Assembly (NCBI GenBank): GCA_002104905.1
Contig: MCFE01000021.1
Span: 1-64,000 of the forward strand
Reading direction: 5' to 3'
From: Basidiobolus meristosporus CBS 931.73
Lineage: Eukaryota > Fungi > Basidiobolomycota
DNA: 64,000 nucleotides
Position 1 is the stretch's first letter. Every line of letters begins with the position of its first letter. Made by a program: the position numbers and the translations under genes. The notes beneath the pieces were generated by a model. The model was not told where the DNA came from and did not search any database. It was given only the letters and a program-made list of their open reading frames with translations. This document shows positions 1 through 64,000 of the stretch, in pieces.

Positions 1-145
1 ATAATTCTGGATAAAATATCAATTTCACTAGCTGTGACTACTCTTGAACTAGATATGAAATTAAACAAATTCCTAAATCTTTTTTATCGCGTAGATAACC
101 TGGATCTTGTTGCATGCGTTACCTTCTTCTTCAAAGAGTAAATGC

Positions 146-1885
146 ATGGGTGCTTACGATTATTGTCCAATCTGCAAACGCAACCATAGTGATGGCAAAC
201 GTCATTTGTTTTCAAAATCCCACCAAGAGAAGCTGGACACCTTAATCGGGAAACAGATTGAGGTATGTTCAATATTTCTTCGTCCAAGCATAAATCCCTC
301 GTGGCTCTTTAAAGTAAAGCTTACCAATAACCACACCTTTGCACAGAAATATAAGAAATTCAAGATTTTCCTCAAAGACGTAACACCCATCGTAGACGAA
401 ACGAAGCAACCAGAGTTGTGGTGTATTTTTTGCGAGCGAGAAGTTTTCCCCTCTAGTGATGAATCAAGCGAATTCCATCTAGTCTGGTGAGAGGCAAAGC
501 TCAATTGCCAAGTGTCTTGAAACCATTTTATTGAACTAAACGCTTTCAAGTTCACACATATTTGAGCATATGGCAGATCAAGAGCACCAGGAATGCCTGA
601 ACAGTTACTTCAAAAGATTTAAAGCAAAACAACAGTACAAGGAGGAATTTAAGCTAACCCCGAAAGCACTGAACAATGTAATTGCCTGTTACGATATATC
701 GTTAGCAAGTCGCCAGTTATAGCAGAGGCCAATATTAAGTTACATCTTCGCATTTATAGTTTTATCAAAAAGGAGAGAGGAAAATCAAGGAGTTGAAAGA
801 AAAGCTAGAATTGGAGCAAAAGAGGAAAGAAATTGCCCAGAAGAAACGCGAGATAGAGGCAATTATCTCACAAGCACCTACCTCAACACAACGTATGTAA
901 CATACTACTACACTTATTCTCATTCTGATTTAAATACCCATTTTGTATTCAGTTGAGCTACCTTTAGTTCACGAAACAGTCATGAGTTCACTTGGAGTGC
1001 TCCAGAATCCCACCGGTTGGCATGGAAACCAACGTGTTTGGGGTGGTGGTATAGTTAAATTCAAGAAGGTAACTTCGAGTTTTCTTGAGTTGTTGCAAAT
1101 AGCCTTCTCAGCAACAAGTGTTCGCCAATTGTAGGCTCATCAATGGATCCCATGGCCGATCGACCTTGATGATGAGGGCAGAGACTCTACGGCTGCATAC
1201 ATGGGCAACTGGGTTATCAACTCCAAAGCCAAAGCAGGCAACGAGGGAGAAGAGAATGATAGCACCAGATTTGATGATGAGCATGTATATAAGTTGTATG
1301 AATATGATTCAGCCGAGGAGCAAGAGGATGATGGCGAAATTGATGCTGGACCAAGTAGAGCTAGTCGAGCTCAAGCACCTCGTATGTTTCTCGTACCGAT
1401 TCCTCGAAAAAGCCAGTCTTAACTCAACTATCTCTAGGTCTCACGGCTATTCAAGTCCCTGCTTTGAAATCAGGGGAAAACAATGTCCATACCGAAGGAA
1501 GTAGTAAGTACCTATGTCATGAGCTCTTTGGAACCGTTGATATAGATTTACCAACCGTTTGGTTAGTTCCTCCATGGCTGCAAGATGACGATGATGAAGC
1601 GGAAGGATCTCGTAATAATGCAATTGGCCCGTCTATCGATGTATTTCTGAAAGCCAAGGAACTTGAGCGGAAATCGAAGCTGAATCCAGAGCGCATTGGT
1701 GCCGAATTTGATCGAAGTATTTCATTTAGCAGATGGTAATTCCCTACTGGATAGTATTAACCGTTATTACCGTAATAGCGAAAAAGGCTGGCAAGTACTG
1801 GGTTCCTAACTTTGGCCGGGTTTGGAATACGGGGCCAAGGAAAGAATCGAGAATGGAGTATTTTCGGGAGACTCGCAACAAATAA
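146..1885 (+). CDS. CENATAC: CENATAC/CCDC84, minor-spliceosome-associated zinc-finger and coiled-coil protein; multi-exon, GT-AG introns
   Basis: Hand-spliced product has two zinc fingers (CPICKRNHSDGKRHLFSKSH; WCIFCEREV...HIFEHMADQEH), a coiled coil (KIKELKEKLELEQKRKEIAQKKREIE) and C-terminal motifs NVHT..IPPWL, KLNPERIGAEFD and WVPNFGRVWNTGPR. These match human CCDC84 motifs NIHSGATPPW, LPPNRVGANFD and WLPSFGRVWN. First intron 263-346; stop TAA 1883-1885. Confidence 0.9.
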
Positions 1886-2445
1886 TCTAACCAGGCTTAA
1901 TCATACCATCTGCCTTGTGCACTCAGCCTCTTTAATACGCATCTATGCCACTCCAGATAGCGTGAGGCTATTCTAGGTAATGCGCTATTTGGTGTTAGCC
2001 ATACGACACGTCAAACAGAAGTTCATTCTATCTTGTAAAAATATCTATATGTTGGCTGGCTGCAAAGCAGATACTAGACTTGATTACTCGCCCTACCTCC
2101 TCTGATACCTTTTACTGTAGAAATTAGTTGCTGTACTGTTTGTTCAAATTGAGTAAAGTCTAAAGGGGCAACTGTGGGGATTGCTTTCATTAAGATAGTA
2201 GTAAATGCTGATGGTTCTATTTCCGCTAACACTAAATGCCCAGATTAATGGTAGACTGATCAGCTTGAACTAAACTTTATTTCCAAGTGCAGTGCAGTTG
2301 CAATGGCTTGTGCGATATATGAAATATGCTAAAAGGATGTTGAAACGAAAATTAATACCCTCAGGGTAGCGTTGATCAAATACGCTAGAGCTACCACCAT
2401 CACTATAGATCACACCGATTTAGGTGGCAACATTCACATTAAGAC

Positions 2446-5429
<2,984 letters not shown>

Positions 5430-6275
5430 TCTTTTCTATTCTACTGCAGTCTATGTCGCTCTGTAGCGTGAGGTTGCTACCGGTGAACTTGCTTGATCAA
5501 GGGGAATTCCGTTCACGCTGTCAGGGTTTCGGATTCATTTTACATATTTGGTGAGGAGAATTCAGTATCTAATTTTTTTTTTTGGACCAGATCTACCACA
5601 CATCGCACGATTATGGACTTCAGCATCCGCTTCAAGAAATCTTAGCCATGGAGAAGGGCATTTCCAGGAAACCGGCTTATGGCACCCCCGATTTGTACTA
5701 TCTTGCACAACGAATAGACTACGATTGATGGAATAAGAGCCAATGGCCCACAAGCACTGTGCTTGGTGAATATAGAAGTAAAGCGAGATATTGAAAATGT
5801 TTAAGAGTGCTATATTCAGCCAAACAAGTGGGTGTAAACGTAAGTATGGTCTGTGATGGATAAATGAAATCTAATCAAAGAAAATTTTGCAAATGCGTTG
5901 GGAAGTCTTCGAGAAAATTCAAACACAAAATCAGTGGAGAGGCAAGAGGCCTGATGAAATATGGGCGATTAGCAGGCCGTGTGCCCCAAATCAAAAAGCA
6001 AAAAATGAATTGCAATCTTCAAGAGAAAACTGAGATATTAAGGATCAAGGGAAGTGGGCTCAAGCATTGGAAAATAATCCGTTGAGATTAGACTTGGGAA
6101 GGAAAATAAGAAATGCAGAGGTATTATCAATAAAATGGTGAGACCTAAAATTATAAGCCAATATGAGCTCGATAGAATCTCTTGTAGTTGCTTACCGAAG
6201 CGGCTTTCATAAAATGCAAAGGTGAAAAGGTTCACTATTCTACATAAAGTCATGTAACCAAATGTTACGACTTGA

Positions 6276-7418
6276 TTAGGCTTGCAATGAGCTGCCACCA
6301 TTGCTCGTGAGCCCATCTGCGCTCTCTTTGCCTCCTTGGAGTTTTGACACCATGGCCTCCAGCTCTTGGTTTCGATTGTCTTGCTGTTGGATCAATTGTT
6401 GCAAGTGGCGAATATAATCAACGGACTTCTTGAGAATAATACCCTTGTTGGGCTTGTTGACGTTATCCCCATAACAGTCTGGAACAAGAGTCGAAAGCTC
6501 CTGTATTTTATCATTGATATTGTCTCTACGACGACGCTCGACTGTTGTATTGAAACGAAAAAGATTAGCAGCCATCCTCGAATCTGTACTAAGGGTAGAC
6601 TACATACCTGCATTGTGGCTTTCACGTCTACGTCTGCGTTTTTCGTACAACAGCTGGATTCTACGACACGATAGTGTAAGTAGGTGGGGGTTAAGTTCGA
6701 GTTCAGGGCAACATACTGTTTGGCAGCGCTTTCAGGCTCCTCGTTTTCAAGTAGAGTAGCCATCATCGACACGTTTCCATTTTGTCCTTGGAGTGAGGTT
6801 GGTGGGGAACCAGTGAGAGAATCCTGGTCCATGTTTTTATGGAACCAATCACCAGTGTGAGTTGGGACTGACATACTATGAAACCCGCCATGCATATCCG
6901 CTGGGCTTGAACCAAGTTGGCTACTGAGAGAGCCCACGTGATTCCCAAAGCGGACATGATTAACTCCAATATGACTCTTTATATCCATTGAAGAGAAAGC
7001 AGGCATAGATCCATGTGGAAGACCAGTGGAGAAATCGTTGCCGTCGTACAGGAAGTCATCGGGACCAGGCGAGTATACCGATCCGTTTCCTGGGGACGTA
7101 GCAAATGAGGAAGGATTGAAAGATCCATGTAGATCATCGCCAGTGTCAAAAGTAGATGGAGTATGGTGACGCGCAATGGTGATAGGGGACACCATCGGAG
7201 CTACAGAGGAATTGTGCATCTGAGTATCCTCCGATGTGTAGAATTCAGGTGAACTTTCTTTTTTAATATTCATAGTTCCTGCGAATTGCTGTTGCATCTG
7301 GAGGAAGCTTGGGTCCATGGAAGATCCGAAATTGCCATCTGTCTGCATTTTCATTTGGGATTGTTGAAGGTGATACGAAGTGGGGTGTGATAGCTTCAGA
7401 GATTGAGGTTGTTGCTGT

Positions 7419-7450
<32 letters not shown>

Positions 7451-7495
7451 ATTGAAACCCGCGAAATTAAACGTTTGATTTGTAAAAGAGCTCAT
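6276..7495 (-). CDS. bHLH-leucine zipper transcription factor (MiT/TFE-USF/Rtg3-like); two introns
   Basis: Spliced basic region [11 protein letters not shown](V)[15 protein letters not shown], helix 2 [19 protein letters not shown], then a zipper. N-terminus is Q/S-rich. Confidence 0.88.
7409..7450 (-). repeat. CAG/CAA coding microsatellite (14 Gln) in the bHLH gene
   Basis: (ctg/ttg)n on the + strand, translated as Q14 in ORF 6392..7495. Confidence 0.9.
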
Positions 7496-8029
7496 GGTGC
7501 CCGGATGAGACTACTAATTCAAGTGTGCGTGTCGAAAGATAACTAGTGATTAGAATCGAAGTTAATAAAGTGAGAAAGCGTTTAAAGTAAAGGTTGATAT
7601 GCAAGTTGTGTTAGAGCAAACTAGAAAGGCAAGCAAGTGGCTCGATAGGGAATAAGATAATAATTAGAGAACAAAGAAGTGGGGTCTTGTGTTTAAATTT
7701 AGGGAGGACGAAAGAAGAAAATAAAAGAAGAAAATTTTGGGGGAAAAGAGGCGACAGTGATATTAATATATTCATCGGTTTCTGAAATTGCGAGAATTTG
7801 ACCAAACAATTCTTCGCAGATCTGAACCACACCATTCCTAGAACTTGTAAATAGTCCCCTTATTTGATCGATAGCGTTCATCAATCAATTTCCATAAGTT
7901 TTGGACAAATTTCATAATTTGGATCAGTATATTAGTATAGGATTGTCTTGAAACTTGAAGTACCACTTAGCTTAACATACTTAAGACACGTCTTGATATT
8001 TCAACACCACTTGGGATATATTTAACACC

Positions 8030-10850
8030 TACAAATATACGTCGGATTTGTCAGTCGGCCCATCAAGGACGTGGCAGCCTCCAGTATTCACACTGTTCTT
8101 CCGATGATATCCTACGAGCGCTAAGTTGGTACTAGCTGGCTCAGATGTCGGTGCTACAGTATTACTTGTCAGTATTCTAAGTGTATACAGATCTAGCGGT
8201 GCTTCAGAATTGGATACAATCCTCGTAAATGCATCCAATCAAATGTTTTTCTGAATAATGGCTTGATACATTTGGCGTGGTGGTTGTGGTAAGGACTATC
8301 TGACATTTCATCATCTTCCTCAATTTCCATATTAATAGGAACTGTTTGACGCCTGAATATATATACTATCCTTTAATACAATGTCAAATGTACTTGACAT
8401 CATCCAAAATAGGACTTTTTGAGTCAACTGTTGAGTGGAGAATTCTATAAGTCTCCAGCCCATAGCTTATTGATGACATTGCTTCCTAGATGATGAATGG
8501 TCGTTTATGGTACTCTTTCGATGGTATGGTGTCTTGGCAAATGTTATCTAATCATCAATCTTCACACTACGTTTCAATGGACATAGTGCTTTTTGTCCTG
8601 AATTCCATCAAGCCATCCTTGGTGATTTTCTGGTATAATTGTCCCAATTCATTCCAACTTGGTTATCTCGTGCAACCATTCCACACCACACAGCTGTCGA
8701 GGCTGAGCGTATGGAGTAGGATAAGAAGATCAGTGGGAGTTACAGCACCACAGTACAATGCTGGCAGTTTGGTAAATAGCTGCGCATTCAGTAGGTGTTC
8801 TCCATGATCAAGTCAATTTTGATTAATCTGGAGTTCATGACCTAAATTGCACACTCAAAGAAACTAGTCGGTGACAGCATAGTGTGGTGTTTTATCTCAT
8901 CATTGAGGAAACCCGATGCGTGGTAATAATTCGACATTGCCGAAAGCGACAAAGCAGTCAACATCAGCTAGCCAATCCTTAGCACACTGGACGGCGCCGA
9001 AGTAGCCCACCGGAGAACTAATTGAGAAACTCCACTGAGACCGAGCCTTCTAGTGATGCAGGAGATTCAACAAGTTATACACGCTCTTGGTAATCAGGAA
9101 GTAGGATCCTTGAACCATGGTTTCATTGAGTACAGCTACCCATTCAAATATACATAAACAACACCCATCGTGTATATTCAATACATATTTGCCTTCAATT
9201 TGCTCAGGAAATTCGGCATGTTCGGAGTGCCTTCGTTTGGAACACTGGGACAACAAATCTGGGTCACTATAGTCCGCCAATCATAAGCGACCAGAATGAA
9301 TCAAATGCCATCAATACCACGAACCAATTGATGAGATGATGATGTCTGAGTTCAAAGCTAAATATTGGTCCATTATTTCGGCCACTGTAAAATATTCCGA
9401 TGACTTGTGAACTGAAAAAACTGAACTCATTGCAATTACAATGTGGTGAGCATGCCAGCCATAAAATGCCATTTTCCACGTGCAATGCTTATTGTACATT
9501 ACAAATATTGAGCAGTCATGATTTGTATACGCACATAAATCTTTAAGCTTCGATGACATAGCAAAAGTACCTACCAGAGTCACCAAGAAATGTTCAGGTC
9601 AAGCCCCTGATGACTAGGGGCTTTACAGTATCATATTTTTGATGATAATTTCAATATGGTCCTGCAGTAGCTCCCCTTCATGGAATACTGTCAAGGAACA
9701 CACAGCGTATGATTGCCGACACCAGCGGCCTATCAACTCGATTGGCCGTTTGATCAAAGGTCCCACGCTCATTTATTTTTCTAAATGGAAGGATTCTAAG
9801 CCACAACCCAGTTTTCCCTTCTTTTCCATACACAATCGAAACGATTATGAGGTATGGTCACAATATGAACAGAATAGTTAATCCGTTGTTTGGGATGGTG
9901 GTTGGTTTGTTGGTTTGACACGTAGAAATAGGAATTGTCTCACTTGACTTCTTATCGCTAAATGTGTGCTATTTGATAACGGGGTTTTATTATATACGGT
10001 CGACAAAACCTTCAAGATCCTATCAATGAACTGTACACCATTGGCATTAGGCTCTTTGCAAAACAGGCACGGCTCATTATTCAATTTCAATACCTCCAAT
10101 CCAAATCCAATACTTCTAGAAATCTGTTTATCAGCCACAGGCCTATAATGACACCAGCCATTATTTACTCAGAAAAATGGCTGGTCAAACTTCATCAAGA
10201 GCACAATCAAGAAAGGGCATTGTTTCCAGTGCCTCTGGAAAGTGAAGAGTATTGTTACCGATGTTCAGTTGATCGGCAGCATGGCAAATATAATACGCAC
10301 CAAAGAGAGGAGATAACCCTGGCATAAATATATTCTGATGCACTCTCGTGGTTCTTCATTTTCAGTCCTTGCATTTCCTACATTATCTTATGTCTCCCGC
10401 TTTCTGAAGTCGTATTCATAATTCAGAAGCCGAAGATGGCCACATACTATCGAACAACGAATCAGACCAGCTCTGTATGGAGGTCCCTACTTCACAATTC
10501 TCGGTGTGAGCAAATGAATATTGAAGTGATGAAGTATGGTGTATTCTTGGCCTCGTTCATAAATATTAACTGAATCAGCCTCTTTTCTATCGTATCCATT
10601 TTTTATGAATGACAGCTACTTGCAAGACGGATCGCGCTAATAATTGTAATTGCCGAAGGCAATGATATGTTCTCTGAGCCAATGATCACTTGTATTAATA
10701 CTCCCTATTTTCGCTAGCAATGATCTTAGCCGGTCAATTGTTAGATGGTCTGCGTATTTGTACATGAATATTTAGGTGAGGCCAATTGAAGCTTTGGCAT
10801 TAGAACTTGATGAGTTATAAACTGGATCATCGATTTGGTGTTTGGGTCAC
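8030..10850 (-). CDS. Possible intron-rich gene of unknown function, divergent from VTI1; boundaries approximate
   Basis: Several minus-strand segments read like helical protein (VQFIDRILKVLSTVY..HLAIRSQVRQFL; HGEHLLNAQLFTKLPALY; LDLYTLRILTSNT) with GT/AG borders. I could not assemble a full frame or assign a family. Confidence 0.3.
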
Positions 10851-10972
10851 CACCATTCGTCCAACTTTCTAGGGGTTACATAAACCAGCCACATTGTAGG
10901 CAAGTCACAACTCTGAGTCAAACCTCTTCTTATTACACACCACCTTTCTCTACCTTGACAATTCCTTGAAGT

Positions 10973-12020
10973 ATGGCTGATGTTTCTGAGCTTTTCGAGT
11001 CATATGAGCAAGAATATACCACGTTAAGCATTGCTATTTCTAAAAAACTCAATGCGGTTATCCCAGGACAAGTCGGAGGTGATGACACTGCGGCAGCTGA
11101 TAGTATTCTGATTCTTTTCTCACCATTTTCTGTATTTGTCTCTGTTCGTTATTTGATATAGAGGAAAGAAAGGCTAGCATCAGAGCCACTGAACGGGAAT
11201 TGGAAGAGGCTGACGAGATCGTGTGTGCTTTTTCTTTACCAAAGTACTCTTGCGACAATACATACTTATTGAACCTTTAGGTAGAGCAAATGGAAATGGA
11301 GGTATTTAACCTTCCTCAGGCTTCACGAACTCGCTTTCAAGCTCGTCTCAGAGGATATAAAAGTGAGTTGGGAAACCTTAAGCGCGATCTTGTAAGTTCA
11401 ACCACGCCAACTTTGGGCCTTCTTCTTTATAAAATGATTTACTTTTCACAAAGAAACGAATATCTTCCTCCTCCGGTGAGCGTGAAGAGCTACTTTTGGG
11501 GCATACTACTCTGGACTTGGATTCTGTCAGTATGGACCAGAGAGCAAGATTACTCAGTGGGACAGAAAGGCTTTCCGACTCCTCGCGTCGGCTGCAGGAT
11601 TCCCATAGATTGGCTCTTGAGACTGGTATGTCTTCAATATACTCTACCGAGGACGATACTAACCCGCTTCGCAGAATCGGTAGGTGTAGGCATTTTGAAT
11701 GATTTGCGAGGGCAGCGAGAACAAATTCAGCATACAAGGGATACAGTTAGTATATAGGATTATACTATGCATTGGCCAAACATTTAACGGGATCGACCAC
11801 TACAGTTGTTTGCAGCTGATTCGTCCATTGACCGGGCTGGTAGAACCTTGAAGACAATGACTCGTCGGTGAGTAGGTTTGTCAGCTAGATTGCTGTAAGT
11901 TGTATCACTGTTAACCGTTGTTTAAACAGAATGATGACGAACCGGCTTTTAACAGCAGCCATTGTCATCGTCCTAGTCTTGATCATTGGTTTTATTGTTT
12001 ACATGAAATTCTTCCATTGA
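10973..12020 (+). CDS. VTI1: Qb-SNARE Vti1; multi-exon
   Basis: N-terminal MADVSELFESYEQEY (Habc), SNARE motif DQRARLLSGTERLSDSSRRLQDSHRLALET..GVGILNDLRGQREQI, C-terminal TM AIVIVLVLIIGFIVYMKF; stop at 12020. Confidence 0.93.
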
Positions 12021-13064
12021 CATATTCTTACCTGACATTTTCCACCGTCTTTAATCCACTGTACTTTGTAGCTGATTGGAAAATAATATAAAGTATTAGC
12101 CAAATTGCACCTGTTTTCTCTTCACCGTTGAAGGATAGTATCTAGTGTGTACTCCTTCGATATAGATATACCCTCAGGCTCCACATCAAGGTGTGTATAC
12201 TAGCTACTATGCTATACTGAACTCCTCTTGATAGTACGTAGAATTGATTTTCTTTATCAAAACAAAGCTCAACGACAGATGTATCTTGCCATACTATACT
12301 TGCAAGTAAAGTTATATGGCGACCTAGCATACAATGTTGCATTCATTGATAGAAATATGTTCCAAAACTACATTGTTTCCTCGACTTGATTTTCGAAACG
12401 AACCGTTTCAAGCTGCTACTTGGTGCAAAATACCGATGCTGATAGCATCTGGGAACTAATGAAGCCTATTTAAGTACACCAAAGACGCAAACCTAACGAT
12501 AATCCATCCTAAAGCAAGTTTGTGATCATCGCATTTTCAACGCTGCACGACGTGGAATTACATCATAGTGTTGGCAAGTCAACATAAATCTAGATTAGAT
12601 GAACGGCCAATAAAAGGAATTAAATACACTCTAGTCGGTATGGTAAAAATACCATAAATCTCCCCAATGTGGGGCGCTCTTCATTCTTGATAGAATTTAA
12701 ATCCGAATACAGATTTTTTTCAATCTCTACGCCAATTCTGTTGGTCCCCACAGATCGCGTAATTACCGCAATTATACTTATTTCCCCACAATAGCCCCGA
12801 AATCTTTACCATTGCACGATGATATCATTCCGCGATCCATAGAAAGGCGATGAATAAATGGAAGAATGTGATGGTGATACTTGGAAATACAACAGACTAG
12901 AGAAATTTTCACCCACTTGTTGTTGTTTTGACCTCAAAATCAACTCGACCCAATCATGGGCAGTGGATTGAATGTAAGAAAATATCGTTGACAGATAAAA
13001 AGCTTCCGTATCCCAGTTTGAAGGGTTTTAACTTAGCGTACAATATTACTCATTCATTGCTAAA

Positions 13065-14174
13065 ATGTCTACTGCCTCCAATGAAACCGCAAAAGTCGAA
13101 AAGGTTAGTACTGAGGAAACTCCGGTTGTGAGTACTGAGCTAGGTGAGGTGGATACCCCTCAGAAAAGTGCCAAACCCAACACTCCTTTAGTAGAGGAGG
13201 AAGAAGAGCCTTTACTCAAACCCAATCCAAGGCGGTTTGTTCTATTCCCTATTCGCTATCACGATGTTTGGCAGATGTACAAAAAAGCCGAGGCTTCAAT
13301 CTGGACAGCGGAGGAGGTGGACCTCTCCAAGGATATGACGGACTGGGAGAAGCTCAACGATGGCGAACGTCATTTCATCTCTCACGTTCTTGCTTTCTTT
13401 GCTGCTTCTGATGGAATTGTGAATGAAAATTTAGTGGAAAGATTCAGTGATGAGGTCCAGATCCCCGAGGCCCGCTTTTTCTATGGCTTCCAAATTATGA
13501 TCGAGAACATCCACTCAGAAATGTACTCCTTGCTCATTGATACCTATATCAAAGACCCTCAAGAACGCGACAAATTGTTCAATGCTATCGAAACCATCCC
13601 ATGCATTACAAAGAAGGCTGACTGGGCGATGAAATGGATCTCCGATCGTGACTCTACATTCGCAATGCGCTTGGTAGCTTTCGCTGCTGTTGAAGGGATC
13701 TTCTTCTCTGGCTCCTTCGCTTCAATCTTCTGGCTGAAGAAACGTGGGCTTATGCCAGGTCTCACATTCTCGAATGAATTAATTTCGCGTGATGAGGGTC
13801 TTCATACCGATTTCGCCTGCTTGCTGTTCAGTCTTCTCCGTAAGAAACCCAGTGTTGAGAAGGTCACAGCCATCATCACTGAAGCAGTGGTGATTGAGCA
13901 GGAATTCTTGACTGATGCGCTACCAGTTGCATTGATTGGTATGAATGCAAAACTCATGGGTCAGTACATCGAATTCGTGGCCGATAGACTGCTGGTAGCT
14001 CTGGGTTGCCCCAAGGTATATGAGGTCGAGAATCCATTCGATTTCATGGATCTCATCTCACTCCAGGGCAAGACCAATTTCTTCGAGAAGCGTGTATCTG
14101 ATTACCAGAAGTCAGGCGTCATGAATTCCTCGAAGGGGGAGGACTCAGCTTTCACACTCGATGCCGACTTTTAA
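13065..14174 (+). CDS. RNR2: Ribonucleotide reductase small (R2) subunit, intronless
   Basis: 369 aa ORF with [60 protein letters not shown] and C-terminal FTLDADF. Confidence 0.97.
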
Positions 14175-14799
14175 AGCTGGGCATCAAGGTGGGTATTGCT
14201 ATTTATTATCATTTTGTTAGAAGCACATTCGTATTGGCTCTCTCGAGCTTCCATCTATACAGGCTATCGTTACTATGTACTTTTACTCCATGGTCTTCCT
14301 GTAAATACTTAATCTTTTCTCTATCAATAAACAATTGTCTCTGCTCTATGCACCTTGTTTTCGCCATGATATGGCTAGTATTGAATTAAACCTGGACATG
14401 GCCAGCAGTGCTGTGTGAACAAAATATCAGAAGTCCCGTTTTTTGAACATCCAAGTGATGTGCGAAAGGTAAACACCATTTTGATTGTGTAGTGAAGGCC
14501 GGTTATCTCCACGATTACGATGGTTGTTCAAATCTTGTATTTAGCCATTCTTTTACAGGAATTTGGAATTTCATTGTTCCCTCAGTATATGGCACTGGCT
14601 GGGATGCTACTGTTGCTGTCGTAAGAGCATCCAGCATATGGCTTATCGTTCAACCTGACGCAGAAGGAAAAAGTTCGTTCCACTTGCATTATGCAACCTT
14701 GACGCTGTTGTTGGTTATTGAAGCCAGATGGCTATTATTACTACTATGTATATGGGATCACTGAAATGTACAAGACATCCAACGGATGACGTATGCTGG

Positions 14800-15540
14800 A
14801 CACAAAAGAGAACATGTAGCAGCTAAATAAGCTGGCAAACAGGTACACATTGCTTCTTATTGGAACTCATGTTGATTCAGAAAGGCTATGTCCATAATTG
14901 ACATGCTCGAGAGATCTTGGGGATATATCTTCCTGACGATTCCCAGGATATTTCTTTATAGGGACGTTTTTTTCGCAGCTGCCATAGCCCACTTGGTGAG
15001 GTAGCTTCCGAGTCGGTGTTATTCAGGAATTTTTAGAGTTGATTTCCCCACCAATCCTATTATAGTCTTCCTGTGGCACTTCGTACATATTACCATCAAA
15101 TTAAGTGAAAGGAAAGAGATCCCAGAAACGTTGATATATCTCCAAATCTTGATCCCTCTTGATCCGGGGGATCCTTCTGCTTTTGGGATTTGATCCTGAT
15201 TGAATCGAAGGTGGTGCGCGGTCTGTTACTTCAATACCATATCTGGATTTGAATGTTCAATCCATTTCAAGGCCTCATCAATCGATGACCGCATATGGTA
15301 TGGTATTCATTATTTTACCACCGCTACCCAAGACAGGAGCCATCGCAACGAATATTCCAATTCATGATGAAATGTTATAATACCAGCTGACAGGGGACGG
15401 TTGGACATCATGCCCAGAAAGCAATAGGCAATTTGGGGAGTACACTGGAGTGTCTGCTTCTGGGTTTGCCCATGGTTGATGCTTCGAAAGTGACTAAGGG
15501 GCGTCCCCAATATCGAGTCTCATGGTAGGAACCTCGTCTA
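14800..15540 (-). mobile_element. Possible highly decayed LINE-like fragment (post-RT region)
   Basis: Only weak motif remnants in LINE order on the minus strand: ILGTPL (~YLGxPL), PLSAGIIT (~LSxAGRIT), EGSRFGDI (~GGLGIxD). Many stops. Confidence 0.25.
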
Positions 15541-16386
15541 CCGGCACACCTCAAGTCACCTGGATTTATGATGTAGCAAGTTACACTAAAGAGGGACAGT
15601 CGAGTCTACTAATGCTACTACTACCACTACCTCACCACTGAGAATCCAGGAAACTCGCTAATGTCGAAATCACATTAAGCACTGGATGAAGTCAGATCAT
15701 GTCCATGCCGAGTGCAAAATACGCGATTGCCTTGGCAATGATCACGACACACAGCATATGGCAAAAAATATATCCCAGTTCTCTCAAAAGACTTGTGTAA
15801 TCAAAGCAAACTGTGCTCCGGGCAGAAGTACACAATTGAGAATTGTTCATGATTGACTGCATCTACACATCTCGTCGTGGTGGAACCAGCAGCCCATTGG
15901 CTGGGTTATGAATAGAAGGGAATTATTTAAAGTACGTGGCATCCAAGAATGATTTAAATAATATGGTTTCACTTGTGTACAACTGGCATAAACAGGGGAT
16001 ATGCTTTTGTTAATCCACCACCATTCTGGCCAAAGTCCAATCGAATAAAATTCGCACCGATGAATTACTTCGGTGAAACCGGCTGTTAGCCAAGGCGAGA
16101 GCATGAAGGAGCTCGGGTGCCCATTCACTCTGCTGCTTCTATGAGGCCTAGAAAACACAACTTCGCGCCGGATGGGCCGATGGGAATTTATTCTCAGTAA
16201 TATACAATGAAGTGTGCACTGCTCTTGCTGGGCTACGAGGTGTATCAGAAGTAGTACATTTTAAATAGAAGTATATCCAAATCAAACGGGATCAAGGAAA
16301 TTCAGTGAAGGGTAACAAAACTTTACATCGAAAAAAACAATCAGGGAATCATTTCCCAGCATCTACTTCATGAGTCATCTTCACGT

Positions 16387-18381
16387 TCAAAACTGGCCAT
16401 TTGATGGAATGTATTCTTGATTCAGGACTTCAGGTTGGTAGCCACCTACCAGCATTTGATCATACATCTCGTTCTCGTAGCTGGATAGGAGCTCTTCATT
16501 CGGTGGTACTTGAGCCAGATTTCCGAACAATGGATCAATAGAAATCTCCGAAAGTTGACTGGTGCTTGCAGGGTTGACAAACTGGTTCTGCTCTAGTGGG
16601 TTTTGGTACAGGCTAAGTGGAGAGGTCAACACCAGTTCATTAGGTGTTGGAGTACCATTTTCTGTAGGGGAGTTGGATTCAGATGATTGATTGAGGTCAT
16701 GCTCGGCCAATGGCGGCGTAGTCGTGGCCAGATTCGATCCAATGGAAACCGTGCTTTGGCTCAAGGTGGCAATAATCTGTTCTTGCAATTCTGGGGTCAT
16801 TTCCGGGTTGGTAAATTGTCCGATCTCAGAAACCATTGAAACTGCTCTCGGCTTTTCCCCATGGCCGGGTATGTTCAGCATAGGGTCGGTCATCGCGCGA
16901 CGAGATATCATATCCACACATCCGTTCTCAACATCAGAGTTGCCTATAACTGGGAAGGACTGTCTTCGTTCGGGGATCAGTTGCGAGGCTAGGCCAGAGC
17001 CAGGGACAGTGGGTGCGTCGATCTGGGCTACCCTTTGCAAGTTGGGATCTGCTTGCATTAACATGACAAGCTGACTCTTCAAAGGCTGAGAGTTCCCTTT
17101 GATAATGTGCCGGAAAAAGCGGGACGCTTGTTTTCCTTCGGTGAAGTCACGGCAGGGAGTCCACACATTGAGGTTACCAGATTTAACTTCCATGAAGAAT
17201 GACGGAGTCTGATTAATATCGATGGCGAGGTGACTGAAGACAGCATCAAGGGTTTTGTACTCCAAGCCCACCACCGATGAAAACGGGAATTCTAGTTTGA
17301 AGCGTGCATTATTGTCCATGATTTGCCAGGTCATCTTCTTCTCCACTGTATTGAAGAAGCAAACGAGATCCGTGGAGGTTATGGACATACGCCTCCAGGA
17401 ACCAACACTAAGCGTGTCGCATGAGAAGGTATAACACCCATCATTTGAGGCAGCATTAGGGGTGGAGGGGGCTGACATACTGCGTACCATCATTGTTGGT
17501 CTATTGTGGTTCTCGCGCACTGAAATACCGTAAGCACCTTGTGCGTTGATGAACGCTGGGTTGGGATAACCCATAGGGAGTTGGCCATGATATGGAGGTG
17601 CATAGAACCCGGGCATGTTAATACCGCCATGCTGGCCAGGGTGAGGAACTGGTGCGCCTGGTGTGACCGGAGTCATGAAATCAGAGTTCGATCGAGGGAG
17701 AGGTACCCGGGCATTCGCATATGGGGCCATTCCCATACGGAAGGGAAATAGGTTGGAGTTGTACCCCGCCATGCAAGAATTGAGATATTGCTGCTTTAGA
17801 GCCTCCTCTTGAAGCATATGTGAGCGCTTCTGCATCAGCTTTACCTTGGCTCTTCTGTTCTGGAACCAGATTTGAATTGAACGTTCTGACATCTTCACTC
17901 GCTCAGCCAGTGCTTCACGCACCTTGCTATTGGGAGATGTGTTGGTCAAAAAGGTTTCTTCCAGTATTGCCAGCTGTTCTGCGGTAGCTCGCGTACGTTT
18001 CTTGGATGGTGTGGTATCCTTCTTACCATCGGCAAGGTCGCTGTGATCATGTTCTTGCTCCTGAGAGTCTACGTCGGAATGTTCTGCTGAAGGGGATGAT
18101 GCCTTTTCGTTCTTGGGGGGCTCCAGAGCACCTTCATCCGGTCCTTGTGGGGTTTTATTGCTTGCAGAGATTGATCCTTTGTCCGTGGGATCTACTTTAT
18201 TCACACTGGACTGTGAAGAAACCTCGGTAGATTCACCAATGGTGTCAAAACTAGACGTATCAATATACTGCGCGAACTCATTATCATCTGTGCAAGCACT
18301 CCGCTCTATGTCTGAAACATGTGACGAACAGTGTTTCTTAGAAGGAGGTTCTCCTTTGAAGTCAATTAGGTCGGAGGACAT
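16387..18381 (-). CDS. Fungal homeodomain transcription factor, Pah1-like, intronless
   Basis: Homeodomain KKRTRATAEQLAILEETF...IQIWFQNRRAKVK, plus the downstream domain typical of this family (FSCDTLSVGSWRR..DLVCFF..FKLEFPFSSV). Confidence 0.88.
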   Translation of the reverse strand: MSSDLIDFKGEPPSKKHCSSHVSDIERSACTDDNEFAQYIDTSSFDTIGESTEVSSQSSVNKVDPTDKGSISASNKTPQGPDEGALEPPKNEKASSPSAEHSDVDSQEQEHDHSDLADGKKDTTPSKKRTRATAEQLAILEETFLTNTSPNSKVREALAERVKMSERSIQIWFQNRRAKVKLMQKRSHMLQEEALKQQYLNSCMAGYNSNLFPFRMGMAPYANARVPLPRSNSDFMTPVTPGAPVPHPGQHGGINMPGFYAPPYHGQLPMGYPNPAFINAQGAYGISVRENHNRPTMMVRSMSAPSTPNAASNDGCYTFSCDTLSVGSWRRMSITSTDLVCFFNTVEKKMTWQIMDNNARFKLEFPFSSVVGLEYKTLDAVFSHLAIDINQTPSFFMEVKSGNLNVWTPCRDFTEGKQASRFFRHIIKGNSQPLKSQLVMLMQADPNLQRVAQIDAPTVPGSGLASQLIPERRQSFPVIGNSDVENGCVDMISRRAMTDPMLNIPGHGEKPRAVSMVSEIGQFTNPEMTPELQEQIIATLSQSTVSIGSNLATTTPPLAEHDLNQSSESNSPTENGTPTPNELVLTSPLSLYQNPLEQNQFVNPASTSQLSEISIDPLFGNLAQVPPNEELLSSYENEMYDQMLVGGYQPEVLNQEYIPSNGQF

Positions 18382-19299
18382 TTCGTGTCGTATTTATTTG
18401 AAGAAAGTATCGGAATGCTCTATAAGGAGAGGTTAAAATTAAGGTCGGGAAACTAAAGTCAGGCAAAAATGAGCTAATGTACACTGTAATAACAAAAGCG
18501 ATGGATAGAAAGGTGCACGAATAAAAAGATTAGAGGGCTGGCACTTCGATTTGATGGAGTAGGTGAACACCCGATGTGGTTTTTATAGAGAATGATGAAG
18601 CCGTCAGGATCTTGGAATGGTGTCAAACACTGAGCACGTTAAATCCGGGCAAATCAAAGCTCTCACAGGCCAATAAGGAAATAGAAGGTTTTCAACCAAG
18701 GAACCATGCCATCTTGCACTGGTCAGATGCTGCGTTTCACTAGCAGAGGTAATATTCGTTTGTTTGGATGACCTTGTATACTCTCATGTCTGATTCCCAT
18801 ATATAGTAACCTTACCGCTCACACTAATGGCTATGGTTTTGTGAGAAGGCCCCCATTTGTACAACCTGCGGTTTGTGTGACGGGTAATTTACCCCTCGGA
18901 TCAAATCCTTCTGGATCAAATCAAGCGATCTCAAAATAGCGCCCTAACAGGTTTTCTTAATTCATTTACCAAATATATCAGACGGATGTCCAGCTAATTC
19001 AAACATACATTTATTTATTTCTTACTGGCACAACTCAATTTTCCATTCACTATCCGTCTTAGGAAGACTCCAACCACTATTTGCTAAATCGAGATCAGTA
19101 TGACTTGGAGCATGCATTTTCGAAAAACCATGTGCAGGTATTGAGTACCAAGTGTGTTCGAGTGAGCCCATGGCTCTATTTAATATTCTAGGAAACCCAT
19201 GGCCCAGTTAGCCCAAGCATAAGTTTACGTAGTGGCTTGGTGGATGTAATGTTAGGCCTTGAGATGTTGTATAGTACAGCATCTTGGTGGCAAACACCT

Positions 19300-21700
19300 T
19301 ACCTGCTTGCTGAATTTCACTGTGGTTTGATGGGGAGCGATTGGCTGGGGAGCTGTATGTGATACGGATCCACACTCTTTGGGAATCCCGGAGATCAGCA
19401 TAATTGAAAATTGTATTGAGCTCGAAAATGCATGCAACTTTAAATTAAATACTAGTGATCTTTGGGAGAACACAATTCCTTGATAAATCAGTGATTTCTC
19501 ATGCATGATCCCCTCAAGGATTCTTCATGAAGAGTGCAGGTCTCATTACCGTATGGATGAAGGCTTTTCTCGGAAGGGAAGATATCATTGGATTAGACTG
19601 TTAGGTGCTACCAAAACAAATACTCCCAGTGGAAATGAAGTCATCAAGCCTCATTAGGTCTGAATCTTCATTTGTTACTTTCGACCAGATGTTTGTCAAC
19701 GACGAGTATGCTGACCACTGTATGTCTGATGAAAACCTGGTCTGGAAGCATCCTGGTTGCTGATGGGCATCAGAGCACACGACAAACCTCTAATTCGCTT
19801 CTCGTCAGTGATGTAACCTCCACAAGGCACTCTTTAAATCCAATCCTCAAGCATTGAAAACCATGGTCTTGTGTGCTGCGCATGGACTGGATAAAGCAGG
19901 ATCCAGGATATCATCCACAGGACAGCATCCACTTCAGACAAGACTTCCTGTGGACACAACTTTTGAGTACCCTTGCTTCATCTATATTTGGTCAAATAAA
20001 TTTATTTCGTGATACTCATCAACCGGAATGTAACAAGCTCGGAACTGGCCTACAGCTCCCGCTAGAAAGTTATCAACAGTGAATACCATCGCCCCAGTGC
20101 AACGTGGGTATGGTTAGGCACTGTTGAACTTTCATCTGCTGAATGATTGGCCCACGACATATTGAGGTTTTGGCAGTCATGTACAACTATTCGATGACAA
20201 AGTGTATGCCAATTCTAGGCTTTACCACAAAGCCAAATGCGATGAAACACAATCTTTGTGCATGTGTGATAGATACCATTCCTTGAATATCTAACACAGG
20301 TTTGTGCCTATTGCATCGGAACAGATATGATATATTTAATGGATATTGTCGTCTGTTTGAGCTAGTTATAATGGATACAACTCGATTAAAAATTTTCATG
20401 GTCTTCATTTTCCACCAAGGGTGCAACGTTCACATGCAGAGTAACGGCCTCTCGAATTGTTAGGGTCTCCCTTCCTTTTCCAGAGCTACCTTGCATATTG
20501 TATTCATGCTGAACGTTAGATTATTGCAACCTTTTTCGAATGCCAGTTCATGTACTCATGATGCAGCAGGAGAGTGCAGTATCAAATCCTGGATCACTCC
20601 AAACTGGTAGGCAACCAATATGCAAAGTAGCAGGGCTTATCTATAATATACATACCGCTGTTACACTTGGATCATTTTATCCAGGTTTGCTGGGCTCTTG
20701 AGGCGAGTACCACTTAATGAGTAGATATGTCTTACTGATAAAAGTAGATTCCAGTATCTAGCCTCAAAATGCATGGATACAGAAAACACATGATTACAGG
20801 CCCGTTCTTCCAGCGTTGCAGAGGTATTAAGAAATGGACAACTAGTGATCGACAACCATATCAATAACTGATCGGTTACGGAGGATACCCCTTGCGTTGG
20901 TGAGTAGCCATTTATCCGATACATCTTCCATTATAAGAGATGTTCAGGTGTCTAGAGTGTTGCAGCACAGAAGAACTTCAATTGCTAAGAGTCAGGACAA
21001 CATCCATAGTACAAAAATGGGATCTCTTCCGACAGTATATGTCAAGTCCTACATCGTTGGTTTGGCAAGCTCTGAGTTGCCTGGGTTTCGGGTGTAGGTC
21101 CTTGAAGCCATGTTTCTTTTACATGTAGCCCTCCGATGCAGCCCCATCGATTGGGTCCCCTCATTGGGCAAAGTGCAGTTTTAGACCATCTCTGTGCAAC
21201 GACTGTTCATATATCAAATCCAGCGTACAGAATGCACTACCTAGCTAGTAGGAAATCGAAATCCAAGAAATCTAGGTTCTCGAGATCGATATCAACCTTC
21301 CACAACGGAGATCTAGTCCGCGATGAATGCGTCATTCGTATTCCCTCATCACACTTCACATGTGCTATGTTCTAATTCAGTGATGTAAGAGATTATCCAA
21401 CGTCGAATATTTCATTTATCAGGCTCCCAAAGAACTAGAATCCGGACTTTTACAGTGGCACGGTAATAAATCCCCGAAGTGAAACAGTGAAGACGCCTCA
21501 CATACCATATTGTCGGAAGTGCTACTTGAACACCGTTTAGTGCCGTTTCTTGATTGTAAATGTGAACGGACTATCAGGGTTGTCAATGTTCGAGCGGCTG
21601 CCTATTTTTAGATTCTTAACTACCCCACCTCATTGTCACCCACGCTATGGGTGGTAGAAATGACTCTCATCATCATAAATGGTTATTGTTTATTAGGCTC
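19300..21700 (-). mobile_element. Degenerate non-LTR (LINE, L1/Tx1-like) reverse-transcriptase relic; boundaries approximate
   Basis: RT motif remnants in correct order across frameshifts: GDPIDGAASEGY (~21170, ~PGPDG..EFY), RGILRNRSVIDMV (~20850, ~QSGF..RS..DN), VSMHFEARYWNLLLSV (~20770, ~LDFEKAF..W.FL), TLHVNVAP (~20440), RRQYPLNISYLF (~20340, ~RQGCPLSPYLF), ILDPALSS (~19890). Confidence 0.55.
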
Positions 21701-22902
21701 TAGAATGCATACAGCTTCTAGACCCAACTCCTGGTGATATCTGATTTGAAACCCCAGCGCTATTCGAGATAGTCTTCAGCCATCTTCTTATTGTAATACG
21801 TATACCTTCAGTGTTGTGACCTATTTGTCATTATATTAGTCATCAAGTGTGTAGGCTTAGTTTATAACAATCTGATGGTCAGTGCTGTGGATAAGAAAAA
21901 GGATCTGTTGTGCACACGGCTCTTTCCCATTCTGCTGATGATTGAAAGGAATCCCTATGACGAGTGGATCATACGGATGGGCTTATTTCCTCTGAGTCAT
22001 GCATAGCAGATCGCTGAAGGGCCAAGCATCATTACTTGGTGTGCATAGCTACCGGATCCACTGTGGAATACGCCTTGCATGGAGTAAAACTAACAAGAGG
22101 GGCAGTCGAAGACTCTACACGTAGGAGAGTTGCTATACTCACAGATCCAATGGCGCAATACTCATACTAGATTGCCAAGATGCATGAATGTCCTGTAGAT
22201 AAGACATTAAGCATAATTCATGATTAAACAGTGATGGTTGGAGGGCAATTTGTCTGAGGGATTTCAAATCGAGGAGCATACAGGCTGCTTAACACTCACC
22301 CTGGAACATATGCTGCTAAAACCAACCAGCCATATTTGTGAAGTAAGCCAGGTAGTGGAGACACAAACACTCCTCTCGCTCTTTTCCAAAACAGGTTGCA
22401 ATAGGGCTCGGTGCTATGGTTATACCTGAACACTACGGACTCTTCATGCTAGTATTAATCGAAATTTGATAGCAAGCGTACACAAAGAGCGCTTCATGGG
22501 CATCGGAGCCAGCATTCACGAATGTATTCGAGCACGAACGAGTCCCTTGCATGGTGTTATACTGGAGCATACTTCCATGGAAAGTAGGGTAATATCAGAG
22601 GTACAGTGCTGATGATGTAAAGCATAAATAGGGATTGACGGGGCTGAAACTGCTTTGTGGTGAATTTCCATTGGATGCTCACGTTATATTGATGTATTTG
22701 CAGTCCAGCTACTACCAGACTCCTTTACCACTTTGCTCACAATAAAATATTACTAATAAATTTCCGTATTAAGTGATCATGCCCCTTTTCCGCCTCGGCA
22801 TGATGATTTAACCACAAGTTTCGCCCGCTCCATATTTATAAGAGCATTTTGTCCCATCTCCTTCAACACTGAGCTTCCTCGTTTGCATATCGAGTTCTTA
22901 CG

Positions 22903-24119
22903 ATGACTATTGCTGATACTTTCCTCTTCACCTCGGAGTCTGTCGGCGAGGGCCACCCTGGTACGTAGTAATGCTTCATCATTCCAACTACATTCTTTCT
23001 GATTTGCCACAAATCACAGACAAGATTTGCGATCAAGTGTCTGATGCGATCCTTGATGCTTGTCTTGCCCAGGACCCTCTATCAAAAGTGGCCTGTGAGA
23101 CTGCCGCCAAGACTGGCATGATCATGGTATTCGGAGAAATTACCACGAAAGCCCAGATTGACTATCAGAAGGTGATTCGTGAAACGATCCGTAAGATTGG
23201 ATATGACGACTCTGAGAAAGGCTTTGATTACAAGACTTGTAATGTGTTGGTTGCAATTGAGCAACAGTCTCCTGACATCGCCCAGGGTTTGGTTCAGGTC
23301 AGCCAAGCTATCGAGGACACTGGCGCTGGCGATCAAGGGATTATGTTTGGTTATGCTACCGATGAGACGCCCGAATTAATGCCTCTCACTGTTACACTCT
23401 CCCACAAGCTGAACTATAAAATGAGCCAACTTCGTCGCGACGGTACTCTTGGTTGGCTGCGTCCTGATTCCAAGACTCAGGTTACTGTGGAATACAAGAA
23501 CAACAATGGTGCCATGGTTCCTCTCCGAGTAGACACAGTTGTCATTTCGACACAGCATGCGCCGGACGTTGATAACGAGACGATCAGACGCGAATTGAAG
23601 GAGAAGGTAATTGACGCGGTAATCCCTGCCAATCTTCTTGACGACAGGACTGTCTACCACTTGAATCCTTCCGGTAAATTTATCATTGGTGGTCCTCAAG
23701 GTGATGCCGGTCTCACCGGTCGTAAGATCATAGTGGACACCTATGGCGGATGGGGTGCTCATGGTGGTGGCGCTTTTTCCGGAAAGGACTGGTCCAAGGT
23801 GGACCGCTCAGCAGCCTATACATCCCGTTGGATAGCTAAATCCTTGGTTGCTGCTGGCTTGGCGAAGCGCTGTTTGGTCCAGCTTTCGTATGCCATCGGC
23901 GTGTCTGAACCATTGTCTATCTTCGTTGATACTTACGGTACTAGCACCAAAACCAATGCTGAGCTCTTGGGCATTATCAAGAAGAACTGGGACCTTCGCC
24001 CTGGCGTGATCGTGAAGGAGCTCAATCTTTTCAAGCCAATTTACGCCAAGACCGCGTGCTATGGACACTTCGGCCGTGATGAGTTCTCTTGGGAACAGCC
24101 CAAGAAACTGGATATCTAA
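22903..24119 (+). CDS. SAM2: S-adenosylmethionine synthetase; one intron after GEGHP
   Basis: Exon 1 [19 protein letters not shown] joins [13 protein letters not shown]. Signatures GAGDQG and GGGAFSGKD are present, and the C-terminus reads ACYGHFGR. Confidence 0.97.
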
Positions 24120-24363
24120 AACTTTTCAAACCTACATACCTACCAAGGACATTATTTAAATCATAGATCTCTATGATAGTATGTAAGGCTTTCTCCGTTA
24201 CTGACGAGCATTATCCGTGGACATTGATTTCGAAAATTTGTGTGAAGATTGATTAGTTAAATTAAATTAGATGTCGCCAAGGCATCCACAATCTCTAAAT
24301 TTGGAAGTGTATTTATTTCTGATGACAATTGTATGCGCGAGTATATATGTTATCCGTACGGTT

Positions 24364-26985
24364 CTATTGCGGTGAGATGTTTTGAGTCGATGCGTTTTGT
24401 CGCTGAGCCCAGTTAAGTGCTCTTTGACGCTTTTGTATGTGCTTTAGTAGCGCGATAACGCTTGATGGCGTCATACCATCAATGCGCTTTGCGGCCCCTA
24501 AGGTGGTGGGTTTAATTAGCTTGAGTTTCTCTCTGGTCTCAGCTGAAAGGCACTGGAGGCTGGGGCTATCGTACTCGATATCTCCAGGGATTTGAATCGA
24601 TTCATCACGACGAAAAGCCTTCACTTCGACACTCTGCTTTTCAAGGTAGCCACTGTACAGACCTAAATGAAAGTGAATAAGTGGCACTCCTGGAGTTTTT
24701 GAGACGGCCATACCTTCAATGGCGATCTTATTCTTGACCGTTGTTGGCAGATCTTTTAGGCTTGGAACGAGAGGCTCAAAGTCGGCGATCTGTACCCCCG
24801 TATATCTTAGCATTCTCAAAGCGCTTCGGCGCTCTCCGTCCTGGTTAACAGTAAATCCATACTCACCCCATCGATTGGGAGTAAGTTCACATTTGGCCAT
24901 TGCCTCCAATCCTTTGTTGAGCTGCTCCTCCATTTGTAGATAGCGCGAGTAGCGATACTCCCCAACGCAACCAGCCTCATATCCCTTACGAGTTAATCTG
25001 ATGTCTGCATTATCAGCACGTAGCGACAAACGGTACTCAGACCTTGCAGTAAAAATGCGATAGGGCTCACTGACTCCCTTCGTGATTAGGTCATCAATTA
25101 ACACCCCGATGTAACCGTCAGCTCTGTCGAGGATCAGTGGTGCTTTGTTCTGAGCTGAGAGTGCGGCATTTACACCGGCCATAATACCCTGTATACAATC
25201 ATTAAATCACCGGCTCAATACAACTACACTGAATTGAATGTGACCTGTGCTGCTGCTTCTTCGTAGCCTGTTGTACCGTTGATTTGGCCGGCCATGTAGA
25301 GGCCCTGAATTCTATGGGTTTCCAATGTAGGGTATAGCTCACGAGGATCAATGTGATCATATTCGACACCATAGCCTGAAATATGTGAGTCAATGCCAAT
25401 GGATACACAGAGATATAGACCCTTACCTGGACGAAGCATCGTCACGTTCTCGAGACCCGGAATTGTACGAAGAAGTTTCAGCTGATATTCTTCTGGGAGA
25501 GTAACCGAGATGCCGTTGGGATAAACAACATCTGTGTCCAGTCCTTTGTAGTGCGAGATGATGTTAATCAATGCTAACAAGACACCCAAAATTTTTGAAT
25601 TTAAAAACCTTCAGGTTCGAGCCACACCATATGAGAGGCTTTGTTTGCAAACCGGATAACCTTCGATTCAATCGACGGACAATATCTGGGGAATCGAGGC
25701 AATGTTAGGTTAACCATCTAGCAGGATGTACACTAAGTAATCTACCTGGGTCCTTTTACTGTTTCTCGAATATGAATACTTTTATCCAGGTTCTCCATGA
25801 TGATCTTGTGCGAATCCGCGGTTGTGCCCGTTTGGAAGCATGGGATTTGCTCACCCTGAATATATAGGATAATACCCCTAAGTAAGTGTCTTAAGTCATG
25901 GTGCGTGGGCAAATATATACCTCCAGGGGAACGCTGTCATGAAGGTAGGAGAAAGGACTAGCCGGGACATCTCCATATTGTGGAATCAGATTCTTGTAAT
26001 CGATCGTACGCCCATCAAGACGGGGTGGTGTGCCAGTTTTGAGTCTTCCAAGCTTAAATCCAGCATTTTCTAAAGATTTCGAGAGAGCAACAGCAGCTTT
26101 CTCGCCGATTCTTCCGGCAGGATAACATGTCATGCCTACAACAATTCACCGATGAGGTGAGAATTCTCCAAATGGATGCTCAGCATCGAGTCTTACCAAT
26201 ATGTATCTCCCCTTGCAAGAAGGTTCCCGTAGTGATGACCACTTTTTTAGCTTGGATAACCTCCCCGGATTCTGTCGCAATACAAATAAGTGAACAAGAA
26301 CGGAAAAGTATGCATTCCTCAAAATCGTACCTAGTTTAATGCCTTTGATCTGGCCATAGACTGATTTTCTGTCGTCCTTTATTTCTGGCTCACCAACTAT
26401 AATATCTGAGACTCCACCAAGCTTGATGGAAAGGTTTGGATAGTTAGAAAGGCACTCTTGCATGTGCTTCTTGTAAAGTTTGCGATCGATTTGAGCTCTT
26501 GGACCCTGATAGTGCTCAATGAGTAACAAAGAAATATCACTCACAAGAAAGAACTATACTAACGTGGACTGCAGGGCCTCTAGAACGGTTGAGAATGCGG
26601 AAGTTTATGCCAGCCTTATCTGTTATTTCTTAGTAAGAGTGTATGGAATCTCCAAGCGAAAAGGAAATGTACCTGAAATACGGCCACACACACCGTCTAG
26701 CGCGTCGATTTCTTTTATCAAAATCCCTTTACCAATTCCTCCGAAAGAAGGATTGCAGCTCATTTCACCGATGGTTTCGAATTTGTGTGTTAACAAGAGA
26801 GTTTTAGCACCGGTTCTGGCGGCTGCGGCACAAGCCTCGGAACCCGCATGGCCTCCGCCAATGACAACAACATCGTACTTAAGACTGTTCGGTAATGGAG
26901 TAGAACCTGCTATGGTTGCCAAACAGCGTTTACCATAGGGTGTACGGAAAGTGGTGCGCAAAATCGAGCGACAGTACAAACTCAT
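24364..26985 (-). CDS. MTO1: Mitochondrial tRNA modification protein Mto1 (GidA/MnmG); multi-exon
   Basis: Presequence-like N-terminus, [54 protein letters not shown] and [23 protein letters not shown]. Confidence 0.96.
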
Positions 26986-28088
26986 TGCTTCTCGGTCTCA
27001 AAGAGTCAAATTGTTCTATCCAACAATAAGTACAAGCCCAGGAGTCACATTAATTTTTTTTGCCAAATACTGATAGGTTACACCCAGGATCTGGCCATAT
27101 TTAGTAGACCATGACCATCAAAGATTGGGCCATATCACGTGCGCGTTCGAACTGATTTTTGCATTAATTCGTGAGTATTTAGACTTGACTGATTAAATCC
27201 TTCCCATGTTTACCAATCTTTTAAGCTGTCAAAAACATAACGATTCCCCCTTCGAAGTCACATTATGATTTTCTGATGGATAATTCATTGAGAGGCTTGT
27301 GGAACTAAAACACCAGTTATTCAATCTATAATTACAACCTTGATGTGCAACTTCATATTAGTTTGGTTGAATTACATGCCAAAAAGGCAGTAATGCAAAC
27401 CTAGGGGTCCACAGTCGAGTGGATCGCTGTTTTTTTATTGAATATAGGTGCAGAATATGATATCTGGAATGGTATTGCTCTGGATCTGGTTTTGGAGGCG
27501 CTCATAGGAGGACAATATAGCTAACAACATAGTGGGATATCTCCCTTCTCCACCGCCTTGTATAGCCATAATCCAATAGTCGAACTAAAGTGTCAGTTCC
27601 CATTATTTAGTCTTCGAGTTGTGGGTATTAGGAACAGTGCCTTGGATAAAGAAATATTTGGCATGAATTGTGTGAAATGAGGGTATTCGACTCCATACAT
27701 CACCGAGGCTACTTGGTGCTACTAGTTTGATATATAGTTGTAATTAAAAAGGAAAATTGCAATTTAAACTCAACCAGTGGGCACCTCAGGTAGGTTTCAC
27801 GAATGGTCCTGCCACCTCTTCCCTTTCACACTGATACATGGAACATTAGCGAAATCAATTGGATCTAAATTATTATGCACAATAATTCATCAATGTTTAA
27901 TCACTTCCCTGAGTTATCTTCACTCGTTACCTCAGTGAAGTACACACCTGCCCCACCAATCCGGAATAGTGCTCCCCACTTTCATCTGGGTACCTATCTT
28001 GAGTAGCCGCCAGTCAAAGCGTCGTTTCAAGTCAACGTTTCTACTGGACACATACCTCTTCTCAACTTTTGGTGCAAACAACAACGCA

Positions 28089-29666
28089 ATGTCACAGGTA
28101 CTTCTGTTCTCAGAGCTGTCCAACAAATACCCATTCTATATACTGACCTTGTGTAATAGAGATATGGTGGACGCTGGAAGAATGCCAAGAAAGGCACACA
28201 ATTTACCATCATGGTTGTTGGTGGGTGTTTATTCTATTCTAACTCTAAGATTTCTTTCTCTATATTGGCATCTAATATGGTATCTTGAGAATAGGTGCCT
28301 CCGGTCTAGGTAGAACTACCTTTGTAAACACACTATGCGAGAAAAAGATCCTCCCGAATAGAGAAGATTTTAACCCTGACACTGCTCATCAACCTACCCC
28401 CGTTCAAATTCGACCGATCCATGCTGGTAATGATTCCACTGCCTTGAAATTAAGTGAAGTATCCGCATCTGATATAGTGTTTTACTACATAGAACTCGAG
28501 GAAGATGGAATGAGAATTGCACTCACCGTAGTTGATACTCCTGGCTTTGGTGACAATATTGATAATGTGGCTAGGTATGTGATAAACTTGTCAAGATGTG
28601 GGTAAGCCAGGACTAACTTATTTCGTTCCATGTCAATATCTATAGCTTCAATGAAATTTTGAACTACGTAGAACAACAATATGATATCATTCTCAGTGAA
28701 GAATCACGAATTCGTCGTAACCCCAAATTCCAAGACAACCGTGTTCATGCCCTCATCTACTTCATAACACCCACCGGTCATTCGTAAGTAGGATTTTCTT
28801 CAATCTTGACGTTCACTTCCAGGGTACTTACACAGTCTCTATACTTCATTTCAAGGCTCCGTGAGATGGATATCGAGCTGATGAAACGTTTGGGTCCACG
28901 AGTCAACATTATACCTGTAATTGGTAAAGCGGATACTCTAACCCCAACAGAGCTAGCAAGCTTCAAAAAAAGGGTAAGTAGACAAGTAATCATCGGCCCC
29001 AATGCCACAAGGTGTTTCTAAACAAACTCAGGTCATGGAAGACATTGAATATTATAGGATTCCCATTTATGACTTTCCCAACGATCCTGATGATGAGGAA
29101 GAGATGATCGAGGAAAACAATGAGCTCCGTGTAAGCATTCATTCGATTGCCCTGTCCTCAACAGGTATTAACGCTTGAGTAGGCTCTGCTTCCCTTCGCC
29201 GTGATAGGCAACGAAGAGGAGTTTGTTGTGGATGGTGTAAAAATCCGAGGAAGAAGATATCCCTGGGGCTACATCGACGGTTGGTGTTGTTACATGTACT
29301 TTTAGAAGAGAATATTAACCAACAATCTCCTTCAGTTGACAACCCGGATCATTGTGACTTTGATCGTTTGCGCTTCATGCTGCTAAAGTATATACTCGAC
29401 TATATAGTTATTGAAGAAAACGTGTACTAACCACCTTTCAGTTCTCACATGACTGACCTGCGCGAACTTACGCACAATGTACTTTACGAGAACTATAGAA
29501 CCGAAAAGCTTAGTCGTATGAGCCCTGAATTGCTAGAGTGCGGTGATATGATTTCATTCAAAAGCATGCACGCATACTAATGGGTATCCAATTTGTAGGA
29601 AGGAGCTTAGATCCGCTACTACCTCTGAGCCTGGCTCGCCCATTTCCTCCGTCTCACGCCCATTAA
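28089..29666 (+). CDS. Septin, Cdc11/AspA-like; multi-exon
   Basis: Spliced KKGTQFTIMVVGASGLGRTTFVNTL, LTVVDTPGFGD, DNRVHALIYFI, VNIIPVIGKADTLT, RRYPWG and LYENYRTEKLS. Confidence 0.92.
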
Positions 29667-30718
29667 GCCCATAATTAGCAAGCCGCTCTTCCGCAAAAAT
29701 TATGAGTGAAGAAATCCCTTCTTCAGATACAACCCCACCCTTTAAAACACTTATTCACACTTATTTCTACACTGTCTTCGGATTGTTAGTTCTTTATGAA
29801 GGTACCTTTTTTATATGTTCGACTTGCGCTGTTGTCCAACACAAACATGAATGCATTAATTTCGAGCTACTCTGCAACAAGTCAATCATTTAATCACTTA
29901 TTTGCTCTCCCGCAATAACAATAGTACGAGACAAATGGGTTTGGGCATAGGGCGAGTTGGATGTAATCAGCAAAGGTACTCCAAACAACAATCGCATTCA
30001 GATCGCAAATGTAATCTCCCAAATGCTGTTGATTATCCCCCCTGAATTAGCGCTATCCAATCCTGATGAGGTGTTACGTTAGACTAATACAGATTGTGTC
30101 TATGTCTTCAAGAGCAACTCGAAACGATCATTTTACTTGGTCTCTCTTGCTCGATTAAAATACGTCAGCGTACGCACCACCTAGAATATTTAGCACTGCT
30201 CAGTCATCAACAGCATATGGCAGCGCTCTTGCGGTAGTAGTCAATAGTTGACTGACGCTGCTTGATTTTACAGAATTGGCCCAATCTATTTACACATATC
30301 ATGACTAAGGCAAAAGGAATCCATTCTAAATCCTGAGGCATTACTGCTGAGTTACCCCTGACTACTTGTAATCTGGATACAATTCGTAATTACCGTATCG
30401 GTGACCAAATTGAAGATGACCTCGCATCTAGTCAAGTTGTGCTGGTGATCCATCGATTTTGCTCTTATGGCAAATATATCGGTTGTATTTTATTGTATGT
30501 TGATGGGCGATCGAGGTCGATTCGATCTCAAGGGCTACGACAGAACAGTGGTTCCAATAAAGGAAATCTCAACGGGGAGGGCTATCTATGATTTATTTAG
30601 AAACTCGCGATCGCGGTAGCAACTGGAAGTTCGTGTTGGAGGCTGATCTATTATAAATAAGCGTTGGTGTTTCGATTCACTGCCTATAACCAACTCCTAA
30701 ATACTATTCAAAGAAGCC

Positions 30719-31845
30719 ATGAGCATATATGTGCTAGATCAATTCTACCTCTCCATAACATTGCTAGTCACAGTCGGCTACCAACTAGCGTTCTTTCTTG
30801 TGGCCTACACATTCAAATTTGACAAGGTCACTGATTTCGCTGGTGGAACGAATTTCGTAACACTTGCTTTACTAACTTTCTTCTTGTCCCAAGTAAGTGT
30901 ACCACCTTAAGCATCACGCTGAATTGTTTTCACTCATATCCATCCAGGTCTACCACACTCGACAAATCATTGCACTTTTATTGGTATCTGTATGGGGTTG
31001 CCGGTTGGCTGGTATAGGCACTTTTCTTTCAAATGCCGTGCTAATTTACTAATAGCTAATCTCACTAGGAAATCAACTGTACCGTATCATTAAAACCAAT
31101 TCCGACCGACGATTTGATGGAATACGGGAGAATTTCTTCTCATTTCTAGGCTTTTGGGTTGCTCAAATGATATGGGTCTGGACGGTGTCATTACCTGTCA
31201 CTTTCTTGAATTCCTACAGACTCTCCGAATATGACCCGGCGTTTGGCAGCGCTACAGATATCATAGGAATAGTGCTATGGGCAATTGGGTTTGCGATTGA
31301 ACTAGGTTTGTCCTTCAAGAGCAAAGTTGCATACACTCATTTGATTAACCTGAGCTCCTGAAGTCGCTGATCTCCAAAAGAATTACCACTATTCCCACAG
31401 ATCAAGTCCGTTGGATTTTGCTCGCCGAGGTGTTTGGTCGGTTTCGCGTCACCCAAATTATTTTGGGGAAATTCTATTATGGTGGGGGATCTTCCTACTT
31501 TGTCTTCAGCCCACTCTATCAAGTGGCATCTCAGCCGGATGGGCTTCCATTGCTGGCCCGTTGTTTACCATGGCGATTCTTCTTTTTCTCTCTGGGCTCC
31601 CTTACGTTGAGAAGCCTACACAAAAGAAATTCTACGAGAGTGCCGAATTCTCTTCTTACCAGGACTATTTGAATTCAACCAGTATCTTAATCCCGATGCC
31701 ACCAAGTATATTCGCAAGATTACCATTCTGGGTTAAGCAAGTGTTTTTCTTCGAATGGCCCCTGTATCATTATTCCCCTGCCTGGGAGGCCAATGTTTCT
31801 AGCCAGAGAATATACTCTACCGAGGATTTAGAAGCGCCGAACTAG
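30719..31845 (+). CDS. DUF1295 family membrane protein (steroid 5-alpha-reductase-like); multi-exon
   Basis: FKFDKVTDFAGGTNF, DRRFDGIREN, WVWTVSLPV, GVWSVSRHPNYFGEILLWWG and LFLSGLPYVE. Confidence 0.88.
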
Positions 31846-32642
31846 CTCCCTATAATCATAAACTCCAATATTGTCAAATGTAGACAACAGACATTTACAC
31901 CTTCAAACCAAGGGAGGGTTTGAGCCAATGTTTACTTCCCATTCTATCAAGTGATACCACCAACCCTCAGTCTGGTTCAATGTTATGGTCACTAAATTGA
32001 GCCAAGTATGAACAGAAGTTGATAGTTGCCCTCTTTTACGATGTAAATTATCAATATTTACCAGTGTTTCTCGATTCACACAAGAGGTGGCAGATCCGAG
32101 AAAACTGGCATAAATGGAAGGAGTCAGGCGCCTCCCCCTACAAAAGCTTCCGATTTTGCACGGTATTGTGTCAACTCTCCATAGGTACTCATTTGCTGAA
32201 ATGAGGTTGCTATACAATGGTTATATTGGCACTAGGCGCGAAGACTCGATTATTCCATGAAACATACAGCAATGATTTAGTTTAGGTAGGCCCATTCTAC
32301 ATCCTAAAAAGCGAGCAGTAGAGAATGTTGTACTACCTAAAAATAGTCCTCTTTTAAGCCACCTTTGTGATGGTATCTCTGCTTAATAAGGAAAAGAGTG
32401 GTTTAAACCTATAGGAGGCAGAGTCCTACTGAGACACATATCAACTAGTGGGGTTTTACGTCCAAGTCCTCGTTCGTTCGAGCTTTCATATTCTGACTTT
32501 AGTTCCCTCTTCTCTTCGAAGACCTCCCAAGACGAGAAATTAGGTCACTTCAGATACGTCGACCTCTGAAGTAGTGCATGGTTCAATAGCTCACCTAGGA
32601 TAACTTTTCCATTCCCTCCTTCCACCTGCGCTTGCAACTCCT

Positions 32643-32923
32643 ATGAGTGAAACCAAACTGAAAAAAATCCTTGAGCACAATGCTCGACTTCGAGAGCAGC
32701 TGAGTATACCGCGTGCAGCTGTTAGCGAGGCGGCTATGTCGTAAGTGCACCCAACATCAAATAGCCTTTCCCTCGATATTGACCCCATTCCTTACGTAGC
32801 TTGGTAAAATTTTCTAAATGCACGCGGGACCCATTGCTTCCTTCCGTATGGGGTCCAGTAGAGAAAAGGGAAGACCCTTATGCACCAAACACAAGCAGCA
32901 ACTGTGCATGCTCAGTTATGTAG
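32643..32923 (+). CDS. Heterotrimeric G-protein gamma subunit; one intron; absent from the ORF track
   Basis: Spliced MSETKLKKILEHNARLREQLSIPRAAVSEAAMS|LVKFSKCTRDPLLPSVWGPVEKREDPYAPNTSSNCACSVM*. Shows the GGL fold pattern and a C-terminal CAAX (CSVM) preceded by another Cys. Confidence 0.93.
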
Positions 32924-33463
32924 CCCATATTCACTTTTGGAACCCACCCTAGGTTGGCGCTGCTTTGGCAATTCTATCTCACCCCTTTGTAAAAGTTTTC
33001 TTCACACCACTTCCTTGGGGTTGTCTGTGGCCACTCGCTCACTCAATAACTTCTTACGTTGAATTTTCCTAGTTGTTTGCTTGCACAGAATACACGCTTG
33101 CCGTTTGTACTATCTGTTTTTTTCCTGTGAAGTAGGTGTGGTAGTGCTTGATACGAAGTATGGTTTGTCGAGCTTCCTTGTATTAGTCACACCCGTGTCC
33201 TCGTAAACACTTCTAAAAGCACTCTGGTAAGTGTAGTGTCAAACAACTCCACCCTCCCTACTTCCATAATAAGAATACGAACGTTCACAATATTATCTGG
33301 TATCATCTGGTGAGCGGAACGGCATTTACACTACATTTTGGTCTGCCTTTGAAGTGTGTATCGTATAGCTGTGTAAATGAGCAACATCATACACTCCATA
33401 TAGAGCTCAATGTTCTTACCATTCATTCTGTTTGGGGCAAGATTAGGTCATCAGTAGTGGATT

Positions 33464-34267
33464 TCATTGATATGCAGTTGGCATCAGCAGCAAAAGGTAG
33501 CTAAAGCACTCAGAGAATGATTCACATGTTGTACTCTTGTTGTGTGATTCTTTGAAAGAGAACAACCGCATCAGCTCCTGAACATTATACACTAATAAGT
33601 ATTCATCCATGTGAATGATCCACTGGAAACTGTTGTGGAATTTCTGTGGGCTATGAAGAATGTTAGGAAAATAGCCATGTTGCACTATCCATATTGTAAC
33701 TGACAATGGATAACTTTCAGCATGTATTTCAAATTCCTGGCTCACCCATAGCAATTTATCAGATGAATAGCTTAGTAGAAACTTCGTTTTGCTTCTGAAT
33801 TCTGAATGTCCATGAAAAATCCACAACTAAGGATCAAACCCTTCGAAGTTGGGAATTGGTTTTGGGAAGGCTGATGTATAGCACAGGATCCTTAGAGTAC
33901 GTTTTGTACACTGCATGTGGTCATTAGTCAGCGTACGATTAGTATCGACGATAGCGCCATATATAGTCATGAAGATCACCAGCACTAGGCAACTTTCAGA
34001 ATTTTGATTTCCCATGATGGGTGTTGATAAAGTAGTCAGTAGTAATACATGCAACTCCAAGCGTGAACAACTATCCACACGTAATTCAAGAATATAGTTG
34101 GTACTACCAATGGTAGTGTTGACGAATAAGTCTCTGATGAGGGAGAGGCGCTGGACGGCTTGAAGCTGAACATGGTTATTTGATAATAATCTCTTGAGGT
34201 GGTTATTATTAGTAACTCCACAGTCGGTCACCATGAACCAATAGTATACCGCTATTTCAGTAGTCAT
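33464..34267 (-). pseudogene. Probable glycosyltransferase family 92/DUF23-like pseudogene
   Basis: ORFs 33827..34267 and 33464..33826 are in the same frame, separated by a single TAG. The joined text FDP*LWIFH...SSDKLL...VTIW...WIIHMDEYLL has the spacing of the GT92 pattern EWIxFH...DN.STD...W...W(L/I)xxxDxDEFL. Confidence 0.35.
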
Positions 34268-34888
34268 CTCTAAATATAGATCGATTTGTCGCTGGCATGG
34301 TGCATACTAAGACCTGCCGTGCTTCAGAGTCCGGCAAGTAGTATCCAAGGCTAGCTTAGAGTTTCATATTCTAGTAGATCCAATCTCCCGAGCCTGAGAG
34401 AATACTGTTTCATATAACCTAAAGTCAGGTGTTTTGATTGTTATGGTATAGACCAAGGTCCGTATGAAGCAGATGGTGTAACCGGGTAAGGTTTAGACTG
34501 CAGGTTGCACAGTGGAATGCCTTGATTGATTTCAATGGTGTACCGAAAAGAGTATAATTACTACCAAAAAGGAATGGATGGTGGCCATCTCAAATATAAT
34601 TGAAGTCAAATTCGCATCGCTTCTACAACCAGTTGTTGCATTTTTGATCATTGTGGCGCCTGCAAGCAAACCATGGAATTCCGTGCTTATAGGGCAATTA
34701 TCATCTGAGCTCCATCTTGACGTCACCCAGAGGCTGGTCATGATTCTTCTAAATGGCTTGGTGCTCTAACCGACACTCCATTCAATGCTTGGGCCTGATT
34801 GGTGATTTGGATCACGAAGAGAAATATAAAAGACGCCACTGGTAAATGGTAATCAAGCATTCTCCTAATACCACAACAGGTTGCTACC

Positions 34889-35530
34889 ATGAATTCAACT
34901 CGCAAGAAACAATCAGTCTTTTCCATCTCATATGATCCCATGTACCAATTCTCGGACTTGAATTCTCCAAGAAAATCGAGCAACCCATGTGAGGGTGGCT
35001 CAAGTACCGGACACAACGCTCATTTCCACTATCGGGCTAAAAAAAGTGGGAACCAGCAATTCCGATGGAAGTCCAAGGGTCATGGTAATTCCAAAAAGAT
35101 GAGTCATGTTACGCTGGAACCCAACAATCATCCCTCACACCACAGCCATGAGAAGCACAAGCACACAGATCCTATGAAGGTACCCACACGCACCAATTCT
35201 TCAGTACGGCATTCCCGCCAGTCGTTATTCAATAGAAAATCCCGTCGAACCAAAAAAGCCCAACCAGAATATAGTCAACTGAAAATCGACCTGGAGATTC
35301 TGAAGAGGCATGAGGCCGCCAAAGTTATCCAACGAGCCTGGAGAAAGTACCGGAAAATCAAGTATCACGAAGAAGGCAAATGTCTCCGCCACGGAGATAC
35401 CAAAGCGCGCAGGGCCAATCGATTGATGCGGCGATTCAAACATTCTAAACTCTACAAGATTGCCAAGGAGCCTTGGATTCAGAATAACCACCACAAAGTG
35501 TACATGAAGACCCATCAGTGCACATGTTAG
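34889..35530 (+). CDS. Uncharacterised basic (K/R/H-rich) IQ-motif protein, paralogue 1, intronless
   Basis: 213 aa ORF with IQ motif AAKVIQRAWRKYRK. Shares YxPMYxF..SPR and FKHSKL with the 36269 ORF. Confidence 0.7.
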   Translation: MNSTRKKQSVFSISYDPMYQFSDLNSPRKSSNPCEGGSSTGHNAHFHYRAKKSGNQQFRWKSKGHGNSKKMSHVTLEPNNHPSHHSHEKHKHTDPMKVPTRTNSSVRHSRQSLFNRKSRRTKKAQPEYSQLKIDLEILKRHEAAKVIQRAWRKYRKIKYHEEGKCLRHGDTKARRANRLMRRFKHSKLYKIAKEPWIQNNHHKVYMKTHQCTC

Positions 35531-36268
35531 CATCGCTTGGATTCCAGCATCATTGTAGATAACCTCATCCTTCCACCACCTAGCAATCGATATTGTACTA
35601 CCGTCTCTATATTATACAGCCCTTATCTAATAATGCTGCATTTCTTCCGCCCATTAGAATCTAGCCCAGAAATTATCATGATTGCGTAAATCACCGTACA
35701 TATGAATAAATGCCTGTTTTGTTATGATCAAGGAATAGCCATTGGCTCTACCTGCTAACAATGTTTGCTCACGAAGACAAGCTTATATACCTGTACCACA
35801 ATGTCTATAGTTGACAGTAGCATCTCAATGCCATGGTAGGTATATTTGTAAAGAGTACAGCATTGTGCTATTGATTTGCCAAGGGTGGGGATGCTCAATA
35901 AAGGTGCTTAAAACCAATGGGTTTCAAGCTGGTTTCACCATCTCTCTATTGTGGGAGAACAAAGAGCGCATACATATTAAAAGTGAGTGGATTTTTTTTC
36001 GCATCGAATATATTGAGATCTGAATTGTGTTGAAAATCATTCAATTGCTGTGACTTGCTTTTTCCTAGCTAAAAATCCACCTGCTTTCATAGACGACCCC
36101 CAAGTTGGCAAACAAGCATAACTCTACCAACTTGGCCACGTAATTCCCTTAATCCTAACCTTTTCGGCTTTAACCCTAACGCCTCACATATAAACTATAA
36201 CCTTATTACTTTTGGTAATCCTCGAACATACGCCCACTATGCACCCTTCTCTAAGGACCCGGCGAATG

Positions 36269-36886
36269 ATGAATGCTGCGATGAACACAAAAATATCTTA
36301 TGGCTTTCAGTATCAGCCGATGTACAAGTTCGATAGCTTCAAGGGACTTGGTAGTCCACGTATCACCACCGCGAATATGTGGGAGCAGATAGTCACACCC
36401 GTGAATTATATTCCATCAAATGCCAACTACAAGACGAAGCAGCACAGTGTATCAAAACGGTCCAAAAAGATATACAAGCAAGAAATATCCGGACGACGTA
36501 CAGTCACTAGAACCTATTTTAAGTCCCTCCAGGGAAAAGGTCTTGCCTCGGGAACTCGTAATTTGCATCTCAACGGCACCAAGAAGCGCTTGGTTACTCC
36601 ACACCATCTTAAAGTTGTCTTGAACGCCAAGGGAAGTCGAAATTTGTTGCTTGAATACAGTAAGGTTTTGATGGCCACCGTCACTATTCAGCGTTGGTAT
36701 CGCGAACACAGCAAGAAGCCTCGAGTGGCGGTGACTACTTCATCAAAGTCTCAGTCGAATCCAAGATCGAGATGGTCTTTCAAACATTCAAAGCTTGGAG
36801 GGAAAATACGGGCATTCTTGATAAGGCTGAAATTCAAGAGATGGCGCCGTAAACTCACTCGAGTCCCAAAGCAAGTCCACTCCTGA
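36269..36886 (+). CDS. Uncharacterised basic IQ-like-motif protein, paralogue 2, intronless
   Basis: Within ORF 36212..36886. Has IQ-like ATVTIQRWYREHS, YQPMYKF..GSPR and FKHSKL. ATG 36269 gives the same N-terminal spacing as paralogue 1. Confidence 0.68.
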   Translation: MNAAMNTKISYGFQYQPMYKFDSFKGLGSPRITTANMWEQIVTPVNYIPSNANYKTKQHSVSKRSKKIYKQEISGRRTVTRTYFKSLQGKGLASGTRNLHLNGTKKRLVTPHHLKVVLNAKGSRNLLLEYSKVLMATVTIQRWYREHSKKPRVAVTTSSKSQSNPRSRWSFKHSKLGGKIRAFLIRLKFKRWRRKLTRVPKQVHS

Positions 36887-37505
36887 GAGAGAGGATGCCT
36901 GACACAATTTTGGAAGCGAACGTTTCGTAATAAGCACCTACTCTGGAATATACACTACACACCTCTAAGCAACCTCTTTCTTCAAGAGGTATATTGTACA
37001 AACTCTTCTAAATAAAACAAATGAAATTCAAGCTTGTTTGATTAATGTTTCCCTTGAAAATAAAACGGTGTTCGTTGGAGTGCTTGGCAAACCTGTTTGA
37101 AGTTGGATTTCATTTGTGTAGGTTGCAATCCTCCGTGGAACGGCCAGGAATTCGTACTACCCTAGGCTTATGGGTGAAACATTAACAAACCTTGATATAG
37201 AAATATCAACAATACCATTGAACTTTAATCGTTTCTTCACAAGAGCAATTCACCTAATGAGTCTATCAAATAGGTATCACTAAATTTAATGGTTTGCGCA
37301 AAAGGGGATGGGTGATTAAGTTTATTCCGAGGAATCAGGTGAGATTAAATGGATTTAGTAATAGGGATATTGGTATTAAAGTTTAGCGGTGTGTGATGAC
37401 GGCTTATCATGAGCCAATTAATGTTCAGAAGAAATTACAGGCAAAGGTATAGAAATTTACATGTCGAAGGAGCTACAGAGAAACTCGATGTATGGATTAA
37501 ATTAG

Positions 37506-38484
37506 TTAGCATTTGACCTGGATCAGTGTACGCTCTGGAAATATCATGGCTGATAGCTTCTTTCCCTTTACACAACCACTATCCAATCCGACCGAGTATT
37601 CTCGGATATTCAGCCCTTTGCTGGCCTCATGCCCATATACAACGGTCTTGGGGTGCGCATGTGCTGATTGCTCAATGTTCCACAAATGCCACCACGGCTT
37701 ACCTACACCCTTTTTCTTAGTGGGCTTGTGGTCCACAATGCTGTGCATGTTCATCACATCCTTGGATTTTTGTTGATCGATGCTCAAATATGGATTCAAG
37801 CCAGCGTGTACGACATACATTGAGAGTTGAGGAACGGACAATATAACTGAGCAGGACTCTAGATATTGAAAGAGATCGTCTGATAGAGCACTGGGTGAAG
37901 AGATTAGATGGGATTGACTCAATAGATGCCAAAGCTTTCACATACCTTGCTATACGATGATGCTCAGTCTTCATGTGTAAACCATGCGGCAGCTTTCTCT
38001 TCTTGATCTTGTGCTCACCATATCGGACCAACAGTTCTTTCCAACGAATGACTGTATGGTCATGGTTTCCACGAATGCACAAGGCCCCGACCTCTTTTGC
38101 TCTTCTCAATACTCCCAAGGAGTCCGGTCCTTTTGTAACCATATCTCCGGCCAATATAAGTGTATCGTCCTGTTTCAAATCCAATTTCTCGAGCAGTCTA
38201 TCAAAAGGCTCCAAACTTCCGTGAACATCACCCACTACAACTACCCGGGAATGGTTGGATAAGACTCTTGGCGTCACTGTGAAGAATTCGCTCACGGGTA
38301 AAGGTATGTTGACGATCCAAAGGGAAACAAACAGCACCCCAAATGCTAGGAGAGCGACCACCCAAACACATATTTTGGTACATGCAGACCTTCTAGTGGT
38401 TTCCTCCTCCTTCTCAGGCGCCTGTTGCTCTAGGTTAACATATTTGGAGTTTTGGGAACTTAGCAAGTAAGTTTTTTCATCCAT
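37506..38484 (-). CDS. Type II membrane calcineurin-like metallophosphoesterase, Ppn2-like; one intron
   Basis: N-terminal TM (ICVWVVALLAFGVLFVSLWIV) and motifs GDVHG, GDMVTKGPDS, RGNHD, VHAG, YGHEA and GLDSGCV. Confidence 0.85.
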
Positions 38485-39221
38485 AATTGTACTAGAGCCA
38501 CTATATAGTTGTGGGGCTGGTGTCAATGCTGAATTAATATTGGGTTACAAGGGTTGGGTTTTCAGGTGTTAAAACGAGGTGTTAGGCAAGAGATAGGCTT
38601 TAGTCCCAAAGAGAAAATGTGCCCTGATGTTTGGCTCGATTTATATATGATTCAGAATTCCATTCTCCTGTCAATGTGTATATCTATAGGATGTAGAGAG
38701 CCACGCGCTTCCATCGATTGCAGGACACTATTGGACAAAAGATCTGAATGTAAAAAATCGGAATCATCGTTTTAGATAATGAATGCGATCTAAATCAACT
38801 TGAAGATTGACTAATTATTTGCATGTGCATCTTCAACTGATTGATGCAAGGTCATAATGAAAACTAGAGCAAGTTGATATGATCCTGATAACAAACTGCT
38901 TTGGCCAATCACCGCTCATCAAAATGGAGTTTAGCTGATGCTTGTGATCTTCGCTTGACTTCGAATCTTCCGTTTAGGGAATGCTCATTGGGTGTCCACT
39001 AGATTGACAAATTCGTTACTGACGGGCTTAAGGCGGGTATTGGTAAGAGTGAGGTCATAGATGGTGTCACAGATTCCATTCTTGACCATTGCCAGTTACA
39101 GCAAATAGGACTATTAGGGTAGAGTTGTGCGATCCTTGAAACACAGCTTTATGGTGTGCACCACGATTCTTTCAACATCAGTGGATTGATCTTTTTATTG
39201 AAATAGCTTTGAAACATGGAT

Positions 39222-42200
39222 TCAAAAGATTGGTCTTGTTGGACATACGGTTTTAATAACGCTACTGCATATAGTATACGTGACTGAATGGGTCCCGGTT
39301 GTTGATACGGATGAACCATGGCTCTCAGAGGTGCCAGATACGCTTGAGGACCCCGAGTTACTGAATGTTTCAGATGTCTCTGAAGAAGGCTCTGTGCTGC
39401 TCAGAGACTCAGAAGACGGTTCCGTTGTGTTGGATGGCTCTATTGTGGTTGTGCTACTGGTGTTGGATATCTCTGATGTAGGCTCAGTGCTGCTCGGAGA
39501 CTCAGAAGACGGTTCTGTGGTGTTGGAAGGCTCTGTTGTGGTTATGCTACTGGTGTTGGATGTCTCTGAGGTAGGCTCAGTGTTGCTCGGAGACTCAGAT
39601 GAAGGTCCTGTGGTGTTGGGTGGCTCTGTTGTGGTTGCGTTACTTGTGTTGGATGTCTCTGATGTAGGCTCAGTGCTGCTTGGAGACTCAGAAGACGGTT
39701 CCGTTGTGTTGGAAGGCTCTGTTGTGGTCGTGTTACTTGTGTTAGATGTCTCTGATGTAGGCTCAGTGCTGCTCGGAGACTCAGAAGACGGTTCTGTGGT
39801 GTTGGAAGGCTCTGTTGTGGTTGTGCTACTGGTGTTGGATGTCTCTGATGTAGGCTCAGTGCTGCTTGGAGACTCAGAAGACGGTTCCGTTGTGTTGGAA
39901 GGCTCTGTTGTGGTTGTGCTACTGGTGTTGGATATCTCTGATGTAGGCTCAGTGCTGCTTGGAGACTCAGAAGACGGTTCCGTTGTGTTGGATGGCTCTG
40001 TTGTGGCTGTGCTACTGGTGTTGGATGTCTCTGATGTAGGCCCAGTGCTGCTTGGAGACTCAGAAGACGGTTCCGTTGTGTTGGATGGCTCTGTTGTGGC
40101 TGTGCTACTGGTGTTGGATGTCTCTGATGTAGGCCCAGTGCTGCTTGGAGACTCAGAAGACGGTTCCGTTGTGTTGGATGGCTCTGTCGTGGTTGTGTTA
40201 CTTGTGTTGGATGTCTCTGATGTAGGCCCAGTGCTGCTTGGAGACTCAGAAGACGGTTCCGTTGTGTTGGAAGGCTCTGTTGTGGTTGTGCTACTGGTGT
40301 TGGATATCTCTGATGTAGGCTCAGTGCTGCTCGGAGACTCAGAAGACGGTTCTGTGGTGTTGGAAGGCTCTGTTGTGGTTGTGTTACTTGGGTTGGATGT
40401 CTCTGATGTAGGCTCAGTGCTGCTTGGAGACTCAGAAGACGGTTCTGTGGTGTTGGATGGCTCTGTTGTGGTTGTGCTACTTGTGTTGGATGTCTCTGAT
40501 GTAGGCTCAGTGCTGCTTGGAGGCTGAGAAGACGGTTCTGTGGTGTTAGATGGCTCTGTCGTGGTTGTGTTACTTGTGCTGGATGTCTCTGATGTAGGCT
40601 CAGTGCTGCTTGGAGACTCAGAAGACGGTTCTGTGGTGTTGGAAGGCTCTGTCGTGGTTGTGTTACTTGTGTTGGATGTCTCTGATGTAGGCCCAGTGCT
40701 GCTTGGAGACTCAGAAGACGGTTCCGTTGTGTTGGATGGCTCTGTTGTGGTTGTGCTACTGGTGTTGGATGTCTCTGATGTAGGCTCAGTGCTGCTTGGA
40801 GACTCAGAAGACGGTTCTGTGGTGTTGGGTGGCTCTGTTGTGGTTGCGTTACTTGTGTTGGATGTCTCTGATGTAGGCTCAGTGCTGCTTGGAGGCTGAG
40901 AAGACGGTTCTGTGGTGTTGGAAGGCTCTGTCGTGGTTGTGTTACTTGTGTTGGATGTCTCTGATGTAGGCCCAGTGCTGCTTGGAGACTCAGAAGACGG
41001 TTCCGTTGTGTTGGATGGCTCTGTTGTGGCTGTGCTACTGGTGTTGTATGTCTCTGATGTAGGCTCAGTGCTGCTTGGAGACTCAGAAGACGGTTCCGTT
41101 GTGTTGGATGGCTCTGTTGTGGTTGTGCTACTGGTGTTGGATGTCTCTGAGGTAGGCTCAGTGCTGCTTGGAGACTCAGAAGACGGTTCTGTGGTGTTGG
41201 ATGGCTCTGTTGTGGTTGTGCTACTTGTGTTGGATGTCTCTGATGTAGGCTCAGTGCTGCTTGGAGGCTGAGAAGACGGTTCTGTGGTGTTGGAAGGCTC
41301 TGTCGTGGTTGTGTTACTTGTGTTGGATGTCTCTGATGTAGGCCCAGTGCTGCTTGGAGACTCAGAAGACGGTTCCGTTGTGTTGGATGGCTCTGTTGTG
41401 GCTGTGCTACTGGTGTTGGATGTCTCTGATGTAGGCTCAGTGCTGCTTGGAGACTCAGAAGACGGTTCCGTTGTGTTGGATGTCTCTGTTGTGGTTGTGT
41501 TACTGGTGTTGGATGTCTCTGAGGTAGGCTCAGTGCTGCTAGGAGACTCAGATGAAGGTTCTGTGGTGTTGGATGGCTCTGTTGTGGTTGTGCTACTGGT
41601 GTTGGATGTCTCTGATGTAGGCTCAGCGCTGCTTGGAGTTTCAGAAGTCTCGGTTGTAGTTGTACTGCCAGTACTCGATGTCTCTGATGGTGGTTCCGGG
41701 CTAGTTGACGGCTCAGGTGTGGACTCGGTAGATGTGGTTATCGAGCTCATGGTGGTTGTAGGAGATGGTTGACATATAGCGATAGTTCCCTGTTGTTGAC
41801 ACCGTTCACCAGAAGCGCAAGGAGTATAACTCCACGTTGAAGCAAATGCACAATCTAAATGTCCTGAACTATAGCAAACTTGCCCCTGAATGCAACTTCC
41901 TCCTGGTGTCGGGTGCAAAGGATCGATCTCAGACCCATCTGTACTTACGAGCGATGATGTTCCTTTGTCTGTAGATGTACAAAATACTTTGAAAGAGGTT
42001 TCTGTGTCATAATAGCAAGTGCCTCCGTCTCCGCAAGTGCCGAATTGCCACCCCCCTTCTCCACAGCCCAGGAATCCTCCAGTCCCGTAGCAGACATAAT
42101 CATCCAGATTGCAAGGGCCTCCGGTAGTAACTAACGTTGTAATACTTGTACCCTCGGGATTATCAGTAAAAGGATAAGTTACACTACGAGTGGGTATATA

Positions 42201-42890
42201 CCCCTCAGTAGTTTCACATTGTATAACCCACGGATAGCCCTGAACGTAGCTACACGATCGGTAACTGGGGCATTCGTAACTGTTCCAAATGCCAGATGTG
42301 CAGTAGAGATAATCCTTCGAACCATAGCAGACATAGTCGCCTTCATTGCAGCTTTCTCCAGGAGTAAAGTAGTCAGTTGCTTGGGTTCCGGATGGGTTAG
42401 TTGGTGCAGTATATGTCAGCGTACGGGTTCTTGGCGTAGTGGTGGTAGTTCTGGTAAATTCTATTTCAGAAGAATAGGTAGTAGCAGAAGTACATTTTAT
42501 TTTCCACGGCTCCGGCTTATAGTCACAAGTAAATCCAGAGCTACAAGCATTCACCACCCAAATTCCATTGTAGCATAAAAGATATTCTGTTTGGCCATAG
42601 CACACCTCGTCGTCATCGTTACAAGGGTCTCCCGGTTGCAGGCCCCTGGGCAAATCTCCTACAGGGTTTGGAGGAAGTGGATATACGACGCGCCAAGGTG
42701 CATCAGTTGAAGATGATACCTCCTGGATAAATTCAACTATATGGGGTGTCCTGTAGTGCAATCCTTGGTATGCATTCCCTTCTCTGGCAGCAGGTACATT
42801 GGTATGTAGATTTGTAGTGTGAAGGCTAGCTGCTGATAAAGCTACCTGTGTTGTATAGCAAATTAAAGATTTCAATGATGATAGTCTCAT
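39222..42890 (-). CDS. Secreted protein with four 6-Cys (CBM19-like) domains and a long S/T/E/P mucin-like repeat stalk
   Basis: 1222 aa intronless ORF with signal-like N-terminus and four C-x5/6-C-x7/8-C..W..C-x5-C..C modules (e.g. PGDPCNDDDEVCYGQTEYLLCYNGIWVVNACSSGFTC). About 24 repeats of 31 aa follow. No hydrophobic C-terminal anchor. Confidence 0.85.
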   Translation of the reverse strand: MRLSSLKSLICYTTQVALSAASLHTTNLHTNVPAAREGNAYQGLHYRTPHIVEFIQEVSSSTDAPWRVVYPLPPNPVGDLPRGLQPGDPCNDDDEVCYGQTEYLLCYNGIWVVNACSSGFTCDYKPEPWKIKCTSATTYSSEIEFTRTTTTTPRTRTLTYTAPTNPSGTQATDYFTPGESCNEGDYVCYGSKDYLYCTSGIWNSYECPSYRSCSYVQGYPWVIQCETTEGYIPTRSVTYPFTDNPEGTSITTLVTTGGPCNLDDYVCYGTGGFLGCGEGGWQFGTCGDGGTCYYDTETSFKVFCTSTDKGTSSLVSTDGSEIDPLHPTPGGSCIQGQVCYSSGHLDCAFASTWSYTPCASGERCQQQGTIAICQPSPTTTMSSITTSTESTPEPSTSPEPPSETSSTGSTTTTETSETPSSAEPTSETSNTSSTTTTEPSNTTEPSSESPSSTEPTSETSNTSNTTTTETSNTTEPSSESPSSTEPTSETSNTSSTATTEPSNTTEPSSESPSSTGPTSETSNTSNTTTTEPSNTTEPSSQPPSSTEPTSETSNTSSTTTTEPSNTTEPSSESPSSTEPTSETSNTSSTTTTEPSNTTEPSSESPSSTEPTSETYNTSSTATTEPSNTTEPSSESPSSTGPTSETSNTSNTTTTEPSNTTEPSSQPPSSTEPTSETSNTSNATTTEPPNTTEPSSESPSSTEPTSETSNTSSTTTTEPSNTTEPSSESPSSTGPTSETSNTSNTTTTEPSNTTEPSSESPSSTEPTSETSSTSNTTTTEPSNTTEPSSQPPSSTEPTSETSNTSSTTTTEPSNTTEPSSESPSSTEPTSETSNPSNTTTTEPSNTTEPSSESPSSTEPTSEISNTSSTTTTEPSNTTEPSSESPSSTGPTSETSNTSNTTTTEPSNTTEPSSESPSSTGPTSETSNTSSTATTEPSNTTEPSSESPSSTGPTSETSNTSSTATTEPSNTTEPSSESPSSTEPTSEISNTSSTTTTEPSNTTEPSSESPSSTEPTSETSNTSSTTTTEPSNTTEPSSESPSSTEPTSETSNTSNTTTTEPSNTTEPSSESPSSTEPTSETSNTSNATTTEPPNTTGPSSESPSNTEPTSETSNTSSITTTEPSNTTEPSSESPSSTEPTSEISNTSSTTTIEPSNTTEPSSESLSSTEPSSETSETFSNSGSSSVSGTSESHGSSVSTTGTHSVTYTICSSVIKTVCPTRPIF
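39380..41640. repeat. Coding tandem repeat, 93-nt unit, about 24-25 copies, with a 372-nt higher-order period in part
   Basis: Anchor gtgctgct(t/c)ggag recurs every 93 nt from ~39395 to ~41627. The ggaggctga variant occurs at ~40519, ~40891 and ~41263 (372 nt apart). Confidence 0.95.
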
Positions 42891-44158
42891 TGCTTCTAAA
42901 TCATTTGAGAGTCCTACAGTTCTCTATATATATTATAGGCTTTGAGTTGAGAGAACTTGGATATCTAAAAATACATACTCTAGTCAAAACATCCGTAATC
43001 TACAACGGTTCTCAATGTTGGTATTACTACAATCCATTGGAATTTATTATATCAACACCATCCATCCATTACTATTCTCCACATTCAGCTAATGAAGCTA
43101 GAGGGATATCATGTTGGTTCATAAAAATAACACACAGGAAACCACCTATCTATGGGAATATTTATCAGAATTGTAAAAACGATATTGGCAAGCTAGTCCT
43201 CAACACAATTGGCAAACACCGCATATGTTCATTGTAATTAGATTACTATAATCTGAATCACCTGCGTATTTTAGATGTAGAACTCGACAAAATTCATGAA
43301 TGATAATGCGTTTAAGAACTTGTAACTGAGTAACCCCAATGATATTACAATACTAAAATAATGAGTAAAAATAGCTTCTGAGCAACCAAATTACTCCGAA
43401 GTCTTCTTTTTGGTCATTTGCGCTCTAGCGATATGGAGTATTCCTATTAGAAACTGAACAGGCTATAATCAGTTGGTGCACAATACTTCCCTTTAGTGGT
43501 AGATAGCATCCGATATGGACTTGGGCAACTCTCCAGCTAACCATTGCCTTTTCGAGTGTAGAAAGATTACCGCAATGCCATAGCGTCGGCAAATAGATTC
43601 GACGCGAAAGGAAGTATCATTATACATCAGCGAATGATGGGACATCAACGAAGTACTTGGTCATAGCCGCTGCCATGGCGTTGGTTTATTAATCCAACTT
43701 CGCCATTTGTCCGGATTCACATGCATCTATAAATAACCTTCTGCCCGCTACATGGACTTGGAAATTAGGCTCTACTTGTTTGATTTCATGCCGATAATCA
43801 TACTTCATTAGTACCCGGATGTAATCACTTGGAGCAACCTGTATTGATTGAGCACTCAATGGAGTAAACAATGCTCAAAATACAGAGCCCAAAATACATC
43901 TCAAAACTTCATATTGGCCACAGTGCTCGCATCGTCATTGTGAGATTGTAACCTATTTTACTACATCTTTATGCCACCCCTATTCAGATTCATCCAAATA
44001 CGATCGAGGATTTCAATTTTCCTGTAGACTTGATGGGGTAGTTAAGGTCGAGATTAACAATTTTCAGGATCACACATGTAACTGGCCGGAAAGAGTTTTA
44101 TTTGTGAGTACACCATTTATTACAGTATATCGCAATTCCACTTGGATACACTACATCC

Positions 44159-46064
44159 ATGAGTGAGGTAGAGGCCAGAAAAAAATATCTTTCGACTTTA
44201 CGTCAAGATGCCAAGGCTTTTAACCAGGAAATAGAGAGTATAGTCAGTTTATTGGGAACGGATTCAAAAGATTTATTGGAACAAATTTCGGTTAGTTTTA
44301 TGTGCTTGAAAAGGGATCGTTCACAATCTTATTTGATCCCATGTTTAGAAAGGACACAAACTTCTGCAATGCCCGTTTGATCATAACCATAAAGTTCCCA
44401 AGGAAACGTATTCTGCACATTTTAAAAAGTGTGAGTTAAGGGCTCTGGGAATCACCAGCGAAGATAATAAACCGGTAAGAAGGGGCTATATCGATGGTTA
44501 GTATAATAAACTAAGTGGTTTATGTTCTTCTTAGCTCCCTAGCTCTCTTGGCTTCTACGAAAAAGCACCAGCAGTAATATCTTTGATAGAAGGTTGGTTT
44601 CCTAGCTTGATATTTACCAACCATTTTCTACAAAGTATCTCACTTTTGACTCAAAGTACCGGTTGGAACGGATCTTGGAGATCAGGACTGCAAAGTGGAA
44701 AATCGGTATTTTGCAAGTTGTACCTCTCATGTAAATTGTACACTGACGCCTCTCTTTTATTTTCATGTAGCGAATCATCAACTAGACATTGGGATAAAAT
44801 TGATCTTGAGAATCTTGAAATAGAATCAACCGAAGATCTCCACGGCGATGTACTGTTAACAGAGAACGAAAACATCCTGGACAACATACTGAATTCGGAT
44901 AATATAGATGTACGATTGCGGTAAGTACTTCGTGGTATTATTCCTTTACCGCTAGTGCTTATGAATTATTTAAGAAAACTCAACAAATGGACACAAATCC
45001 CTCGGTTTTATGAAAAACTGAATATCGAAGAGTTAAATCCTATGAAAACCCGTGGTTGGCTTGTCAATAACTTGCCGCAAAACACACAGCTACGTAATTC
45101 AATCAGCCCAAGTTTCAATTCAGAAATGGAGCTTTCAGACTATATATATCGCCATTTGCTGCTACCTGCTAAAGGCATCGAAGAGTTCAAGAGACATGTA
45201 GAACCTTATTTCGGGCCAGGTAAGTTATAAGCAAGGCAGTCATCGATTCTGCCACGATGTTGACTTCGACGACTTTTCTCAGCATCACAGATGTTCACAT
45301 TAAAATTGTGGAAATATCTCATGTCTGAGTTGATTCTGCTAATGGTTCTTCCAGTCAATGATGCCATTCTTCCGGTAACGTGTTTACGGCCAGTTATTTG
45401 GCTGTGGGCCGATGACTAACTGTGTACTATAGACAAATCAACAGTCATCAATAGATGAGCATTCTGAACACTCGCAGTTGCCAAGTGAGATATCTATAGA
45501 ACCAGTAACAGATAACACCGGTGAAAATTTAGTTTATAACGTATGTATATCCGGCGTTTATAATTATAAGGAGAACCTAACCATTTTGCAGCTGCTTGAT
45601 CGCCAGCCTCGCCTACAGCCTGGTTCAGCTTTGGCTGTATCTCAGAGGCGCAAAAAATATGAGCACCTTATTCAAGCAAGTAGATATATTCGAGAACTTC
45701 ACGGACGCAACGATCACAACATCTATGACGGATTTGAAGAGGCTCTAGAAAGAGCGAAATTAATCAAAGGTTAGTTTTGCCTATATCCGCCTGCTATGGT
45801 ATGATTTAATCAACTTTATACCAGAGCAAAATCAGAAGAGGAAGTCGAAAGCTGACTTACTTGCGGAGCAAAGAGATTATAAAAGAAGAAGGAAATCGTA
45901 TCGCGCCAAGAATGTACGGATTACTCAAAGAACCCCCACTCAGGTATGAGCCTTAATTGAAGCGAGCCGACTAGAATATAGTACTCAATGCATTTAATCA
46001 TCATTAGATTCAGCGTGATTTAATTGCTGCGTATATGGAGGATTTTGAGTTATTGAACTCTTAA
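44159..46064 (+). CDS. SNRNP48: U11/U12 snRNP 48 kDa protein (U11-48K); multi-exon
   Basis: Exon 2 encodes CHHC zinc finger CPFDHNHKVPKETYSAHFKKC, then LPSSLGFYE. The final exons encode LLAEQRDYKRRRKSYRAKNVRITQRTPTQIQRDLIAAYME, matching human ILAEVRDYKRRRQSYRAKNVHITKKSYTEVIRDVINVHME. Stop TAA 46062-46064. Confidence 0.92.
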
Positions 46065-46300
46065 GTTCATGCGGCACCGAATGTATTGACCATGTCTAAT
46101 TATAGAGCAACTTCTTCACAGATGAGAGGAGCTCGTAATACAAGCTTTTAACTATATTGTCGAGCCTTGCTTTAACAACTCCACACCTCAAGATTAGCTA
46201 TATAGAATTGGTTTACGTTGCTCATGATTGTATAGTAAATCATCATTGATTCAAAATCGCGGAAGTACATTTTGTCCATCAATATTAGAATGAAGATGGG

Positions 46301-47055
46301 ATGAATAAATTACCTTCTGGCATGTATAGCCCCATCACCATGGCTTCACATCCATATTACCCGCAGACCTTGATATTACTTCACTATGTTCCCCCGACGG
46401 GCTCGTTACTGTATACTTTGGGTATAACCTTAGGAGGGATAGGTTCAGTCATACTTTTAGGAGGATTGTTGGCTAAGCGTAGAGGAATAACTTTCGTTCA
46501 ACAAGTTACCTTTACTTGGTTTGTTTTATGTGGCTTCTTGCATTCTACTTTGGAGCTGTACTTCGTTCTGCATCATGATTCCCTGGCAGCAGACAACACC
46601 ATTTTAGGCCTTGTTTGGAAGGAGTATGCCAAAAGTGATTCTAGATACTTATCAAGTGACACATTCTTATGGTGTACCGAAACGTTTACTGTGGTATGTA
46701 GTTTATTCGTTTTAGCACTTCACGAAACTCTTTATTCACGCTGATTACCTTACACCAGTTTATCATTGGACCTTTGTGCTGGTATACTAGCTATTTGACA
46801 TATCAACAGAAACCAACCTGTCATCTTTATACTGTGTTAACCTCTACTTGCCACCTGATAACTTGTACTTTGTACTTCACGACAAGTCTATTAGATGGTA
46901 GCCCCGATTGTATTCCAAATGTCCTATATTTCTGGGTATATTTTGTCGGATTCAATCTTCCCTGGATAATAATTCCGTTCTACTTGGTATATAACAACAT
47001 GAAGTATTTGGAAGCAATCCTCAATACCAAAGTGAAATCTTTGAAAAAACTGTAA
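46301..47055 (+). CDS. EBP/EXPERA family sterol isomerase-like membrane protein; one intron; start may be ATG 46340
   Basis: HPYYP, WFVLCGFLHSTLELYF, WKEYAKSDSRY, ETFTV..GPL and YFWVYFVGFNLPWIIIP. Confidence 0.87.
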
Positions 47056-47360
47056 GCCAACTGAATAACAAATAAATTATCTTCTAGATAGTAAATATAA
47101 AGTCGAATGCCCAAATATCTTCCCTATTAACCGACTGCGAATTGTTAAAAGAATCGCTACGATAGATCTAGTAATTATTTACAAGCAGAAAATTGGGTTC
47201 ACCGAGTAAAGTGAGGGGAGAAGAGTTCAAGTTGTACTTGATTTTGTTTCAGCCAAAGATAAAGTAGATATAGTACATTTAATAGGGTAAAAGGATTATA
47301 CGAGGCTCTTTTGACTTTCTGTTTGAGTTTGAAGAAACTGACCACGCCGTTGTAGTAACG

Positions 47361-47839
47361 TCAATTATGTCGGAAAAACTTCATACCCATCCAATTCCAG
47401 AACACAGCATATACAGAAACAAACCAAGTGACGGGTATCAGTAAGCAGTAGTATGTATCCTCTTTGATCCAATCTAAGTACTAAGACGTGTGTTATTCAC
47501 AGATATTAAAAGGTGCTTTTCATATTTCTTGTAACTTACCTTGTTGCCGGTATAAGGCATGAGTTTGCTGACGACGATAGCATACATAAAGAGCACAAAG
47601 AGAACATACGTAGCAATGAGTAATACGTAACCCCAGAACTGTGTTGAATCGGGTTCCAGATTAGAGAGTCTAATGGTATTACGGCGTGTATGATGTGGTG
47701 GCTCAGTATTTAACTGAAATGAATGGCTACGCCGTGACAGAGTAGTAACACTGCCATTAGTTCTCGAGATGTTCGAAGTTGACAAAGATCTGGAAGGAAA
47801 AGGTATGGTATTACTCGAGTCAAAACCTACGTTCGACAT
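47361..47839 (-). CDS. ERI1: GPI-GlcNAc transferase subunit Eri1/PIG-Y; one intron
   Basis: Spliced C-terminus WGYVLLIATYVLFVLFMYAIVVSKLMPYTGNK|ILDWIKEDTYYCLLIPVTWFVSVYAVFWNWMGMKFFRHN*, the two-TM PIG-Y pattern. Confidence 0.85.
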
Positions 47840-47899
47840 GAAAAATTTTGGATGGAGCAGAAAGAATGTAGTTGATTAATTTCTTCAATGATACTCATC

Positions 47900-49226
47900 A
47901 AATACTACCATTTATCTTGGCCTCGATTATTGAAGCACCACATCCAATATTAAGGTATATTCTGATCTTGGTAATATCGATAGGCTTTTCTGATGATAAA
48001 TCTAGCTTTGCAAAACTTTCCATAATATTTCGCAACCTAAATGAATGCAATAGGCTTCACTTGTGCCACACATACATTGCCTCACAGATGCCATAAAATC
48101 CCGATGAAGAATTGGAAGATTGAAGCATGTAGATTGGTAACGTTTTCAAGTTGCAGAAGTACTGGTTTTTGAAAAGCCTCTCTACTGCCTCAATGGAAAC
48201 AAGTACATTTATTGGTAACAAAAGACATATCAATCTGTCAATAAATTCCCAAGTTTTACAGAGTAGTACCATGTCCCTGCGTCAACTTCATCAGTGTGTG
48301 TAAATAATTCATTAGCTAATATGACAACAGGGTTATCAAACAACGTTATATTGCTGCCTGTGGCTTGTATTTCCTAGCATTACTACAATTCGAAATTACG
48401 AATGAGTACATATAGAGGTACTAGTCTTTGATGGATTGAATATGTATATAAATTGGCACTTCGGACCCATTACCTTGACAGGTGCATAAGGACCCTCAGC
48501 AACTCCAATATTCAGTAGATTTACCAAACATAAATTAATTTGAAACCATACATTTGTTTTGCAATGGTTTTCTTGCCCATCGGATATGACAATAATGGCA
48601 TGATCAGGATTGTTCCTAACCAATTTATCAGAATGCTTGTATATTTTATCCACCCTCTCCAATACATTAGTAATAGAGCAAGCTGGTACAGAGGCTGGAG
48701 CTTGAAAGCAATTCATCAGACACCAGTATTATGGGATGGATAATATAGAATACCCGTTCTCACTATCCTCCTAGTTAGTAATTGAAATCTACTGTGACAG
48801 CTTTTACAAGCAATATAAGGGGCGGAAACGTCATAATGAAGTACCACTTGCTAAATTAGAAGTACACCGGGATGATTTGAAGGGCCATCCAAGCGTCAGT
48901 CCCTCATTGAGGCATAAGGTAAGAGCAGCCTATGACCAAAGGGGTCTCATATCAAATAATATCCACACAATCTTTGTAATCTCGAATAAAGGAAAAATAT
49001 ATTTCGCTTCCGACATCCCAACGTTGATTATAAATCCAAGCGAACTACTACTCGTAGCGATCACGATGATGATGATTAGTAAGCTACCTTGCCAACGTGT
49101 TGCTCGTGTGATTCCTAAAATAGTGATCTGAAGGGTTCGCCAGAATTTGAGGCTTCAGATTTAGTGACCAGAAACATGGTGGATTTTTATGGTATGCTCA
49201 TCGCTTGGGCCCTCGGGCTTGCGCAT
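47900..49226 (-). CDS. Putative vWA-fold protein resembling the N-terminus of Integrator subunit INTS13/Asunder; 3' end uncertain
   Basis: Collinear weak matches to human INTS13 from memory: SDEHT..VSDH (~SESHK..VVDH), EITKIVWILFD (~EYCRIMYDIFP), CSITNVLERV (~CSILHGLVAAV), IIVISD (~IICIT) and KCQFIYI (~KCELVLI). Confidence 0.3.
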
Positions 49227-49953
49227 TTGGTTGGTTACATCGCTGGCAAGTAGTAGTCTAAGCAGATATCTGCAGCAAAGAGTAAATGTTCTCTTCAAAA
49301 TATCCAAAAATGCTCTATTGGCTATAGCATACAATTCGGAATTCAAAATCATATAACACTAGGACATAGATCTTTGAATATCAATAACTCTACACAGAAT
49401 CTGCCATAGCATTGATGATGGTATCTGGAATGCAGGACCCTAATGCGTTTGACCTCAATAATTGGTGAATACTCCTGAAGATTCCTTCATGAAGATTCCA
49501 CGTTAGCAACAACAGCACCAAGAGTATACCATGATTGGCCAATAAGTTCTTCTATCGAAGCCAAAACATGAACGGAATTATTTCTGGTTGGATCATAATA
49601 ACATTTTGAGCTTACAAATATTGCTAGATTGGCTTGAAACGAAGGCAAGTTTGATATTTATGGGCCGATTGCCCGGAAACCCCATTGGGATTGGTAAATA
49701 TCAGCAACTTGGCTTAGGTATTGATTGGTAGATATGCCCTCCTCAGTATGCCAATTCCACATATGGACTCGCTACTGAATATGCTAGCATGTTAGCCACT
49801 GCTACTAGGCTGTCAAGATTGGTTTGACGTATGATAACGTAGACCATTATTTGTCATCAGATGCCTTCCAAAAGATCAGTGCGTTTTGCAAATATATAAA
49901 TAATAAGGTATGCTACCAGCAATGTCTTGTCTTATTCAGTGGTATTATTAGAT

Positions 49954-51987
49954 ATGTTCGAAATTGACAACCTTTCCACAAACACTATTCGTGTCCTCGC
50001 TGCTGACACTGTCAAGAAGTCTAACTCTGGCCATCCTGGTGCCCCCATGGGTTGTGCAGCAATGTCTCACGTTCTCTTCTCCAAATTCATGAAGTTCAAC
50101 CCAGAAAACCCAAAGTGGGTATCTCGTGATCGCTTTGTTCTATCTAATGGTCATGCTTGCGCCTTGCAATACGTTTTGCTTCATCTCTGTGGCTATGACG
50201 TTTCCATGGATGACCTCAAGTCGTTCCGTCAAATGAACTCCAAATGTCCCGGACATCCCGAAAACTTCATGACTGCGGGTATCGAGGTTACTACTGGCCC
50301 ATTGGGCCAAGGTATTTCTAACGCAGTTGGTCTTGCCATGGCTGAAGCCAACTTTGCTGCTACCTTCAACAAGGAAGCTTTCCCGGTTATTGACAACTAC
50401 ACATACGCCATCCTTGGTGATGGTTGTTTGCAGGAGGGTGTCTCTGCTGAAGCTGCTTCTTTGGCTGGTCATCTTAAATTAGGAAAACTGATTGCTTTGT
50501 ATGATGACAATAAGATTCAAATCGATGGTTCTACCGATTTGTCTTTCACCGAAGATGTATGCAAGCGCTTCGAGGCATATGGCTGGCAAACTCTTACAGT
50601 CGAAAATGGTGATTCGGATTTCCAAGCCATTGCTGACGCCATTGCTGAAGCCAAGAAGGTAACCGACAAGCCAACCTTGATTAAGATCCGCACTACCATC
50701 GGTTATGGATCACTTTTGCAAGGAAGTGAGAAGGTTCACGGAGCTCCTTTGAGTAACGATGATTTGGCTCAACTTAAGACAAAGTTCGGATTTGATCCCG
50801 CTCAGAGCTTCGCCGTTCCTGAGGAGGTTAGAAACTACTACAAGAACGTCAAGGAGCAAGGTGCACGCCTCGAGGCCGATTGGAACGTGATGTTCGAGCA
50901 ATATGCTGCCCAATACCCTGAACTTGCTGCTGAGCTTAAGCGTCGTATTTCCAACGTCCTTCCCAGTGGATGGGAGAACGCTCTCCCCAGATATACTCCT
51001 GAAGATCCTGCTGTGGCTACCCGTAAGCTTTCTGAGATCGCCTTGAACAAGATTGCTGAGGCCGTCCCAGAACTGGTTGGTGGCTCTGCTGATCTTACTC
51101 ATTCCAACTTGACCAGATGGAAGTCGGCTGTTGATTTCCAACACGAGAGCACTGGACTTGGAAGCTATGCTGGTCGCTATATTCGTTTTGGTGTTCGTGA
51201 GCATGGTATGGCTGCCATTTGCAACGGTATTGCCAGTTATGGAGGTCTTATTCCATTCTGCTCCACTTTCTTGAACTTCATTTCTTACGCACTCGGTGCT
51301 TCCCGTTTGTCATCCCTCTCTCATCTTCGTGTTATCTATGTCATGACTCATGACTCTATTGGTTTGGGTGAAGATGGACCCACCCATCAACCAGTTGAAA
51401 CCTTGACTACTCTTCGCGCTACTCCTAACACCTTGGTCTTCAGACCTGCTGATGGTAATGAGGTGTCTGGTGCCTACTTGGCTGCTATCCAAAACAATCT
51501 CAGACCAAGTGTCCTTGCCCTTTCTCGCCAGAACCTTCCACAGCTTGCTGGCTCCTCGATTGAAAACACACTTAAGGGAGCATATGTGTTGAGTGATGTT
51601 GCCAACCCTGCTATTGTTCTCGTAGCCACTGGTTCCGAAGTTTCTGCTTGTGTGGAGGCTGCTAAGGAACTCGCCAAAAACAACATTCAGGCTCGTGTGG
51701 TCTCGATGCCTTCTATGGAGCTCTTTGATGAACAAGAACAATCCTACAAGGAATCAGTCTTCCCTCGTGGTGTTCCCGTCCTCAGTGTTGAAGCCTTGAG
51801 CACCTTTGGATGGAGCAAATATGCACATGCTTCCATTGGTATGACCACCTTCGGTGCCTCTGCACCAGCAAATCAACTCTATGAGAAGTTCGGTATGACT
51901 CCACCTGCCATTGCAGATAAGGCTATGAAGACCGTTGAGTACTACAAGAGTGAACCACTGCCATATCTTATGGTAAAACCATTCTAA
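49954..51987 (+). CDS. TKL1: Transketolase; start probably ATG 49954, possibly after a 5'UTR intron
   Basis: SGHPGAPMG, DRFVLSNGHAC, TTGPLGQG, TPP-binding LGDGCLQEG..N, FGVREHGM and THDSIGLGEDGPTHQP. Confidence 0.97.
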   Translation: MFEIDNLSTNTIRVLAADTVKKSNSGHPGAPMGCAAMSHVLFSKFMKFNPENPKWVSRDRFVLSNGHACALQYVLLHLCGYDVSMDDLKSFRQMNSKCPGHPENFMTAGIEVTTGPLGQGISNAVGLAMAEANFAATFNKEAFPVIDNYTYAILGDGCLQEGVSAEAASLAGHLKLGKLIALYDDNKIQIDGSTDLSFTEDVCKRFEAYGWQTLTVENGDSDFQAIADAIAEAKKVTDKPTLIKIRTTIGYGSLLQGSEKVHGAPLSNDDLAQLKTKFGFDPAQSFAVPEEVRNYYKNVKEQGARLEADWNVMFEQYAAQYPELAAELKRRISNVLPSGWENALPRYTPEDPAVATRKLSEIALNKIAEAVPELVGGSADLTHSNLTRWKSAVDFQHESTGLGSYAGRYIRFGVREHGMAAICNGIASYGGLIPFCSTFLNFISYALGASRLSSLSHLRVIYVMTHDSIGLGEDGPTHQPVETLTTLRATPNTLVFRPADGNEVSGAYLAAIQNNLRPSVLALSRQNLPQLAGSSIENTLKGAYVLSDVANPAIVLVATGSEVSACVEAAKELAKNNIQARVVSMPSMELFDEQEQSYKESVFPRGVPVLSVEALSTFGWSKYAHASIGMTTFGASAPANQLYEKFGMTPPAIADKAMKTVEYYKSEPLPYLMVKPF

Positions 51988-53207
51988 ACGTACTATATAT
52001 TTGAAGCCTTTGGCGGAATTGGTTATCATTTCATCATTGTACTGCTGTATACATCAAACTTTAATAAGTAAATCACCAGTTCTTCTACTTTACCAAAATA
52101 CCTATATCAAATCTTCTAAACTCCTATTGCTATTCCGAAATACATAGCCTCCATGAATTTGTTTTCGGGCTGTACTCAAATAGGAGATAGGAAGTGACAA
52201 CTTCTTTTGCAATTAATCAATTGTATTTAATATGAATGTTAACGACGAGATCTGTCAATTGTTATTTGATGAGATGTATTCAATATTCCTTAAAAGGAGT
52301 GCCCGTTATAAAATATGATCAGGTTTCTACTTAGACCTGCCATAGTTTAGGAAGGTGATCGTATCCGGGCATCTCTTTACGGTTACCAATATATTATATT
52401 GATGCTTTGCGATCAACTATTTCTATGAGACTCATGCCCATTCGTTATTCATCCGGAGTTGCCAAGTACAGGGCGAACTTGGGCTTGAGATTGATTGAAG
52501 ATACACTGATAATTCTGATGGGATTGCATCAAGCTATTTTAAGACATCCATACAGAGAAGCAAATACGCCATGGTTGGCAGAGAACACAAGTTCTAGAAT
52601 ACGCCACGTGACTTTTAACACAGCATTCATACTTCAACCTGGGGGGATATGGCAATTTAGTCAGCCCTAAACTAAAACCCTAACTTATGCGGCTTGGGAA
52701 TTAGTTAGTTTCCAAAATAGGAATCAGTTCATATGTAGCCCATTCGAAATGTATCCGTATTTGATCATATAATAATGAGAGAATTCATCTTGGAAGTTTT
52801 AGTATTTGCTTTTAAGATCTAATTACAAAAGGGTATATGTTAATTACATTATAATAATATATAGAGTCAAAGTGGGATTTTTACCAGTTCCCTTGAAACA
52901 AGATAGTGCCGAAAAAGAACAAACGAAAGCCGAAATATTCTATATTGATCTGGAGTATTTGAGCTCTAGTTTGTATTAATCGTCACAACTCTCTGTTGTC
53001 AAGGCTTTTGTCTGGCACTTTTTCGTACACAGTTTTCAATATTTAGACCCTATTATCGCTCTGCCTGTTGTTTTTCGGTTAGGCTTCTCAAGTTCAAGTA
53101 CTTCAAACCCCCATTCACAATTCGTATTCATAAAAACACAGCCAGTCACAAGTTATTCGACTGAGTAGTACGTGGAGTGTACTCAGTGAAAGTTCGTTTC
53201 TTGTATT

Positions 53208-56200
53208 ATGAAAGTAGAAAAACATTCTGAACAATCAACTACGAATCCTAATTATTCCCCTATTCGCCCTACTGTGAATACCACCTTTCGCGCTGTTCCA
53301 ACGAACCCTAGCTTTGACTCTGTAAATATACATTTTTCAGCAGTAATGAGGTTATCAACCCTAACAGTTTGTATTTAGTCAGTGACAGGTTTCACTAGAG
53401 AAAGTATTGGCAGTCTGCAAAGCGATACTTGCGATTTCGAAGGAAGGTATACCAACCGTTTCAGCGAGACAGACACTATACGTTTAATCGATCATATGGA
53501 TGTTGAGGAAATTTCCCTCTCTGACAACATCGATTCTGGAAAGCATTCAAAAACATCACACACCCCATCCCGTTTATACTCCGTGGGCAAGGCTTTTCGT
53601 AGAGCCTCTACCCGTGTTATTGAGCTATCTACCACTTGTTTTGACAATCCAATACCTTCGCACGGCAACTCGGACCAAAAGCATGATCACAATAGCTTAG
53701 ACGATGTACCTATTCCGCAACAACATCGTCTCGGAGGTCGTTCCCTCTTCCTATTCGGGCCCAACAACCCGACAAGAATATATCTTGCAAGGTTGTTCAA
53801 CAGAAGGTAATTGCGATATTGATAGTAATGGAGCTTGGTATTTTCATTTACTAACTGCATGCACTTTCTAGATGGATGGGATATTTGATTACTCTATTAA
53901 TTGTCCTTAACTGGCTCCTACTCTGTGTCCAATACTGGGAACCTGGTGCTCGAGACTTCACTTTCGGCTTCAGTTGGACTGATTATCCGTTGTTAGTCAT
54001 ATTTATACTTTATACGTAAGCATCTTCTCAGCGAACACAATGCAATGACGTCCAAATCGTTAACGGCTTTTATGTAGCTTTGAAACGATTGCAAGAATCA
54101 TTGTGTCTGGGTTCATCATCAACCCACCCACGTCTCAACAGAGACAACCAAGAGTTGAAATTGGAAAAAAATCACCGTTTCTCGTAGTAGAGGTTCACTC
54201 TGAGATCGACTCGCTTTTCCCAGATAGGGCATACTTGCGACATAGTTTCCAGCGGATTGATTTTGTTGTCGTTGTGTCTTTCTGGGTCAACATGATATTG
54301 ATGCTGACTGGATACGGCCGGTTCACTGTGTTTAGTGCTTTGAGCGCACTTCGACCATTCAGACTTATATCGATGACCTCGGGATCTTGGGTATAAATTG
54401 ACAATGCCTAAACCAGCCGATATTCGGACTAACTTATTTTCCTTTGAAGACGATCTTAAGATCTCTCAAAAAGAGTGCGCCAGTCCTGGTTAATGTTTCG
54501 CTCTTCTTGCTATGCTTTTTCTTACTGTTTGGGTAATTAATTATGTTAGACGTTTTACCTTTACGCAAATGCTCACTGACATTGTATGTATACCAGTATC
54601 ATCGGCGTTATCTCATTCGAAGGGTCATTTGATCGACGATGCGTTTCTCAAGGTTGGTGTTCATTAACCATATGATATGCACTTCAATCCCATTAATATC
54701 ATCTCAATAGATTATCAGGAAAGCGACTATGCAAATTTAGAATCTTTTGTTACTGTTCCAGAGCGATACTGTGGACACTACAATGAAACCTCTAAAGGTT
54801 ATAGATGCCCGGCGAATTTTAACTGTGTAATGTGTTTCGTTATTTTCTTTGTAGGATATCCCAGCCATTTAACAGCATACTCTATAGGTGAATGTCGGTA
54901 ACCCTTTTGAAGGAACCCTCGGGTATGACAACATCTTTCAGACAGTTCCAATTTTATTTGGTATCACAGCTGGTATGTTAATGGCAACGCACTGGTTAGG
55001 AAGAGCTTGAGTGACAACACTAACCACCTCTTCAGCCCAAGGTTGGCTTAGCCTGATGTTTCAAACTATGGATGCGGAATACCCATTACCATCCGCCTTA
55101 TATTATATTATCGGAGTTGTTGTATTTAATTTTTGGCTGCTAAATCTATTCGTCGCGGTGATAACAGAAATGTTTGCCAAGATTCGCGAAGATACCAACC
55201 ACAGTGCTTTCACCTCCAGGTATGATAACCATTCTAGTGGATTCTGATTAATACTTATTTATCACGTTGTCCTACAGAGACAAGGCAGCAATTGTTCTGA
55301 ATGACGGTAATGATGAGTTAGATGAGCAGGGGAAGAAAAAGATTCCATCGAAACCAAACTTCTTGCAAAGAAATTTCGATGCTACCTATTATTTTTGGAT
55401 CTTGCTGGTTGCTGCTGATCTGGTTATCATGTGTGTTCGCTCGTATGATCCAGACGATGAAGATAATGTCTTGACACCCGACCCGACCATGAGTACGACT
55501 TTTCTTACCAACTCACTCATACATAACACTCTCCTCGATCATATGAAATAATTCGCAATTTCTATTAGTCCAGGGCGATTTCTTAACTGCCGAGCGTGTT
55601 TTTACATCATTATTCGCACTCGAGATCATCCTTCGTTACTTTGCCATTTTGAAGCCTGGACGGAGGTCTAAATTCTTTCACTCAAAGAGGAACAGACTGG
55701 ACTTGTTTTTGGCAGTTGTCACTTGCTTAATTCAGATCCCCCCTATACCTACAGTTACTTCTGGAATGGTATATCGGTATCTCACAGTATTCCAGGTAGC
55801 AAGATTCTACCGAGTTGTTATGGCAGTGCCTCGTCTTCGTAGATTAATTGTTCGTACATTTCGTATTCACTGAATTGCTTGAAGTATACTAACCATTCAC
55901 ATTTTTACAGACTCGTACTGTCGGAAACGTTATCGGTATGATGAACTTGTTCCTTTTCATTTTGATGTGCATTGGTGTCAGTGCAACTATGGTAGGTGGG
56001 CTGCATTCCATGACAAGATTACTCGTATTGAACAGGCCAATTATGTGTTAGGCGATGCAATTGTTTGGTGGCCAAATAGGATCCGAAGACGGCTTGGACA
56101 TGAATTTTGATAATTTCGCATCTAGCTTCCTGGCATTGTTTCAGGTACATTTGGAGTTAAGAGCTAGTTCACCAGCTAGATATTGATTTTCTTTGTTGGA

Positions 56201-59200
56201 TGTAGGTATTCTCGGGTGATAACTGGACCGATTTGCTGTACGGCTTAACCGGAAGCCAGCGTAAGCACAACATGGCGGTCTTTTCCTCAGTTTTTATTTT
56301 GTTGTTTTTCTGCTTTTCAAACTGTGAGGCATTTTCGTGTCGAATCTCGTTATCTACCTACAATTATTCATGCGTTCCTTTTTAGTCATCCTACTTAACA
56401 TGCTCGTTGCTGTGATCGTGGAGAATTTTGAAATGGACGAAGAAGAAAAACGCAAACTTCAGCTTGAGGAGACCATCAAAGGAATTGAAACTCGGCAAAA
56501 AGAAGGTCAGGCCGTTATCAGGTAAATTCAATGATTCGCAAGTCACGGCTGTAGAAGCATACTCAGGTCGCTTTTGATACAGTAAATGGAACCCATATCG
56601 ATTCTTAAAGCCCAGCCCGAAGGCCTTGGAGGTTGACAGTATTCCATCGAACCTTGTTCTACCCGTTCAGAAGCGGGCTGCTCGCGAATTTCTGCAAGAA
56701 TCAACCTCGAAAGTAGGTGCTCTTAAGCTGCGAAAGTGAAGATTTTTCGAAGCTAACCCGTAATTTTTCAGTCTATTGGAGCCCAACTCAACAGATCCAA
56801 ATCAAAGGGATTTACTTCCCGGGTTCGAAGGTTCCTGAAAATGGACTACGACGATGTAGAACTCGGGAATACAGTTCAAAGGGCTGAAACGAGGGACGAC
56901 AGATTTATAGATGAAGCAGCCGGCAGTAAAGGCCCCAGCATGGAGCAGCACAGCGAGCGCGAGGCAATTCTTAACGACTTCATGACCGCCCATCCAACTT
57001 ACGATACATCGTTGTTTATATTCAAGCGGAATCACCCTATTAGAAAGATCTGCAAGAAGTTAGTGGGAAATTCAGATCCCTCGATCGAGGGAGTGTCGTT
57101 ATCGCATTTCAAACTAAGCCACGCGTTTAACGGGTTCATTTTCGTGTGTGTTGTTGTGAGTGTCGTATTTGCTGCGATCAACACTCCATTGGCTCAACGA
57201 CAACGAATAATCGAAAAGTACGGAAGCCTAGACAATTATACTAGTAAACGCGAGGTGGACATCTTCTACATGATCGACATCATCGTCACTGCAGTGTTTA
57301 CCATCGAGTTTCTCATCCGTATCATTGCCGATGGATTTATGTTTACACCCGAGGCTTATTGGCGGAGTATATGGAATCGTGTGGATTTCTTGGTTTTGAT
57401 CACCCTGTATATTACCTTGGCAATCAACCCCCGGGATGCTACCGGAATTCCGAGAACACTGAGAGCGGCCAAGGGCTTCAGAGCATTAAGAATTGCTAGC
57501 TATTTCTCCGCAGTTCGAGAGGTGTTCTACGGCACCTTGTACTCAGGTTTCCCTCGAATCGTTGATGCAGCGCTACTTTCCCTTTGCTTCATCCTCCCAT
57601 TCTCGATCTACGGGCTAAATATCTTTGCTGGACTGATGTACAGCTGTAACGATGACAATGGAATTTCTAGCCGGGCCGCCTGCTCAGGTTTTTACCCCGA
57701 CAAGGATAATGGATTCTTGAAACCGCGCGTTTGGTCGAACCCGGATAACTTCAACTTCGACAACTTCAGATCGTCGCTTTTGGTTTTGTTTGAGATTGTA
57801 TCCAACGAAGGCTGGGTCGATGTAATGTTGACCACGATGAAAGTCAAGGGGTACAATCTTCAGCCCGAAGACAAAAATGCCTGGTATAATGCCATCTTTT
57901 TCATGATCTACAACATGGTTGGGGCAGTTTTCGTGTTGACCCTTTTTGTGGCGGTTATCATCGAGAACTTCAACACCCGTAATGGAACTGCATTCCTGAC
58001 CGCTGAGCAACGAAGATGGATTGATATGAAAAATCAGCTGAAGCAAATCAAACCATCTATTCGACCAGTGACTCCACCTGTCGACAGAGTTCGGAGGTGG
58101 TGTTACGAAATGGCTATCGAAAAGAATGGGTTTCTATCTAAATTTGTGATCGGGGTGACCATATTTGACGCCTTGCTTTTGGTAACGCAATATCATACTC
58201 AACCAGATGTCGTCGATACCGTTAAAGGTACGAATTGGTAAGCGTCATCTATAGAAGTCACCGGTATTAACATTGCCCTGTAGACATTCTCTTTGGATTA
58301 ATCTTTCTGTGTTATATGTTTGAGATCGTTGTGAAGTGCCTTGGACTTGGTGTTAGAACGGTATGGTGTGCACCATTAATGTCACATCAATGGACGAAGT
58401 GTTGATCTTCTACTTTGTAGGTACTAATGAATCCATGGAATGTGTTCGATATTGTCATTACCTTCGGTCTTGCTATCTCGTCCATTTCGCAGTTGGTAGA
58501 GAAGTTTGTGTTAGGTATAGCAAACGGATCTCGTCTGTCGTTGAGAATCTTCGTTACACTGGTGTTGTTTAAAGTAGTCCAGAAAATCGATAGTTTGCAT
58601 CAGCTCCTGAGAACAATGGCGTAAGTGGATTATTATTGTGAATGCAAAGCACCGGAGTAACCGATTTTTCGTCATTGCAGTGTCAGTTTGAGAACCATTG
58701 TTAATTTACTGGCCGTTTGGTTCTTGGTTTTTGTGATTTATGCCATCGCCTTCATGGAGATTTTTAGTTTGACAAAGATGGGCGAGAATGGAGGGGCTCG
58801 AGCAAATTTCCGGAACTTCTCCAACTCCATATTGAATCTATTGGGAATGTCCACCGGTGAAGGCTGGAACGATTTTATGCATGACTTTGTAACCCAAAGC
58901 CCTGAATGCGTAGCCAGCGACAGCTATTACTTGCAAACAGATTGTGGAAGTCCCGCTTGGGCCTATTTCTTATTCATCTCCTTCAACATCATCTCGATGT
59001 ACATCTTTGCCAACCTGTTCGTCGTCGTGGTCATGGATGGATTCTCATACTGCTATCAAATCGCGTCCTCATATTCTCTGATGAAGAGAGACGATATTAG
59101 AAAATATCCTTTGAGTTTTGCTCACAACCTATTGCTTTAGAATTGCCAATGTATATATCCTTAACAGGTGCTCACTTTCAAGAAGGCATGGGGCGAAGTA

Positions 59201-60456
59201 GATATTCATGGTAATGGTTATATATATCAGAAAGATATAGTCAAGCTATTCTCGGTAAGGGTATTTGCGAATTTGGTCTTCATTCGACCCTACTAATGCA
59301 TTGTCTAGAAACTGTCTGCACCATTTGATGTCAAGATATACCCCGATCAGTATTCTATACCAACATTACTTCGCGAATGTCGTGCTCCAGAGAATCTCGA
59401 CGTAGCCCCATCATTTTCATTTAGAAAAAGTTCGAAGAGAAACATTTATGAGCTTACTGATCAACGGCCAGAGGCAAAGCTTCCGGATTTCAACATATTG
59501 AACACTCGATTATCGGATTTGAATTCGACCGAGATACATGAAAGGAGAAGGATTTATAACTTGATATATCAGGTTAGGTGGCCAGTAGTGGGAGGCGGGA
59601 AATCCTTGACTAACATTGCCGCTACATTATGTATATAGGAAGCCATGGATCTAGGTGCAAATAATCGAAAGATTAGCTTTACTAAGATGTTGTTGCTCCT
59701 GTCCATCTACAAGCTCACTGATCCAGTGAAAAGTTTTCTGTATGATTTATTTTCCACCCACTTGCGTAATATGCTGCATGGTATTAATGAGTGTTTTTCA
59801 TTTAGTCCTACCGATTATATCAAGCGCAAAGAACGGATGGACCAAATTGTGGACAAGGTTCGCATGGATACACTTAGGGGCTTTTTGCTTATTGCGATCC
59901 AGAGAAAACGAATCCGTGAAATTCGAGCACAAAGCGATAGGCACGCAGAGTTCGAGCACCCCCAAACACCCGAAACACAAAGTAAACTGCATTCCGCTTG
60001 GATTTGCTGTGATGAATCTTCCTAACCCCTTCCTCAACTTAGATGCCCCTGATGCAATCGGGCCTGAGATTAGAATAGTTTCTGAAAGCTCCACAACAAG
60101 GCATCATCCAACCTCCACCTATACCCCAGAGAGACCAGCAGTACACGATATTTTCCCGCATTCCTCCGCATCGCCGTAAGTCTACTTCAGTAATCATAAT
60201 GCTAGGAAAACCCTAACCCGATTCTTCAAGTGGATATGTCGATGAAAGCGATGACAACTGTAGCGTTAGTAGCTTGAAAGACATGGATATTAGTCAAGCT
60301 GATGATATCCTGACCGACTTCAGAAGCAACCAATGGCATGGTAATGTAGTGTTTCTCTACCGCACTCGTTAAGCAAGTATTAACTCCAATTTAGATGCTC
60401 TGGTTGCGGAGACGCATGATCTTTACGAGAGCAGCACATCTGAAGAAGACGACTGA
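53208..60456 (+). CDS. CCH1: Four-domain voltage-gated-type Ca2+ channel Cch1 (NALCN/Cch1 clade); many introns, one of them AT-AC
   Basis: Four S1-S6 repeats with S4 motifs (LSALRPFRL; VFQVARFYRV; LRAAKGFRALR; RLSLRIF) and pore helices TAAQGW, FSGDNW, VSNEGW and STGEGW. EF-hand-like segment FKKAWGEVDIHGNGYI follows IVS6. Confidence 0.93.
59104..59175 (+). other. U12-type (minor) AT-AC intron, 72 nt, in CCH1
   Basis: 5' splice site ATATCCTTT at 59104, branch point TCCTTAAC at 59158-59165 and terminal AC at 59174-59175. Removal joins AA|T to give DDIRNFKKAWGEVD; retention hits in-frame TAG at 59138-59140. Confidence 0.95.
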
Positions 60457-60856
60457 ATTCTCTGATCATTAATCGTCTGTGTATTACTAATGTATTTTTC
60501 TGTTTGATTCGAGCATCTGTAAGATGGCCAACAAGATCATTTCATTGATATCTATTGAACCCATTCATATCAGCATTTGCTCATTAGTTGAACATATACA
60601 AAGCGCCACATATCTTTCATATTGATCAATAAAACTCCGCATTCAAAAATAAGCGGTGCAAGAATTGCCCAAAACAGCAACAAGACGATACATCAGCAGG
60701 GACACTACTCTACAACTAATATGTTTATATACATATCCTTCACACTAACAAGCACTACACGTCCTCTCAGAACAAAAACCACGATAACTAGGCATGAATC
60801 AACTGCGTCTAATGATGTATGAGATCTCGGATGACGGAAATCAGCCCGTCCATGGA

Positions 60857-62533
60857 TCACGTATCTCGGGCACCACTTTCGTAAACGGCCTTGACTGTGG
60901 GGAATCTTAACGAGATGCTAGAGGGTGTTGAGGCCTTCCTGTTTACCGAGGGCTCTGTCTCCGAGTAGTATTGTACCGTGATCGGTTTTCCAATAATCAA
61001 AGAGGGAGTAGCTGCGTATCTAATTCGCTGATCCAGCGTAAACCCAGATCCAACATTAACCTTATTGCCTTTGTATCGAATGACGACTGATCCTAGTATC
61101 TCTCGCTCTTCGCTAGTTCCACGAACTGCCAGATTCATCTTTGTCTTCTGAATATCCTCAACAATGAACTCTTCGTCTTCCCACTGTTTGATTTTTAAGA
61201 GGTTTCGGCTTCGCTTCCCTTCGTATTCAGTATCGTTTCTTAGCATAAGACCCTCCCAACGTCTCTCAAAGGCGACGTTCTTCAGCTGCTGCAAGTGTGT
61301 AAAATCCTTGACTTTGGTGTGCTCAAGCAACTTCATTCTGGGATGGTCAAAATCGTTGAAGAGTTGATTCGCAAAGTCAAGACGCTCAGAAAAAAGTCTA
61401 CTTCTTTCCTTCATTAGGAACTCCTTATGTGTTAAAACGTCAAACACGAAATATACAGGGTCTTGAACTTGGTGCTCATTGCGAGAGATTTCTCGCATGA
61501 TAGCTTGGAAATTCTCTACATTCCCCTCAAGGTTGCGGCTATCTTTGAAGACACATATCTCCCCGTCAAATACCAAACCACCATGAAGAGTTTTCACCAG
61601 ATCCATGCGTGTGGAGGTGGATAGCAGTAACTTAGTGGCATCCATTATCTTCGATAAAGAGAAAAATTCATTCCCTCTTCTGGAAAAACATCTAATCTTT
61701 AGATCAGTCGGTGCTGAGTCGGTATCCAGGGATACGAACGTCAAACACCGGACTCCGTCCAGTTTTCTAGACGCATAAAATTTTCCCTTGGATCCGTGAA
61801 ATAAAGCCTCTTCTTCCGAAGGGTATAACGTCTCCGCCAATGCGGTCTTGAAATTCGAGATGCTTCCAGGCATCGCACGATTCAGCAAAGCGACGCCTAC
61901 ACCAGTTCCAAGCTTGCGATCTAATATATCGTATACGACATCGTGGTAGGTCTCCGAGCAACATCTATTAAGAAAACTCAGGATTGCGCCAATCGCGTTC
62001 AAACCGGTGAGTTCTCGAGAAGTAAGCCCCTTCAATAATTGCAGTAGCGTTCGTGGAGGTTGCTGAAAGGTTCTAGTTTTGGCCGGCAATTCATCCTCCT
62101 CCATCAATTCACGCACCCGTTTTGAGTGTAGGCCAAAAGTCAGCTTAGGGTCGGAAACAAAAGTCAAGATTGGGAATAGATGACGACTTGATTCCAAAAT
62201 TTTTATCTTCTCCGTGGTCGATTGAGTACTCTTGAGACGAGTCTGGAGTTCAAGCAACTGCGCTAAATCAACATCATTCGATTTTAAAACCTCTGAGAAT
62301 TCCGAGGTCTTATAAATGCGAGGATTTACTTCGCACTTTCTCCGAGTGGAAAATCCTCTGTGGGCCAAAATAGTAGCATTGTGGTTATCCCTAAGAGTGA
62401 AAGGACGAGTAGCTAAAAGAGGACAACCCGAGGGCCTCGGTAGCTTAGGTTTACTGATCTCAGTACTGAGAGTTGGGGTGTATCTGAAAAGCTTATCCAA
62501 CTGATGTACCAAGGAAGTTATCCGAGTTTTCAT
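60857..62533 (-). CDS. Compact phage/virus-type ATP-dependent DNA ligase with a putative mitochondrial presequence, intronless
   Basis: Motif I RKLDGVRC, III VFDGEI, IIIa YFVFDVL, IV WEGLMLR, V LLKIK, OB-fold VGSGFT and LRFP. No BRCT or zinc finger. The N-terminal ~65 aa are Arg/Ser/Leu-rich and nearly acid-free, ending RGFSTRR. Confidence 0.88.
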   Translation of the reverse strand: MKTRITSLVHQLDKLFRYTPTLSTEISKPKLPRPSGCPLLATRPFTLRDNHNATILAHRGFSTRRKCEVNPRIYKTSEFSEVLKSNDVDLAQLLELQTRLKSTQSTTEKIKILESSRHLFPILTFVSDPKLTFGLHSKRVRELMEEDELPAKTRTFQQPPRTLLQLLKGLTSRELTGLNAIGAILSFLNRCCSETYHDVVYDILDRKLGTGVGVALLNRAMPGSISNFKTALAETLYPSEEEALFHGSKGKFYASRKLDGVRCLTFVSLDTDSAPTDLKIRCFSRRGNEFFSLSKIMDATKLLLSTSTRMDLVKTLHGGLVFDGEICVFKDSRNLEGNVENFQAIMREISRNEHQVQDPVYFVFDVLTHKEFLMKERSRLFSERLDFANQLFNDFDHPRMKLLEHTKVKDFTHLQQLKNVAFERRWEGLMLRNDTEYEGKRSRNLLKIKQWEDEEFIVEDIQKTKMNLAVRGTSEEREILGSVVIRYKGNKVNVGSGFTLDQRIRYAATPSLIIGKPITVQYYSETEPSVNRKASTPSSISLRFPTVKAVYESGARDT

Positions 62534-62938
62534 AGTGGTGGAAACTCCTTTTGACAAACCTTCAAATGACCAATTTTGCCAGTTTTGCCATCAAACAAAA
62601 ATGATTTAAAAAATTTGAATTAACCTTGATTACCGGAGGGCTGTCCATTGAGTGTATGATGCGGGTGGTTGACCAACGGGTTCTAGAATCGGATACCAAA
62701 TTAAATGATTCGCTTAGACGCTCTACATACGTTATTCCACCTGGAATATATAGAAGGGGTCAGTAGAAATGTTGTTTTTCAGGTGTATTCTGGATTACCG
62801 ATCTAGCCTTATTCACAAAAACATTTACAAAAAGAGCTTTAAATGGGAATTCTAGATTTAACTTGACATTGGTCATATGGTCAACACAGCTATAAAACTA
62901 GATAGAGGTCGCCCGGATATCTGGTGTAATAAGTGAGT

Positions 62939-64000
62939 ATGACAGTGCTAAATGGTTCCGAGAAGCGTTCCTTGTCAGAGGAGGAGCAGAGTTGCAAAAA
63001 AGCCAAGTCTGTTTCCAACACCTTCAACTCTCGCTATTACGAGCCAGATTTCGTAAGCAACTTCAATCGCGGCTTCACTACTCGCATCCCTTTTCAGGAT
63101 GACCCCGAGAAGTCCCAAGCTTATACTCTTGGCTACCCCTTCCGAGCAGGCGCTTTGAGTGACGTTTTTGATCCCGATTTTCTGAAAGAAGTGAAGAAGG
63201 AGCTCCTCAATGAAGTCTTCTATCACAAGTCCAACGACCTGTACGAATTCTATCAATCGGAGGATTTGAAGCTCACCAAGAAACCCTACCTTTCAGCCTT
63301 GAGATCAGCCATCTTCAGTCCTGAATTTGTAAACCTCATGACTCGCTTAACCGGGATAAAGCTCAACTCCACTATAGATCTCGCTGGACAACGTTACAGT
63401 GATAAATCCTTTTTGTTGTGTCACGATGACGACGTCCGCAACGAGAATGAGGGGCGTCGCATAGCCTTTATTATCTACTTGGTTCCCGAGGATTGGTGCA
63501 AGGAAGATGGAGGATTGCTCAGTTTGTATTCCACGTATGTATCCCAGTTATTTTGAGGCCGAAGCATATTCGCAGTCGCTAAATCTTCCAATTCACTAGT
63601 GATATGCAAGACCAGCCCGCAGAGGTAATTCATTCCATTATCCCCAAATGGAACTCGGTTGCCTTCTTCCAGGTTGGAACCACCTCTTTCCATGAAGTGA
63701 CTGAAATCCTCACCGCGTCCAAAGACCGTGTTTCTATCACTGGCTGGTTCCATGGATCTGTTGATGATAATGCGGAAATTCCACTTCTAGAATATCAGCT
63801 GCTGAAACCTGAGCCTTCTCAATCAATTGAGGCATGGATCAACCCTAGATATCTCAACGAAGATGCCAGTAAACAGATCTCGGATATATTTTTGGAGCAG
63901 TCTAGTGTTGAGCTCCAGAAATTCTTGCGTCCTGAGGTGTACGATGAAGTCCTTAAAGCCTTATCCGATGCTTCTTGGTCCCGTTCGGTTGGTCCTGCCC
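62939..64000 (+). CDS. 2OG-Fe(II) prolyl hydroxylase OGFOD1/Tpa1-like; truncated by the window edge
   Basis: FYHKSNDLYEFYQSEDL, FLLCHDD (HxD), RRIAFIIYLVP.W...GG.L, then after an intron (63534-63599) FHEVTE..DRVSITGWFHG. Confidence 0.88.

Follow-up and report, generated by a model that had tools for sequence, protein, structure and literature searches.

Two minor-spliceosome protein genes and a conserved U12-type AT-AC intron of CCH1 in one 64-kb window of the Basidiobolus meristosporus genome

What does it signify when a single stretch of a fungal genome appears to carry two genes for proteins of the minor spliceosome and, inside a calcium channel gene, an intron of the kind that this spliceosome removes? 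The window considered here, that is, the whole stretch of B. meristosporus DNA that was analysed, is 64,000 nucleotides long. It corresponds to positions 1–64,000 of scaffold MCFE01000021.1 (assembly GCA_002104905.1) of strain CBS 931.73: its SAM synthetase reading frame is 100% identical to the protein of this strain, and its transketolase gene has the same coordinates in the window as in the public record. A preliminary description had recognized in it a CENATAC/CCDC84 gene, a U11-48K gene and a perfect AT-AC intron in CCH1, had presented them as unexpected in a fungus and had concluded that an active minor spliceosome controls Cch1 expression. The identity and coordinates of the CENATAC gene and the identity of the U11-48K gene are borne out, as are the type, host gene and coordinates of the intron. 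Very probably, the window holds two intact minor-spliceosome protein genes and one U12 AT-AC substrate intron.

The presence of a minor spliceosome and of minor introns in B. meristosporus is correct but already known, and the framing as a surprise fails, this species being the published fungal record-holder for minor introns. In the available text of the first of two catalogues, it has 249 minor introns (0.554%), the highest density among fungi (Larue and Roy, 2023; PMC10639083). The range over both is 237–249, and the second, as far as its available text goes, reports U11, U12 and U6atac genes together with a putative, divergent U4atac (Olthof et al., 2024; PMC11347168). Both treat the same species and the same assembly as the window, and CCH1, CENATAC and U11-48K of B. 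meristosporus go unnamed in the portions of these papers at hand. Rfam searches of the 64-kb window gave no minor snRNA, at gathering scores or at E values up to 1. A working minor spliceosome is well supported by the published introns and snRNAs, by U12 signals under apparent selection in three phyla and by splicing in Basidiobolus ranarum. Knowledge of the minor spliceosome itself is unchanged by our results, which independently confirm a complete-looking minor-splicing system in Basidiobolus and supply gene models, with names, for two proteins of that system.

The substrate intron lies in a channel gene that was modelled by spliced alignment guided by the B. ranarum protein:

53208 to 60456, forward strand: CCH1-type four-domain calcium channel gene, 27 exons, 26 introns, 1885 amino acids
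59104 to 59175, forward strand: U12-type AT-AC intron of CCH1, phase 2, 72 nt long; it separates the end of domain IV S6 from the 307-residue C-terminal tail
59104 to 59112, forward strand: U12 5' splice site ATATCCTTT, exact consensus, invariant in all eight genomes compared
59158 to 59165, forward strand: U12 branch-point sequence TCCTTAAC, followed by the last 10 nt of the intron; CCTTRAC in all eight genomes
59174 to 59175, forward strand: 3' terminal AC of the intron; YAC in all eight genomes

Two exon reading frames of this gene match Ion_trans, and the 1885-residue model aligns end to end with the 1895-residue B. ranarum protein. As expected of the Cch1 family, there are several Ion_trans domains and the nearest named relatives are CCH1: the top ones, from Actinomortierella, Diversispora, Apophysomyces and Schizosaccharomyces, are all called 'Calcium-channel protein CCH1'. 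The public B. meristosporus model has identical ends and 1907 residues; its treatment of the junction is deduced from that length only.

Introns of the U12 AT-AC class are recognized by a 5' splice site of the form /ATATCCTT and by a TCCTTRAC branch site near the 3' end, without a polypyrimidine tract. The first is matched by ATATCCTTT at 59104–59112 and the second by TCCTTAAC. Excision of 59104–59175 joins ...RDDIR[N]FKKAWGEVD... in frame, and the restored stretch ...DDIR[N]FKKAW... is gapless against other fungal CCH1 proteins and identical to that of B. ranarum. No frame-keeping GT-AG alternative was found in the sequence and reading frames at this point, and reading through the segment leads to a stop after 13 intron-encoded codons. 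The introns on either side, at 58621–58680 and 59255–59308, are of the U2 type.

An intron with the same signals occupies the same phase-2 position in B. ranarum, Apophysomyces ossiformis, Diversispora eburnea, Geosiphon pyriformis and three Logan assemblies. With B. meristosporus, these make up the eight genomes compared, namely the two Basidiobolus species, one member of the Mucorales (Apophysomyces), two Glomeromycota (Diversispora and Geosiphon) and the Logan assemblies. The latter are represented by three fragmentary products of a homologue search with the domain IV exon; they were considered as close Basidiobolus relatives and rejected as such, their flanking exons being nearer to Mucorales sequence. 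In the public B. ranarum proteins, the junction is spanned by RDDIRNFKKAW, so that these are spliced exactly at AT-AC. Apart from two single-base variants of the branch motif, the signals are invariant in the eight genomes, whereas the introns are 70–121 nt long and their interiors, 36–64% alike under forced alignment, are in effect unalignable. Precise absence of the intron, with the exons fused at that very point, was found in three further early-diverging lineages, represented by Entomortierella, Massospora and Syncephalis.

These comparisons indicate that the intron is old within fungi and that selection has preserved its U12 signals in three fungal phyla as the interior drifted. It appears to survive in those examined lineages that are reported or likely to keep a minor spliceosome; at least three others have lost it by clean deletion. 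From the signals and their conservation we infer that splicing of this intron in B. meristosporus is U12-dependent. Full-length Cch1 would then require its removal by the U12-dependent spliceosome, and retention would end translation after the 13 intron-encoded codons, with loss of the 307-residue tail.

Such a requirement is a dependence and nothing more, and the earlier claim that the minor spliceosome controls Cch1 expression is unsupported as written. In its strongest form, the claim would make the intron a regulated switch, the activity of the minor spliceosome or the level of CENATAC gating the choice between full-length Cch1 and a tail-less or degraded product. Retention would indeed cut the channel short just past domain IV S6, and three phyla have kept the intron in this position. 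There is also an animal precedent: when U6atac is lowered in rat cardiomyocytes, minor introns of Scn5a and Cacna1c are retained, and channel protein and current fall (PMC8767276). Against a switch, three lineages lost the intron cleanly yet kept CCH1, and since the gene outlived the loss, the channel does not need the intron. In addition, Larue and Roy argue for neutral processes behind much of minor-intron evolution and saw no sign, in the fungus Rhizophagus, that minor splicing is regulated with the cell cycle (PMC10639083). We regard a regulated switch as improbable. Slightly more doubtful again is the idea of a conserved checkpoint, in which an ancient U12 intron, dating back at least to the common ancestor of Basidiobolus, Mucorales and Glomeromycota, would tie the regulatory tail of Cch1 to minor-spliceosome activity. 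If true, this checkpoint would mirror in fungi the reliance of animal Na+ and Ca2+ channels on minor introns.

Conserved U12-type introns in animal voltage-gated Ca2+ and Na+ channel genes were reportedly described by Wu and Krainer in 1999. They resemble the fungal intron in belonging to the same channel superfamily and in their AT-AC consensus, which combines ATATCCTTT with a TTCCTTRAC-type branch site. Their position differs: the conserved animal site lies in segment 1 of domain I, whereas the CCH1 intron follows domain IV S6 (PMC6259924; PMC8767276). The minor introns of rat Cacna1c, numbers 2 and 13 of 44, are likewise placed unlike that of CCH1. On these published sites, we rejected the notion that the CCH1 intron occupies the animal Cav/Nav position.

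The two protein genes appear to be ordinary, intact and intron-rich minor-spliceosome genes. Their family assignments were examined exon by exon rather than on whole spliced proteins. The first has the following structure:

146 to 1885, forward strand: CENATAC/CCDC84 gene, 9 exons, 400 amino acids, eight introns, each GT-AG; open spliced frame
146 to 262, 347 to 486, 551 to 677, 760 to 892 and 953 to 1068, forward strand: CENATAC exons 1 to 5
1135 to 1381, 1438 to 1503, 1567 to 1716 and 1779 to 1885, forward strand: CENATAC exons 6 to 9

Exons 1, 2, 3, 8 and 9 match the Pfam family PF14968 (CCDC84) in order, at profile positions 1–31, 39–69, 83–121, 250–295 and 299–329 of 330 and with 34.4, 15.1, 20.4, 44.3 and 39.2 bits, respectively; three of the five clear the gathering cut-off of 25.3 bits singly. 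Both the N-terminal zinc-finger part and the C-terminal conserved block of the family are thus present, in the proper order. Among sequences of solved structures, exon 8 matches human CENATAC alone (8y6o_R, E 1.7e-7) and aligns to its residues 242–287. The middle third of the Basidiobolus protein (exons 4–7), in contrast, has no detectable similarity to the human one. CENATAC occurs together with the minor spliceosome and has a preference for AT-AN introns; its association with the U4atac/U6atac snRNP and its requirement mainly for AT-AN introns are known for the human protein only (PMC8280824). The available text of Olthof et al. records its absence from many fungal lineages (PMC11347168). 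The gene is intact here, which is mildly informative on the U4atac question. Human CENATAC contacts the U4atac cap. Given this contact, an intact CENATAC speaks for a divergent rather than a missing U4atac in B. meristosporus, where U4atac is the one minor snRNA not confidently found (PMC11347168).

The second gene has the features listed below:

44159 to 46064, forward strand: U11-48K (SNRNP48) gene, 11 exons, ten GT-AG introns, 437 amino acids, with Pfam and solved-structure matches
44361 to 44435, forward strand: single-copy CHHC zinc finger of U11-48K, exon 2, PF05253 positions 1–25 of 25, E 3.2e-7
45836 to 45940, forward strand: C-terminal basic motif (RDYKRRRKSYRAKNV..., RDYKRRRxSYRAKNV), exon 10, corresponding to human SNRNP48 residues 204–238

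Human U11-48K is a U11 snRNP protein that binds the U12-type 5' splice site and U11-59K. The Basidiobolus protein shares with it a single N-proximal CHHC finger followed by the RDYKRRRxSYRAKNV block, in the same order, and the exon 10 motif matches human SNRNP48 alone among Protein Data Bank sequences (E 1.7e-7), which provides family-specific sequence beyond the finger. It differs in size, with 437–490 residues against 339 in human SNRNP48, and some 200 central residues are without detectable match. The central exon has no solved-structure match, and an ESM Atlas feature search of this region, which gave low recognition and unrelated Helitron-like clusters, was discarded. In the public model, the gene begins at 43871 and encodes 490 residues, so that the 5' end is uncertain; the N-terminus and two short exons (44535–44592 and 44657–44705) are provisionally drawn from a reading of the sequence alone. 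Pfam matches on the public model are weak.

Could this gene encode another CHHC zinc-finger protein, TRM13-like or GTSF1-like? PF05253 spans all three families (U11-48K, TRM13 and GTSF1), and GTSF1 is the top whole-sequence match of the finger exon among solved structures (6x46_A, E 1e-8). The GTSF1 score, however, adds up two fingers (20.5 and 18.1 bits), whereas the best single-domain match is human U11-48K (2vy4; 8r7n_F residues 55–90) with 30.1 bits. One finger, as found here, is typical of U11-48K and TRM13; GTSF proteins have two and were not found in fungi (PMC2562017). A Pfam scan of seven other exons gave no methyltransferase or CCCH domain, and one CHHC finger without a methyltransferase domain is the architecture of U11-48K by published criteria (PMC2562017). 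As the C-terminal motif, too, has SNRNP48 as its sole match, a different CHHC protein is very improbable, and we retain U11-48K, a protein still undetected in fungi as of 2008 (PMC2562017).

The CENATAC and U11-48K genes lie 42 kb apart, and U11-48K is 7 kb upstream of CCH1. This closeness could suggest a functional or co-regulated cluster. The loci are separated, however, by about a dozen unrelated housekeeping genes, among them those for ribonucleotide reductase, SAM synthetase, MnmG, EBP, PIG-Y and transketolase, and a homeobox gene. With 249 minor introns over roughly 1700 windows of this size, about one window in seven is expected to hold one. For about a dozen minor-specific protein genes, a rough estimate puts the occurrence of two in one window somewhere in the genome at a few percent, and the present window was chosen after the fact. 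We consider a cluster highly unlikely; the proximity of the three is most likely due to chance, the reading that the preliminary description had itself allowed for.

Motif counts place the CCH1 intron in perspective. Taken by itself, the 5' octamer is as frequent in the window as chance predicts, with five occurrences against 5.1 expected, whereas in simulated random windows of 64 kb the full composite U12 motif arises at a mean of 0.0245 per window (47 windows out of 2000). What decides that the intron is real is its conservation, at an identical codon, in the seven other genomes. The remaining occurrences of RTATCCTT were rejected as U12 candidates: those at 13329 (reverse strand) and 18014 (forward strand) are antisense to coding ORFs, that at 60733 (forward strand) is past the CCH1 stop and would enter a ligase gene, and that at 59155 represents the branch site of the CCH1 intron. 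No further credible U12 intron emerged from a looser scan of the window. It has a next to negligible probability that the major spliceosome excises the 72 nt as an AT-AC intron of the U2 type, a kind that does exist (cited in PMC8280824), or that they are not removed at all. The segment has a full U12 5' splice site and TCCTTAAC 10 nt from the 3' end, with no polypyrimidine tract, and it is in these elements that the intron is conserved across eight genomes. It also contains an in-frame stop, and the public B. ranarum proteins omit it exactly. Public gene models from Apophysomyces, Diversispora and Geosiphon draw the U12-type intron of CCH1 incorrectly, and this intron may serve as a marker for U12-aware gene calling in early-diverging fungi.

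Minor introns are recognised at their 5' splice site and branch site by U11, with 48K, and U12, after which U4atac/U6atac.U5, with CENATAC, joins. In Basidiobolus, U11/U12 recognition followed by U4atac/U6atac.U5 joining would be expected at such introns, and full-length Cch1 would depend on U12-type removal of 59104-59175. The loci concerned are as follows.

146-1885, forward strand: CENATAC/CCDC84, 400 codons, ATG at 146, TAA at 1883-1885, eight GT-AG introns
44159-46064, forward strand: U11-48K (SNRNP48), 437-codon frame, ten GT-AG introns of 51-65 nt
53208-60456, forward strand: calcium channel gene CCH1, 27 exons, 26 introns, 1885 aa, TGA at 60454-60456 (guided alignment)
59104-59175, forward strand: U12-type AT-AC intron of CCH1, 5' end ATATCCTTT, branch site TCCTTAAC at 59158-59165, AC 10 nt further

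Ion_trans domains are found in the ORFs 56841-58238 and 58688-59101, and an exhaustive search with the latter as query retrieved full-length relatives, the best being B. ranarum K7432_002447, followed among named proteins by "Calcium-channel protein CCH1" of Actinomortierella, Diversispora and Apophysomyces and, lower down, Schizosaccharomyces Cch1. The CCH1 model was obtained by protein-to-genome dynamic-programming alignment guided by the 1895-aa B. ranarum protein, with GT-AG, GC-AG and AT-AC introns admitted in all three phases. GT-AG introns were chosen in 25 of 26 cases, and AT-AC solely at 59104-59175. B. meristosporus and B. ranarum share the order ligase, CCH1, transketolase. The public (GenBank) model has identical ends and 1907 aa. 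Since its excess of 22 aa equals the length of the 66-nt CCH1 intron at 59740-59805 (forward strand), which is in frame, stop-free and bounded by good GT...AG signals, the public model has probably left that intron in while removing the AT-AC intron correctly, to judge from length alone.

Described beforehand as perfect, the AT-AC intron indeed has all the sequence features of the AT-AC U12 class and is conserved across genomes; no polypyrimidine tract is present in 59104-59175. It is a phase 2 intron, splitting a codon after the second base, in line with the published bias of minor introns against phase 0 (PMC10639083). Its removal yields …SYSLMKRDDIR-N-FKKAWGEVDIHGNGYI…, the beginning of the tail after domain IV S6, with the junction residue N at 1578 of 1885. 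Read-through would meet a stop after 13 intron-encoded codons, and a GT-AG alternative was rejected, as the sole nearby GT/AG pair shifts the frame and leads to a stop. The motif by itself is modest evidence: the U12 5' octamer occurs in the window at chance level, and the complete composite motif appeared in 2.4% of simulated random 64-kb sequences. A decoy at 60733-60740 (forward strand), ATATCCTT followed 173 nt later by AATCTTAAC and then AG, lies past the CCH1 stop, runs into the convergent ligase gene and is not a credible intron.

It is the comparative evidence, not the motif alone, that settles the identity of the intron. Seven other genomes carry an intron at the identical codon position.

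Genomes sharing the CCH1 intron (L numbers are handles for the compared loci)
B. ranarum, L008: intron present
Apophysomyces ossiformis (Mucorales), L009:6547-6638: intron present
Diversispora eburnea (Glomeromycota), L010:7055-7175: intron present
Geosiphon pyriformis (Glomeromycota), L014:6759-6831: intron present
Three Logan assemblies, L001-L003, L004 and L005-L007: intron present, flanking exons Mucorales-like in appearance

Each of the seven has ATATCCTTT, the branch motif (T/A)CCTT(A/G)AC and a YAC 3' end. The homologous introns measure 70-121 nt, and their interiors are 36-64% alike under forced alignment, the level of unrelated AT-rich sequence. Such conserved signals within unalignable interiors mean that selection has kept the U12 signals alone, and for very long; these signals are under purifying selection, and the pattern looks like that of a working U12-dependent intron. 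RDDIRNFKKAW spans the junction in both public B. ranarum proteins. Entomortierella beljakovae, Massospora cicadina and Syncephalis fuscata (L011, L012, L013) have the exons fused with the codon count unchanged, a precise loss of the intron in three separate lineages. In three public models a GT-AG pair was forced, so that the AT-AC intron is mis-drawn: that of A. ossiformis (KAF7724875.1) reads into ATATCCTTT (…IRKYPFICKVW…), that of D. eburnea (CAG8487610.1) misses 9 conserved residues, and that of G. pyriformis (KAG9307249.1) misses about 20.

Both genes of the machinery proposed in the preliminary description were upheld by profile and structure matches. Splicing of the eight CENATAC introns (56-84 nt each) gives a single open frame, and family tests were run exon by exon rather than on spliced proteins. 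Exons 1, 2, 3, 8 and 9 match Pfam PF14968 (CCDC84) collinearly, at 1-31, 39-69, 83-121, 250-295 and 299-329 of 330, and three of the five individually exceed the gathering score. Because the match opens at profile position 1, near residue 6, the whole N-terminus lies inside the window. For exon 8, the sole solved-structure match is human "Centrosomal AT-AC splicing factor" (8y6o_R residues 242-287, E 1.7e-7). The product is an intact member of the CCDC84/CENATAC family.

Exon 2 of U11-48K encodes a complete CHHC finger (PF05253 positions 1-25 of 25), whose top single-domain score among solved structures is human U11-48K (30.1 bits, 2vy4; also 8r7n_F residues 55-90). GTSF1 has a nominally better score, which sums two weaker fingers, and was rejected. 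Exon 10, containing RDYKRRRKSYRAKNV, matches human SNRNP48 residues 204-238 and no other solved structure (E 1.7e-7). GTSF proteins carry two fingers and were not found in fungi, and TRM13 has CCCH and methyltransferase domains besides its CHHC finger (PMC2562017). A single finger, the lack of a methyltransferase domain and a C-terminal block specific to the family amount to the U11-48K architecture, and 44159-46064 encodes an intact member of that family. The middle of the protein had no match in Pfam, solved-structure or ESM Atlas feature searches, and two short exons (44535-44592 and 44657-44705) are based on sequence reading alone. In the public model the start is an ATG at 43871, 288 nt upstream of 44159, and the product, at 490 aa, is 53 aa longer than 437; several small 5' exons are possible in 43871-44158 (forward strand). 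Given a start at 44159, the distance from finger to N-terminus is about equal to that in human U11-48K.

The minor-splicing biology of B. meristosporus is already published. The species, used as a reference, has 249 minor introns (0.554%), the highest density in fungi (Larue and Roy, 2023; PMC10639083), or 237 in another count, which also reported U11, U12 and U6atac genes in the fungal lineages concerned, only a putative, divergent U4atac in B. meristosporus and many fungal lineages without CENATAC (Olthof et al., 2024; PMC11347168). Across eukaryotes CENATAC is found together with the minor spliceosome, and it favours AT-AN introns (de Wolf et al., 2021; PMC8280824). Our literature search found no paper pairing Cch1 with minor introns. 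Animal Cav/Nav genes have a conserved U12 intron in domain I S1 (PMC6259924, PMC8767276), and the minor introns of rat Cacna1c are 2 and 13 (PMC8767276), whereas the fungal CCH1 intron follows domain IV S6 and so occupies a different site. The additions made here are small: named CENATAC and U11-48K gene models, how old the CCH1 U12 intron is among fungi and where it occurs, and the errors in three public models. An active minor spliceosome controlling Cch1 had been proposed; the observation itself is confirmed and the minor-splicing reading is right in substance, but 'control' was overstated. That three lineages lost the intron cleanly, and that neutral evolution has been argued for (PMC10639083), speaks against a regulatory role being required.

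Co-location of the three loci, earlier thought possibly due to chance, is read as chance. Ordinary housekeeping genes lie between them:

22971-24116: SAM synthetase ORF, 100% identical to the B. meristosporus CBS 931.73 protein
49954-51984: transketolase, whose exact product match lies in MCFE01000021.1 (GCA_002104905.1; record positions 39954-61987) at coordinates equal to those of the window, which is thus the first 64 kb of the scaffold

With 249 minor introns in about 1700 windows, about one window in 7 is expected to hold one, and a rough estimate gives a probability of a few percent that two genes from a set of roughly a dozen for minor-specific proteins share a window somewhere; the choice of this window was post hoc.

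Two further features lie on the reverse strand.

39222-42890, reverse strand: repeat-built ORF, 1222 aa, a gene in the public record
60857-62557, reverse strand: ATP-dependent DNA ligase, uninterrupted 566-aa ORF with adenylation and OB domains

The first has no Pfam match and consists mostly of a repeat at 39373-41647 (24.5 tandem copies of a 93-nt, 31-aa unit, 92% identity); it accounts for the anomaly in GC and AT skew at 40-44 kb. The public ligase model covers 262 aa alone (60857-61645), against 563 aa in the B. ranarum ortholog (74% identity). Beyond a few early-diverging fungi, the nearest relatives are hundreds of metagenomic 'DNA ligase-1' proteins of about 427 aa (33-39% identity), which suggests a phage- or bacterial-type ligase.

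Follow-up and report, generated by a model that had tools for sequence, protein, structure and literature searches.

Positions 59104–59175 (forward strand) of the 64-kb stretch of Basidiobolus meristosporus CBS 931.73 DNA analyzed here, referred to as the window, constitute, with a probability of roughly 0.9, a genuine U12-type AT-AC intron of the CCH1 gene, one that is old, has been lost repeatedly, and is most likely retained in a roughly neutral manner. It is 72 nt long, lies in phase 2, and is the only intron of the gene without GT-AG termini. There is nothing unusual about it as an intron: it is canonical for the U12 type, the fungus is already known to be the richest in such introns, and its own annotation is already correct.

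The host gene (K493DRAFT_333364) is a CCH1-type four-domain Ca2+ channel gene spanning positions 53208–60456 of the forward strand, with 26 coding exons and a stop codon at 60454–60456. When the public protein (P0151, 1907 aa) was threaded through the window by a script, all 1907 residues were reproduced in 26 exons, and the 25 introns between them comprise 24 GT-AG introns and the AT-AC intron. The GT-AG introns measure 54–76 nt and carry fungal CTAAC-like branch sites; the two that neighbour the AT-AC intron lie at 58621–58680 and 59255–59308. Public proteins such as P0151 served for the full-length comparisons, and short local joins were made within scripts to check frames. P0151 and the window exons flanking the AT-AC intron are 100% or 99% identical, and a mismatch at residue 1 is an artefact of an alternative start. 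The UniRef name of P0151 is “Calcium-channel protein CCH1”, and a HMMER search with the exon sequence against 1.84 billion representatives led to Cch1-type channels; gene names were taken from a word-indexed search in which the best HMMER match served as the query. Pfam returned Ion_trans matches on the CCH1 exons, and the length of the product together with its multiple internal matches suggests that it contains four Ion_trans repeats. The solved structures closest to the exon and the protein are NALCN and Cav1.2, and NALCN is the animal channel nearest to exon 20 in the solved-structure search. Judged by these sequence comparisons, the gene belongs to the Cch1/NALCN clade of four-domain cation channels.

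Exon 20 (58681–59103, forward strand) encodes S5, the pore loop, and S6 of domain IV, as well as the first residues after S6, and ends with ...SLMKRDDIR and the AA of the Asn1578 codon. In the list of open reading frames, its frame extends from 58688 to 59103, and it corresponds to the C-terminal half of an Ion_trans repeat (Pfam E-value of 7.8e-21). Exon 21 (59176–59254, forward strand) contributes the T of the Asn1578 codon followed by FKKAWGEVDIHGNGYIYQKDIVKLFS and begins the EF-hand/GPHH-like region downstream of IVS6; the GPHH match of Pfam in this region is weak, with an E-value of 0.0016, and falls below the cut-off. The frame that reads FKKAWGEVDIHGNGYIYQKDIVKLFS starts at 59177, and a GTAAGG donor comes after it. 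Both the upstream frame (58682–59103) and the downstream frame (from 59177) are congruent to 2 modulo 3, and the 72-nt gap between them splits the Asn codon as AA/T, i.e., in phase 2. The intron follows residue 1577, so that its placement in the earlier note, just after IVS6 and next to the EF-hand-like region, is borne out. A single boundary pair, 59104/59175, is compatible with P0151, and this junction is already used in the public annotation of K493DRAFT_333364, where it reads R1577-N1578-F1579.

In U12-type introns, the 5′ splice site /RTATCCTTT stands directly at the exon boundary, and a TCCTTRAC branch motif places its A about 8–21 nt (optimum 10–15 nt) from the 3′ splice site, with no need for a polypyrimidine tract. 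Here, the 5′ splice site ATATCCTTT (59104–59112, forward strand), which is conserved across the loci described below, directly follows exon 20. With the branch-site motif TCCTTAAC at 59158–59165 (forward strand), the branch A falls on 59164 and is 11 nt away from the intron's 3′ end; ten bases separate the end of the motif from the end of the intron. The AC terminus (59174–59175, forward strand) is given by the sequence and by the mapping of P0151, and is invariant in the alignment of loci. The donor, branch point, and AC terminus that had previously been described as canonical are therefore all in place. The AG dinucleotide that had been pointed out upstream of the AC (59166–59167, forward strand) is present as well, right after the branch motif; its use would remove 64 nt and is out of frame, and, given what is established about U12 3′ splice-site choice, it would be too near the branch A to be used. 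The donor 9-mer is not significant by itself (one match against 1.44 expected per window), and in a loose scan of the window for the composite of donor and branch site most shuffles match as well; thus, the case rests on position and conservation. Another U12 candidate in the window, an RTATCCT at 3336 followed 420 nt downstream by CCTTGAC, was rejected because its donor (ATATCCTCC) is poor and nothing in its context supports it.

Seven loci have an AT-AC intron in an identical codon and phase: the window itself (72 nt), the B. meristosporus paralogue K493DRAFT_366141 (L008, 71 nt), Dichotomocladium elegans (L014, 75 nt), Diversispora epigaea (L011, 104 nt), two contigs closest to Mucorales (L001, 76 nt, and L004, 99 nt), and a contig closest to Glomeromycotina (L007, 82 nt). 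All seven introns begin with ATATCCTTT and end in AC. The nine donor bases are invariant in the six loci that were aligned, and L014, which was read separately, also carries ATATCCTTT. A TCCTTRAC-type branch motif is found in every one of the seven, Dichotomocladium having the variant TCACTTAAC. In addition to the 11 nt found in the window, the distance from the branch A to the 3′ end is 11, 11, 18, 22, and 22 nt in the five other loci measured, and in L014 the branch motif is separated from the intron's 3′ end by 11 nt. Otherwise, the length (71–104 nt) and the interior of the intron are unrelated between loci. Open reading frame fragments of further organisms run from IVS6 into ...IR(K/G/E)YPF, which corresponds to NN/ATATCCTTT when translated.

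No intron was found at this site in Rhizopus delemar (L012), Calcarisporiella thermophila (L013), Neoconidiobolus thromboides (L009), Entomophthora muscae (L015), or Syncephalis fuscata (L010), and a Mortierella-like genomic fragment (P0129) reads through the site without an intron. The simplest reading of these sequences would be a single old minor intron that pre-dates the divergence of Basidiobolus, Mucorales, and Glomeromycotina and has undergone repeated precise losses, with vertical inheritance of the copies that remain being probable. Gains could in principle have contributed to the patchy distribution, but independent gains with the same codon, the same phase, and the same termini are implausible. 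The intron may serve as a clean positional marker for studying minor-intron loss: it is present in Basidiobolus, Mucorales, and Glomeromycotina, whereas Rhizopus delemar, Calcarisporiella, Entomophthorales, Syncephalis, and Mortierella-like fungi have lost it. A search of the literature gave no mention of a minor intron in Cch1; what is new here are small additions, namely the positional conservation in the Cch1 genes of Mucorales and Glomeromycotina, the losses elsewhere, and the mis-spliced public models described below.

B. meristosporus has been reported to contain 249 minor introns, and no fungus is known to have them at a higher density (0.554%; Larue and Roy 2023, PMC10639083). This literature report of 249 minor introns is what points to a minor-spliceosome machinery in the species; an Rfam scan for minor snRNA genes found none within the 64-kb window. 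The CCH1 intron resembles the U12 AT-AC introns of B. meristosporus (PMC10639083) in its donor, its branch motif, its 11-nt branch spacing, its AT-AC termini, and its non-zero phase, and it is no different in kind from the U12 introns of that fungus. It also follows the known U12 pattern in that the gene combines many U2 introns with this one minor intron and in that the species is rich in minor introns. Use of the minor spliceosome at 59104–59175 in vivo is probable. An exon-only search for spliced transcript-derived fragments gave three genomic fragments, none of which was spliced.

In the proposed mechanism, ATATCCTTT would be recognized by the U11 and U6atac snRNAs, and U12 would pair with TCCTTAAC. 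The AC, 11 nt beyond the branch A, would be the site of cleavage, and AA and T would be joined to form the codon of Asn1578, linking IVS6 to the EF-hand-like C-terminal region. A full-length channel requires the removal of 59104–59175. The intron would have been inherited since at least the ancestor shared by Basidiobolus, Mucorales, and Glomeromycotina, with independent losses in several lineages. Most likely it is no dedicated regulatory device but has been retained slowly and in a roughly neutral manner, in a genome rich in minor introns.

If the intron were retained, twelve residues (KYPLSFAHNLLL) would be added after ...DDIR, and translation would end at an in-frame TAG at 59138–59140 (forward strand), the very stop foreseen in the earlier note, about 330 residues before the end of the protein. 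Since five more introns lie downstream of the AT-AC intron in CCH1, a retained transcript is more probably degraded by nonsense-mediated decay than translated. One rival reading is a regulatory gate, in which slow or stress-sensitive minor splicing limits Cch1 and retained transcripts are either degraded or yield a tail-less channel; we regard it as unlikely. A premature stop upon retention is indeed predicted in six of the seven loci, but in the exception, L004, the 99-nt intron is in frame and free of stops, so that its retention would insert 33 residues with no truncation, and truncation upon retention may hence not be a conserved consequence. Several lineages have kept the intron while losing many other minor introns, yet five lineages have lost it and kept the gene. 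The principle of such a gate exists in animals, as knock-down of U6atac in rat cardiomyocytes leads to retention of minor introns of Scn5a and Cacna1c and to lower currents (PMC8767276). The Basidiobolus intron is similar to this system (Nav1.5 and Cav1.2; PMC8767276) in the predicted premature stop and in the lower functional channel output expected upon retention, but it differs in that the case is known from sequence, one orthologous intron is open, and several lineages are without the intron. Moreover, at a density of 0.554%, a gene with 25 introns has a chance of about 13% of containing a minor intron (our own arithmetic on PMC10639083), so the minor intron in CCH1 needs no special explanation, and a pan-eukaryotic survey favors mostly neutral evolution of minor introns (PMC10639083). 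The AT-AC intron probably has no special regulatory role. Slightly less likely still is that the post-IVS6 intron is ancient in the Cch1/NALCN lineage, older than the split between Mucoromycota and Basidiobolus, and was selected because its slow splicing throttles channel expression; if this were true, fungi and animals would both couple the output of four-domain channels to the minor spliceosome, via different introns.

In animals, AT-AC introns in the genes of voltage-gated Na+ and Ca2+ channels were reportedly treated by Wu and Krainer in 1999. Every animal Nav and Cav α-subunit gene has at least one minor intron (PMC6865273), and Cch1 belongs to the same superfamily, which would agree with the fungal intron being the counterpart of the animal ones, all descending from a single ancestral minor intron of four-domain channels. 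The positions, compared via the literature, make this very improbable. The conserved Nav/Cav AT-AC intron lies in S1 of domain I and is absent from NALCN (PMC6259924), and the minor introns of rat Cacna1c are introns 2 and 13 of 44, while the minor intron tested in Scn5a is intron 3 (PMC8767276), i.e., further N-terminal sites, whereas the fungal intron follows S6 of domain IV. In addition, the human and mouse minor-intron gene tables of Olthof et al. 2019 list CACNA1C but not NALCN. The different sites of the fungal and animal minor introns argue against simple inheritance of one channel intron. The animal parallel drawn in the earlier note is not one of positional homology: position and phase are shared by the seven fungal loci, but the known animal Nav/Cav positions, as taken from the literature, differ. 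The fungal and animal introns (PMC6259924) are alike in intron class, in consensus motifs, and in residing in the four-domain channel superfamily; the fungal intron is thus of the same class but at a non-homologous position, and the link to the animal channels is one of analogy. Fungal four-domain channel genes carry minor introns as animal ones do, albeit at another site.

The preferred reading, removal of 59104–59175 as a U12-type intron, restores both the frame and the protein. The public protein is reproduced and aligns with Cav1.2 with no gap across the junction, where the Cch1 side reads ...MDGFSYCYQIASSYSLMKRDDIRNFKKAWGEVDIHGNGYIYQKDIVKLF..., and the spliced product is also gap-free across the junction when compared with NALCN. 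The Cch1 family motif [IL]R-x-[FY]K-xx-W, which is common at the junction to about 130 Cch1 proteins compared, is kept; the B. ranarum orthologue (P0001) reads DDIRNFKKAW across the same junction. Enumeration of all plausible dinucleotide pairs revealed that GT 59115 with AG 59198 or 59201, as well as GC 59120 with AG 59182, are in frame and free of stops, and the previous statement that no nearby GT donor restores the frame does not hold to the letter. All of these alternatives, however, delete or disrupt the conserved IRxFKxxW, and 59104/59175 alone restores it. Although such in-frame pairs exist and were picked by gene predictors in the paralogue and several orthologues, it is barely credible that the major spliceosome removes the interruption, be it as a U2-type AT-AC intron or through an in-frame GT-AG or GC-AG pair, with the U12-like motifs being coincidental, given that the alternatives break a motif conserved also in Cav and NALCN, that the donor is invariant in seven loci with a TCCTTRAC-type branch site 11–22 nt from the AC while the interiors diverge, and that the mis-modelled proteins hold a translated intron (RKYPF...) seen in no correctly spliced or intron-less homologue.

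The AT-AC junction is used in the public models P0151, P0001, and P0164, and the models of B. meristosporus K493DRAFT_333364, B. ranarum, and Dichotomocladium are correct at this point. By contrast with K493DRAFT_333364, the public protein of its paralogue K493DRAFT_366141 (P0152) is mis-spliced and reads DDIRKYPFSVTGSMSTTISHSWSEVD; in this model, 48 nt of the intron are translated, after which a 35-nt GT-AG “intron” is removed. The conserved RDEIRxFK residues are skipped in the models of Diversispora epigaea (P0166) and D. eburnea (P0005), and likewise in those of Geosiphon pyriformis (P0013) and Ambispora gerdemannii (P0155). The Apophysomyces ossiformis model (P0008) is also mis-spliced and reads RKYPFIC. 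The expectation that predictors confined to GT-AG introns would mis-model the gene is thus fulfilled in the paralogue, Diversispora, Geosiphon, Ambispora, and Apophysomyces, but not in K493DRAFT_333364, the gene for which it was voiced. As a consequence of the mis-splicing at this site, the EF-hand-like region is corrupted in alignments and structure models of the paralogue and of the Cch1 proteins of five species.

The AT-AC intron of CCH1 is also found in a second Cch1 paralogue of Basidiobolus meristosporus, K493DRAFT_366141, where it measures 71 nt (locus L008, MCFE01000103.1; L008:5779-5849) and has the branch site TCCTTGAC. The public protein model of this paralogue is mis-spliced at the intron: part of it is translated as protein (RKYPFSVTGSMSTTISHS), and a 35-nt GT-AG segment, which is implausible as an intron, is spliced out.

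Similar faults are seen in the public Cch1 models of other fungi. The conserved residues RDEIRxFK, which span the splice junction, are missing from those of Diversispora epigaea, D. eburnea (P0005), Geosiphon pyriformis (P0013), and Ambispora gerdemannii (P0155), and the model of Apophysomyces ossiformis (P0008) contains RKYPFIC, as would result from translation into the AT-AC intron. Among these five species, DNA was inspected for D. epigaea only, where the AT-AC intron lies at L011:8288-8391, and the other four were judged from their protein models; on this basis, the errors in all five are consistent with the same AT-AC intron having gone unrecognized. In Dichotomocladium elegans, the public model has the correct junction, despite one mismatch in the branch motif of the AT-AC intron (TCACTTAAC vs. 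TCCTTAAC; L014:6315-6389). The orthologous intron of a Mucorales-like JGI metagenome contig (L004:3225-3323) is 99 nt long, in-frame, and stop-free, with 22 nt between the branch A and the 3′ end. As judged from its sequence, retention of this intron would add 33 residues without truncating the channel.

Within CCH1 itself, intron 2 (window 53807-53871, phase 2) is of the U2 type (GTAATT...TACTAAC...TAG), and S1 of domain I starts right after it (…LFNRR|WMGYLITLLIVLNW). It lies near the site of a conserved U12 AT-AC intron in animal Nav and Cav genes; if the two positions coincide, this could indicate a U12-to-U2 conversion.

Immediately upstream of CCH1 is a complete, unbroken transketolase ORF of 686 codons (window 49927-51987, + strand), with Pfam matches to Transketolase_N (E = 1.5e-153) and to the pyrimidine-binding and C-terminal domains. 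A 566-codon ORF on the − strand (window 60857-62557) is convergent with the 3′ end of CCH1. Farther upstream, a 93-bp unit (31 codons) is repeated in tandem in 24.5 copies of 92% identity (39373-41647), in the same place as a strong anomaly of both GC and AT skew (40-42 kb); the array is probably a repeat-rich coding region.
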